Shown: positions 1-64,000, numbered from the stretch's first letter. The stretch: DNA of 64,000 nt from Antedon mediterranea (GCF_964355755.1 NC_092672.1:25178437-25242436); one strand, 5' to 3'. Numbers and translations are program-made. Notes: a model not told the origin generated them from the letters alone.

Positions 1-15
1 ACACACGCCGAGTAC

Positions 16-1503
16 GTGTCGGAAGCTAAACAGAGCACGAAGAAAGAGACTGAAAAGAAGATGCTCGACATGTTGACACAGGCCGAGAAACAGCACACGC
101 GGGAACGTGACGAGGAACGTGATCGACTCGAAAAACAACTGAAATCTGAAGTAACTAAACTAGGACAAAAACACGACGCAGAGATGAAACGTGTCGCGAA
201 AGAACACAGCACTGCTATACAGCGACAGTTGACGTCGGCAGCGAACGCGTCGAGCAATCACAAAACAGAATTGAAGTCGACAATACGTGATCTAGAAGAA
301 GCGCGAAAAGCTCGTGACTCGTTGTGTACGCAAAACGCTAAACTTCAAGAGAAGTTTACTGCCAAGGAAAAAAGTTTAGCTGAAACACATCGGTTATCCG
401 ACGACAAGAATACAGAAATATCCTCTCTTGCCGCTCAGGTAATTATTTTAAAAAATCACAGCTTGACTGCACAAAAGCGCATCGAAAGTCTCGAAAAGGA
501 ATTGGAACATTCGCAGCGAAAAGTATCCGAATCCTATCTGAAACTGTCTGAATTCATAAAGAATCAAAGCGACGGAGGCGGTGGAGGAGGAGGAGATGGT
601 GGATCTGATGTGTTACATGAAAGAATGAAAGATATCGAAGCGTCATTGGAGCAAGAAAAGCGCCAAAATCTATATAAAGATGGACAGATTGCACATTTGA
701 AGTCTGATGTTAAATTTTTAACTAGTAAAGTTGAAACTGCAAACAGCGAACGAGAACGACAGGTTGCAAACTTACAACGGAAACTTTTCAATAAAAAACG
801 TACGTCGCATTCGTTATATACGTTACATCATGATGAAGATGAAGAGGATAAAGTGGAGGAGGAAGAGATATACGATGAAGCTGAGTACAATCATGACTAT
901 TACGGTGATGAACATGATGATGATAATGAGCATAATGGTGGCAATGAGGATGATGATGAATACAAAATACAATTTGTTGTCGATTACAGTCCAAGTAATA
1001 CGTCCTATCATCAGTTATTCGGAACCGGAGAGTTTACTTTCAACGAAGTGATTAATCAAGCAAGACATTACATCAATTCCACCGATGATGAAGATGTATC
1101 AACAGTAGAAGCAGCAGCAAAATTGACCGACAGATGTGGCTCGACATATTTTGCGCCTATGGTCGTACGCAAAGGCAATGTAACCGAAGGCGATAGAACT
1201 GTAATGAAAGTGATTTCGTTCATGGGAAAAATACCGGGCGTGACATTGGTAAAACCGAGTCAAAGTAGCGTTCCCATTTGTTTTCTTGCGTCAGACAATT
1301 CGTGCAAGTATCGCCGTAGAGGTGATGCACGATACGTAATTTTTGGCAAGGATATGCGTATAGATTGGTCGGAGAAAGATTGGTATGTACAATTGGTCGG
1401 ACGTATTCTCGAAAACAATCTTAGACACAATCCAAAGGTAATCACTGCAGCACCATGTTTGACCCAACAGACGATCCAGTTACCAGCTCCGATAACTTTC
1501 TAA
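16..1503 (+). CDS. Coiled-coil protein with acidic tract (probably 5'-truncated by the window edge)
   Basis: 495-aa ORF with a GTG start at the window edge. The N-terminal ~260 aa are heptad-like and E/K/Q/L-rich, followed by a D/E tract and a globular C-terminus. No family recognised. Confidence 0.7.
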   Translation: MSEAKQSTKKETEKKMLDMLTQAEKQHTRERDEERDRLEKQLKSEVTKLGQKHDAEMKRVAKEHSTAIQRQLTSAANASSNHKTELKSTIRDLEEARKARDSLCTQNAKLQEKFTAKEKSLAETHRLSDDKNTEISSLAAQVIILKNHSLTAQKRIESLEKELEHSQRKVSESYLKLSEFIKNQSDGGGGGGGDGGSDVLHERMKDIEASLEQEKRQNLYKDGQIAHLKSDVKFLTSKVETANSERERQVANLQRKLFNKKRTSHSLYTLHHDEDEEDKVEEEEIYDEAEYNHDYYGDEHDDDNEHNGGNEDDDEYKIQFVVDYSPSNTSYHQLFGTGEFTFNEVINQARHYINSTDDEDVSTVEAAAKLTDRCGSTYFAPMVVRKGNVTEGDRTVMKVISFMGKIPGVTLVKPSQSSVPICFLASDNSCKYRRRGDARYVIFGKDMRIDWSEKDWYVQLVGRILENNLRHNPKVITAAPCLTQQTIQLPAPITF

Positions 1504-1613
1504 TCCTAATCAATCTTCTCTTGACCAATCTAATAGCGAATACTCGTCGACATGAGCAGAAGAAGGAGAAGAAGGAAGAGGAGAGACAACTGATTACCTC
1601 CATATTTTAGATT

Positions 1614-2209
1614 ATGTCGTTTGATTTATGGAAAAGTTTAGAGTCACGCGTTGAACGTAGATGGATAGAATGGTCTCATCATCATCATCATCATCATCAC
1701 GACGACGACGACGAGGAAGAAGAAGAAGAAGACAACGCTTACTTGAAAGAATTGTTGAAGGAATTCAAAGGAAATTTGGAGAGTATATGTACCAAAAAAG
1801 GCGATGAACAAGATGTTCTCTATTACGCACGATGCATTGCGCTCATCGAACGTCTCTTGTTCGACACAACCACGATAACGTCCGAGTGTTGTACAATGGC
1901 CGACATGGACAGTATATTGAAACGCAATGTTCTCTTTGCCTGGACCAATGTGCACTCTTTCAAAATTCTCGAAAGATTATCAACAATTTGGAGATTTGTG
2001 ACTGTAATGGGAACCGTACCGGCAATGCCGATCGGATGCTGTCCCATTGTCGGCTACAAATGTTTTTGGTGTAGAATTAAAGATGAAAACCTTACAGATG
2101 AGTGTCATCATCTTGTCACTACCGTATTCAGCGAAACAACAGAACAAACAGCAAAAAAAGAAGAGACATCACTCGTTGTATTTCCACTTCCAGCATCATC
2201 ATCACCGCC

Positions 2210-2256
<47 letters not shown>

Positions 2257-3098
2257 TATCAACATCAAATTATTACGATGAGTTTGGTTTTGCCAAACGC
2301 ATCGATAAACGAGTCAAGAATGCCGTTGAAAAACTTAGAATTGAAATCGAGAAAGAAATTCGATATGTAGAATCGTGCGTTAGCTATACGTTGTTGCCAA
2401 AAACAATTAGTCTCGAGTGTACGGCATCGATTGCAAAACTGTTGTGTTTTGCCGAACGCCGTCGGTGCATGGCGTCCAAGCAGTACGCGTGTTTCGAGCA
2501 TTGTAATCTTGATGTTTGGAGTAGAAACCTGCTCGAGTGTATGTTGGCGAATCCGGACAGACACGATGAACGCAGAGCGGCAACGTGTACATTTTTTCGT
2601 CTCGTTGTCGATCCAAGTACGGTGGTCGATCCGGCAATCATTGGACACGAAACGGCGTTCAGGAAATGGATGGAGGCGTGTGACGTGGACGTGGAAAGAG
2701 TCTGTGACTACGTGAATGGATTGAAAAAAATGACACCGACAACAGAAATAAATAAAAATGATCAAGTTACAAGCATGTACAAATGTTTATTAATTTGGCA
2801 CATGTTCTCGTCCATGCCCGTATCGGGAGGTGGTCCGTTAACGATCCATCGATGCGATCTTGACGGAATGCCAAGCGCAGACGGACTTTGTTTTCTTTAC
2901 GATGACAGACGTTTTCTTGTTAAACGCGCTGATCGTGTACTCAATTTCACCTATGAACGTGCTGTAGAGTCATGCGTGGCCTGGATACGGTACGGTACGC
3001 TATCGATGAATTCACCCACTGTGAGGCGTGTACTGTTCCATACTGGCTTCGATGACGATCGACATGATATCCCCAAACATGATGGCCAGACGCGATGA
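1614..3098 (+). CDS. Hypothetical viral protein (494 aa)
   Basis: Long ATG-initiated ORF with poly-H/D/E and poly-P/S microsatellite-derived tracts. No family recognised. Confidence 0.7.
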
Positions 3099-3413
3099 CA
3101 TTTGCGACACGATAATGTTCTGCACTCTGTAATCGATTCCCATCATTACCGTCATGCGAAGTAAAGTCTCTGTCATGAACATGAGTCTACCCCGGCCACC
3201 ACCGTAGTAACTCGAATAGTATCTGATGAGAGGATATTTCAGTCCACTGTAGAACGTTATGGCAAACAGAATTATATTGGACGTCAACAGTTGCTTGTAG
3301 CTTATCTTCTCCTTATCGTACGTATTCCCTTGCCAGTTGTATTTCGACGTAAGACTGTACAGAACAACGACGAATATCGTAAAAGTCACTATTAACGGCG
3401 CAAATGGTTTCAT
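3012..3413 (-). CDS. Small putative membrane protein
   Basis: 133-aa ATG ORF with two hydrophobic segments (LIVTFTIFVVVLY; NIILFAITFY). It fills the gap between neighbouring genes, divergent from the Snf7-like gene. Confidence 0.4.
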   Translation of the reverse strand: MKPFAPLIVTFTIFVVVLYSLTSKYNWQGNTYDKEKISYKQLLTSNIILFAITFYSGLKYPLIRYYSSYYGGGRGRLMFMTETLLRMTVMMGIDYRVQNIIVSQMSSRLAIMFGDIMSIVIEASMEQYTPHSG

Positions 3414-3450
3414 TGTGCGCTATGCTGCCTTATTGCATCAGCACGCAAAC

Positions 3451-4023
3451 ATGTTTGGTAAAAGAAAAAGAAGAGGCGAAGCCATTGAACAAAAACGAGT
3501 AGAATCTATGCGCAACATTGCCGCCATGCAACACACATTCGACGAAAAGACGATGCAAATGCAAGAAAGTATACAGTCAGGTTTGAAGAATGGAATTGAT
3601 GCGAAAATGCTGTCGTCGTTGATCAGACGAAAGTTGAATTATGAACGAATGTTGACCACGTCTCAGAACGCCATGTTAAAGTTGGAGAAAGATGCACTTT
3701 CGTCTAAATTACGAACGTTTGACAGGCTGCAATACGATCGACTCAAGGAGGAAGATTACTCTCTCAGAAAATCAGAGAAGAGCATGAATCCCAATAGGAT
3801 ATGTTCACTTTTAGGAAGCGTTAACAACAGACGACTTAGACACAATACTGCAATGGATTCAATTCGAGGATTGTTGGACGATGATGATGATGATGATAGC
3901 AGCGATGAGGACGAATTGAATGATGATGACAATACATTGGCACGTGAGCTCGTCGACCGAGAGATTTGTAATAAACTTGTCAACTTGCCCGAACCACCTA
4001 ATCGCTCAAAAGTACCTTCTTGA
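3451..4023 (+). CDS. Snf7/CHMP4-like ESCRT-III subunit homologue
   Basis: Read from the ATG at 3451 (MFGKRKRR): basic helical N-half with LIRRKLNYERML (cf. CHMP4 ALKRKKRYEKQL), acidic C-half with DEDEL, and a terminal LPEPP resembling the MIM2 LPxVP. Length ~190 aa. Confidence 0.65.
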   Translation: MFGKRKRRGEAIEQKRVESMRNIAAMQHTFDEKTMQMQESIQSGLKNGIDAKMLSSLIRRKLNYERMLTTSQNAMLKLEKDALSSKLRTFDRLQYDRLKEEDYSLRKSEKSMNPNRICSLLGSVNNRRLRHNTAMDSIRGLLDDDDDDDSSDEDELNDDDNTLARELVDREICNKLVNLPEPPNRSKVPS

Positions 4024-4044
4024 TAATAATAAAAAAAAAAAAAT

Positions 4045-5151
4045 CTAAAGAACAAATTTGTCTTCTTCTTCTTCTTCTTCTTCTTCTTCTTCTTGTATAC
4101 GTTTACACGTTACGCACATTGTTCGAGAAGTTATCTCACTGCAAGTAGGGCACGAACGCATCATTGCCAAATCGGGCTGTTTAACTGTCAATCGTACACC
4201 GGCACCGTCCAACGACAGAGAAGCCAATCTTCTCGAATGACAGTTGTAACAGGTGGGTAAGAGAGAATTCTCGTCGATATACATCCCTTTTGTCGGTGGC
4301 CTGTTCTTCAGATCTACGTAAGTTAAAATTATATAACAGTAGCGACAAAAAACAATCGATTCTGATCCAAATGCCGCTGGATTGTGATCGTAAAAGAATT
4401 CTATCTGAGAGCATCGTTTCTGAACAAACATTATGCTCTTCATCTCGGATAGTTCATCTTTGCTTAATAACGACAGCGCTTGAGTTATGAGCGAAACAGA
4501 GTATTTCTCATTGCGCGTTTTGTTTAAAAGTAGAACGCATTCTACCAGTGCATTTGATCGATTCGGTATGGCAAACATTAGATTGAACGGCCAACTGGAC
4601 TTTGTAAACTCCAAAATTGTTTTCATCATCGGATGCAACGGTTTTCTTTTCACATGATTCAATTGGAACAGAATGCATTTGAGAATGGCTGAATCGTGTA
4701 TTCTGTCGGTTAAGGGCACCACAAATGATGACCGTTTTCGCGTCTGGTGGTGGTGGTGGTGGTGGTGGTGGTTGTTGCGTCGGCGACGACGATCAGCTTG
4801 CATCCATTGCATTAACTCATCAAAATTTGTTATGTAGGCAGCAATGTGTCTGTGATACGGCCGAGCGAGTGTATCGAGAAAATAGTAGACGAACGCCGTT
4901 TTGGGCGTCATGCTATCATCATCATCATCACCACCACCACCACCGATAGATACGGCCGCATCGAAATGACGTCGCTGTTGCTCGTTGCATCGTTCCAGTT
5001 TATTTTTGTACGATGTTTTCGATGCTGTGCCAATGCACGCGCCTATCAAATTGACAAGTTTCACGTGATGGCTGGTGGTGGTGATGGACGTGTTTTTGAA
5101 AATGTACGTTAAACCGGCAAGGAACGTTGGATAGGCCTCGGAGCGACTCAT
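4045..5151 (-). CDS. Cys-rich zinc-binding viral protein nested in the terminase intron
   Basis: 368-aa ORF with four C-terminal CxxC pairs (CRYC, CYNC, CPTC, CVTC). The ATG lies just downstream of the terminase exon-1 donor. Confidence 0.6.
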   Translation of the reverse strand: MSRSEAYPTFLAGLTYIFKNTSITTTSHHVKLVNLIGACIGTASKTSYKNKLERCNEQQRRHFDAAVSIGGGGGDDDDDSMTPKTAFVYYFLDTLARPYHRHIAAYITNFDELMQWMQADRRRRRNNHHHHHHHHQTRKRSSFVVPLTDRIHDSAILKCILFQLNHVKRKPLHPMMKTILEFTKSSWPFNLMFAIPNRSNALVECVLLLNKTRNEKYSVSLITQALSLLSKDELSEMKSIMFVQKRCSQIEFFYDHNPAAFGSESIVFCRYCYIILTYVDLKNRPPTKGMYIDENSLLPTCYNCHSRRLASLSLDGAGVRLTVKQPDLAMMRSCPTCSEITSRTMCVTCKRIQEEEEEEEEEEDKFVL

Positions 5152-5183
5152 GATGCAAAAAAAATAAAAACAACAATACTCAC

Positions 5184-5879
5184 GTTTGCCGTGTTTGCTT
5201 TGCTTCTAAAGTTTGCCGTCGTGCCCGTAGACTGCAACACTTGTACTCCATCCGGAACACCTTTGAACGTGAACGCGTATCGTCGTTGAGCCATCTCCAA
5301 TAGACGAATGACGTCTTCTCGATTGGTACGCGCGCAGTTCAAATCCTGAGCCCAGTTAACGACGGATATACTATTTTCGTGTACAAGAAGAGATGCCACC
5401 ACAAGTTGACCGGCGCGATTCTTGCCGCTACGTCGAGGCACTCTGACAACCGTAAACTTTCTATTGAATTCGTCTATCTTTCTAGCGGCAGAATGTCGTA
5501 CGGCCGGATGCCATCGAGCCGGTTCGGTCATCGACTGTGCCTCCTCGTCGGACAGTACGCCGAGTATGCAAAGTGATGGAATTCTCAGCTTCGACGCTCG
5601 ATCTCCAAACACTTTGTTGAATCGTCCAGCTATGACAGCGTTACACATTTCCTTCTGAAACGGCTCTAATCGTATGTTACTTTGGCGACACAGAAACTCT
5701 AGAGTTGACTTGACGTTGCTTACGAACGTTAGACATTTTTTGTCCATGTCCGCCGTTGCTGCATTATTGTCGGCAACGCATTCACTCAACGGTTTCAGGA
5801 CGCATAATCCAAACGAATGGCGCTTTCGTTCTTCTATTCTATTGCATATGGTACGCATTTGTCGCTGGTGGGAAATCAT
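5184..5879 (-). CDS. DNA packaging terminase ATPase subunit, exon 1 (herpesvirus UL15-like)
   Basis: LEPFQK (cf. UL15 LELFQK) and Walker A FTVVRVPRRSGKN (cf. VFLVPRRHGKT). The frame reaches KANTAN then a GTGAGT donor at 5183-5178, equivalent to the UL15 HNTN|xIRGQ exon boundary. No Walker B/nuclease exon was found in the window. Confidence 0.85.
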
Positions 5880-5979
5880 CTTCTCTTCCTCTTTTTTTTT
5901 TCCACGTGGATCACGTCAATGCACGAAAAGAAAAAAGTTATTAACGTTTAAACGACATGTCTTTAACAATTAACAAACG

Positions 5980-7285
5980 ATGATGATGATGTTGTTGTTT
6001 ATGTTTCTATTTTTTTTAAATTGCGATGGCAAGGTGATACGTCACGGAAAGCCATACGGTCAACTTGCGAACGGTAACAGAACGCTGATATGTTCAAGCG
6101 AGAGTATGTTTAACATAGAACGAAACGGAGAGTTTGCGTGTCCAAACTCGGAGGGAGAATACGAGGTGCTGGACATGATAACAACCGACAGACAAAGTAA
6201 CGTTACCGTTTTATTTGACGATGAGTCGACGTTCAACGTGGACCTTAACACTAGACTGGAATTTGATTTGTCTGCAAACAAAAGCAAGGTCGACTATCGA
6301 CAGCAGATGTCTGCGTCGTTTTACATTAAATTGAACGAATCGAGAGATGGGCAAATTCTGTACAGCAACAGTGACAAAGATTACATGTTTATACGAATTT
6401 TGGACAGTCGACTGGCTGCCACATTTGATCTTGGCTCGAAACCGTTGACGGTGGTGAGTCGAGAGAACGTTTTAGTTGGAAAATGGTATCATTTCACCGT
6501 TAAACGAGTTGGATCGTGGGCCAGAATCGTAACAAACGGTCTGTTCGGACCTTGGTCGAGTGTACACGGAAACTACACTCGCCTCGACACAAACAATCTG
6601 TACGGCATAGGTGCGTCCGATACGTTCCCATCGGTGAGCGCGTGTCTCGCTTTGTTCCAGTTCAACGGTAAACGCCTCTTACCGCAGAATCTGAAGACGT
6701 GCAAAGTAACTGAGCATCAGCAGCAGCAACGAGAACGTGGCGCTACTGCAACGCAATCTGTTAGCAGGGCAAATTTACTAAAGGGTGAACGTGCATTTCA
6801 CTTATCTCACGCCGTTTCTACTACTTTTCAATGGCCTAGTGACGTCGACTATCAGGACAGAGTGTTCTTATCGTTTTACATAAAACTAAACAAAGACGCC
6901 GATGGACAGATTCTGTACAGCAGTGGCAACGAGGATTATATGTTTTTGGGTATCGTCGACGGTCGATTGAACGCTACATTTAACATGGGTTCTGGATCGC
7001 TGACAGTTGTCAGCGATCATGTGCTCGTTGTCGAAAATTGGTATCATTTCGACGTTTCCAGAATCGGTAATCAGGCTAGAATTGATTCGGATTTCAACGT
7101 CGGTGGCTGGACAAAGCTGAACGATACGATGGGCGGTACCAGCCTCGATTTGAACGGTACATTTCATTTGGGCAGTACCAATAGAACACAGTCGATAACC
7201 GGTTGCATAGCATCCTTTCAGTTTAACGGATGGTTACTGCAACCCAACACGGTTACAGACTGCACATTCAACGAAAATGATGATG

Positions 7286-7316
<31 letters not shown>

Positions 7317-9180
7317 AAACGCACGGGCAACGACAGCAGATCATACGGTTTCATTGATCGGCGATTGGAAGATGAAGTTGACGAACGATTCTTGTTATGC
7401 ATTCGATATCGATCCGTACGACCTGTACACGTTCAATGAAACGGTGAACGTAAAATTCTTGTTGAAACTCACGAAAAAAGAAGACGGACAAATCATGTAT
7501 TCCAACGTGGTGAACAACGCCGAAGCGTTCGGACCGTCCGTCTTGATAGAAGACGGCCATTTAGTCGTAGAGTTGCGTAGCCGCGGCTCTTCGGCAACAG
7601 CAAAGTCGAAAACGGCTCGACTTAGCAGCATCGAAAAACTTGCGATACGAGAATGGTACCAGGTGTTGATAAAACGGAAAGGAAATCAAGTGTACTTGTC
7701 GTTGAATACGGCCTTTGACGAATGGGCACAAGTGACGAAAAGGTTTACGCCCAACGATGTGGTGACAACGCTTAAGGTGGGCGCAAGTGATACTTTAAAG
7801 TCGATTGTAGGTACAGTGACAATGTTGAAAGTAAACAATCTTCAATTACAACCGAGTATAGCCGAAACGTGTACACACGATGATGATGTCGTCGACGAGG
7901 ATACGTTCATGACGACACCGTCTGCACCGCCACTCGAGTCTGCATTCAGAATTGACTTGAAAAAGAAATCTTGTCGTTCCTTCACCGTTCCCACTTTGAA
8001 TCGTATAGAAAACACAATGGTCATCGAATTCTACATTAAACTGGATACGGTGGACGAAAAACGACAAATACTACTGTATGAATACAGTGCCGACGTACGA
8101 ATGTCAATTGTTGTCGTACCGGGAGGACGATTGAAGTTCAGTTTTGTGTCTTTGTCGCGTATGACTGTCATCAAAAACATCGGACGAATGACGCAGGGTA
8201 CTTGGTATCAATACACTCTCGAATTGGTCATGGGGTTTGTACGCTTGTCTTCAAACTCGAAGGTGGTTAGTCGATGGCAACGGCTACCGTCTGAATTTAA
8301 GTCCCCTTACCGACAGGATGGTGTGTTTATAATTGGCGCAAACAATCGTTTACCGTCGATCGATGGAACTATCGCCGATTTCACCATCAACGGATGGACG
8401 ATGGATTCTTTGAATCTTCGCACTGATTGCAACGACGGCCCGGCCGTCGTTGACAAAATTGAGCCAGAGAATATGATTTTACGCGACGTAGACACCAGGA
8501 TAGACTATCAATTATGGTACGAACCGTCGTCATCGAAAAGTTTCTTTTTGAATCAAACAGACTGCGTCAAGCTTACAACACCGCCGTTGATGATCGATAA
8601 AGCGTCAGTCTCTTTTTACTTTATATCGCTAAGAAATTCCGGCAACATTTTAAGCTATCAGAGTGATACGACAAATTTTAACGCGCGACTCGTTGACAAT
8701 TATCTACACGTTATATTCAAATCACCTTCCGGCCTTCGTGTTCAGATTATAAGCACGCAACAGTACATCACGAATACATGGGCGTATGTTGAAGTTTACA
8801 GAAATAGACTGTACGTTCGATGTAAGTTCTCCGGTTACATACAAGAAGAAAAGTTACCCACCGACGAGTTCAACACCGTTTCAACTACAAAGAATGCGAC
8901 TACAGTGATTGTTGGAAAGGTAGACGAAGAAAGTAATTCTATAACCGGTGTCATAGCCGCTCTGTACATAAACAAGGCATTATACAAAGTGCAGGATGCT
9001 TATTCGTGCATCATCGACATACCTACCACCACCACCACTACAGCAGCAGCAGCAGCAACGAATACCTCTATACACTCGTCTGACCAACTGCGTGGTGCGT
9101 CATCCACCTCCTCCTCCGGTTATAACATTTCATCGAAAATATTATGTTTATCTCTGTTGTTGTTGTTCATATTTCAATAA
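5980..9180 (+). CDS. Secreted or GPI-anchored protein with about five laminin G-like domains
   Basis: N-terminal signal peptide; repeated SFYIKL...DGQILYS...DYMF...G.L..TF.LGS...WYHF.V.R units; Thr/Ser linker; hydrophobic extreme C-terminus with no cytoplasmic tail. Confidence 0.85.
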
Positions 9181-9290
9181 TAAATATTATGTACAATATA
9201 ATATCTCTCATCGTCGTCGTCGTCGTCGTCATTACTTGCAATGATAACATAGAAACACCAATTTTTTAAACTTTTTTTTTTATTACTATA

Positions 9291-9976
9291 CTACCAACAT
9301 CGTGATCCGCCATAGGCAATAATGGCGATAGTTATATACATATCGTTCAACAAATCTCCAATTGAGCCTATCAAATTTACGTTATTTTCTGATATGAAAT
9401 CTAGATGTTCCAACTCGATAAAGAGCTCAAACGAATTGTTTATCCGTTTTATGTGTTTTCTTGGCATGTAGCTTTTCAGAAGATTCTTCAATTCATTCAC
9501 TTGCTCTTTATCAATATTTGAAGCAATATCAACAAGCATACGTCTAGATGAAAATAGATAAAATAATAATAATAAGATTCTGCTGACCATATTAAAAAAA
9601 CAAAAAAAAAAACAAAAGAAAAAAAAACCAAATATCAATATTAAACTTACCTATACCGTGAGATGATAGGCATCGCTTTTTTCTGCAAGTATCGTTCTAC
9701 TCTACACGCCATTTCAATCTCGCCTATATTACCCAGCAGTTCTTCGAGTAAGTTTAAGTTCATTTTTGATACTTTCTTCATGCCTTCAAGACGAGAAACT
9801 AATTCAATGAATGAAGAGATTTCATCAAATTCTTCATAGCGAAGACCGATCGTTTTATCGAGACATAAGTATTTGAGTTTACAGACATCAGTTTTTGTCA
9901 GTGCACTGTCTAGTTCGACAATCAATTTGCTATAGGTTGCGTCAGTAAATGTCTTGCTATCGTTACCTGCACCCAT
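9291..9976 (-). CDS. Tandem death-effector-domain protein (vFLIP-like), 2 exons: 9976-9651 and 9543-9291
   Basis: DED1 (YSKLIVELDSALTKTDVCKLKYLC...NLNLLEELL) and DED2 (YRRMLVDIASNIDKEQVNELKNLL...FELFIELEHLDFISENNVNL). The GTAAGT donor (9650) and TCTAG acceptor (9544) join in frame to give 192 aa with no caspase domain. Confidence 0.85.
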
Positions 9977-10444
9977 GGTGAACAAATATAAACTGACTGA
10001 TTTTCTCTCTCTCTCTTAAGTAGTCGAAAGTGGCCATAGCAGCTGCAGTTGTCATTGTTTTCGTTTGTATACTGTTTGTGATGACGAAAGTTATGACAAA
10101 ACGGTTGTATTCGATGTATTCGTTCTGAAAAGAACTGTTGAGTTTCTCGACGTTTCGATCAATATGCTTTGATCGTCTTCAGGAGTGAGAATGCAGAAAG
10201 TCGAGGAAACTTGGAATATAAGTGGAAAGGGTGGGACTGGTGTGAAAGCCAGAAACAATGGCAAGTTCACACAATGGGAGGGATTGAAACTGGCTGTTTC
10301 TCATGAACAATAGTGAAGTGTTTCTGATAGGTGTGAAAAGCAAGATGAGACAAGCTAAAAACAATAGCATTGTCTCAAAGTTGGGTGTAGACTGGCCAAA
10401 ACATAGACCATGTGACAAAGTTCGTCTAAACCCGGTCACTGCTG

Positions 10445-10830
10445 ATATTATATGATAATTGTTTTATTCCTTTCCAATTTTTTCGAGAAAAGATGTATCC
10501 CATTTTCTCCATCACACTAAACAGCTCAATTGAATTCTCAAAAAAATTCTGCTGTTGGTAATTCGGCTTTTAGAAACCGCTTTAAAATATTCATGTCACT
10601 CTCTCCCATTTCAGATGCAATATGAATTGTCATACGTCTGTGGGGTAAACGAGAAAGATTTTTTTTTTTGTAAGGTGAGACGTAATCTGTTGTTGTTGCA
10701 TACTGTTTTATTTTAGCAGCCATACACCCATGTCCTATCAACTCAAATAGTTCTATAAGCAATCCTAGCTTCTTTTTTTTTGTTACAACAAATCTCGTTT
10801 CTAAAGTCTGTAAAATATATCGTTTGCCTT
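10445..10830 (-). pseudogene. Decayed second vFLIP-like (DED-DED) paralogue
   Basis: Residual DED1 end (LGLLIELFELIGH) and DED2 (RRMTIHIASEMGESDMNILKRFL, then ENSIELFSVMEKMGYI after a frameshift). It keeps a CAG|ACGTATG acceptor matching the intact copy, but the donor is lost. Boundaries approximate. Confidence 0.65.
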
Positions 10831-10984
10831 TTTCATATTCTCCAATTCTCCACGATGTAGACCGATATCTGGACATACAAGAATCATTGCTGAACTTGAG
10901 CGGATGCAAACAGAGAAACGAAAAAAAAAAAAAAAAAGAAATCAATGCTGCTGTTCTTAGTTTGGCAACAGATTTGGGAAAGAC

Positions 10985-11266
10985 ATGCGAATTGAATTGA
11001 CTAAACACAATAACAGACTTGATAAAATAATTGGTCAATATCAAGAGACGTATGCGTCACTTGAACAATCTTATAATCTTCTAATACTCCCGATATTCCT
11101 GAATTAGTTTTTGATGATTATGCAGCTGTAGAAGACGGTAAGTAATTTGGATGAATTATTACAATGTCCTCGTTGTCTGAAAGAGTTTAATTTCATAGAA
11201 CATGTTCAGTTAGTTGATCACTTAGATACATGTGATGTTGATGAATACAATAATCCTATCTTATAA
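10985..11266 (+). pseudogene. Relic of a coiled-coil plus CCHC zinc finger gene (NEMO/TNIP2-like)
   Basis: LLQCPRCLKEFNFIEHVQLVDHLDTC (CPxC...HxxxC) ends at the TAA at 11264-11266. It is preceded by a frameshifted helical segment MRIELTKHNNRLDKIIGQYQETYASLEQSYNLL. Confidence 0.45.
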
Positions 11267-11369
11267 AATCTGTGCTGTTTTTGTTTTTTTGTTTTTTGTT
11301 TCTTGCTAACAATCATTAATCAATAATAAAAGAAATTAACAGAATCTATACGATCTAATCGATAACAAT

Positions 11370-12110
11370 AAAGTGCATTTGGTAATCTAAACGGGTATGT
11401 ATGCTTTTAATATAAACGACGGCGTGTTGTTCTCTAACACGATGTTCTCGATAAAGGGATAATGAATTGATAATAAAATGTGTAATTTGTAAACTAAACA
11501 GTATACAGAATTAAAAGTGTATTCGAAGTTTTACTAAACGTAGAAGACGGCGTGTTTGTTCTCGATAAAGGGATAATGAATTAAACGCCGTGTAGTACTA
11601 ATTGTAGTCCTGATAACGAAAGAAATAAGTATTGCGCCCTCTATTGACAGATAATATGACTGTATTATGATATTAAACGTCGTGACAGAAAATATATACT
11701 GTATTTACTAACTTATAGTTGTTCTCTAACACGATGTATTCGATAATGAACCCTGATTAAAAAAACTAACAAAAGTGTATTCGAAGTTATACTAAACGGT
11801 ATATTAATAGAAGACAAAGTGTTTGTTATCGATTGAAGGGCCGGGATAATGAATTGATATTATTATAATTTAAACGGCTTGTATAGTATTTTGTAGTCCT
11901 GATAACGAATACAATAAGTAGTGCGCCCTCTATTGGCAGATAATATACCTTCGTTACACGCCGCGTGACAGACAATAACTATACTTTGTTTCTAAATGGG
12001 TATATTTTAGTTTTATTATAGAAGTTCTGTAACGCGATGTTGTCGATAAAGGGATAATGAATTGATAAAGGGCGGATAAAGGGATAATGAATTGATAATA
12101 TTGAGTGAGA
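11370..12110. repeat. Degenerate local direct repeats
   Basis: Recurrent GATAAAGGGATAATGAATT, GTAGTCCTGATAACGAA and GTTCTCTAACACGATG blocks. Confidence 0.6.
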
Positions 12111-12698
12111 AGTACCGTATAAGGAATGATCTAGAAGGTTATGAACATATTTTGTATAAGGGGATGTATGTTCTCTCTTGTGTGTAAACTGAATGCTTAA
12201 ACATTGACGCACACTGTCATTGAGGTCGAAGTAATCGTTTGTATTATAGCATGCCAGACAATGATGCACGTTGTTATATCGTTGGATTGAATGAATATGT
12301 TTTTTTTTTCTTTAAATAAATAATATGTCCAGTTTAAATATATATACTTTTTATTTCTCTCATTTTGTATGACCCGGTGTTTTAAACACGCATTGTGATT
12401 GATTTTTCTAAAACATTATCGAACGAACGTTATGCGTAACACCACATGTTGAATACTTTAACAATAAACGTGTACTGCCCTTGGTGAAGAAAGTCTTGAA
12501 GATGAGTTTTGCATAAATGTTTAATGTCCCAATGCATTATGTACATCGAACGAATACCCATTGAAAAGTTAAACAATCAAATGCTTTGACTTCTTACCGA
12601 AGTAAAAAAAGATTTTAATTGATTTACTCATCATACAACATGCGACGAATGCACGACATGTTATGCCTCTTCATTTGATTGCGTGCCCGGATCAGCCT

Positions 12699-13022
12699 AA
12701 TCATGATCTAGAGTAGAAGTGAATTATGTTAACAGATTGTGTGCTCAAAATAATCCATTAATCAACATAATTATGCAATTTTTTAATTGTTGTATTTTAT
12801 ATATGAAGATGATAATAAAATTGAAAGAAATTAAAGCGTAATCTTTATTCGTATTCATTGTTTAAGTGTGTACATAATAACTAATGGTATCTTGAACTTT
12901 AAAGGCTGTTTTCTAATTGTTGATAATCTATTGAATTCGGAAGTAATCTATTGAATTTGGAAGTGCTTTGTTGAAATCGGGTCATATCTTAATTGTCTTG
13001 AAAGAAATTATAAAGCAAGTTA
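12699..13022. repeat. Inverted repeat, left copy (partner at 29571-29963)
   Basis: Reverse-complement match, e.g. AATCATGATCTAGAGTAGAAGTG versus CACTTCTACTCTAGATCATGATT, and TCTATTGAATTCGGAAGT versus ACTTCCGAATTCAATAGA. Confidence 0.85.
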
Positions 13023-13529
13023 AATATTTTTTTGGAAAGTTTTAAAGAATACAGAATACATACAGAATACAGAAATTTATTGGTCCAAAAGGAAATTCGT
13101 TTCGTTGTTAACAAGCTCTCAAACAATTAATTGAAAATATATAAAAAGTCATGAATACAAAAATACAAGATCTTATAAAAATACGAATAAACATCAAAAA
13201 GACAAGAATATAAAAGATATATATCGTAACATATAAGATGTATAAAAATATATATATATATATATTAACAGTATTATATACAGATATTATATAGATTAAT
13301 GTAGATTAATATTATTATAATAATACATTTTTTTTTTTTTTAAATTTCAACTCCTTTTGTAGGTGACACGACCCATATGTACTTGAGTTTACAAACGTCG
13401 TAATTATTCAATTGATTGCTGCAATTCATTAAACATCTGAATGTAGCTTTAATTTGTAAGTGGTGTCATCATGCCAATGTCAATAATGCAATTTTAAACA
13501 TTTGGACGCACATAATATTATATACTCGT

Positions 13530-14489
13530 TTATGCCATCGACGAAGGCGACCACTTCTTCTTTCCTCCTAGATACATCAAAAACACTGTATCGTTCACGT
13601 TGTTTCTATCGAGATGTTTATAGTTGCGCATCACCGCTTCCAGTTCCTCGACTCGTTCGCTACGAATTGTAAGCAGAATGCCGATAACGTGAGAAATAAT
13701 CCAAGCTACGATGGTCGTCCACCACCAGCCGGTGAACGGTAACAGAAAGATGAACGCGTGCAAAGGAGCCACGTGAAAGAGAATTCCGGCAACGCCAACG
13801 CAAATTCGATGTTCGATCGAAATGTTTGGTGTCACAGCGGCGGGTACTACTATCGAACAGAAAACCACGATAATTCTCACGGCCAGCTTAACTCTATGCA
13901 ATCTTGATCGTGCGACGACGTACGAAGATGACGTCCATTCAAGGTAGATAGAGGCGAGCTGACACGTTAAAACTCTTCGCCAGTAAACTTCACGCTCGAC
14001 TACGTTGCGAACAAAAACTTGTCCAGACAATCTGCCCGTGTATCCTAATTGTCGAACGTAAAACGCGTAGAAATTATTTCCTCGTGTACCATCATCACCA
14101 CCACTACTACCCATAATACGGTCGTAATGATGTTTTAGGTCACAGGCTATAACATCAGCCATTCGTCTGGCTCCAAACAACCATTCCAAGACGATTAACG
14201 GCAAGAACGAGAGAGAAAACAACAGCGTTCCAACGACGCGCAACGTCACCATCAGACCGTCTGAACCGCTTCGTTGTTGAATGGTGCATTCTTGCTGACC
14301 GACCGAGTAGCGTTTGTGACAGCCGTACAACTGGTACCGTTCGACCGCGAACGTTTCGTACAACAACAGAACGAATGCAGCAGACGCGATCAACGATACG
14401 CTGCCTCGTCGAGCATACTTTGACCGTATCACCCATACAGTGGACGCAGAAGTGATGCGTTGAATTGTACGTAGTCGGATAAGATTCAT
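13530..14489 (-). CDS. Multi-pass membrane protein (319 aa)
   Basis: ATG ORF with about five hydrophobic segments; ATGA overlap with the upstream ORF. Confidence 0.7.
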   Translation of the reverse strand: MNLIRLRTIQRITSASTVWVIRSKYARRGSVSLIASAAFVLLLYETFAVERYQLYGCHKRYSVGQQECTIQQRSGSDGLMVTLRVVGTLLFSLSFLPLIVLEWLFGARRMADVIACDLKHHYDRIMGSSGGDDGTRGNNFYAFYVRQLGYTGRLSGQVFVRNVVEREVYWRRVLTCQLASIYLEWTSSSYVVARSRLHRVKLAVRIIVVFCSIVVPAAVTPNISIEHRICVGVAGILFHVAPLHAFIFLLPFTGWWWTTIVAWIISHVIGILLTIRSERVEELEAVMRNYKHLDRNNVNDTVFLMYLGGKKKWSPSSMA

Positions 14490-14977
14490 ATTGATCTAAA
14501 CATCAAGTCTCCGTCTCTGTTATTTAATACTTTTTCCTCCACCGTGCCGTTGCTCGTAGCGTACGCAAACCTGTTGTTAACCGTTCTGAAGAGAGGAGAT
14601 ATGGGATACCTCGACAAAAGTGGTGGCTTTTTCGTTAACACTAGTGAACCGTATACAAACCTTCCATCATCGTCGTAACACCGTACGTACACGTACTCTC
14701 CGACCACGCCACACAAACTACACTCGCCTTGGACGCTGCTGCACACAACCGATGCCAATATAGAAAAAGTGTCGGTGACGTGCATGCTGCACGAAAGATT
14801 CGCGTTCGTGAGAGTGGCACTTAAACAGTCTCCGCTCAACTGTAATGTGTCGGTGGTTCGAGATTTTCCAAAATGACGTGTTTTCGGTAGCAGATCGGGC
14901 GTGTAAGCACAGAGTATGACGAGGAAAGTGACGGACGAGATTGCTACAAACGATGAAGAGAAAACTAAGGAAACCAT
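14486..14977 (-). CDS. N-terminally anchored Cys-containing protein (163 aa)
   Basis: ATG ORF with a hydrophobic N-terminus (VAISSVTFLVILCAY) and a Cys-containing remainder. Confidence 0.6.
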   Translation of the reverse strand: MVSLVFSSSFVAISSVTFLVILCAYTPDLLPKTRHFGKSRTTDTLQLSGDCLSATLTNANLSCSMHVTDTFSILASVVCSSVQGECSLCGVVGEYVYVRCYDDDGRFVYGSLVLTKKPPLLSRYPISPLFRTVNNRFAYATSNGTVEEKVLNNRDGDLMFRSI

Positions 14978-15081
14978 AACGTGTGTGTGTGTGTGTGTGT
15001 GCGCGCGTCGTCGTCGTCGTCGTCGTCAGAAGTCCTTAAATACGGCCGATTTTGTTTTTATTCGCAACATCAGTGTTCATC

Positions 15082-16773
15082 ATGTCAGGGCAATTGCAAT
15101 TACGATTCTCGTTGTCTGCCGAAGAAGTAGCTCTAGAAGAGTATCTAAACGATAAACTTTCTTTCGAAAAACTTTCTGCCGACTATCTGAGATGGGTTAT
15201 GAACAAGGGAAAGAATTGGAAGTCGCCGTTGGATCCTCGAACATTGAATTGTACCGATGAGATGGTCATGGATTCCACTCTGTTTCCCGGATTCGAAAAG
15301 ATCGAATGGAACGAGAGTAAGATACGTGACTTTGATACGTTTTTCGAAAACTTGAAAAAAACGCCACTCTTTGTGAAAATTCTCTACTCGATGCTAGAGT
15401 GTGCCGCCAAGAAACACGAGTCTTTGGACGACAGTGGCAAAAGAGTGCTCGAATCGGTCGAGAAATGGGACTGCGGGCAAAAATTTGACGTTCTCTCAAT
15501 CAAGTCGATACGTCTCGAAGCCGTCGAAAAGGAGCAATTGCGCTCGAAATTTAACATCATGTTTGTTGATCGTGACGGCAACGAGAGCAAAACGATGAGC
15601 ACCGGATCGCTCGCCATTACCGAATCTGGTCTGAGTGAACTGGGCAATTATCTCACGGCCGAACTGCTACAGAAGAAGATACAAGTCAACAAAGACAAAC
15701 AGTTGAGAGAGGAGCAACTCGGCACCACCGACCTAAACAACGCAGCGTACGTGCTAACCGTGAACGGACATCAAAATCCGTTGAACGGATGTGTGCGATT
15801 CTGTAAACTGAACATTATACTCATGATGGTACAGTTGAAATATTGTTTCGAGGCGCACGTGAACTGCAAGTCACACGCCTCCTACAAAGATTGTCACAGC
15901 GTCGACAAAGTGGACGCGAAACGATGCATCACCAGCATCATGAAGAAATTCAGGGGTCAACATGGATCGAAAGATGTGGCTAACAATGCAGGCGTGTATC
16001 AAAAAGTCAAGATGCCCTTTGATGGATCTCCAAAGAATCCATACGTGAAGATGAAGACGAACGTAAGCTATAGACAAGCACGCGATTGCACGCGACAAGA
16101 GCTCGAAGACAACAATCCATCGTTAAAGTTCGTTTCCGACATGTCCAAGAAACTGTTTCTCGACAACGCCACAAACCGAAGATACAAGAACCTAAACGTG
16201 GCCAGATTCGTACCCGGTAAACAACTTCAGCCGATGAGTTCCGAACAGCGCTTGGCCATCGGTACTGGTGATCTGGCGCGTGCCGATCTGAGTATCGTAT
16301 GCTATTCGGACAAAAATGCATCGCCTGCTAATCGATTTCTTACTCTCATCAACCTCGAGAAAGGAGTTGACATTACGCCAAGATATCTGTTTGGAAGCAA
16401 GATATCGCAAAACGACACGGCGTACCAAGAGTTTTATGCGCGTCAGAACGAAGACTGTCCCGAAACTATATTGGCCGTCGTAAAGGGCATAATCGGACGA
16501 GAAGCCGTTTCTGAAGAGCAGGCGTGTGAAATGTCCGGCTACACACTGGAAGAGTATCATAGTGCGATCGAAGTAACTGAAACTCGTCGTCGTGATGCCA
16601 TCAAGTTAGAAAAGGATGAGGATGAGGAGGAGGAGGAGGAGGAGGAAGAGGAGGAGAAAAAAAAAGATAAGGAAGCGGAAGATGCTGCTGCTTCTGCTGT
16701 TGTTCCTAATGAACCAAAAAAGAGAAAGAAAAGCATTCACAACGTAGACAGTAAACGTCAGAAGAAATGTTAA
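15082..16773 (+). CDS. Nuclear viral protein, possibly ssDNA-binding
   Basis: ~563 aa from the ATG at 15082, with an acidic tail and NLS-like PKKRKK...KRQKK. IGTGDLARADLSIVCY loosely resembles the T7 gp2.5-type OB-fold strand (weak). Confidence 0.65.
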   Translation: MSGQLQLRFSLSAEEVALEEYLNDKLSFEKLSADYLRWVMNKGKNWKSPLDPRTLNCTDEMVMDSTLFPGFEKIEWNESKIRDFDTFFENLKKTPLFVKILYSMLECAAKKHESLDDSGKRVLESVEKWDCGQKFDVLSIKSIRLEAVEKEQLRSKFNIMFVDRDGNESKTMSTGSLAITESGLSELGNYLTAELLQKKIQVNKDKQLREEQLGTTDLNNAAYVLTVNGHQNPLNGCVRFCKLNIILMMVQLKYCFEAHVNCKSHASYKDCHSVDKVDAKRCITSIMKKFRGQHGSKDVANNAGVYQKVKMPFDGSPKNPYVKMKTNVSYRQARDCTRQELEDNNPSLKFVSDMSKKLFLDNATNRRYKNLNVARFVPGKQLQPMSSEQRLAIGTGDLARADLSIVCYSDKNASPANRFLTLINLEKGVDITPRYLFGSKISQNDTAYQEFYARQNEDCPETILAVVKGIIGREAVSEEQACEMSGYTLEEYHSAIEVTETRRRDAIKLEKDEDEEEEEEEEEEEKKKDKEAEDAAASAVVPNEPKKRKKSIHNVDSKRQKKC

Positions 16774-16984
16774 GCTTACCACCAACAAAAAAAAAAAAAC
16801 CATTTAGAATAAGAAAATGTTTACAAATAAGGTTCTTGGAAATGAAATAAAGTTACACTACAATCATTTCTTTCGTCGTCGTTGTTTATGTGACTGAAAT
16901 TAAGACACACACAAAAAAAACTGTTTCTTCTTTTCTCTCTTTTATTTCTATAATACTAATGATTAAAATACATATTTTTTTTTT

Positions 16985-17654
16985 TTACACGATGGCAGTT
17001 TCTGCCAACACATCATCGTAAGAAGGCGGAGCCGTCGATGTAAGTTCGATAGACTGTGGTTCACTTAAATCATTAGAAATATTTTTACATAGACGGACGG
17101 CTGACAGTACAGACGATGTATTGTACACGACTATCAAAATGAGCAGTGTACAGAAAATTACGTAACCTTCTGTGGAAAGTTCAGTGAACGTGTTTCGGTG
17201 CCTATGTAAAACCAGAGAAAAAAAGCAGAGTATTGGAAACATCAAATTAAAGAGTAAAGTAAGTACTGTATGTATGCAGACGGTCACTTGATATTGTGTC
17301 TTTCTCGGCCTCTCACGTTTCCAATACACTTCCATCAAGTGTAGCAGTCGAAGCGTAGCCTTGTTACCTTGAGATGTTAAAAATAGTATACTCATCGAAT
17401 AATCCTTTTTCATACCGACTGATATGAATAATGAAAAAATGGCCGTAAAATAAAAGTGTAATTGACCTATTCTTCGTCTAGAGCCGAACATAAAAGTCTC
17501 CACAAACATAAAGGAAAACATTCCTGTTGCAATAGCAAATGTAACGTATACTTCTTGTTCACTACTCGTCAATTGATCGTACATCACACCCGATTTCATG
17601 CTCAATGCAACAGCGGTCAATGGCAACGTTAAGCTTACGCACATCTGAATGCAC
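16985..17654 (-). CDS. Multi-pass membrane protein, last exon (upstream exons at 25786-25972 and 26777-~26984)
   Basis: TTTTAG acceptor at 17656-17655; about five hydrophobic segments; C-terminal PPSY (PPxY) motif. Confidence 0.7.
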
Positions 17655-17840
17655 CTAAAATAGACGAGAATTATACACGTTAGTCGATCACTATAATAAT
17701 AAAAAAAATGTGGCAGCAGTTTTTGTCCAAAGTTTTACTGTAAATTCAATTTTGTATATTATGCCCCTCTTATGTAATAAACTGTTATAAAGCATGCTTT
17801 TTATGGCGAAATGCTTTATTTTAAAGAACCAATAGTTGCA

Positions 17841-20800
17841 ACGGTGGTTTCGAATAATAGTAACTATGGACATAAAGTGTGTTTTCAACGCGCTTTTATT
17901 TTTTACGCTAACCAAAGCCTTTGTTGTTAAGGTTTTGCACGCTTGACTGAACGCGAGAGCCTAGCGAACATCGCAGAGAGATAGCGATAATTACTAAGCT
18001 AGTAAATTAAACGTTACAATCATAATATAAAATATTAACAACAAATAATAATATTTACAAGTAAATATATTAGTTTTACAACAAGCAATGAAGTAATACT
18101 TCAAATTATGCAATATTAATTCAGTTATTAGTAAAAATAGTACGACTGTTTTAACGACCGCCGTACTCGATAGAATTGTAAATAAATAGCGCCCTCAATA
18201 AAAAGCGCAAAGTACAGTAGTAGTCACTTCACCGAAAAACTGACTGTTCAACGATCATTTTCAATATTTATTCTTTCACCGTTTAAGTTTTCGTTTTGAC
18301 GTAAAAAACTGGTTAGAGGCTCTACACACCTGGTAAATAAGACTACTTTTTTTTAAACTCTAATGACAATTGATGTGGGTATTTTGGCATATTAAGATGC
18401 CTAGCCAGAGAGAGAGAGAAACACTGAACTATACCTGTACTGTTCATAAAACTTTATTTACATTATCATTTTACTGTATTTCATTGTATTATTTGTGTTG
18501 TGTAAATAAATTGCTGATTACAAAAATTACATAATTAATTAGGCCTAGGGCCTACAAATAATACTAATTATGGATTTCCATTCTGAATCTTTATTAAATA
18601 TTTGTAGAATTTGTGGAATAAAATTCAAAATTTCTGACTGAAAATATGAACTTAAAAGCATCAAAACACAAACTTTAAATTTTCTAAACATTAAAATTGT
18701 TGAAGAAGATAAAAATGTTCATCCATCATATGTTTGTCATACTTGTCAATCAGCTGCATACAAACAAACGACATTAATTACACCTTACATCTGGAGACAA
18801 CATGATGATTTACAGTGCACAGCTTGTTATCTTTATGAAAATCAACAGAAACAAGGTCACAGGATAAAATTCAATAAAAAAACTTTCATGCAAGATTTAA
18901 AATTCAATTCATTAACTGAGCAATTCACCCTTTATGACCAATCAGCACTGTCTTTGTTTCAATGTTCTATTTGTAAACATATTCTGTCGCTTGATAATGC
19001 AGAAACTCAGTGTTCCCACCATTTTTGTATGTACTGTCTCTGTCAATTGTTCTGTACTCTTCGACTACATACATTCCCCATGTTTTGCCTGTGCGTCACC
19101 GATAACATTTGAACGTGACATGAAAAAAACCATCATTACTGGTACAACAATCTTTGCAAACGGTTGAATTGCAATGTCGGTTGTGTGGGAAATGTCTGAA
19201 GTATAACTAGTGCAGTCAGCATAAATGCACAACAGAGGCTGAGCAACGGTATAATGCTGTAACCAATGCAATTAAGACCATAAACAAAGAAATTGTTGGC
19301 GAGAAGATACCCGAACCTGTCCAGCAATTTGCAAGGAAGTTGGTATCCAAATCACTAAAAAAAAAAAAAAAAATTGAGTTACCAACAAATAGAAGGGTGA
19401 GTTATTTTTTTTTAGAAAGCCAACATTTTTCACAAAACCACTGTACCAAAGTACAGAGATTTTATTGAATAATGGGCAAATCAAATGAACCTAAAAATTA
19501 TATATAATAGTATATATATTTTAGACATATTTTTAAAAACTGACTATCAATGCAGGGTGTTTTGTTACCGAATTTATTGGAATAAACTACCCTACCACAC
19601 AATATTGTATTAAAACACATTCCCTGAACATGAATAAATAAGGTATTAAACTTTGACAATAAATCTTGTAAATATAAAACATATAAGAATGTTTTACTTA
19701 CAGCCAATGACAATTACTACTATGACAAAAAGCTACAAAATCCAGCAGTTGTGTTGGCAAAAGAACCCTCAGTTGACGCACCCATGAATTATCAACCATA
19801 CGAAATTCAATATCGCATGATTCAGCTCAACTTCAATTTAATCATAAAATGCAATCTAACTTGCCACCAATTGGTATCATTGATGATGTTGACAGGTCAC
19901 TGGCCATCAAAGCTGACTGCGATCTTACTTGGCAACAAATTCTGAAACTAAGAAGGCAAGTATGAAAATTAAGAAAATAGTGGTGCATAAAATAATATAT
20001 CAACATTTTAATTAGCTGTATTTTAAAATGTCATTTTACAATTGTTATTCTAAATTCTATTCAAGATATGTGAAACCAGGTGTTATAGCATCAGAAGGCA
20101 AAATGCGAGATCACCAATTGGATATTGTAGATGGATACTTACATGGTTCCATGGATGAATTCATCTTAAAAAGCGATGCAGCAAATGCTGAGAATGCATT
20201 TGTAATATTTTCTGGCCCCTGTTTTGCCAGTGATTAATATTGAGAGGTTGATGTTTTCCTACTTGGACCACCATCATGAGTAAATAACATGCTTATTTTA
20301 CATTTTGTAACTCCAAATTTATGCAAACAATAAAATACAATATTGTATATTTCACTTACAGATTAAACAATCTAAAGTTCTACAACAAAGAAGTATGGAT
20401 CAAATTTTTGGAGGTGACAAAGGAGGTGGCAGTAGGAAATTTGAACTGCAAATTTGCAGTCTAGAGAAACCAAATGCCCTTCGCAACATTATTGTTATTC
20501 TAATGTTTGAGTCAGCAGATTATACCATCAACATCAGCAGGGTATTTCCGGATGTATGCGAAGAAACTGAATGGAGGTATGTCTTCAACATTAAAATCAT
20601 TTTAATTTTTAAAAAACAATCTTTTTTTGTGTGCTGTATTAATTTTAATTTTTTTTTTCCTTTAAGGGGCCACAAAATTCGTCTCTTTTTCTTTGGAGAC
20701 TAGGAGTTTTTGTCAGGGATGTATGGCCTCAATGGACCAAATGGTAAGACACAGTATCTTATTTAATATGCATTTAATGTGAATTATAATTTATTGTATA

Positions 20801-23800
20801 CAAACCTTAATTGTTATTTCAAATCTTTCATTAGGAAGGTACTGCAGTCTCTTTTGCCATCATACCAAACATCAGATATGCAGAGGTGATGTTCCAAAAG
20901 ACCACAGGTCTATTATAAAGACATTGAATGAAGACTATCAATTATTTGAAGATCATGGAATGGTAAACTCCAAGGAGGTATACAGGAGTGTAATCAGAAA
21001 AACAATGGTGCCTATTGACATCAACCATGTAGGAAATATCGCACTTATCAATTGTGTGACTTACCATATGACCCCCGGTAGAAGTGCATCATTTGTCCAA
21101 TGTGCATCCTTTAGGTGACCATGACACACATTATGGAGAATGATAAAATGAAACACCATTGTTCATTGATGTCTACTATCATCCTTTCTACTACAACACC
21201 ATGATGATGCTGCTCACCAATTTGTATCATAATACAGTCCGACACTTGTACAAGTACTGAAATAATAAAGTAATAGTATTAATATAAAATCTTGAGGTTA
21301 CATTTGAAAATGTGTTATTATTGCAGGTATCTGTACCAAGCCTCCATATTTCTTTAGGAGTGTTTAAGAAATTATATGACCTGTTAGAAAATGAAATGCA
21401 CACATTGGATTCAGAGATCTTCAGGTTAAGGCAAAAAAAATTCCGATGGAGGTGTCAATAATTTCGACAAAATTACTGTAGAGCAGGCTGCAACAAATTC
21501 AGCATTGATGAAGCACATCTCAGATATGCAAGCACAAATTTCCCACCTAGAAGATGAAATTCCGCTTGTATTTTTAAACTGCAAATCAGAAGCATCGGCA
21601 TCTGATTCTGTAAAGACACAAATTATGAGTATTGCTGAAAAGCAACAAGAAATCAAAGACATGGCATGTTAAGTACGAATAGTATTACACATACATATAC
21701 TGTATTCTGAATGCATAATTAATTATTCAAAAGTAGTTTACACAGATTATGTATTTTTTTTAGGAAACAAAATTGAACAAAGGTTTGAAATAGGGCACTG
21801 GGCCAATTGTTTGTGCAATGGAGGAAGTTCTCCAAACAAAACAAGGTTCCTAGTCAAGCCTATCATGGGAAGGCCTTTGTAGGCAATCATGTACACAAGT
21901 GTTGCCAGGTGATTATAAAAATAAACAATACACCATCTACTTAAGATAGTATACAGTTTAAATTTAATGACAATACTATTATTAAAAAACTAAGTGTTGT
22001 ATGTTGCAATGTTTGAATATTTACCCAATTGACAATATTGTTCACAGGTTGATATTATTCACCAGCTAACATCTGCATCAAACCAGGTTCTAGAGGAACA
22101 AAGCTCAGATATCCCAATTGGATTTCTTGAAAAATTGCAATCACAATTGATTTATACACCTATCTTCCACCAATTTTCAGACATACACAAGGCAATCAAC
22201 CATACCAATGCAATGACTGAGAATGAAATTGATATTGTTGGTAAGAAAAAAAAAAAAAAAAATCTGAATTGAGTTTCTATCACTCAGCTGCTTATTAAAG
22301 AATTAATTAAATTTATATATTAATTTACTTACAGCTTCAAATATATCAGACTTCATGTCCAACTGCAGAAAATTGGAGATCAACATATCTCCAAAATTGC
22401 ACATGCTCGAATTTCATGTTGTGGAATTTTTAAAGTGATGGCATGTTGGAATCAGCTTGTTAAATGAGCAGGTGGGTGAACTTATTCACTGGTCATTTAA
22501 CCAAAAAAAAAAAAGAAGTCTGTATGGTGTAAAGTCAGTTCTGGCAAAAACAATGTCAGTGATGAAGAATCACTTAATCTTCACACAACCTGAAGTACAA
22601 GCAAAAATAAAACATGCTGTGAAAAGGAAGCACAGTATGCATTTTAAATACCATCAGTAAACCTTTGATGATTTTGTAGAAATAATAGTATTATCAACAT
22701 ATTTGTTTTTGTTTGCAGATGCAGAACAGTAGATGGTTGAAGTGCTGCTATGTCAACAAACTGTTGCAATATTGGAAATATCTGTATAAACAAAATTTAG
22801 TTAGGTGTGCTTGCATACATTTATGCAGAGCAGTAGATGATTGAAGTGCTGCTATGTCAACTAACTGTAGACAACATCCTACATTTCTTTTTTCTTCACT
22901 TAATTAGTGTTTAATATAAATATTCAAACAAATGTTAGTTTATATACATACCATTTAAACAGTATATGAATATTGATTGCAGCTGATCCATGTGTTCTGA
23001 AAAAAAATATTATATGTTATTTGTTAAAATGTCAAGACATGTTTGGTTCAGTAAATATTAATTTAACTGCAGCATTGTCAACTGAAGTATTAATTTAAAT
23101 AGAGGGACTATGCGTACAAAACAAAGGTAACTAAAGTAAAAAGTACATATTTTTTCCTCACTTACTTAAAAAAAAAACTGTTTAATACTATAAGAATTAA
23201 TACAAATGGTTATAGGTTAAATAATATACATACCATTTAAACAGTATCTGTTATATTACTGAATTCATTCCTGTTATTGTGGATGTATAGTAGGAGAACT
23301 GTCATTTGATATTCTTATACATTCTGTGCCAAAACCATGGCATCCTTTGTAATACACCTGAATAGTTCTATGCAAATTACCCTTTTCGTTTAACTTCAAT
23401 GCCCATCACTTTTGACTGTGACAATATTGATTGGAGCACATCCATGTGTTCTGAAAAAAAAATATTATATGTTATTTGTTTAAATGCCAAGACATGTTTG
23501 GATCAGTAAATATTAATTTAACTGCAGTGTTGTCAACTCAAGTATTTATTTAAATAGAGGGACTAGGCCTATGCCTACAAACATTTTGACAAAGCTGACT
23601 AAAGTAAAAAGTACATATTTTTTCCTCATTACCCTTTAAAAAAAACTGTTTAATACTATAAATATTAAAACAAACGGTTTTAGGTTAAATAATATACATA
23701 CCATTTAAACAGTATCTTTTATATTACTGAATTCATTAATTAATGGGTGGATATACTAGCCTAGTAGGCCTACTAACTACTACTACTACTACTACTAGGC

Positions 23801-24624
23801 CTAGGCTAGCTAGTATACTGGACATCATCGCTGATTTAATCATTATTATTACCCAGTCCACCCCATCCAGATATCCATCCTACCTAGGCTAGCCTATGTT
23901 AAGTTTTAAAATTTTACATTAATATTATCACCTAAACTAAGCCTAGGCTAATGTATTTTTTTTTAAATCAAAAATAATCATTATCTTTATATACAAGCCA
24001 AGTCGCGTCAACCTGGTAAGTGGACCTGACTACCCACGTCGTGGGGGTAGCCTAGGCCTACTAGATGGGGCGATCTTGGCCATGCTGTATACAATTCAAA
24101 TACGGTTCACGTCAAGCTGAAACCTTATATTAACAATTCTCGTAACAATTGCCTACGAAATAAAATAAATCTCAGTTCCTAAAGTGACTAACAACTAATT
24201 ATATATAAATATCCAAATTTAACCATATTTTTACATTGAATAATTACTAATTTTAAGCATATTTACACTCTAAATTTCAACTACTCACCAGGCTTCGAAG
24301 AAACACGCTTTCTTTCTCGCCATCCCATAGTAAGATAAAATAACCGCTCATTTAACATTTTCTCATGAATATTCATATTTTCGAGTCAAATTTTATGTCA
24401 TTATCTCAAATATGTTTTATTTTCGTTTCAGTTTATATTTTTAATGTTGTGATTGGTATGGACGCACCATCTACGCATGTGTGCCACTGTTAAAAAAGTG
24501 TTGTTCCAAATAATATTATTATTATTATTATTATTATAGTGCGCCCTCTCTGGTTAGGTTATGGAAATATTAAGATAAAAACTATAGAGGGGGTATGGCT
24601 TTTTGTCAATAACGAAACCACCGT
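17841..24624 (+). mobile_element. Decayed Chapaev-type (CMC/N-RAG-TP-like) DNA transposon
   Basis: 12-bp inverted termini ACGGTGGTTTCG (17841-17852) and CGAAACCACCGT (24613-24624) bracket a transposase pseudogene. No clean TSD was seen. Confidence 0.7.
18570..22660 (+). pseudogene. Chapaev/RAG1-N-like transposase pseudogene (multi-exon, with stops and frameshifts)
   Basis: Chapa motif H-x7-CRICG...D..VHPSYVCHTC...WRQH...CTAC; RING (CSICKHIL...CSHHFC..C); core motifs GGDKGGGS, PSLHISLGVFKKLYDLLE, QAYHGKAFVGNHVHK, PKLHMLEFHV and NEQVGELIH. Confidence 0.8.
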
Positions 24625-24830
24625 AGAAACATACAATGTATTTCAAAATTATAACTTTTCTATATCAATGTAAACACATTACCAGCAACAACACAGTGGA
24701 TTATACAAAACATAACTCACTAAGTCCATAGGCATACTACATGCAACACTTTATATATTGACTGTATATGTACAGGTATTCCAAAAGCAGTAAAAATAAA
24801 ATACATTTTGGGGGACAGGCCTACCTGGCT

Positions 24831-25659
24831 GCGATTTTGTTTTTCGTACATAAGTTGGGGACCCCTCATGAAACGTCACAAAATAAACATGAATAATTCA
24901 TCAGTTAATAAAAATGTTCTTGTTCCGTTTGCACCCGAAGCGTATAGCAACAAGAAGTGATTACACAAGTGCGCGCGCGGTACGATTCTAGGCCTATCTA
25001 CGCTGTGGTTGCGGCGTGCAATTTCATAAAAGAATAACGGCGTTTTGTGTGGATTGTCAAAATAATCAGCCTTTAGTTTATGGTGTTTTTAATATAATTT
25101 ATTACTAAAGAATTACGTGTTAAAAAATGATAGTTTCTATTAATACTACATGTATTAGGCCTAATGTTAGTCTCTAAACCCACGGTCTATTCAAGTAGTA
25201 GCTGTGTGTGTGTGTGTGTGTGTGTTAGGTATGACACAGTCCGAGTAATACTAATATAAGTCAGCAAAATTAAACAATAAACATTACACAAAAATACATT
25301 TTTTATTCTCGTGGGTCTAATCTTTCCCATCTCATGTGTTCATATACGCGCATTTTTCTTTGAGTACATATTGTTTGATAATAAAATAGCAGAATTACGA
25401 TTAGCCTTGACACATTATGCATGCCAGTGGTGTGTGTGTGAAGAAGAGGGCGCGAAGGCAATCACGTGAATTGACCTAGAATCCCAGGCCGCGTAATTTT
25501 TTCTACTGTAGAAAGAATCGTATCGCTTTAGTTTAATCACTTCTTGTTGCTATACGCTTGGGTGCACACGGAAAAACAAATTTAACTGATGAATTATTCA
25601 TGTTTATTTTGTGACGTTTCATGAGGGGTCCCCAAATTATGTACGAAAAAAAAAATCGC
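24831..25659. mobile_element. Non-autonomous Mutator-like (MULE) MITE
   Basis: ~130-bp imperfect TIRs (GCGATTTT...GGGGACCCCTCATGAAACGTCACAAAATAAACATG and its reverse complement ending AAAATCGC). Exact 9-bp TSD TACCTGGCT at 24822-24830 and 25660-25668. Confidence 0.9.
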
Positions 25660-25785
25660 TACCTGGCTAGCAACTTGCAATACATGCAATTTAGGCCTAC
25701 CTAGCCTAGACGTGACCTATGCATAAGTAACTAGAAAAGTAATAGAAGAAGATGAAGCAGAAAAACAATTTTTTTTTTTACTTAC

Positions 25786-25972
25786 ATCATCCAAATGTCT
25801 CGTGAGTTTTGATTGTAAAACTCCCGGTGATAATCAGACATTGATAACCTATGTTGAGCAGCCGAAAACGTACCGTACAATATGGACATTGCATTGGTCG
25901 TCGAGAGCACAAACACTACGAGTGTCATCAAATCCATTTCTCTTGCATAGTGATTGTAAACGGAGAGTCGTA
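25786..25972 (-). CDS. Internal exon of the membrane-protein gene ending at 16985
   Basis: Open frame RLSVYNHYAREMDLMTLVVFVLSTTNAMSILYG...RDIWM. The GTAAGT donor (25785) is phase 2 and joins in frame to the 17654 acceptor. Confidence 0.65.
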
Positions 25973-26045
25973 CTATAATACATTATACTTGTATGATGTC
26001 ACCTACCCATGATGATGTCAGCTATATTTAGTACACGTAAGATGC

Positions 26046-26700
26046 TAAAATAATGGCGGTGCAATATTATTATACCTACGGTTGCAATCTGGATGCGTTA
26101 TGAAATACGTCAGATACCCACCGTTTGTTGTAGATGACGTCGATATAAAGACTAATATTCACCCTAGATGCTATGTTTAATACACACACATACACACACA
26201 CACATAAAATAATGATGGTGCTATATATTATACCCACGCTTGCAATCTGGATGCGTTATGAAATACGTCAGATACCCACCGTTTGTTGTAGATGACGTCG
26301 ATATAAAGACTAATATTCACCCTAGATGCTATGTTTAATACACACACATACACACACACACATAAAATAATGATGGTGCAATATTATACCCACGCTTGCA
26401 ATCTGGATGCGTTATGAAATACGTCAGATACCCACCGTTTGTTGTAGATGACGTCGATATAAAGACTAATATTCACCCTAGATGCTATGTTTAATACACA
26501 CACATACACACACACACATAAAATAATGATGGTGCAATATTATACCCACGCTTGCAATCTGGATGCGTTATGAAATACGTCAGATACCCACCGTTTGTTG
26601 TAGATGACGTCGATATAAAGACTAATATTCACCCTAGATGCTATGTTTAATACACACACACATAAAATAATGATGGTGCAATATTATACCCACCGCGTTT
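26046..26700. repeat. Tandem repeat, ~156-bp unit, about 4.2 copies
   Basis: GCAATCTGGATGCGTTATGAAATACGTCAGATACCCACCG recurs near 26084, 26242, 26398 and 26554. Confidence 0.95.
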
Positions 26701-26776
26701 GTTGTGGATTATAATAAAGACTAAATAATAGAGTTTAAAATACATTATAATCCGCCAAGAAACAAACAAAACCTAC

Positions 26777-26984
26777 TATAATAATATCGAAACGTATTCG
26801 ATAACAGATGCATTACTAGTTCACATGCATACAAAATCGAATCAGGCACGCAAAAGCTCGTATACCTTTCAGATACTTTACCTATACGCTCTAGCGAATT
26901 ATTCGTTTCGCTAAGAATGCATAAAATGGAACTTGACGTTTCCAAAACATCTCAGTCGAATGTCAGATTTTGCCGAAAAGACAT
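26777..26984 (-). CDS. Probable first exon of the same membrane-protein gene (in-frame TGA at codon 11)
   Basis: MSFRQNLTFD*DVLETSS...VMHLLSNTFRYYY. The GTAGGT donor (26776) is phase 1 and matches the acceptor at 25973. Confidence 0.4.
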
Positions 26985-27023
26985 CTAAAAAATAAATAAA
27001 TAAAAAAATTAAAAAGAATTAAA

Positions 27024-28352
27024 ATGGCAGGAAGAAGAAAAAGAAGGAAACGAGCGAAACGATGTCAAAAACGAACGAACGACCGTTGTAATTTGTGCAA
27101 CCTGCCGACCGAATTGCTGCTGTACATTTTCTCCTTCATGGATTACGTGTCTCAGTTAGAGTTGGCCAACTCGAGTCCCTACATGACCGGATTGTTGGGC
27201 GATTTGGAATTGATCGCAACCGAGGCGGCCGTACAACTGTGCAAACGTAAACGTCACGGTACGGTTGACACGTTTCAAAGCTGCCGACCATCCGCCGGAA
27301 GCCTGTTGATGTGCGTGAAGCGAAAGTTTAAGCCGGTTCTCGATTCGCAATCGACTTTGCCGCAATTCTACATGTCTAACCTAGTGCTGAAGAATGTGCA
27401 TTTTAGAGAGGGAACACTGCATCGCATCTTGGAAGAAACGGTGGTCTGCTTGGAGTATTTGGAATTGGACTCGTGCACCGGTGTTGTTTTCCACCCGGCT
27501 GCCAATCAACTAATCCCGTCGGACAAAATAGGACATTCATCGATACATTGCAAAAACATGAAAGTGCACTTGGACGACGTTCGCCAAACCCTGGTTCCCG
27601 ATGGATTTTCTAGCAAATATACCTACTACGTGGTACTGACCGACTGCGACATGACGGAGACGGATCAAAATCTGAACTACAGGCTGTTGATCGTGTACGA
27701 CGGACGCTCCAACGGGGCAGATGTTGGACGTTACTTTAACCTAATCACAGTCTCGTCCGTGTGGAAAGAAACCGAAGTGTTGAAGGTTCGTCCCTACACA
27801 CGAAACAAAGAAGACACAGTGTGGATGCAGATGGTCAATCGGACCAGTTTAAATGCGGCCATCGACCATTTCGCCGAATCTTCAAAAGAAACCTCTCTAG
27901 AACTTTCGTTGGACGGCTACACGGATGACCGAGTCGACATGTCAGTCGGCTTGCGATTGATGAGCTGGGACTCTTTGACCACTTTGTTTCTGCTAAATTC
28001 AATAGTGGACGAAGGTTTTCTTTCTGTTGTCATGTCGGAACATCCGAACCTGAACACGATAACGATAAAGAATTGCAAAGGTGATCCGTTCGGTGAGATG
28101 GAAACGAGCCCCAACACCGCACTGAGGCATTTGAACCTGATCGAAATGAATATCGACGAGGCAGGCATGGCTGAATTCATGACACCAATCATCAACGTCG
28201 TCAAGTTAACTTTACATAATATGTGTTTCTTCGACGAACGTCTTTTCGCTAAACGATTGTACGAGACATCCGGCTATCGTTGGCTCGATTGTGAGTATGT
28301 CCGCGAGCCAGGCGTATTGGTTCCCATTGAGATGTTTCTTGAAACGGGTTGA
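27024..28352 (+). CDS. F-box protein with degenerate LRR-like C-terminus
   Basis: F-box LCNLPTELLLYIFSFMDYVSQLELANSS; basic N-terminal NLS; LxxLxL repeats (LEYLELDSC, LTTLFL, LRHLNL); intronless. Confidence 0.75.
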   Translation: MAGRRKRRKRAKRCQKRTNDRCNLCNLPTELLLYIFSFMDYVSQLELANSSPYMTGLLGDLELIATEAAVQLCKRKRHGTVDTFQSCRPSAGSLLMCVKRKFKPVLDSQSTLPQFYMSNLVLKNVHFREGTLHRILEETVVCLEYLELDSCTGVVFHPAANQLIPSDKIGHSSIHCKNMKVHLDDVRQTLVPDGFSSKYTYYVVLTDCDMTETDQNLNYRLLIVYDGRSNGADVGRYFNLITVSSVWKETEVLKVRPYTRNKEDTVWMQMVNRTSLNAAIDHFAESSKETSLELSLDGYTDDRVDMSVGLRLMSWDSLTTLFLLNSIVDEGFLSVVMSEHPNLNTITIKNCKGDPFGEMETSPNTALRHLNLIEMNIDEAGMAEFMTPIINVVKLTLHNMCFFDERLFAKRLYETSGYRWLDCEYVREPGVLVPIEMFLETG

Positions 28353-28503
28353 AGAAATCGATTTTTTTATATAACAAGTATACATAACATGTGTTTATAA
28401 TAATAACAAAACAAAAATGTTCTGTAATAAAAATGATATTTATTCGAGAAAAAGAATTATTAAAAGAAAAAGCAAATGCATTCTATAATTTTTTTTTTTT
28501 TTT

Positions 28504-29379
28504 TCAATCATGATGAATTTGAAATATTACAAATGTCTTCATTACATCGTCTTTGTCAGCTTCTTCTTCACTCTTCTTTAGACGGAATCTTTCGGAAATG
28601 CGAATGTCGTCCGGAATATCAGATGTAGTGAATTTAGAATATTCTTGTATGAGCTCCGGTGTCATGTGGGGATGTAATTTCTTCATGATAAATTTATATT
28701 CCTTTTGCATAGCCATCTGCGTGCCTGCTATAAACGACTTTGGAAGAGGAGAGAGTCCCTGTGGAACGTAAATGTTCTCTACTACATCCCACAGAGTTTT
28801 CGGTAGGAAAGTGTGTTTTCTGGTCATTTCACGTTCCATACCATCCAGTACATTATGATAGAAAGTTGTCAAGACTTCCCTCTTTCCTGTCTTTGTAAAA
28901 TCGTAAAACTGTACAATTACGCCTTTGATGTATTGCAACCGAATTCTTTGCAGATACTCGTCCAATTCCTCAATGAAATACGTAGGCCTACGTCGACCAG
29001 TGTATGCGAATTCTATATTCGCTCCCTGGAGTAGATATGCGATCATCATTTTCAATATCGGTTTTCCTAACAAGTCCGTGTGTGCTATCGTTGGATGAAA
29101 GTCCATACTTTTCGAAATCCGGACATCCGCTTCCCCCGGAATGTACCATTGATGGTCATAATAAATTTCGTGAGTGGTATGGTCTGTGTAAACGTCTCGA
29201 TGTACATCGTAGCCTTTGATCAACAGAATTCGTTTAAATCTCTCTTCAAAGTATTCTGTTCTTTGAATTCTCAGCTTTTCAGTTACTGATCTTCGCAGCA
29301 TCATTTCCCGTTTTGTTGTGCTTTTTTTTCTGTTAAAATTTCTCTTTTTATATCTACCATTTCCCTCGCCCCCCCCCAT
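28504..29379 (-). CDS. Hypothetical basic viral protein (291 aa)
   Basis: Intact ATG ORF convergent with the F-box gene. No family recognised. Confidence 0.65.
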   Translation of the reverse strand: MGGGEGNGRYKKRNFNRKKSTTKREMMLRRSVTEKLRIQRTEYFEERFKRILLIKGYDVHRDVYTDHTTHEIYYDHQWYIPGEADVRISKSMDFHPTIAHTDLLGKPILKMMIAYLLQGANIEFAYTGRRRPTYFIEELDEYLQRIRLQYIKGVIVQFYDFTKTGKREVLTTFYHNVLDGMEREMTRKHTFLPKTLWDVVENIYVPQGLSPLPKSFIAGTQMAMQKEYKFIMKKLHPHMTPELIQEYSKFTTSDIPDDIRISERFRLKKSEEEADKDDVMKTFVIFQIHHD

Positions 29380-29570
29380 AATAGCCTAATGTGTGTGTGA
29401 GTGTGAGTGTCCAAAGACGCGCGGCGACGTTTAGTTTGTATCCTATTTTACAAAAGAGATATGTGTCGTGTCACCACAAAAGGAGCTTTGGGTTGAAATT
29501 ATTTTTTTTTTTTTAAATTATTATTATAATATTAATCTCCATTCTTTAAGCTTTCTAAAAAAAAATAATG

Positions 29571-29963
29571 TAACTTGCTTTATAATTTATTTCAAGGCAA
29601 TTAAGATATGACCCTATTTCAACCAAGAACTTCCGAATTCAATAGATTACTTCCGAATTCAATAGATTATCAACAATTAGAAAACAGCCTTTTAAGTTCA
29701 GTGGACCATTACATTGGTTTTATTCAATAACCACAACACATTCGCCTTGGATACCATTAGTTATTATTACTGAATCTACATGAAATTTTAAACACTTAAA
29801 CAATGAATACGAGTATAGATTACACTTTAATTTCTTTCAATTTTATTATCATCTTCATATATAAAATACAACAATTAAAAATTACATAATTATGTTGATT
29901 AATGGATTATTTTGAGCACACACAATCTGTTAACATAACTCACTTCTACTCTAGATCATGATT
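29571..29963. repeat. Inverted repeat, right copy (partner at 12699-13022)
   Basis: Reverse-complement match to the left copy, with extra internal sequence in this copy. Confidence 0.85.
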
Positions 29964-31362
29964 AGGCCTATACAAATTCTTACACATTCTTCTTCGTTTT
30001 CAATAACTATCCTCGCCGTCAGAATCTTCGTCTATCCCCATCATCCAGGCTTTAGAATTAGCAAGAAGGCTAGCATTTAAAGCGTCAGCTATGACTTTTT
30101 CTGATCGTTCATTATCAGAATTTCTGACATTTCTATTAATTATATCAAACTATTAATTTGAATGATGCAAAAGAATTATAGTATAGTTTATTAAAAGATT
30201 GTAAATTATAACACTAAAGTAGGACAATAATGTAGTAGCACACTGTAAACCTCGTGCGAACAGCTTACCAAGGTAGTAAACAATACGTCTACGCACGTTC
30301 ACAAGTGATTGACCAATCAGAGGACGCGATTAGTCCCTTTTGTTTGGCTGTATTTAAGGCCGAAGCCTTTATAAAAGTGATTGTGATTGGACTATGATTG
30401 CATATTTAAATGTTTATTCATGATATTCTGAAAGATGACGTTACAAGCTATAAAACCATACCAGTTGTGACAATGTTTGGAAAGGCGGGAACATTCGATT
30501 GAAAAATAAGGTAGATGATTTTTGGCCGGCCGTTTACGACTGAAATAGTCAGAATTCCACACAAAACCTTACAATATTGTCTATAAAAAAACGTCAAAAT
30601 GTATGTATTTTGGAACAAAATTAAGTTTTAAGGACAAGTAAACTATAATAGTTGAATATGTCGAATATGTAAGAAAAAAATAATTATTTTAAATTGACTA
30701 TTCCAACATTCAAAGCTAATTATAGCAATATTATAGCTTTTGCGACACAAGGCCGGCGGCTCCTTTAGTTGTGACGCGACCCATATAGACGCGCGCGCGG
30801 GGGGGGGGGGAGATGTGGAGAACGCATTAGTAATGCTTAACATCAGTTTCTATAAGAGCAAGATGAGAGAGAGAGAGATAGAGAGAGAGAAAAACAAAAA
30901 CAAAAAAATGTGCTGTATCAAATTTATTTTCTTTTATTAATCCATAAGAAAGTGACAACATTAAAATAAAAGTGAATTACATACAAAAAGTTTTGCATTT
31001 ATTTATTTGGAATTACACCTTTAGATCTTTAGCACACTTAGCACAAAGGTGCATCCTTCACAATATAAAATATAACAATTAACAGAAAAGTAAAAAAAGG
31101 CAAAAGCAACTATCCTACCCCCCCCCCCCCCCCCTCAATTTACATCGATACATACAGTAGATCATTACTTTACACAAATGAATACAAAACAAGATATAGT
31201 AAAAGTGTACAAAATAAAATCAACTGATAAACACAGCTTATTACGTAAAAACCCCCAACCTCTCCTCCCCCCCCCCCTTTTTTTTTTCAATTTACTTAAT
31301 GTAGCAATGTAGATAACATAGTTGCATTGCAGTTAAAGTTTGGTGCTGTATATATACAATTT

Positions 31363-31878
31363 TTAAATGTCGCATACGCACAAGATTTCTATCGACATCG
31401 GCTCATATACTGCCGCGTCTACATTACATCGTTGAAAGCACTCATCCGATACGGGAATAGTTTCTGGATAACCAAACAGAGCGGGAACGCACCTTCCCAC
31501 GTTTTCACCTAATGGAAAAAAGCAATGAGAACCAAACAGATCGCATCCATCATTGTCCGGTACGAGAAGCCATTGATCATCAGCCGATCGGTTTAGGCTA
31601 CACGTTTCTAAAGAATATTTCATACCGTCCCATCGATCGCATTCATCACAACACGTAACAATATGAGTACCGTCTTCGATGATGTCAATGCACGCATATT
31701 TTTCGCTCTCTCTAATGCATGCGTCGTGATATAGAAACGGCGATACTCTGTCAACGTACACCGATCCAATTAACAAGTCCGGACGTTCATCGATGCACAT
31801 TACACAACGATGGTGGTAAAGTAGTAGTAGTAGTATGAGTAGTAGTAGTAAAATGTGTTTCAACGCCTCTGTATCCAT
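31363..31878 (-). CDS. Secreted cysteine-rich protein (171 aa)
   Basis: Leu-rich signal peptide followed by many Cys residues; no further TM segment. Confidence 0.7.
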   Translation of the reverse strand: MDTEALKHILLLLLILLLLLYHHRCVMCIDERPDLLIGSVYVDRVSPFLYHDACIRESEKYACIDIIEDGTHIVTCCDECDRWDGMKYSLETCSLNRSADDQWLLVPDNDGCDLFGSHCFFPLGENVGRCVPALFGYPETIPVSDECFQRCNVDAAVYEPMSIEILCVCDI

Positions 31879-34013
31879 GCGTCACAATTGGTTCTGATGT
31901 AAAGCGATACCAACGAAAACAAAGGCCAATGTCTTGTCTCATTATGTTCTGTAACGGGCATGCAAACGTGATGAAAATGTTTTGAGAATCCACTTCGTAT
32001 AGACGCTGATATGACGTGTGACGGAGGACGAGGTCCGGCGTTTTCAAATTTTACGAACCTGTTCAATTTGGTTGGAGCCATAGAATGCCAAGACCTTGTT
32101 GCCGGGTTGTAACCGCCAATCATGCGTGGTATTCCGTCTAATACGTCGTAAATAAAAGGAAACTTTACGGTTGATCTGACTTTTTGCCTGAACCACGGGC
32201 CGTGTTTTTCATTACGTTTAAAAACATGTTCATTGTTGACAACAAAAATGTGTCCACTGTCGTGTATAAGCGACGTGTTTTTGTCCAAGTGTCGAATGTA
32301 TGATTTGGCAAAATTATCAACGAAACGAGACGGAAGTATTCTGTTCGGAATGTCAACGTCGGCCATCAATTGGCTCGAGATTATTGAAAGCTTAGAAACA
32401 ACCGTTTTAGGCTCAGCTCTAGTGCACATGACGTTGCCGATAGTGAACAGTTCGATTTCACCGTTTGACTCGTTTCCTTTGCACCATTTACTCGAGTAAT
32501 AACGATACGTCGTATTGAAAGCAAACCACTCTTTTCGTATCGTGTCATACACGAATCCATATTTTTCAGTATCGCATCTACTCATGTCGGTTCCTAGAAA
32601 GTCTAACATGTCAGTCGGTGCGCCGGTTTCGAATCTACCACCAACAAACACTAGCAATCTATCCAGAAAACAAAACATTTGCATTCCACAACGATGCCGG
32701 CAAACGAGAGGCATTTCGCCAATTTTAGTCCATTCTGCTATACCGCCCTTGTTCAGGGTTTCTCTGGTGCACTCGTACACTTGAAAATCTGTTTCAAAGA
32801 CGGCGTACAGTGTGTTCTTGTTACTCGTGCAACTTAAAACGCCCTTTATTGTTACGTCATGAAACAATGGTCGAATGACAAGTATGGTTGTACCTGTGAA
32901 CGCATGATTCATGTACACGTCACCGGAAGAAAGAACGGTAAAAACAGATGCGTTCGGTGTGTCCTGACAGGCAAGTTGACGTTCCGGTGGTCGAGCAGAC
33001 ATTTTCAAGAGCGTCTTGATTCTGTCGGTGGTTCGTAAATCATCGACGACGACGTTGTTGTTGTGTTCGTTCATTCTATACGGCGAGAATACGGACGAGT
33101 CGAGAAGAATGCCCATGCTTGTCGCGTTGATCTTGTTGTCGGGCAATGATGCAACCCATACGGTCACTAACCGATTCACGTCTGCATTGTAACCGCTTTT
33201 GCGAGCGTTTCGACTCAGTAATTTGTCAAAGAAACATGGCGGAATCTGAGACATCCACATGGAAATCAAATCTGGTTTCTTAACAAACAAATCGTGAATG
33301 AGCGGTGCCCAGAAAATCAACGAATCGGCAATGACACTCGATATTGCGTATGCTTTTTCCCGTTGGATTGTCGCGTGAATCAATTGGAGTACAACTGCAG
33401 TTCTAATCGGATCAAAAAACATTACTGTCGCTTCTTTCGAAATTGTTTCAATTGTATCCGTTGAGATTTTTGGGAATACAATGCCTGTGTTTATGAGCAT
33501 TTGCTTGATTTTATCCAGAGCAATTGTATTGTTCAAGTACACAGACAGTTTTGTAAACGAAACGATGTTTTCAATTGTAAACGGTTCATTTCTTTTGGTA
33601 AAGTTGTTTACGGCGTTTGCGTCCAACCATTTCGGTACTTTATACCAAATGTTGCCGCTTACTTTATCTTTTACAAAATGAAGATTTCTTATCTTATTTT
33701 TTGAGTCGTCGTGTTGTACTCTGTACGACGAATCGGTATCACGTTCCAAAAACCCGTCGTCGTATACATCACCTGCATGCTGCTGCTGCTCCGGTTGAAC
33801 TTCAGTCTCCGAATCAATTTCGGGCACGTTATTCGGCGGCCGTTGAAATATTTCATAATTTAAAGGTGTTACGGTAGCAGATTTTGCTAACGTTGAAGGT
33901 CCATCATCATCATCATCTTCATCATCAGATGATATCCACACAGTATCAAGTTTTCTTACTTTCTTACTGTCTTCGTGACGTTCATTAGAACCGTGCCTGC
34001 GTCTGGACGCCAT
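31860..34013 (-). CDS. Divergent Kelch-repeat protein (BACK/Kelch-like)
   Basis: Kelch-like motifs WTKIGEMPLVCRHRCG, LLVFVGG, YDTIRKEW and GGYNPATRSWHSMAP, preceded by a helical region. First ATG at 34013. Confidence 0.7.
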   Translation of the reverse strand: MASRRRHGSNERHEDSKKVRKLDTVWISSDDEDDDDDGPSTLAKSATVTPLNYEIFQRPPNNVPEIDSETEVQPEQQQHAGDVYDDGFLERDTDSSYRVQHDDSKNKIRNLHFVKDKVSGNIWYKVPKWLDANAVNNFTKRNEPFTIENIVSFTKLSVYLNNTIALDKIKQMLINTGIVFPKISTDTIETISKEATVMFFDPIRTAVVLQLIHATIQREKAYAISSVIADSLIFWAPLIHDLFVKKPDLISMWMSQIPPCFFDKLLSRNARKSGYNADVNRLVTVWVASLPDNKINATSMGILLDSSVFSPYRMNEHNNNVVVDDLRTTDRIKTLLKMSARPPERQLACQDTPNASVFTVLSSGDVYMNHAFTGTTILVIRPLFHDVTIKGVLSCTSNKNTLYAVFETDFQVYECTRETLNKGGIAEWTKIGEMPLVCRHRCGMQMFCFLDRLLVFVGGRFETGAPTDMLDFLGTDMSRCDTEKYGFVYDTIRKEWFAFNTTYRYYSSKWCKGNESNGEIELFTIGNVMCTRAEPKTVVSKLSIISSQLMADVDIPNRILPSRFVDNFAKSYIRHLDKNTSLIHDSGHIFVVNNEHVFKRNEKHGPWFRQKVRSTVKFPFIYDVLDGIPRMIGGYNPATRSWHSMAPTKLNRFVKFENAGPRPPSHVISASIRSGFSKHFHHVCMPVTEHNETRHWPLFSLVSLYIRTNCDAWIQRR

Positions 34014-34066
34014 CGCAATACTACAGCAACACGCACGCACACACACAATATGATCGCTAATATTAC

Positions 34067-34399
34067 TCACTTCAATAACTGCTTAAGAAATGTGGTTAAC
34101 GTTTCAGAATATTCCTCCTTGTTTTTACTGGAACTAGCAAATTCACGTGCAACGTGAAGTGTGACAATAATGCGGCCCTCATTCACGTGGCCGTCTTCAA
34201 ACATGCCCACGAGCAGATCGTGTAATGACTTGGCGCTGCGACATTTCACCTTATCAACTTGATTCTTGATTTCAGTTTTCAATTCTGCGTTGCTAAATGT
34301 TTCCGGATATTCACGTTCAACTTTTTCCTCGTTTTCCAAATAATTTTTGGCCAAAACGATCAATTTATCAACATCAAAACCACCGTTTCTCTTTAACAT
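34067..34399 (-). CDS. Bcl-2-family (vBcl-2-like) domain
   Basis: BH1-like MFEDGHVNEGRIIVTLHVA (cf. LFRDGVNWGRIVAF). First in-frame ATG at 34399 with TATAAA ~57 bp upstream. No BH2 or TM tail. Confidence 0.7.
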   Translation of the reverse strand: MLKRNGGFDVDKLIVLAKNYLENEEKVEREYPETFSNAELKTEIKNQVDKVKCRSAKSLHDLLVGMFEDGHVNEGRIIVTLHVAREFASSSKNKEEYSETLTTFLKQLLK

Positions 34400-34577
34400 C
34401 TTGTTCAACAATATTTCTTTTTTTGAAGTGACTTTCTCGTTTATACGCACATCAATTTATAGTACCGGAATGATTCTCTGTCAACAATCCCGTTTGTACG
34501 GTTCCGGTCTAGGATTTGCGTTTGTGATGACCGCTATGTTATGTAAATGAGCCTGTGCAGCTGGTGTATTATTAATT

Positions 34578-34614
<37 letters not shown>

Positions 34615-34637
34615 ACACACGTTTCATAAGTTTGGTT

Positions 34638-35261
34638 ATGGATTCAGAACAGGGCTTAATTGGAGACCAGGGGTATGCTACGTCTAAAGCCAAAAACTTG
34701 TACATTAACCAGGTATCTGATGGTTTTGATGCCAAGTTGAACAATTTTAAAAGGCATGTTGCCGAGGAGTCATATTCAGCATTGAAACGTGCTCGGTCAG
34801 CGCATTTCAACGATGAATTAAAGATAGTGTATGAAAACAACGATCAGAGTGAAACGCTCACCGAAGGTATTATGATTCTTGAGAAATGACAAAAATTTAA
34901 AAATTTAAAAAAATAAATAAATAAAAAATTTATAATAGCTTATTTTTTTTAATTTTTTTTTGTGTGTGTTTCAGGTGAAGACTTTGGACCACTCACAGAT
35001 CTGCGTATTTCCGAGTTGGCAAGAGAGCTGGGCAATGATTGGTCAATGATAGCAACATATTTAGGAATTTCACTCGCTCAACAACAAGATTTACGTCAGG
35101 CTCATTACATTTGTAGTCGGGAACGTAATCAAGAAATGCTTGTTATATGGCGCAAGAGAGATTCATGCTGCCAAAAATCAGACAAACTACAATCATTAAT
35201 GAATGCATTTGAAAAAAGTGGAAGAATCGACTTAAAAAACAAAATCAGTCTATGGCAATGA
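34638..35261 (+). CDS. Death-domain protein, 2 exons: 34638-34866 and 34975-35261
   Basis: Death domain LTDLRISELARELGNDWSMIATYLGIS...EMLVIWRKR...LMNAFEKSGRIDL. The G|GT donor and TTTCAG|GT acceptor are both phase 1 and join in frame. Confidence 0.8.
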
Positions 35262-35596
35262 AAGTCAAAACTATAGCATTCGTATTTATAAAAGGTGTAC
35301 GGTAGAGTACGTTTCTTCAATAATAAATCATAGCATTCGACGATCTATATTAGTTTTGTTTTGAAAAGAGTTTATTAAAAAAAGAAAACAACTTTAACCG
35401 AGAACAACGTGTACTGTTATTGTAAAAAAATTTCGTTTCTAAAAGTTCACGTTCACAACAAGAAGGATAGCGCGCAAGCAACTTGGCCATCTAGAATTCG
35501 TTCGATAATGTTTTAGAAAAAAATAAAAGCTTTACTTCGACGCCTAATGACAGCGTGCGTCAATGTTTTCAAAAAGAGAGAACATATTTCCCCCTT

Positions 35597-38500
35597 ATAT
35601 ACAATAACGTTTATAACTTTCCAGATCATACTTCTTTTTCTATTCGATTACAGTTTCTAATGATAGCATACTTCAGGAATGATCCTGATTGTTCTTATAT
35701 TAATTATTATACATGGTTTCTTAAATCCAAACACACTCTTATTCTAGAATGTTCATGTAAATACATACACCGTCTCTTTACCGAATGAACTGATAAGGTC
35801 GTGCAATCAATAAGAGGCATAACATGCCGTGCATTCGTCGTGCGTTGTATATCGAGAGAACAAATGAAAATATTGTTTACTTCGAGAATAAGCAATACAC
35901 CGTCTCTTTACCGAATGAGCTGATAAGGTCGTGCAATCAGTAACAGGCATAACATGCCGTGCATTCGTCGTGTGTTGTATATCGAGAGAACAAATGAAAA
36001 TATTGTTTACTTCGAGAATAAGCAATACACCGTCTCTTTACCGATCGAGTTGATACGGTCGCGCAATCAGTAACAGGCATAACATGCCGTGCATTCATCG
36101 CGTGTTGTATAATTATTATACATGGTTTCTTAAATCCAAACACACTCTTATTCTAGAATGTTCATGTAGATACATACACCGTCTCTTTACCGAACTAACT
36201 GATAAGGTCGTGCAATCAATAAGAGGCATAACATGCCGTGCATTTGTCGTGGGTTGTATATCGAGAGAACGGATGAAAATCTTTTTTTTTTTTTTACTTC
36301 GAGAATTAGCAATACACCGTCTCTTTACCGATCGAGTTGATACGGTCGCGCAATGAATAACAGGCATAACATGCCGTGCATTCATCGCGTGTTGTATAAT
36401 TATTATACATGGTTTCTTAAATCCAAACACACTCTTATTCTAGAATGTTCATGTAGATACATACACCGTCTCTTTACCGAACGAACTGATAAGGTCGTGC
36501 AATCAATAAGAGGCATAACATGCCGTGCATTTGTCGTGGGTTGTATATCGAGAGAACGGATGAAAATCTTTTTTTTTTTTTTTTACTTCGAGAAGAAGCA
36601 ATACACCGTCTCCTTACCAATGGAGCTGATAAGGAAGGCCGCGCAATCAGTAACATGCATAACATGCCGTGCATTCATCGCGTGTTGTATAATTATTATA
36701 CATGGTTTCTTAAATCCAAACACACTCTTATTCTTGAATGTTCATGTAGATACATACACCGTCTCTTTACCGAACGAACTGATAAGGTCGTGCAATCAAT
36801 AAGAGGCATAACATGCCTTGCATTTGTCGTGGGTTGTATATCGAGAGAACGGATGAAAATCTTTTTTTTTTTTTTTTACTTCGAGAAGAAGCAATACACC
36901 GTCTCCTTACCAATGGAGCTGTAAGGAAGGCCGCGCAATCAGTAACATACATAACATGCCGTGCATTCATCGCGTGTTGTATAATTATTAGACATGGTTT
37001 CTTAAATCCAAACACACTCTTATTCTAGAATGTTCATGTAGATACATACACCGTCTCTTTACCGAATGAACTGATAAGGTCGTGCAATCAATAAGAGGCA
37101 TAACATGCCGTGCATTCGTCGCCTGTTGTATATATACAATAATGTTTATAACTTTCCAGATCATACTTCTTATTCTATTCGATTACAGTTTCTAATGATA
37201 GCATACTTCAGGAATGGTCCTGATTGTTCTTATATTAATTATTATAGGCCTACATGGTTTCTTAAATCCAAACACACTCTTATTCTAGAATGTTCATGTA
37301 GATACATACACCGTCTCTTTACCGATCGAGTTGATACGGTCGTGCAATCAATAAGAGGCATAACATGCCGTGCATTCATCGCGTGTTGTATACCGAGAGA
37401 ACAAATGAAAATATTGTTTACTTCGAGAATAAGCAATACACCGTCTCTTTACCGATCGAGTTGATAAGGCCGTGCAATCAGTAACAGGCATAACATGCCG
37501 TCCGTGCATTCATCGCGTGTTGTATAATTATTAGGCCTATACATGGTTTCTTAAATCCAAACACACTCTTATTCTATAATGTTCATGTAGATACATACAC
37601 CGTCTCTTTACCGAACTAACTGATAAGGTCGTGCAATCAATAAGAGGCATAACATGCCGTGCATACGTCGTGTGTTGTATATCGAGAGAACGGATGAAAA
37701 TATATATTTTTTTTTTTTTTTACTTCGAGAAGAAGCAATACACCGTCTCCTTACCAATGGAGCTGATAAGGAAGGCCGCGCAATCAGTAACATGCATAAC
37801 ATGCCGTGCATTCATCGCGTGTTGTATAATTATTATACATGGTTTCTTAAATCCAAACACACTCTTATTCTAGAATGTTCATGTAGATACATACACCGTC
37901 TCTTTACCGATCGAGTTGATACGGTTGTGCAATCAATAAGAGGCATAACATGCCGTGCATTCGTCGTGTGTTGTATATCGAGAGAACGGATGAAAATCTT
38001 TTTTTTTTTTTTTACTTCGAGAAGAAGCAATACACCGTCTCCTTACCAATGGAGCTGATAAGGAAGGCCGCGCAATCAGTAACATGCATAACATGCCGTG
38101 CATTCATTGCGTGTTGTATAATTATTATACATGGTTTCTTAAATCCAAACACACTCTTATTCTAGAATGTTCATGTAGATACATACACCGTCTCTTTACC
38201 GAATGAGCTGATAAGGTCGTGCAATCAATAAGAGGCATAACATGCCGTGCATTCGTCGTCTGTTGTATACCGAGAGAACAAATGAAAATATTGTTTAATT
38301 CGAGAATAAGCAATACACCGTCTCTTTACCGAATGAGCTGATAAGGCCGCGCAATCAGTAACAGGCATAACATGCCGTGCATTCATCGCGTGTTGTATAA
38401 TTATTATACATGGTTTCTTAAATCCAAACACACTCTTATTCTAGAATGTTCATGTAGATACATACACCGTCTCTTTACCGATCGAGTTGATACGGTCGTG

Positions 38501-41500
38501 CAATCAATAAGAGGCATAACATGCCGTGCATTTGTCGTGTATTGTATATCGAGAGAACGGATGAAAATCTTTTTTTTTTTTTTACTTCGAGAAAAAGCAA
38601 TACACCGTCTCCTTGCCAATGGAACTGATAAGGAAGGCCGCGCAATCAGTAACATGCATAACATGCCGTGCATTCATCGCGTGTTGTATAATTATTATAC
38701 ATGGTTTCTTAAATCCAAACACACTCTTATTCTAGAATGTTCATGTAGATACATACACCGTCTCTTTACCGAATGAACTGATAAGGTCGTGCAATCAATA
38801 AGAGGCATAACATGCCGTGCATTCGTCGCCTGTTGTATATATACAATAATGTTTATAACTTTCCAGATCATACTTCTTATTCTATTCGATTACAGTTTCT
38901 AATGATAGCATACTTCAGGAATGGTCCTGATTGTTCTTATATTAATTATTATAGGCCTACATGGTTTCTTAAATCCAAACACACTCTTATTCTAGAATGT
39001 TCATGTAGATACATACACCGTCTCTTTACCGAATGAACTGATAAGGTCGTGCAATCAATAAGAGGCATAACATGCCGTGCATTCGTCGCCTGTTGTATAT
39101 CGAGAGAACAAATGAAAATATTGTTTACTTCGAGAATAAGCAATACACCGTCTCTTTACCGAATGAGCTGATAAGGCCGTGCAATCAGTAACAGGCATAA
39201 CATGCCGTGCATTCATCGCGTGTTGTATAATTATTATACATGGTTTCTTAAATCCAAACACACTCTTATTCTAGAATGTTCATGTAGATACATACACCGT
39301 CTCTTTACCGAATGAACTGATAAGGTCGTGTAATCAATAAGAGGCATAACATGCCGTGCATTTGTCGTGTATTGTATATCGAGAGAACGGATGAAAATCT
39401 TTTTTTTTTTTTTACTTCGAGAAAAAGCAATACACCGTCTCCTTGCCAATGGAACTGATAAGGAAGGCCGTGCAATCAGTAACAGGCATAACATGCCGTG
39501 CATTCATCGCGTGTTGTATAATTATTATACATGGTTTCTTAAATCCAAACACACTCTTATTCTAGAATGTTCATGTAGATACATACACCGTCTCTTTACC
39601 GAATGAACTGATAAGGTCGTGTAATCAATAAGAGGCATAACATGCCGTGCATTTGTCGTGTATTGTATATCGAGAGAACGGATGAAAATCTTTTTTTTTT
39701 TTTTACTTCGAGAAAAAGCAATACACCGTCTCCTTGCCAATGGAACTGATAAGGAAGGCCGTGCAATCAGTAACAGGCATAACATGCCGTGCATTCATCG
39801 CGTGTTGTATAATTATTATACATGGTTTCTTAAATCCAAACACACTCTTATTCTAGAATGTTCATGTAGATACATACACCGTCTCTTTACCGAACGAACT
39901 GATAAGGTCGTGCAATCAATAAGAGGCATAACATGCCGTGCATTCGTCGCCTGTTGTATATCGAGAGAACGGATGAAAATCTTTTTTTTTTTTTACTTCG
40001 AGAAGAAGCAATACACCGTCTCATTACCGGATGAGCTGATAAGGCCGCGCAATCAGTAACAGGCATGACATGCCGTGCATTCATCGCGTGTTGTATAATT
40101 ATTATACATGGTTTCTTAAATCCAAACACACTCTTATTCCAGAATGTTCATGTAGATACATACACCGTCTCTTTACCGAACTAACTGATAAGGTCGTGTA
40201 ATCAATAAGAGGCATAACATGCCGTGCATTCGTCGTGTGTTGTATATCGAGAGAACGGATGAAAATCTTTTTTTTTTTTTTTACTTCGAGAAGAAGCAAT
40301 ACACCGTCTCTTTACCGAATGAGCTGATAAGGCCGCGCAATCAGTAACAGGCATAACATGCCGTGCATTCATCGCGTGTTGTATAATTATTATACATGGT
40401 TTCTTAAATCCAAACACACTCTTATTCTAGAATGTTCATGTAGATACATACACCGTCTCTTTACCGAATGAACTGATAAGGTCGTGCAATCAATAAGAGG
40501 TATAACATGCCGTGCATTTGTCGTGGGTTGTATATCGAGAGAACAAATGAAAATATTTTTTTTTTTTTTACTTCGAGAATAAGCAATACACCGTCTCTTT
40601 ACCGAATGAGCTGATAAGGCCGCGCAATCAGTAACAGGCATAACATGCCGTGCACTCATCGCGTGTTGTATAATTATTATACATGGTTTCTTAAATCCAA
40701 ACACACTCTTATTCTAGAATGTTCATGTAGATACATACACCGTCTCTTTACCGAATGAACTGATACGGTCGTGCAATCAATAAGAGGCATAACATGCCGT
40801 GCATTCATCGCGTGTTGAATACCGAGAGAACAAATGAAAATATTGTTTACTTCGAGAAGAAGCAATACACCCTCTCTTTACCGATCGAGTTGATACGGTC
40901 GCGCAATCAGTAACAGGCATAACATGCCGTGCATTCGTCGTGTTCTGTATATCGAGAGAACAAATGAAAATATTGTTTACTTCGAGAATAAGCAATACAC
41001 CGTCTCTTTACCGAATGAGCTGATAAGGCCGCGCAATCAGTAACAGGCATAACATGCCGTGCATTCATCGCGTGTTGTATAATTATTATACATGGTTTCT
41101 TAAATCCAAACACACTCTTATTCTAGAATGTTCATGTAGATACATACACCGTCTCTTTACCGAACTAACTGATAAGGTCGTGCAATCAATAAGAGGCATA
41201 ACATGCCGTGCATTCGTCGTGGGTTGTATATCGAGAGAACAAATGAAAATATTGTTTACTTCGAGAATAAGCAATACACCGTCTCTTTACCGATCGAGTT
41301 GATACGGTCGCGCAATCAGTAACAGGCATAACATGCCGTGCATTCATCGCGTGTTGTATAATTATTATACATGGTTTCTTAAATCCAAACACACTCTTAT
41401 TCTAGAATGTTCATGTAGATACATACACCGTCTCTTTACCGAACTAACTGATAAGGTCGTGCAATCAATAAGAGGCATAACATGCCGTGCATTTGTCGTG

Positions 41501-44500
41501 GGTTGTATATCGAGAGAACGGATGAAAATCTTTTTTTTTTTTTTACTTCGAGAATTAGCAATACACCGTCTCTTTACCGATCGAGTTGATACGGTCGCGC
41601 AATGAATAACAGGCATAACATGCCGTGCATTCATCGCGTGTTGTATAATTATTATACATGGTTTCTTAAATCCAAACACACTCTTATTCTAGAATGTTCA
41701 TGTAGATACATACACCGTCTCTTTACCGAACGAACTGATAAGGTCGTGCAATCAATAAGAGGCATAACATGCCGTGCATTTGTCGTGGGTTGTATATCGA
41801 GAGAACGGATGAAAATCTTTTTTTTTTTTTTTACTTCGAGAAGAAGCAATACACCGTCTCCTTACCAATGGAGCTGATAAGGCCGCGCAATCAGTAACAG
41901 GCATAACATGCCGTGCATTCATCGCGTGTTGTATAATTATTATACATGGTTTCTTAAATCCAAAAACACTCTTATTCTAGAATGTTCATGTAGATACATA
42001 CACCGTCTCTTTACCGAACGAACTGATAAGGTCGTGCAATCAATAAGAGGCATAACATGCCGTGCATTTGTCGTGGGTTGTATATCGAGAGAACGGATGA
42101 AAATCTTTTTTTTTTTTTTTTACTTCGAGAAGAAGCAATACACCGTCTCCTTACCAATCGAGCTGAAAAGGAAGGCCGCGCAATCAGTAACATGCATAAC
42201 ATGCCGTGCATTCATCGCGTGTTGTATAATTATTAGACATGGTTTCTTAAATCCAAACACACTCTTATTCTAGAATGTTCATGTAGATACATACACCGTC
42301 TCTTTACCGAATGAACTGATAAGGTCGTGCAATCAATAAGAGGCATAACATGCCGTGCATTCGTCGCCTGTTGTATATATACAATAATGTTTATAACTTT
42401 CCAGATCATACTTCTTATTCTATTCGATTACAGTTTCTAATGATAGCATACTTCAGGAATGGTCCTGATTGTTCTTATATTAATTATTATAGGCCTACAT
42501 GGTTTCTTAAATCCAAACACACTCTTATTCTAGAATGTTCATGTAGATACATACACCGTCTCTTTACCGATCGAGTTGATACGGTCGTGCAATCAATAAG
42601 AGGCATAACATGCCGTGCATTCATCGCGTGTTGTATACCGAGAGAACAAATGAAAATATTGTTTACTTCGAGAATAAGCAATACACCGTCTCTTTACCGA
42701 TCGAGTTGATAAGGCCGTGCAATCAGTAACAGGCATAACATGCCGTCCGTGCATTCATCGCGTGTTGTATAATTATTAGGCCTATACATGGTTTCTTAAA
42801 TCCAAACACACTCTTATTCTATAATGTTCATGTAGATACATACACCGTCTCTTTACCGAACTAACTGATAAGGTCGTGCAATCAATAAGAGGCATAACAT
42901 GCCGTGCATACGTCGTGTGTTGTATATCGAGAGAACGGATGAAAATATATATTTTTTTTTTTTTTTTACTTCGAGAAGAAGCAATACACCGTCTCCTTAC
43001 CAATGGAGCTGATAAGGAAGGCCGCGCAATCAGTAACATGCATAACATGCCGTGCATTCATCGCGTGTTGTATAATTATTATACATGGTTTCTTAAATCC
43101 AAACACACTCTTATTCTAGAATGTTCATGTAGATACATACACCGTCTCTTTACCGATCGAGTTGATACGGTTGTGCAATCAATAAGAGGCATAACATGCC
43201 GTGCATTCGTCGTGTGTTGTATATCGAGAGAACGGATGAAAATCTTTTTTTTTTTTTTTACTTCGAGAAGAAGCAATACACCGTCTCCTTACCAATGGAG
43301 CTGATAAGGAAGGCCGCGCAATCAGTAACATGCATAACATGCCGTGCATTCATTGCGTGTTGTATAATTATTATACATGGTTTCTTAAATCCAAACACAC
43401 TCTTATTCTAGAATGTTCATGTAGATACATACACCGTCTCTTTACCGAATGAGCTGATAAGGTCGTGCAATCAATAAGAGGCATAACATGCCGTGCATTC
43501 GTCGTCTGTTGTATACCGAGAGAACAAATGAAAATATTGTTTACTTCGAGAATAAGCAATACACCGTCTCTTTACCGAATGAGCTGATAAGGCCGCGCAA
43601 TCAGTAACAGGCATAACATGCCGTGCATTCATCGCGTGTTGTATAATTATTATACATGGTTTCTTAAATCCAAACACACTCTTATTCTAGAATGTTCATG
43701 TAGATACATACACCGTCTCTTTACCGATCGAGTTGATACGGTCGTGCAATCAATAAGAGGCATAACATGCCGTGCATTTGTCGTGTATTGTATATCGAGA
43801 GAACGGATGAAAATCTTTTTTTTTTTTTTACTTCGAGAAAAAGCAATACACCGTCTCCTTGCCAATGGAACTGATAAGGAAGGCCGCGCAATCAGTAACA
43901 TGCATAACATGCCGTGCATTCATCGCGTGTTGTATAATTATTATACATGGTTTCTTAAATCCAAACACACTCTTATTCTAGAATGTTCATGTAGATACAT
44001 ACACCGTCTCTTTACCGAATGAACTGATAAGGTCGTGCAATCAATAAGAGGCATAACATGCCGTGCATTCGTCGCCTGTTGTATATATACAATAATGTTT
44101 ATAACTTTCCAGATCATACTTCTTATTCTATTCGATTACAGTTTCTAATGATAGCATACTTCAGGAATGGTCCTGATTGTTCTTATATTAATTATTATAG
44201 GCCTACATGGTTTCTTAAATCCAAACACACTCTTATTCTAGAATGTTCATGTAGATACATACACCGTCTCTTTACCGAATGAACTGATAAGGTCGTGCAA
44301 TCAATAAGAGGCATAACATGCCGTGCATTCGTCGCCTGTTGTATATCGAGAGAACAAATGAAAATATTGTTTACTTCGAGAATAAGCAATACACCGTCTC
44401 TTTACCGAATGAGCTGATAAGGCCGTGCAATCAGTAACAGGCATAACATGCCGTGCATTCATCGCGTGTTGTATAATTATTATACATGGTTTCTTAAATC

Positions 44501-47500
44501 CAAACACACTCTTATTCGAGAATGTTCATGTAGATACATACACCGTCTCTTTACCGAATGAACTGATAAGGTCGTGTAATCAATAAGAGGCATAACATGC
44601 CGTGCATTTGTCGTGTATTGTATATCGAGAGAACGGATGAAAATCTTTTTTTTTTTTTTACTTCGAGAAAAAGCAATACACCGTCTCCTTGCCAATGGAA
44701 CTGATAAGGAAGGCCGCGCAATCAGTAACATGCATAACATGCCGTGCATTCATCGCGTGTTGTATAATTATTATACATGGTTTCTTAAATCCAAACACAC
44801 TCTTATTCTAGAATGTTCATGTAGATACATACACCGTCTCTTTACCGAACGAACTGATAAGGTCGTGCAATCAATAAGAGGCATAACATGCCGTGCATTC
44901 GTCGCCTGTTGTATATCGAGAGAACGGATGAAAATCTTTTTTTTTTTTTACTTCGAGAAGAAGCAATACACCGTCTCATTACCGGATGAGCTGATAAGGC
45001 CGCGCAATCAGTAACAGGCATAACATGCCGTGCATTCATCGCGTGTTGTATAATTATTATACATGGTTTCTTAAATCCAAACACACTCTTATTCTAGAAT
45101 GTTTATGTAGATACATACACCGTCTCTTTACCGAACTAACTGATAAGGTCGTGTAATCAATAAGAGGCATAACATGCCGTGCATTCGTCGTGTGTTGTAT
45201 ATCGAGAGAACGGATGAAAATCTTTTTTTTTTTTTTTACTTCGAGAAGAAGCAATACACCGTCTCTTTACCGAATGAGCTGATAAGGCCGCGCAATCAGT
45301 AACAGGCATAACATGCCGTGCATTCATCGCGTGTTGTATAATTATTATACATGGTTTCTTAAATCCAAACACACTCTTATTCCAGAATGTTCATGTAGAT
45401 ACATACACCGTCTCTTTACCGAATGAACTGATACGGTTGTGCAATCAATAAGAGGTATAACATGCCGTGCATTCATCGCGTGTTGTATACCGAGAGAACA
45501 AATGAAAATATTTTTTTTTTTACTTCGAGAATAAGCAATAACACCGTCTCTTTACCGATCGAGTTGATACGGTCGCGCAATCAGTAACATGCATAACATG
45601 CCGTGCATTCATCGCGTGTTGTATAATTATTATACATGGTTTCTTAAATCCAAACACACTCTTATTCTAGAATGTTCATGTAGATACATACACCGTCTCT
45701 TTACCGAATGAACTGATAAGGTCGTGCAATCAATAAGAGGTATAACATGCCGTGCATTTGTCGTGGGTTGTATATCGAGAGAACGGATGAAAATCTTTTT
45801 TTTTTTTACTTCGAGAATAAGCAATACACCGTCTCTTTACCGAATGAGCTGATAAGGCCGCGCAATCAGTAACAGGCATAACATGCCGTGCATTCATCGC
45901 GTGTTGTATAATTATTATACATGGTTTCTTAAATCCAAACACACTCTTATTCTAGAATGTTCATGTAGATACATACACCGTCTCTTTACCGAATGAACTG
46001 ATACGGTCGTGCAATCAATAAGAGGCATAACATGCCGTGCATTCATCGCGTGTTGAATACCGAGAGAACAAATGAAAATATTGTTTACTTCGAGAAGAAG
46101 CAATACACCCTCTCTTTACCGATCGAGTTGATACGGTCGCGCAATCAGTAACAGGCATAACATGCCGTGCATTCGTCGTGTTCTGTATATCGAGAGAACA
46201 AATGAAAATATTGTTTACTTCGAGAATAAGCAATACACCGTCTCTTTACCGAATGAGCTGATAAGGCCGCGCAATCAGTAACAGGCATAACATGCCGTGC
46301 ATTCATCGCGTGTTGTATAATTATTATACATGGTTTCTTAAATCCAAACACACTCTTATTCTAGAATGTTCATGTAGATACATACACCGTCTCTTTACCG
46401 AACTAACTGATAAGGTCGTGCAATCAATAAGAGGCATAACATGCCGTGCATTTGTCGTGGGTTGTATATCGAGAGAACAAATGAACATTTTTTTTTTTTT
46501 ACTTCGAGAATAAGCAATACACCGTCTCTTTACCGATCGAGTTGATACGGTCGCGCAATGAATAACAGGCATAACATGCCGTGCATTCATCGCGTGTTGT
46601 ATAATTATTATACATGGTTTCTTAAATCCAAACACACTCTTATTCTAGAATGTTCATGTAGATACATACACCGTCTCTTTACCGAACTAACTGATACGGT
46701 CGTGCAATCAATAAGAGGCATAACATGCCGTGCATTCATCGCGTGTTGTATACCGAGAGAACAAATGAAAATATTTTTTTTTTACTTCGAGAATAAGCAA
46801 TACACCGTCTCTTTTCCGATCGAGTTGATACGGTCGCGCAATGAATAACAGGCATAACATGCCGTGCATTCATCGCGTGTTGTATAATTATTATACATGG
46901 TTTCTTAAATCCAAACACACTCTTATTCTAGAATGTTCATGTAGATACATACACCGTCTCTTTACCGAATGAACTGATAAGGTCGATCGTGCAATCAATA
47001 AGAGGCATAACATGCCGTGCATTCATCGCGTGTTGTATACCGAGAGAACGGATGAAAATCTTTTTTTTTTTTTTTTACTTCGAGAAGAAGCAATACACCG
47101 TCTCCTTACCAATGGAGCTGATAAGGAAGGCCGCGCAATCAGTAACAGGCATAACATGCCGTGCATTCATCGCGTGTTGTATAATTATTATACATGGTTT
47201 CTTAAATCCAAAAACACTCTTATTCTAGAATGTTCATGTAGATACATACACCGTCTCTTTACCGAACTAACTGATAAGGTCGTGCAATCAATAAGAGGCA
47301 TAACATGCCGTGCATTTGTCGTGGGTTGTATATCGAGAGAACGGATGAAAATCTTTTTTTTTTTTTTACTTCGAGAAGAAGCAATACACCGTCTCCTTAC
47401 CAATCGAGCTGAAAAGGAAGGCCGCGCAATCAGTAACATGCATAACATGCCGTGCATTCATCGCGTGTTGTATAATTATTATACATGGTTTCTTAAATCC

Positions 47501-47700
47501 AAACACACTCTTATTCTAGAATGTTCATGTAGATACATACACCGTCTCTTTACCGATCGAGTTGATACGGTCGTGCAATCAATACGAGGCATAACATGCC
47601 GTGCATTCATCGCCTGTTGTATATATACAATAATGTTTATAACTTTCCAGATCATACTTCTTATTCTATTCGATTACAGTTTCTAATGATAGCATACTTC
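35597..47700. repeat. ~12-kb modular satellite array with higher-order repeat
   Basis: An ~85-bp core (TACACCGTCTCTTTACCG...GGCATAACATGCCGTGCATT...TTGTAT) alternates with linkers X (~45 bp), Y (~65 bp) and occasionally Z, giving ~130/~150-bp monomers and ~280-290-bp dimers. Variant order repeats at ~5.25 kb (37105 vs 42350; 38812 vs 44058). Confidence 0.95.
35741..35755. promoter_or_regulatory. Heat-shock element (first of many, one per Y linker)
   Basis: ATTCT-AGAAT-GTTCA equals nTTCn-nGAAn-nTTCn, a perfect three-unit HSF site. Confidence 0.55.
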
Positions 47701-49185
47701 AGGAAACAGCGCGAGTCAATGTTTTCAAGCATTCAGTTCACCCAAACGGAGAGAGAACACTACCCGTTCCCTCTTCTTCCTTGTATACGATATGTTCGTA
47801 ACCTTCTAGATGATACTTCTTACTCTATTGGTATTACAGTTTCTAATCATACTTTTGGAATGTTTCTGATTGTTCTTATAATAATTATTATACACGGTTT
47901 CTTAAAATCTAAACACATTCTAGAATGTCCATGTACATGTTACTGTATAATGTTGGAAAATTTTATGATGACGGTTAAACATATTCAATACCGAGTGGCA
48001 GAGGCACGCATTATAGGCGAGATATATTATCTAACTTGCCGTTTAAGACAATTGCATTGGTTCGATGTATGAAATGACCCTTTAACAGTTGTATGACAAA
48101 ACCATTCTTCAATACTCCCGCACCAATGGACAATGCATGTCTCTTATTGTAAACGCTTTCAACTTGGTCATCTGTCATCATTGTTTAGAACAAAAAAGAG
48201 ACAGAAAACTGGTACCCGTTTGCATTCATTGGATGTATGAAATGACCCTTTTAACAGTTTTATGAGAAAATTATTCTTCAATACACGCGCACCAAAGAGG
48301 ACAGTGCGTGGCTGTTATTGTAAACGCATTCAACTTGGTCATCTGTCATCGATAATTCTTTAGAACAAAAAAGAGACAGAAAACTGGTACCCGTTTGCAT
48401 TTGGTCGATATATGAAATGACCCTTTAACCGTTTTATGAGAAAATTATTCTTCAATACACCCAGCACAAAGGAGGACAGTGTCATGGTCATTGGTCATCA
48501 TCAATCATTCGTTCGATAATTCTTTAGAACAAAAATAATAGATACTTTTGGAATGTTTTTATAATAATTATTATACACGGTTTCTTAAAATCTAAACACA
48601 TTCTAGAATTTTCATTTAGATGTTACAGTATATAAAATTAGGAAATAGTAATTCATTACCTCTACCGCTCTCAATCACATGATAATCTTTTAACGAAGGA
48701 GGGTGAGTTGAAATTGGTTTAGAACTTGATACCAAGGTTCATTATACGATGGCAAACGATGCCAAAACATTTTCAATACCGATACAGTTGCCAAAGGTGC
48801 GCATTATAGGAGGCGCGTTATAATATCTAACTTGCCGTTTAAGACAATTGCATTCATTCGATGTATGAAATGATCTTTAACAGTTTTATGACAAAACTAT
48901 TCTTCAATACCCACGCACCAAGGACAGTGCATGTATTTTATTGTAAACGCATTAAACTTGGTCATTTAGCATTCGTTCGATAATTCTTTAGAAAAAAAAA
49001 AACTACCACAACAAAATCATTACATTATTACAATGCGTGTACCAAAATGCAAGACAGAAAAAAATTATTTATATGCACATATTATTTATTTTTGAAAAAA
49101 AAAAAAAACATAATCATTCAACAACAACAACGCTGTTATATATGTATTATCAAATACAAATGTTTTCAACTGCCTCTCGCTTGAA

Positions 49186-49589
49186 TCACATGATGTCTTG
49201 TAACGAAGGAGGGTGAGTGGAATGATTAGGTAGACTTGAGTTCAAGGTCCATATGATGCAAACGACGACGATGATGATGATTCCAAACAGCAATCCTGCA
49301 ATAGACCATCTCTTTGCCGATCGTGCTGATCTGGCTGCACCCTCACCGTCACCGTAGTCGAACTTTCTCGAACTCTGTAAAAGTAAAAGAATAGAAACTA
49401 AAATAGATTAAAAAAAATTTAAAAAAAAGTGTTGATGGGATGAGGTTGTAGAGGAAATAGATTACTTACATCTACGCTGTACACGATTCCTATAATACCG
49501 AATGGAATACAGCATAATAAAGTCACGAGTATAGCTGAAATCAGGTAATTGTTAGGTCTTCTCGCCACTATACGGGAAACAGATTGCAT
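49186..49589 (-). CDS. CD225/dispanin (IFITM/PRRT-like) protein, copy 1; exons 49589-49470 and 49374-49186
   Basis: PNNYLISAILVTLLCCIPFGIIGIVYSVD|SSRKFDYGDGEGAARSARSAKRWSIAGLLFGIIII. GTAAGT donor and TTTTACAG acceptor are in frame; ~102 aa. Confidence 0.9.
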
Positions 49590-50171
49590 GACAAAAGCAT
49601 TCTCTTTCTCTCCAATGTACACGTACACAAATACACTCTAATCGATACTCTTATTGCATTACGAAAAACAGCAGCGTGAACAAAAAAAAAACAAAAAAAC
49701 AACGCATCATCTTCAAATGGTAGTCAACACCGCTTATTCAAGCTGGACGTTGATTGGCTGTTTGGGTCTTTATATACGTTAACTCGCTCACCGTGCATTC
49801 GTCAGTAGTCATCATGGATCATTGCGATATGGACATGTTTTTAGAAAACCTATTAGCGTTCGATTCAACAGACGACGACATATTAAAGAGGGCAATGTTG
49901 GAATTGAAAACTGGTTCGACCGGGTCGAACCAGTTTTCATGGAGTACCAACAAGAAGATGATATAGCATAAGAACAACAACCACACCCATCACCACCACC
50001 ACCACCGACGCCGCAAGAATCAACAAAGGCAAACACGATGATAAATGTTCGAGGCAGTCTCGGTAAACTAATTGCTTTCTGCGATGGATCTGAACATACA
50101 CTAACGCAATCATACGGTCGCCATCATGCCGATAACTGTAAAACGACGCATGCGACTAGAGTTGACTAGAG

Positions 50172-50951
50172 TTGACTCTGGATAACGAATTGGACAACGG
50201 TAAACTGGAAGAGTTGCAAATTACGGTGACCAACAACAACCGTATATTGTTATTGCATAAACAAGAAAAAAGAACCTATCACTGCGGTGCGGACATGAAG
50301 TATCCCATAACTTTGCACGGTGCCTTTTCCACACCGTGCGCATCGGAGAAAAAGAATGGTGTTGCCACCGCCATTGCGAATATTGCCAAAACCAATTCAA
50401 TCAACAAAACACTATTTGCTAGATTTGTTGGACGAGCGATGGAATCACATGCAAGCAGTGATTGGACTGCCATAATAAACATTCTTCAGATATCAGATCA
50501 AATGACGGTATTAAAAGAAAAATGTGAGTACAAACGAAAACGAATCTTAAAAGATTCTCTAATGGACAAGTATCCATCAACGAGAAGTTTTATTAGTGAT
50601 GTAAATAATCTACCCTCATCTAACATTGGCATTCAACAACTCGTAAGCCTATTGGAGCAGGCACGCCAAGATTTACGTGAAACAGAAACCAAATTGAGTA
50701 CTTTACAAACACAATTCAATACCATGTTGATAGAATTCCAAAATCACATCACCAAATCGGAAGAAAGAGAAATCAAATATCAACAAGTAATAGAAAATAT
50801 GCAAAAACGAGAAACCGATATGGTTTCTACGTTTCAAGACAGTTTGCTTTCGATGGCCGATACTTTGCGTGATGAGATGCGCCAACAACTGACAAAACGA
50901 AAGCGTCTTCCTCAATGCGGCAATATTAAGAAAAAACAACGAATCCATTGA
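50172..50951 (+). CDS. Coiled-coil/NLS protein, copy 1 (5' end apparently disrupted)
   Basis: 259-aa frame with a TTG start, a C-terminal coiled coil and KRKR...KKKQR. The upstream frame is broken by a 10-bp tandem duplication. Confidence 0.55.
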   Translation: MTLDNELDNGKLEELQITVTNNNRILLLHKQEKRTYHCGADMKYPITLHGAFSTPCASEKKNGVATAIANIAKTNSINKTLFARFVGRAMESHASSDWTAIINILQISDQMTVLKEKCEYKRKRILKDSLMDKYPSTRSFISDVNNLPSSNIGIQQLVSLLEQARQDLRETETKLSTLQTQFNTMLIEFQNHITKSEEREIKYQQVIENMQKRETDMVSTFQDSLLSMADTLRDEMRQQLTKRKRLPQCGNIKKKQRIH

Positions 50952-53464
50952 CTTTAAAAAAAAACAAAACATTGTTGTTGTTTTTGTAGTTTATTTTGTA
51001 TTAGTAATTTTTTATTGTACAAATCAATGCCGTAATTGTAGTAGTAGTAATAGTAGTAGTGATAATAATAATAATTAAACGTTTCATTATTTCTATTTAT
51101 AATTTATTGTACAAATCAATGCAATTTTAACGTTGCGTCTACCTCAATATAATAGTAACAACGAATTCATTAAGAAAACTAAAAATTGTAGTGTAGTAAT
51201 AATCAATTCAATGCCGCAACAAACATTGTAGTAATAGTAGTGATAATACAATTAAACGTTTGAAAGAAAAAAAAAATATTGTGTTTTTTCTCTCTTCCAA
51301 CGCGATGACGACGACGACAGCATTTTATGTGATTGTGAGAATGTTGATGAAGAAATAAAGAGAGAGAGAGAGAGACATGGATACGGTTTGCTTAGACACC
51401 CATGGATATTGACACCGTCAGTCCAGTCAAAAAATCACCCTCACCATGGTATAAGAACGTACCCTAATTAAATTTCATCCGTAGGTTCTATGTATATAGG
51501 TAATAACATTTCTTGATGGTTGCGTCTTGCAAAACTTGGGATTTTACGAGAAAATTAGACTTTTTATACCCAATTTATAACCGCCTCATGTCGTATTATT
51601 GTGTACAGCGAATGCGACGAAGCGTGACTGAAATTACGAGACGCCGTTAGCGCCCGTTGAAAAATGCATTAACAAAGCTAAAAACCTACAAAATTAATAG
51701 TTTATACAAAAATTTAAATATAGTTTACAATAAATTGTATAATAAAATACATAAAATTATAAAGAAAACCCAATTATAAACTAAAATATTTACAGATATG
51801 TGTTTAAAAATGTACAAATCAAAATGGCCTTTCATAGAATAAAGTGCGCCCTCACGCGTCATACTTTTATCGGACTTGTATGAATGATTATAATATACGA
51901 AACCCGATGCGGTTTGTTAGTTATTGCCTCTGCAAGAGGCAGAATATTATTATTATATTTTCACAAATATATTTCTAGTTTTTATTATGGAAAAAAAAAA
52001 GGATTGTATATATTTAAACACATTAAAACCTCCAGTCTACCATCATGATGGATTAAGTGAAGCGCCGTATTGTATCTGCTAAACGGTAATGATCTCCTAG
52101 TTATCTGGTTAGCCTATATTCTGGACATTCTTTTTTTAACAGCATTACTTGCGCGGATATCACAATGCATTGTTTATTCGCGATTATAGTCAATGTTAAG
52201 TTGAGTAAGCCGCGCAATCAGTAACATGCATAACATGCCGTGCATTCATCGCGCGTTGTATAATTATTATACATGGTTTCTTAAATCCAAACACACTCTT
52301 ATTCTAGAATGTTCATGTAGATACATACACCGTCTCTTTACCGATCGAGTTGATACGGTCGTGCAATCAATAAGAGGCATAACATGCCGTGCATTCATCG
52401 CGTGTTGTATACCGAGAGAACCAATTTAAAATATTGTTTACTTCGAGAAGAAGCAATACACCGTCTCTTTTTACCGATCGAGTTGATACGGTCGCGCAAT
52501 CAGTAACAGGCATAACATGCCGTGCATGCATCGCGTGTTGTATATATACAATAATGTTTATAACTTTCCAGATCATACTTCTTATTCTATTCGATTACAG
52601 TTTCTAATGATAGCATCCTTCAGGAAACAGCGCGAGTCAATGTTTTCAAGCATTCAGTTCACCCAAACGGAGAGAGAACACTACCCGTTCTCTCTTCTTG
52701 TATACGATATGTTCGTAACCTTCTAGATGATACTTCTTACTCTATTGGTATTACATTTTCTAATCATACTTTTGGAATGTTTCTGATTGTTCTTATAATA
52801 ATTATTATACACGGTTTCTTAAAATCTAAACACATTCTAGAATGTCCATGTACATGTTACTGTATAATGTTGGAAAATTATGATGACGGTTAAACATATT
52901 CAATACCGAGTGGCAGAGGCACGCATTATAGGCGAGATATATTATCTAACTTGCCGTTTAAGACAATTGCATTGGTTCGATGTATGAAATGACCCTTTAA
53001 CAGTTGTATGACAAAACCATTCTTCAATACTCCCGCACCAATGGACAATGCATGTCTCTTATTGTAAACGCTTTCAACTTGGTCATCTGTCATCATTGTT
53101 TAGAACAAAAAAGAGACAGAAAACTGGTACCCGTTTGCATTCATTGGATGTATGAAATGACCCTTTTAACAGTTTTATGAGAAAATTATTCTTCAATACA
53201 CGCGCACCAAAGAGGACAGTGCGTGTCTGTTATTGTAAACGCATTCGACTTGGTCATCTGTCATCGATAATTCTTTAGAACAAAAAAGAGACAGAAAACT
53301 GGTACCCGTTTGCATTCGTTTAATCAATTCAATGCCGCAATTTGTAGTAATAGTAGTGATAATACAATTAAACGTTTGAAAGAAAAAAAAAATATTGTGT
53401 TTTTTCTCTCTTCCAACGCGATGACGACGACGACAGAATGTTATGTGATTGTGAGAATGTTGAT

Positions 53465-53500
<36 letters not shown>

Positions 53501-56130
53501 GGATACGGTTTGCTTAGACACCCATGGATATTGAATGTTGAGTCCAGTCAAAAAATCACCCTCACCATGGTATAAGAACGTACCCTAATAAAATTTCATC
53601 CGTAGGTTCTATGTATATAGGTACGTAATAACATTTCTTGATGGTTGCGTCTTGCAAAACTTGGGATTTTACGAGAAAATTAGACTTGTTATACCCAATT
53701 TATAACCGCCTCATGTCGTATTATTGTGTACAGCGAATGCGACGAAGCGTGACTGAAATTACGAGACGCCGTTAGCGCCCGTTGAAAAATGCATTAACAA
53801 AGCTAAAAACCTACAAAATTAATAGTTTATACAAAAATTTAAATATAGTTTACAATAAATTGTATAATAAAATACATAAAATTATAAAGAAAACCCAATT
53901 ATAAACTAAAATATTTACAGATATGTGTTTAAAAATGTACAAATCAAAATGGCCTTTCATAGAATAAAGTGCGCCCTCACGCGTCATACTTTTATCGGAC
54001 TTGTATGAATGATTATAATATACAAGGCATTAATATACGAAACCCGATGCGGTTTGTTAGTTTATTGCCTCTGCAAGAGGCAGAATTTTATTATTATATT
54101 TTCACAAATGTATTTCTAGTTTTTATCATGGAAACAAAAAAAGGATTGTATATATTTAAACACATTACAACCTCCAGTCTACCATCATGATGGATTAAGT
54201 GAAGCGCCGTATTGTATCTGCTAAAGCGTAATGATCTCCTAGTTGTCTGGTTAGCCTATATTCTGGACATTCTTTTTTTAACAGCATTACTTGCGCGGAT
54301 ATCACAATGCATTGTTTATTCGCGATTATAGTCAATGTTAAGTTGAGTAAGCCGCGCAATCAGTAACATGCATAACATGCCGTGCATTCATCGCGCGTTG
54401 TATAATTATTATACATGGTTTCTTAAATCCAAACACACTCTTATTCTAGAATGTTCATGTAGATACATACACCGTCTCTTTACCGATCGAGTTGATACGG
54501 TCGTGCAATCAATAAGAGGCATAACATGCCGTGCATTCGTCGCCTGTTGTATATATACAATAATGTTTATAACTTTCCAGATCATACTTCTTATTCTATT
54601 CGATTACAGTTTCTAATGATAGCATACTTCAGGAAACAGCGCGAGTCAATGTTTTCAAGCATTCAGTTCACCCAAACGGAGAGAGAACACTACCCGTTCC
54701 CTCTTCTTGTATACGATATGTTCGTAACCTTCTAGATGATACTTCTTACTCTATTGGTATTACAGTTTCTAATCATACTTTTGGAATGTTTCTGATTGTT
54801 CTTATAATAATTATTATACACGGTTTCTTAAAATCTAAACACATTCTAGAATGTCCATGTACATGTTACTGTATAATGTTGGAAAATTTTATGATGACGG
54901 TTAAACATATTCAATACCGAGTGGCAGAGGCACGCATTATAGGCGAGATATATTATCTAACTTGCCGTTTAAGACAATTGCATTGGTTCGATGTATGAAA
55001 TGACCCTTTAACAGTTGTATGACAAAACCATTCTTCAATACTCCCGCACCAATGGACAATGCATGTCTCTTATTGTAAACGCTTTCAACTTGGTCATCTG
55101 TCATCATTGTTTAGAACAAAAAAGAGACAGAAAACTGGTACCCGTTTGCATTCATTGGATGTATGAAATGACCCTTTTAACAGTTTTATGAGAAAATTAT
55201 TCTTCAATACACGCGCACCAAAGAGGACAGTGCGTGGCTGTTATTGTAAACGCATTCAACTTGGTCATCTGTCATCGATAATTCTTTAGAACAAAAAAGA
55301 GACAGAAAACTGGTACCCGTTTGCATTTGGTCGATATATGAAATGACCCTTTAACCGTTTTATGAGAAAATTATTCTTCAATACACCCAGCACAAAGGAG
55401 GACAGTGTATATCTCTTATTGTAAACGCATTCAACTTGGTCATCATCAATCATTCGTTCGATAATTCTTTAGAACAAAAATAATAGATACTTTTGGAATG
55501 TTTTTATAATAATTATTATACACGGTTTCTTAAAATCTAAACACATTCTAGAATGTTCATTTAGATGTTACAGTATATAAAATTAGGAAATAGTAATTCA
55601 TTACCTCTACCGCTCTCAATCACATGATATTCTTTTAACGAAGGAGGGTGAGTTGAAATTGGTTTAGAACTTGATACCAAGGTTCATTATACGATGGCAA
55701 ACGATGCCAAAACATTTTCAATACCGATACAGTTGCCAAAGGTGCGCATTATAGGAGGCGCGTTATAATATCTAACTTGCCGTTTAAGACAATTGCATTC
55801 ATTCGATGTATGAAATGATCTTTAACAGTTTTATGACAAAACTATTCTTCAATACCCACGCACCAAGGACAGTGCATGTATTTTATTGTAAACGCATTAA
55901 ACTTGGTCATTTAGCATTCGTTCGATAATTCTTTAGAAAAAAAAAAACTACCACAACAAAATCATTACATTATTACAATGCGTGTACCAAAATGCAAGAC
56001 AGAAAAAAATTATTTATATGCACATATTATTTATTTTTGAAAAAAAAAAAAAACATAATCATTCAACAACAACAACGCTGTTATATATGTATTATCAAAT
56101 ACAAATGTTTTCAACTGCCTCTCGCTTGAA

Positions 56131-56534
56131 TCACATGATGTCTTGTAACGAAGGAGGGTGAGTGGAATGATTAGGTAGACTTGAGTTCAAGGTCCATATG
56201 ATGCAAACGACGACGATGATGATGATTCCAAACAGCAATCCTGCAATAGACCATCTCTTTGCCGATCGTGCTGATCTGGCTGCACCCTCACCGTCACCGT
56301 AGTCGAACTTTCTCGAACTCTGTAAAAGTAAAAGAATAGAAACTAAAATAGATTAAAAAAAATTTAAAAAAAAGTGTTGATGGGATGAGGTTGTAGAGGA
56401 AATAGATTACTTACATCTACGCTGTACACGATTCCTATAATACCGAATGGAATACAGCATAATAAAGTCACGAGTATAGCTGAAATCAGGTAATTGTTAG
56501 GTCTTCTCGCCACTATACGGGAAACAGATTGCAT
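56131..56534 (-). CDS. CD225/dispanin protein, copy 2
   Basis: Same spliced sequence as copy 1 at offset +6945. Confidence 0.9.
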
Positions 56535-57116
56535 GACAAAAGCATTCTCTTTCTCTCCAATGTACACGTACACAAATACACTCTAATCGATACTCTTATT
56601 GCATTACGAAAAACAGCAGCGTGAACAAAAAAAAAACAAAAAAACAACGCATCATCTTCAAATGGTAGTCAACACCGCTTATTCAAGCTGGACGTTGATT
56701 GGCTGTTTGGGTCTTTATATACGTTAACTCGCTCACCGTGCATTCGTCAGTAGTCATCATGGATCATTGCGATATGGACATGTTTTTAGAAAACCTATTA
56801 GCGTTCGATTCAACAGACGACGACATATTAAAGAGGGCAATGTTGGAATTGAAAACTGGTTCGACCGGGTCGAACCAGTTTTCATGGAGTACCAACAAGA
56901 AGATGATATAGCATAAGAACAACAACCACACCCATCACCACCACCACCACCGACGCCGCAAGAATCAACAAAGGCAAACACGATGATAAATGTTCGAGGC
57001 AGTCTCGGTAAACTAATTGCTTTCTGCGATGGATCTGAACATACACTAACGCAATCATACGGTCGCCATCATGCCGATAACTGTAAAACGACGCATGCGA
57101 CTAGAGTTGACTAGAG

Positions 57117-57896
57117 TTGACTCTGGATAACGAATTGGACAACGGTAAACTGGAAGAGTTGCAAATTACGGTGACCAACAACAACCGTATATTGTTATTG
57201 CATAAACAAGAAAAAAGAACCTATCACTGCGGTGCGGACATGAAGTATCCCATAACTTTGCACGGTGCCTTTTCCACACCGTGCGCATCGGAGAAAAAGA
57301 ATGGTGTTGCCACCGCCATTGCGAATATTGCCAAAACCAATTCAATCAACAAAACACTATTTGCTAGATTTGTTGGACGAGCGATGGAATCACATGCAAG
57401 CAGTGATTGGACTGCCATAATAAACATTCTTCAGATATCAGATCAAATGACGGTATTAAAAGAAAAATGTGAGTACAAACGAAAACGAATCTTAAAAGAT
57501 TCTCTAATGGACAAGTATCCATCAACGAGAAGTTTTATTAGTGATGTAAATAATCTACCCTCATCTAACATTGGCATTCAACAACTCGTAAGCCTATTGG
57601 AGCAGGCACGCCAAGATTTACGTGAAACAGAAACCAAATTGAGTACTTTACAAACACAATTCAATACCATGTTGATAGAATTCCAAAATCACATCACCAA
57701 ATCGGAAGAAAGAGAAATCAAATATCAACAAGTAATAGAAAATATGCAAAAACGAGAAACCGATATGGTTTCTACGTTTCAAGACAGTTTGCTTTCGATG
57801 GCCGATACTTTGCGTGATGAGATGCGCCAACAACTGACAAAACGAAAGCGTCTTCCTCAATGCGGCAATATTAAGAAAAAACAACGAATCCATTGA
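57117..57896 (+). CDS. Coiled-coil/NLS protein, copy 2
   Basis: Translation identical to 50172-50951. Confidence 0.55.
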   Translation: MTLDNELDNGKLEELQITVTNNNRILLLHKQEKRTYHCGADMKYPITLHGAFSTPCASEKKNGVATAIANIAKTNSINKTLFARFVGRAMESHASSDWTAIINILQISDQMTVLKEKCEYKRKRILKDSLMDKYPSTRSFISDVNNLPSSNIGIQQLVSLLEQARQDLRETETKLSTLQTQFNTMLIEFQNHITKSEEREIKYQQVIENMQKRETDMVSTFQDSLLSMADTLRDEMRQQLTKRKRLPQCGNIKKKQRIH

Positions 57897-60800
57897 CTTT
57901 AAAAAAAAACAAAACATTGTTGTTGTTTTTGTAGTTTATTTTGTATTAGTAATTTTTTATTGTACAAATCAATGCCGTAATTGTAGTAGTAGTAATAGTA
58001 GTAGTGATAATAATAATAATTAAACGTTTCATTATTTCTATTTATAATTTATTGTACAAATCAATGCAATTTTAACGTTGCGTCTACCTCAATATAATAG
58101 TAACAACGAATTCATTAAGAAAACTAAAAATTGTAGTGTAGTAATAATCAATTCAATGCCGCAACAAACATTGTAGTAATAGTAGTGATAATACAATTAA
58201 ACGTTTGAAAGAAAAAAAAAATATTGTGTTTTTTCTCTCTTCCAACGCGATGACGACGACGACAGCATTTTATGTGATTGTGAGAATGTTGATGAAGAAA
58301 TAAAGAGAGAGAGAGAGAGACATGGATACGGTTTGCTTAGACACCCATGGATATTGACACCGTCAGTCCAGTCAAAAAATCACCCTCACCATGGTATAAG
58401 AACGTACCCTAATTAAATTTCATCCGTAGGTTCTATGTATATAGGTAATAACATTTCTTGATGGTTGCGTCTTGCAAAACTTGGGATTTTACGAGAAAAT
58501 TAGACTTTTTATACCCAATTTATAACCGCCTCATGTCGTATTATTGTGTACAGCGAATGCGACGAAGCGTGACTGAAATTACGAGACGCCGTTAGCGCCC
58601 GTTGAAAAATGCATTAACAAAGCTAAAAACCTACAAAATTAATAGTTTATACAAAAATTTAAATATAGTTTACAATAAATTGTATAATAAAATACATAAA
58701 ATTATAAAGAAAACCCAATTATAAACTAAAATATTTACAGATATGTGTTTAAAAATGTACAAATCAAAATGGCCTTTCATAGAATAAAGTGCGCCCTCAC
58801 GCGTCATACTTTTATCGGACTTGTATGAATGATTATAATATACGAAACCCGATGTGGTTTGTTAGTTATTGCCTCTGCAAGAGGCAGAATATTATTATTA
58901 TATTTTCACAAATATATTTCTAGTTTTTATTATGGAAAAAAAAAAGGATTGTATATATTTAAACACATTAAAACCTCCAGTCTACCATCATGATGGATTA
59001 AGTGAAGCGCCGTATTGTATCTGCTAAACGGTAATGATCTCCTAGTTATCTGGTTAGCCTATATTCTGGACATTCTTTTTTTAACAGCATTACTTGCGCG
59101 GATATCACAATGCATTGTTTATTCGCGATTATAGTCAATGTTAAGTTGAGTAAGCCGCGCAATCAGTAACATGCATAACATGCCGTGCATTCATCGCGCG
59201 TTGTATAATTATTATACATGGTTTCTTAAATCCAAACACACTCTTATTCTAGAATGTTCATGTAGATACATACACCGTCTCTTTACCGATCGAGTTGATA
59301 CGGTCGTGCAATCAATAAGAGGCATAACATGCCGTGCATTCATCGCGTGTTGTATACCGAGAGAACCAATTTAAAATATTGTTTACTTCGAGAAGAAGCA
59401 ATACACCGTCTCTTTTTACCGATCGAGTTGATACGGTCGCGCAATCAGTAACAGGCATAACATGCCGTGCATGCATCGCGTGTTGTATATATACAATAAT
59501 GTTTATAACTTTCCAGATCATACTTCTTATTCTATTCGATTACAGTTTCTAATGATAGCATACTTCAGGAAACAGCGCGAGTCAATGTTTTCAAGCATTC
59601 AGTTCACCCAAACGGAGAGAGAACACTACCCGTTCTCTCTTCTTGTATACGATATGTTCGTAACCTTCTAGATGATACTTCTTACTCTATTGGTATTACA
59701 GTTTCTAATCATACTTTTGGAATGTTTCTGATTGTTCTTATAATAATTATTATACACGGTTTCTTAAAATCTAAACACATTCTAGAATGTCCATGTACAT
59801 GTTACTGTATAATGTTGGAAAATTTTATGATGACGGTTAAACATATTCAATACCGAGTGGCAGAGGCACGCATTATAGGCGAGATATATTATCTAACTTG
59901 CCGTTTAAGACAATTGCATTGGTTCGATGTATGAAATGACCCTTTAACAGTTGTATGACAAAACCATTCTTCAATACTCCCGCACCAATGGACAATGCAT
60001 GTCTCTTATTGTAAACGCTTTCAACTTGGTCATCTGTCATCATTGTTTAGAACAAAAAAGAGACAGAAAACTGGTACCCGTTTGCATTCATTGGATGTAT
60101 GAAATGACCCTTTTAACAGTTTTATGAGAAAATTATTCTTCAATACACGCGCACCAAAGAGGACAGTGCGTGGCTGTTATTGTAAACGCATTCAACTTGG
60201 TCATCTGTCATCGATAATTCTTTAGAACAAAAAAGAGACAGAAAACTGGTACCCGTTTGCATTTGGTCGATATATGAAATGACCCTTTAACCGTTTTATG
60301 AGAAAATTATTCTTCAATACACCCAGCACAAAGGAGGACAGTGTCATGGTCATTGGTCATCATCAATCATTCGTTCGATAATTCTTTAGAACAAAAATAA
60401 TAGATACTTTTGGAATGTTTTTATAATAATTATTATACACGGTTTCTTAAAATCTAAACACATTCTAGAATTTTCATTTAGATGTTACAGTATATAAAAT
60501 TAGGAAATAGTAATTCATTACCTCTACCGCTCTCAATCACATGATAATCTTTTAACGAAGGAGGGTGAGTTGAAATTGGTTTAGAACTTGATACCAAGGT
60601 TCATTATACGATGGCAAACGATGCCAAAACATTTTCAATACCGATACAGTTGCCAAAGGTGCGCATTATAGGAGGCGCGTTATAATATCTAACTTGCCGT
60701 TTAAGACAATTGCATTCATTCGATGTATGAAATGATCTTTAACAGTTTTATGACAAAACTATTCTTCAATACCCACGCACCAAGGACAGTGCATGTATTT

Positions 60801-61047
60801 TATTGTAAACGCATTAAACTTGGTCATTTAGCATTCGTTCGATAATTCTTTAGAAAAAAAAAAACTACCACAACAAAATCATTACATTATTACAATGCGT
60901 GTACCAAAATGCAAGACAGAAAAAAATTATTTATATGCACATATTATTTATTTTTGAAAAAAAAAAAAAACATAATCATTCAACAACAACAACGCTGTTA
61001 TATATGTATTATCAAATACAAATGTTTTCAACTGCCTCTCGCTTGAA

Positions 61048-61451
61048 TCACATGATGTCTTGTAACGAAGGAGGGTGAGTGGAATGATTAGGTAGACTTG
61101 AGTTCAAGGTCCATATGATGCAAACGACGACGATGATGATGATTCCAAACAGCAATCCTGCAATAGACCATCTCTTTGCCGATCGTGCTGATCTGGCTGC
61201 ACCCTCACCGTCACCGTAGTCGAACTTTCTCGAACTCTGTAAAAGTAAAAGAATAGAAACTAAAATAGATTAAAAAAAATTTAAAAAAAAGTGTTGATGG
61301 GATGAGGTTGTAGAGGAAATAGATTACTTACATCTACGCTGTACACGATTCCTATAATACCGAATGGAATACAGCATAATAAAGTCACGAGTATAGCTGA
61401 AATCAGGTAATTGTTAGGTCTTCTCGCCACTATACGGGAAACAGATTGCAT
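61048..61451 (-). CDS. CD225/dispanin protein, copy 3
   Basis: Same spliced sequence as copy 1 at offset +11862. Confidence 0.9.
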
Positions 61452-62033
61452 GACAAAAGCATTCTCTTTCTCTCCAATGTACACGTACACAAATACACTC
61501 TAATCGATACTCTTATTGCATTACGAAAAACAGCAGCGTGAACAAAAAAAAAACAAAAAAACAACGCATCATCTTCAAATGGTAGTCAACACCGCTTATT
61601 CAAGCTGGACGTTGATTGGCTGTTTGGGTCTTTATATACGTTAACTCGCTCACCGTGCATTCGTCAGTAGTCATCATGGATCATTGCGATATGGACATGT
61701 TTTTAGAAAACCTATTAGCGTTCGATTCAACAGACGACGACATATTAAAGAGGGCAATGTTGGAATTGAAAACTGGTTCGACCGGGTCGAACCAGTTTTC
61801 ATGGAGTACCAACAAGAAGATGATATAGCATAAGAACAACAACCACACCCATCACCACCACCACCACCGACGCCGCAAGAATCAACAAAGGCAAACACGA
61901 TGATAAATGTTCGAGGCAGTCTCGGTAAACTAATTGCTTTCTGCGATGGATCTGAACATACACTAACGCAATCATACGGTCGCCATCATGCCGATAACTG
62001 TAAAACGACGCATGCGACTAGAGTTGACTAGAG

Positions 62034-62813
62034 TTGACTCTGGATAACGAATTGGACAACGGTAAACTGGAAGAGTTGCAAATTACGGTGACCAACAACA
62101 ACCGTATATTGTTATTGCATAAACAAGAAAAAAGAACCTATCACTGCGGTGCGGACATGAAGTATCCCATAACTTTGCACGGTGCCTTTTCCACACCGTG
62201 CGCATCGGAGAAAAAGAATGGTGTTGCCACCGCCATTGCGAATATTGCCAAAACCAATTCAATCAACAAAACACTATTTGCTAGATTTGTTGGACGAGCG
62301 ATGGAATCACATGCAAGCAGTGATTGGACTGCCATAATAAACATTCTTCAGATATCAGATCAAATGACGGTATTAAAAGAAAAATGTGAGTACAAACGAA
62401 AACGAATCTTAAAAGATTCTCTAATGGACAAGTATCCATCAACGAGAAGTTTTATTAGTGATGTAAATAATCTACCCTCATCTAACATTGGCATTCAACA
62501 ACTCGTAAGCCTATTGGAGCAGGCACGCCAAGATTTACGTGAAACAGAAACCAAATTGAGTACTTTACAAACACAATTCAATACCATGTTGATAGAATTC
62601 CAAAATCACATCACCAAATCGGAAGAAAGAGAAATCAAATATCAACAAGTAATAGAAAATATGCAAAAACGAGAAACCGATATGGTTTCTACGTTTCAAG
62701 ACAGTTTGCTTTCGATGGCCGATACTTTGCGTGATGAGATGCGCCAACAACTGACAAAACGAAAGCGTCTTCCTCAATGCGGCAATATTAAGAAAAAACA
62801 ACGAATCCATTGA
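62034..62813 (+). CDS. Coiled-coil/NLS protein, copy 3
   Basis: Translation identical to 50172-50951. Confidence 0.55.
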   Translation: MTLDNELDNGKLEELQITVTNNNRILLLHKQEKRTYHCGADMKYPITLHGAFSTPCASEKKNGVATAIANIAKTNSINKTLFARFVGRAMESHASSDWTAIINILQISDQMTVLKEKCEYKRKRILKDSLMDKYPSTRSFISDVNNLPSSNIGIQQLVSLLEQARQDLRETETKLSTLQTQFNTMLIEFQNHITKSEEREIKYQQVIENMQKRETDMVSTFQDSLLSMADTLRDEMRQQLTKRKRLPQCGNIKKKQRIH

Positions 62814-64000
62814 CTTTAAAAAAAAACAAAACATTGTTGTTGTTTTTGTAGTTTATTTTGTATTAGTAATTTTTTATTGTACAAATCAATGCCGTAATTG
62901 TAGTAGTAGTAATAGTAGTAGTGATAATAATAATAATTAAACGTTTCATTATTTCTATTTATAATTTATTGTACAAATCAATGCAATTTTAACGTTGCGT
63001 CTACCTCAATATAATAGTAACAACGAATTCATTAAGAAAACTAAAAATTGTAGTGTAGTAATAATCAATTCAATGCCGCAACAAACATTGTAGTAATAGT
63101 AGTGATAATACAATTAAACGTTTGAAAGAAAAAAAAAATATTGTGTTTTTTCTCTCTTCCAACGCGATGACGACGACGACAGCATTTTATGTGATTGTGA
63201 GAATGTTGATGAAGAAATAAAGAGAGAGAGAGAGAGACATGGATACGGTTTGCTTAGACACCCATGGATATTGACACCGTCAGTCCAGTCAAAAAATCAC
63301 CCTCACCATGGTATAAGAACGTACCCTAATTAAATTTCATCCGTAGGTTCTATGTATATAGGTAATAACATTTCTTGATGGTTGCGTCTTGCAAAACTTG
63401 GGATTTTACGAGAAAATTAGACTTTTTATACCCAATTTATAACCGCCTCATGTCGTATTATTGTGTACAGCGAATGCGACGAAGCGTGACTGAAATTACG
63501 AGACGCCGTTAGCGCCCGTTGAAAAATGCATTAACAAAGCTAAAAACCTACAAAATTAATAGTTTATACAAAAATTTAAATATAGTTTACAATAAATTGT
63601 ATAATAAAATACATAAAATTATAAAGAAAACCCAATTATAAACTAAAATATTTACAGATATGTGTTTAAAAATGTACAAATCAAAATGGCCTTTCATAGA
63701 ATAAAGTGCGCCCTCACGCGTCATACTTTTATCGGACTTGTATGAATGATTATAATATACGAAACCCGATGCGGTTTGTTAGTTATTGCCTCTGCAAGAG
63801 GCAGAATATTATTATTATATTTTCACAAATATATTTCTAGTTTTTATTATGGAAAAAAAAAAGGATTGTATATATTTAAACACATTAAAACCTCCAGTCT
63901 ACCATCATGATGGATTAAGTGAAGCGCCGTATTGTATCTGCTAAACGGTAATGATCTCCTAGTTATCTGGTTAGCCTATATTCTGGACATTCTTTTTTTA

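Follow-up and report, generated by a model that had tools for sequence, protein, structure and literature searches.

The 64,000-nucleotide stretch analysed here (the window, with positions counted from its first letter) raises the question of whether a herpesvirus genome lies embedded in the chromosome of an invertebrate, as an earlier note on this DNA had proposed. The herpesvirus families recognised so far have vertebrate and mollusc hosts, and echinoderms (with hemichordates) are the sister group of chordates. Our best explanation, to which we assign a probability of roughly 0.7, is that the window carries part of the genome of a deep-branching herpesvirus, one that probably resides as a low-copy insertion in the chromosome of what is probably a feather star; it is likely part of a herpesvirus because a predicted fold and a predicted splice site match, amid packed genes and host-type transposons.

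The terminase exon and its relatives

The assignment turns on one feature:

5184..5879, minus strand: exon 1 of the terminase ATPase subunit, 232 codons; its Walker A motif is VPRRSGKN, and a phase-0 donor (GTGAGT) lies at 5183

Its match to Pfam DNA_pack_N was weak (E 0.012, under the curated cut-off), as were its PDB profile scores to herpes models (E 0.2-0.3), and such weak direct sequence scores count against our best explanation. The best named sequence relative was the Teratorn terminase P0038 (27% identity, tblastn E 6e-12), and a profile match linked the exon to the alloherpes-like locus L002 at ~25% identity. L002 is probably Anguillid herpesvirus 1, an identity that fits its IL-10 neighbour. 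A PHROG search with the exon returned no match, and IMG/VR scans with the exon, P0016, A4 and P0017 returned no relative.

The predicted phase-0 GT donor lies 84 codons past Walker A. An in-frame GT(A/G)AG donor was present at 49 of the 56 orthoherpes-motif loci as well as in L001 and L002 (51/58 overall), at a distance from the Walker A proline of 81-85 codons in the orthoherpes loci and 93 in L002, and the residues at the donor site are N/D/H-V-S in 17 of 18 relatives. The terminase is thus predicted to be split, with exon 1 ending before Walker B at a conserved site. Exon 2, with Walker B and the nuclease, was not found within the 64-kb window and may sit outside it.

An alignment-based AlphaFold model of the exon (pLDDT 84) replaced a single-sequence fold (pLDDT 37). 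With this model, a PDB-wide fold search placed the HSV-1 terminase at the top, with Z 13.8 across 195 aligned residues, whereas the highest-scoring phage protein reached 9.4 across 121, and 13 of the 14 BFVD fold matches at E<=0.001 were named herpesviruses, the first phage standing at rank 15. The whole N-terminal helical region of the model aligns with herpes terminases and not with phage ones. Structural alignments with named herpesviruses gave 13-18% identity, those with malacoherpesvirus terminases 14-15%; OsHV-1 ORF109 matched at E 3.8e-3 with 15% identity, more weakly than the allo- and orthoherpes models. Three partly independent lines, namely profile matches, the exon-1 donor position and the predicted fold, support a terminase of herpes type. 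The claim of a terminase ATPase exon is upheld by its Walker A motif and donor, the weak Pfam match and the fold. An affinity to tailed phage would have spoken against the herpesvirus reading; in both the fold and the profile searches, herpes terminases came out on top.

A terminase phylogeny had also been called for. Our trees sampled Ortho- and Alloherpesviridae/Teratorn and hold no malacoherpesvirus or mirusvirus sequences. In both, the window exon and six unnamed proteins formed a clade of 7 (support 100/99). The orthoherpes clades (23-row and 8-row) excluded it at 100/100 and 100/99, and no nesting within Orthoherpesviridae was seen. The window group also fell outside Alloherpesviridae/Teratorn in both free trees, in which one free alloherpesvirus was sampled; a topology test did not reject a single clade of the window group and allo/Teratorn (p-AU 0.107). 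A new lineage relative to the sampled ortho- and alloherpesviruses is supported, in agreement with the earlier note, and the low structural identity to malacoherpesvirus terminases given above also speaks for it. The sequencing runs contain another, related virus as well, which differs from the window exon at 23 listed sites, 17 of them third-codon positions.

Gene content and extent of the element

The terminase exon lies in the first of several gene blocks with the following content:

1..1503, plus strand: coiled-coil/acidic ORF, 5'-open, 500 aa, with no Pfam or PHROG match of note
1614..3098, plus strand: ORF, 494 aa
3012..3413, minus strand: ORF, 133 aa, with a hydrophobic N-terminus
3451..4023, plus strand: helical/acidic ORF, 190 aa
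4045..5151, minus strand: ORF, 368 aa, whose CxxC pairs at the C-terminus likely bind zinc; it lies just within the terminase intron
5980..9180, plus strand: type I membrane protein, 1066 aa, with laminin G repeats (Pfam Laminin_G_2) and hydrophobic N- and C-terminal segments
9291..9976, minus strand: FLIP-like gene with tandem DEDs (Pfam DED in both parts), its two predicted exons separated by an intron at ~9650-9580
13530..14489, minus strand: multi-pass membrane protein, 319 aa, 5 hydrophobic segments
14486..14977, minus strand: ORF, 163 aa, with a hydrophobic segment at the N-terminus
15082..16773, plus strand: ORF, 563 aa, with an acidic/basic tail
27024..28352, plus strand: F-box/LRR-like protein, 442 aa (Pfam F-box E 8.5e-4, just under cut-off)
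28504..29379, minus strand: ORF, 291 aa
31363..31878, minus strand: Cys-rich ORF, 171 aa, with a hydrophobic N-terminus
31860..34013, minus strand: ORF, 717 aa, with a weak kelch motif in its C-terminal half (Kelch_2 E 0.0096)
34067..34399, minus strand: Bcl-2-like protein, 110 aa (Pfam Bcl-2 E 1.7e-4, under cut-off; PDB Mcl-1 E 0.06)
34641..35261, plus strand: death-domain gene, two predicted exons (Pfam Death E 1.5e-9)

The coding fraction is 0.97 in 1-9180 and 0.92 in 13530-17655, and CpG o/e is 1.3-1.45 across the gene blocks, as expected from the earlier description of compact, CpG-rich genes. That the virus genes are not CpG-depleted is an observation that counts against our best explanation. 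Captured host-type regulators had likewise been proposed, and the searches recovered four laminin G domains in the 5980..9180 protein (Pfam E 2.6e-33), two DEDs (E 1e-12 and 2.5e-13, with cFLIP as best PDB matches, E 2.8e-5) and the death domain, with the Bcl-2 and F-box matches under cut-off. The claim of decayed viral genes was not confirmed: in the dense gene blocks the frames are open, and nothing matched the fragments found at 10.2-11.3 kb. A DED-like reading of the fragments at 10.5-11.1 kb was not supported by searches. A suspected resemblance of 3451-4023 to Snf7/CHMP ESCRT-III found no Pfam or PDB support and was rejected; the final ORF of L061 gave it a weak phmmer match (pairwise E 0.028), but this involves acidic low-complexity sequence alone. 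For the Cys-rich ORF at 4045-5151, PDB gave His-tag artefacts alone and an Atlas search was blank; an Rfam search of the window gave no match.

Beyond 35.5 kb the DNA is organised in repeats:

35500..47624, no strand: CpG-rich tandem array built from 44 copies of a ~290-bp unit and showing higher-order periodicity at ~5.2 kb
47625..64000, no strand: three ~4.9-kb units, 99.5-99.9% identical, each with a CD225/IFITM-like gene and a 261-codon frame
49186-49640, 56131-56585 and 61048-61502, minus strand: spliced CD225/IFITM-like genes (Pfam CD225 E 6e-11, 3e-7)

The three copies of the CD225 gene within the second array are identical, and the DNA up to 64000 is still CpG-rich (o/e 1.26-1.44) and has repeats in common with 12.1-12.7 kb. 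Both arrays probably belong to the viral element. The earlier note had ended the element at 35261, where there is probably no boundary: CpG-richness, CD225 copies and common repeats extend to 64000.

Pfam, PHROG and other searches recognised no capsid, triplex, portal, protease, family B polymerase or helicase-primase gene within the window. Alloherpesviridae and Teratorn share 12-13 core genes, of which the window showed the terminase; comparison with 20 kb of L002 gave no match besides it, and a 30-kb stretch of OsHV-1 (including the polymerase and a capsid-size ORF) was matched by no window ORF. Because no second core gene was recognised in the window, the herpesvirus call rests on one gene. 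The earlier note had regarded a lack of other herpes core genes nearby as evidence against its reading, and in the window this is what we find; it is weak counter-evidence because divergence is strong and just part of the genome is in view.

Host transposons and the state of the element

Several features of host type, or of repetitive character, interrupt the gene blocks:

10117..10400, no strand: high-copy host interspersed repeat, CpG o/e 0.56, recognised from read depth
11400..13100, no strand: non-coding, AT-rich block, parts of which are related to the repeats at 35.5-64 kb
16985..17654, minus strand: predicted exon 2 of a membrane-protein gene, acceptor TTTTAG at 17655
17655..25785, minus strand: predicted 8.1-kb intron of the same gene, holding host transposons, with GT..AG ends and frame-compatible
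18300..24100, plus strand: fragmented Chapaev/RAG1-N-like DNA transposon with a Cys/His zinc-finger stretch, RING and DUF1280
24831..25659, no strand: MITE of 829 bp, presumably Mutator-like by TIR/TSD rules, with 136-bp TIRs (90%) and a 9-bp TSD (24822-24830 / 25660-25668)
25786..25937, minus strand: predicted exon 1 of the membrane-protein gene, donor GTAAGT at 25785
26046..26693, no strand: 156-bp tandem repeat, ~4 copies

The coding fraction of the intron is 0.03. Within it, the Chapaev-like transposon (Pfam DUF1280 E 1.3e-7; best PDB match the RAG1 RING, E 0.012) is CpG-depleted (o/e 0.28) and its transposase is in pieces; its outer ends are uncertain, a 13-bp inverted repeat at 17689/24541 lacking a TSD. 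The proposal that transposons sit inside a gene thus agrees with a broken transposase and a MITE in a predicted GT..AG intron, and the frequent motif remarked on in this DNA is real, TAGGCCTA occurring in 8 copies in the intron against 0.07 expected from base composition and in none in 1-17655. The segment 12695-13058 repeats 29533-29967 in inverted orientation, at 78% identity. At 10117..10400 summed read depth reaches at most 1.9e5 (X1) and 8.1e5 (X5) against ~100-170 in the flanks, with many loose ends.

By its position metadata the window lies inside a sequence piece that carries host genes and is at least 22 Mb long, extending at least 11.0 Mb before and at least 10.9 Mb after it. Endogenous status is therefore probable: the placement in mid-piece and the inserted host repeats favour this part of the earlier claim, but no host-virus junction was found within the window. 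No kilobase of the window has more than one telomeric hexamer, and therefore there is no telomere-repeat integration signal in it. Over the part covered by read evidence (1-19000), depth was flat in most unique bins, at ~80-130 in X1 and ~125-235 in X5. In X8 and X9 (the latter RNA by guess only) the window sequence was present at a low depth of ~2-7, with the related virus at 33 in X9; this low depth also fits infection of some cells, an observation that counts against our best explanation.

Could the sequence instead come from a non-integrated herpesvirus, latent as an episome or replicating, that was co-sequenced and mis-scaffolded after acquiring host transposons in the nucleus? We consider this unlikely. 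The intact, CpG-rich gene blocks would suit such a virus, as would the presence, in sequencing runs labelled as three organisms, of copies 97-99% identical to the window, their low depth in X8 and X9, and a ratio of window virus to second related virus that varies by run (~4:1, 1.5:1, 0.15:1); the flanking tandem arrays are also difficult for scaffolding. Against it stand the placement in mid-piece among host genes, three separate host-type insertions, one of them 6-7 kb and broken, and the flat, high depth in two organisms.

A mirusvirus, or another duplodnavirus outside Herpesvirales, is far less probable. Some mirusviruses have terminases split at the alloherpes splice site, according to one study (PMC12768974), the Atlas feature neighbours of P0001 are unnamed viral and phage terminase clusters, and the window yielded no further herpes gene. 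Yet the profile matches are to Teratorn and an alloherpesvirus, the N-terminal helical region sides with herpes terminases, and the captured genes are of animal type, whereas the same study links mirusviruses to unicellular eukaryotes (PMC12768974). The least probable reading is that the entire herpes genome is moved by the Chapaev-like transposase, as a mobile element of the Teratorn kind. It has in its favour a DNA transposase within the viral region and the comparable fusion of Teratorn with piggyBac (PMC5601938). This transposase, however, lies in the interior, within an intron, is fragmented and, in contrast to the virus, is CpG-depleted, and a contig from organism B departs from the window at the intron edge at 17660 and continues for ~1.4 kb unmatched, which is consistent with an empty transposon site. 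Neither an intact piggyBac transposase nor element-level TIRs were found in the window; the element ends lie beyond view.

Proposed biology and relation to known systems

Under the preferred reading of an integrated, deep-branching herpesvirus, homology suggests that replication would be nuclear and that the packaging ATPase would receive its Walker A half from this exon, which would be joined by cis- or trans-splicing to an exon with Walker B and the nuclease beyond the window. The vFLIP and vBcl-2 proteins of vertebrate herpesviruses block apoptosis, and the tandem-DED, death-domain and Bcl-2 proteins may do so in this host. By the same reasoning the F-box and kelch proteins may redirect ubiquitin ligases and the laminin-G protein could be a surface glycoprotein. 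Integration would most likely have proceeded via recombination or repair at or near large repeat arrays and not by a fused transposase, because the sole transposase is a broken passenger in the interior. Non-coding sites (an intron and an intergenic gap) would later have received host transposons, leaving the gene blocks unbroken. We regard the insertion as probably young, and the lineage as probably in circulation to this day.

Integrated herpes-like genomes have been described from lancelets, an annelid and a starfish. BelcheriHV-1, a malacoherpes-like genome integrated in the lancelet Branchiostoma belcheri, resembles the window in its deuterostome-invertebrate chromosome, in the alternation of dense gene blocks with sparse repeat-rich ones, and in being carried by only some individuals of a host with a second related virus; it differs in its 27 malacoherpes-like ORFs (PMC12373286), the window ORFs having matched nothing in the tested OsHV-1 stretch. 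The starfish element shares an echinoderm host, a chromosomal setting and deep branching, and was placed between Ortho- and Malacoherpesviridae by DNA polymerase, the window by terminase; the text consulted on it mentions no crinoid. Teratorn, a piggyBac-alloherpesvirus fusion of teleosts, is likewise an endogenous herpes genome with a split terminase and captured host genes (PMC5601938). The window differs in its probable crinoid host, its separate clade in both trees and the lack of an intact transposase or element-level TIRs within the 64 kb in view. With L002 and the UL15 of Orthoherpesviridae it has in common the exon-1 donor site, the Walker A P-R-R-x-G-K and the fold, yet it is only ~25% identical to L002 and outside both groups in the trees.

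A literature search for a crinoid herpesvirus or endogenous virus gave nothing relevant among the records listed, and the echinoderm herpes record, in the literature consulted, amounts to at most one preprint-level starfish case. A terminase clade so remote from every named family, to which at least six unnamed proteins in public data belong as relatives, points to a missing family, which bears on herpesvirus co-divergence with animal phyla. As a tentative proposal that we hold to be somewhat less than an even bet, this would be a family-level branch of Herpesvirales infecting echinoderms, still active in feather stars, moving between related species at only 1-3% divergence, repeatedly entering the germline intact, equipped against apoptosis much as vertebrate herpesviruses are (with FLIP-like, Bcl-2 and death-domain proteins) and also with an IFITM-like gene, and standing between the herpesviruses of molluscs and those of vertebrates. 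If true, a provirus that is young, still largely intact and segregating in two to three related species would be a tractable case of germline integration, one achieved with neither telomeric repeats nor a fused transposase, and the captured apoptosis regulators indicate echinoderm defences that the virus must overcome.

Terminase exon and its herpesvirus relationships

The feature on which the earlier note had anchored its herpesvirus reading is

5879-5184, minus strand: terminase ATPase exon, 232 residues, Walker A motif VPRRSGKN

Its frame terminates at an Asn followed by GTGAGT. The exon matched Pfam DNA_pack_N weakly (E 0.012), and as a lone query recovered nothing relevant in PDB and had zero matches in PHROG. 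A search of 1.84 billion representatives yielded 18 relatives at E<=0.001, one with 72% identity, five with 34–44% and 12 with 25–34%. Their alignment revealed invariant E-x-F-Q, P-R-x-x-G-K and terminal V-S elements, the last preceded by N, D or H at the exon end in 17 of the 18 and attributable to a GT(A/G)AGT donor being read through. Profile searches reached fish loci (Mugilogobius, Channa, Larimichthys), an Oryzias latipes 'DNA packaging terminase subunit 1', taken as Teratorn, the piggyBac-alloherpesvirus fusion of teleosts, and L002, a 248,526-bp viral record, possibly Anguillid herpesvirus 1, in which an IL-10 gene adjoins the exon. The profile's top PDB match was HSV-1 terminase subunit 3, at an E of only 0.2–0.3.

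Among 56 loci with the orthoherpes motif VPRRHGKTW, 49 carried an in-frame GT(A/G)AG donor 81–85 codons downstream of the Walker A Pro; in the other seven the frame was short or truncated, or the donor was a variant. The corresponding distance is 84 codons in the window, 87 in L001, a metagenome contig with a related exon, and 93 in L002. According to PMC13595911, Herpesviridae terminase genes are spliced, while those of allo- and mirusviruses have several exons, trans-spliced in some cases. The donor position rules out phage but does not discriminate against mirusviruses, since some of these use the alloherpes splice site (PMC12768974).

In a structure model built from a 31-sequence alignment (pLDDT 84), the predicted fold was closest, among 48,161 PDB representatives, to HSV-1 terminase 6m5r (Z 13.8, rmsd 6.3, 195 aligned, residues 10-232), phage terminases coming next (P74-26, Z 9.4, 121 aligned; T4, 8.9). 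Foldseek with the same model placed HSV-1 chains on top in PDB (E 1.6e-3). In BFVD the model had 14 matches at E<=0.001, one unnamed and 13 named herpesviruses, with each of the three families represented (ranid, sturgeon, HSV-1, EBV, CMV, soft-shell clam; identity 13–18%); the leading phage ranked 15th and ORF109 of the oyster herpesvirus OsHV-1 18th (15% identity). The profile matches to Teratorn and L002, the donor position and the lead of HSV-1 in the modelled fold thus bear out a herpes-type exon, and we put the probability that the virus belongs to Herpesvirales at about 0.92.

Phylogenetic position

Removal of near-duplicates reduced 116 exon-1 stretches to 57 rows covering orthoherpes, allo/Teratorn and unnamed relatives; malacoherpes and mirusvirus rows, three proteins lacking the motif and loci lacking the donor were left out. 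Both the LG+G4 tree (57 rows; long-branch warnings apply) and the LG+C20 tree (29 rows) united the window with its closest protein relatives (P0001-P0006) in one clade (support 100/99). This clade was joined by a second unnamed clade and by the protein P0017 (100/94 and 93/93) and stood apart from allo/Teratorn and orthoherpes in both trees. The divergence claimed earlier holds in the free trees, but a constrained sisterhood with allo/Teratorn was not rejected (p-AU 0.107). Motif scans of the viral collection with either unnamed clade did not retrieve the oyster virus record, though it is present there.

The second clade (P0007-P0012, P0014, P0015, P0018; motif APRRNGKS) and P0017, a lone long branch, both have the conserved donor and add to the herpes-like lineages in public data that have yet to be described. 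L001, of marine type and with an exon that belongs to the window clade, carries ORFs of 1213+ codons (2132-5770, plus strand) and 396 codons (904-2091, minus strand), neither with a Pfam match or similarity to the window; gene order downstream of exon 1 is not conserved between the two.

Gene content, repeats and host insertions

1-9180: dense gene block, coding fraction 0.97
13530-17655: dense gene block, coding fraction 0.92
27000-35261: dense gene block, coding fraction 0.63
25785-17655, minus strand: predicted 8.1-kb intron splitting a membrane-protein gene

AT-rich non-coding DNA separates the blocks, and tandem arrays run from 35.5 kb to the window end. CpG o/e is 1.3–1.45 in the blocks, in keeping with the compact, CpG-rich genes described earlier, 1.26–1.44 in the arrays, and low at 18300-24100 (0.28) and 10117-10400 (0.56). 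Recognizable products are of animal type, as the proposal of captured host regulators had it: a membrane protein with laminin-G repeats, a tandem-DED protein in two exons that is nearest to cFLIP, proteins of death-domain, Bcl-2-like, F-box/LRR and, weakly, kelch type, and, among the right-hand repeats, a CD225 protein encoded by two exons. About ten long ORFs lack any match, and a polyadenylation hexamer lies no more than ~200 bases from the stop in 9 of the 17 long frames. A 190-aa helical protein (3451-4023, plus strand; basic N-terminus, acidic tail, L-P-x-P-P at the end) was considered as a possible relative of Snf7/CHMP ESCRT-III, a reading that neither Pfam nor PDB supported. The other herpes core genes that the earlier note had proposed seeking were not recognized within the 64-kb window: Pfam and PHROG searches turned up neither a capsid, polymerase or helicase gene nor a second terminase exon. 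No core gene emerged when the window was compared by phmmer with 20 kb of L002 and with 30 kb of the oyster virus, and tblastn with a Teratorn-like exon 2 did not reveal the missing half of the terminase.

The predicted intron does contain the host-type DNA transposons reported inside a gene: a transposase in fragments, comprising a Cys/His stretch, a RING (top PDB match RAG1, E 0.012) and DUF1280 (Pfam, E 1.3e-7), adjoined by an 829-bp MITE whose TIRs measure 136 bp and whose 9-bp TSD is perfect. PMC4411706 reports Chapa plus RING for Chapaev and RAG1-related transposons. The frequency of TAGGCCTA in the intron was likewise confirmed (8 copies versus 0.07 expected). The segment 10117-10400 is a high-copy host repeat, with loose ends at both sides and a summed depth (contig depths are not copy numbers) of 1.9e5 in sequencing run X1 and 8.1e5 in X5 versus ~100–170 on its flanks. 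The non-coding inverted copies at 12695-13058 and 29533-29967 (78% alike, containing a tandem duplication of 20 bp; their summed depth in X1 is ~10 times that of the flanks) are possibly another small mobile element.

Being CpG-rich, sharing sequence with 12.1–12.7 kb and carrying a CD225 gene per 4.9-kb unit, the arrays (35.5–64 kb) probably belong to the viral element. The three 4.9-kb units are 99.5–99.9% identical, which means recent amplification or assembly expansion. At 49810-50951 (plus strand) several short frames, perhaps one gene in pieces, precede a 261-codon frame identical across all three units; the arrangement recurs in the other two. The mid-piece, CpG-rich ~290-bp satellite at 35500-47624 (higher-order period ~5.2 kb at 97%) may be a repeat belonging to the virus or a young array resembling a centromere. 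The motif GCGCCCTC(T/A) recurs at 11634, 11923, 18189 and 24541 and once in every 4.9-kb unit and the partial unit (51846, 53971, 58791, 63708); the copies at 11923 and 24541 resemble the CTCF site consensus. The motif copies are possible insulator sites.

Related copies and probable integration

Segment 1-9200 was present in eleven runs: organism A accounts for four, all from one sample (95% of words; possibly the source of the window), organism B for three from two samples (47%) and organism C for a single run (23%), while the remaining three had small shares. Four were compared in detail over 1-19000. Pieces from X1 differed from the window by 0–3 letters per 0.6–2.3 kb and those from X9 (organism A, separate study) by 0–2 letters (depth 3–7); divergence was ~1–3.5% in X5 (organism B) and ~1–3% in X8 (depth 2–5). 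A second virus, with ~80% nucleotide identity over part of the terminase exon (5176-5682), occurred in organisms A and B at depths of 24 (X1), 86–96 (X5) and 33 (X9, on a 12.7-kb contig); at least two viruses of the window clade are thus common to both organisms. Third codon positions account for 17 of the 23 listed differences between the two exons, a pattern suggestive of purifying selection.

An X5 contig matching the window up to 17660 and then unmatched for ~1.4 kb is consistent with a copy without the transposons. The window lies in the interior of a sequence piece of at least 22 Mb, a position to be read with the caveat that viral contigs flanked by repeats can be mis-scaffolded, and no host-virus junction is visible within the window; true chromosomal integration appears likely. 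Of the divergent endogenous herpesvirus-like genome proposed at 1..35261, what stands is a real segment of a herpesvirus from a deep, unnamed lineage, and its endogenous state is probable. Our literature search on herpesviruses of crinoids, feather stars and sea stars or other echinoderms listed no paper on a crinoid virus, and the accessible part of PMC11097642 does not mention crinoids. Endogenous herpesviruses are an already known phenomenon; the lineage and the probable host class appear to be new.
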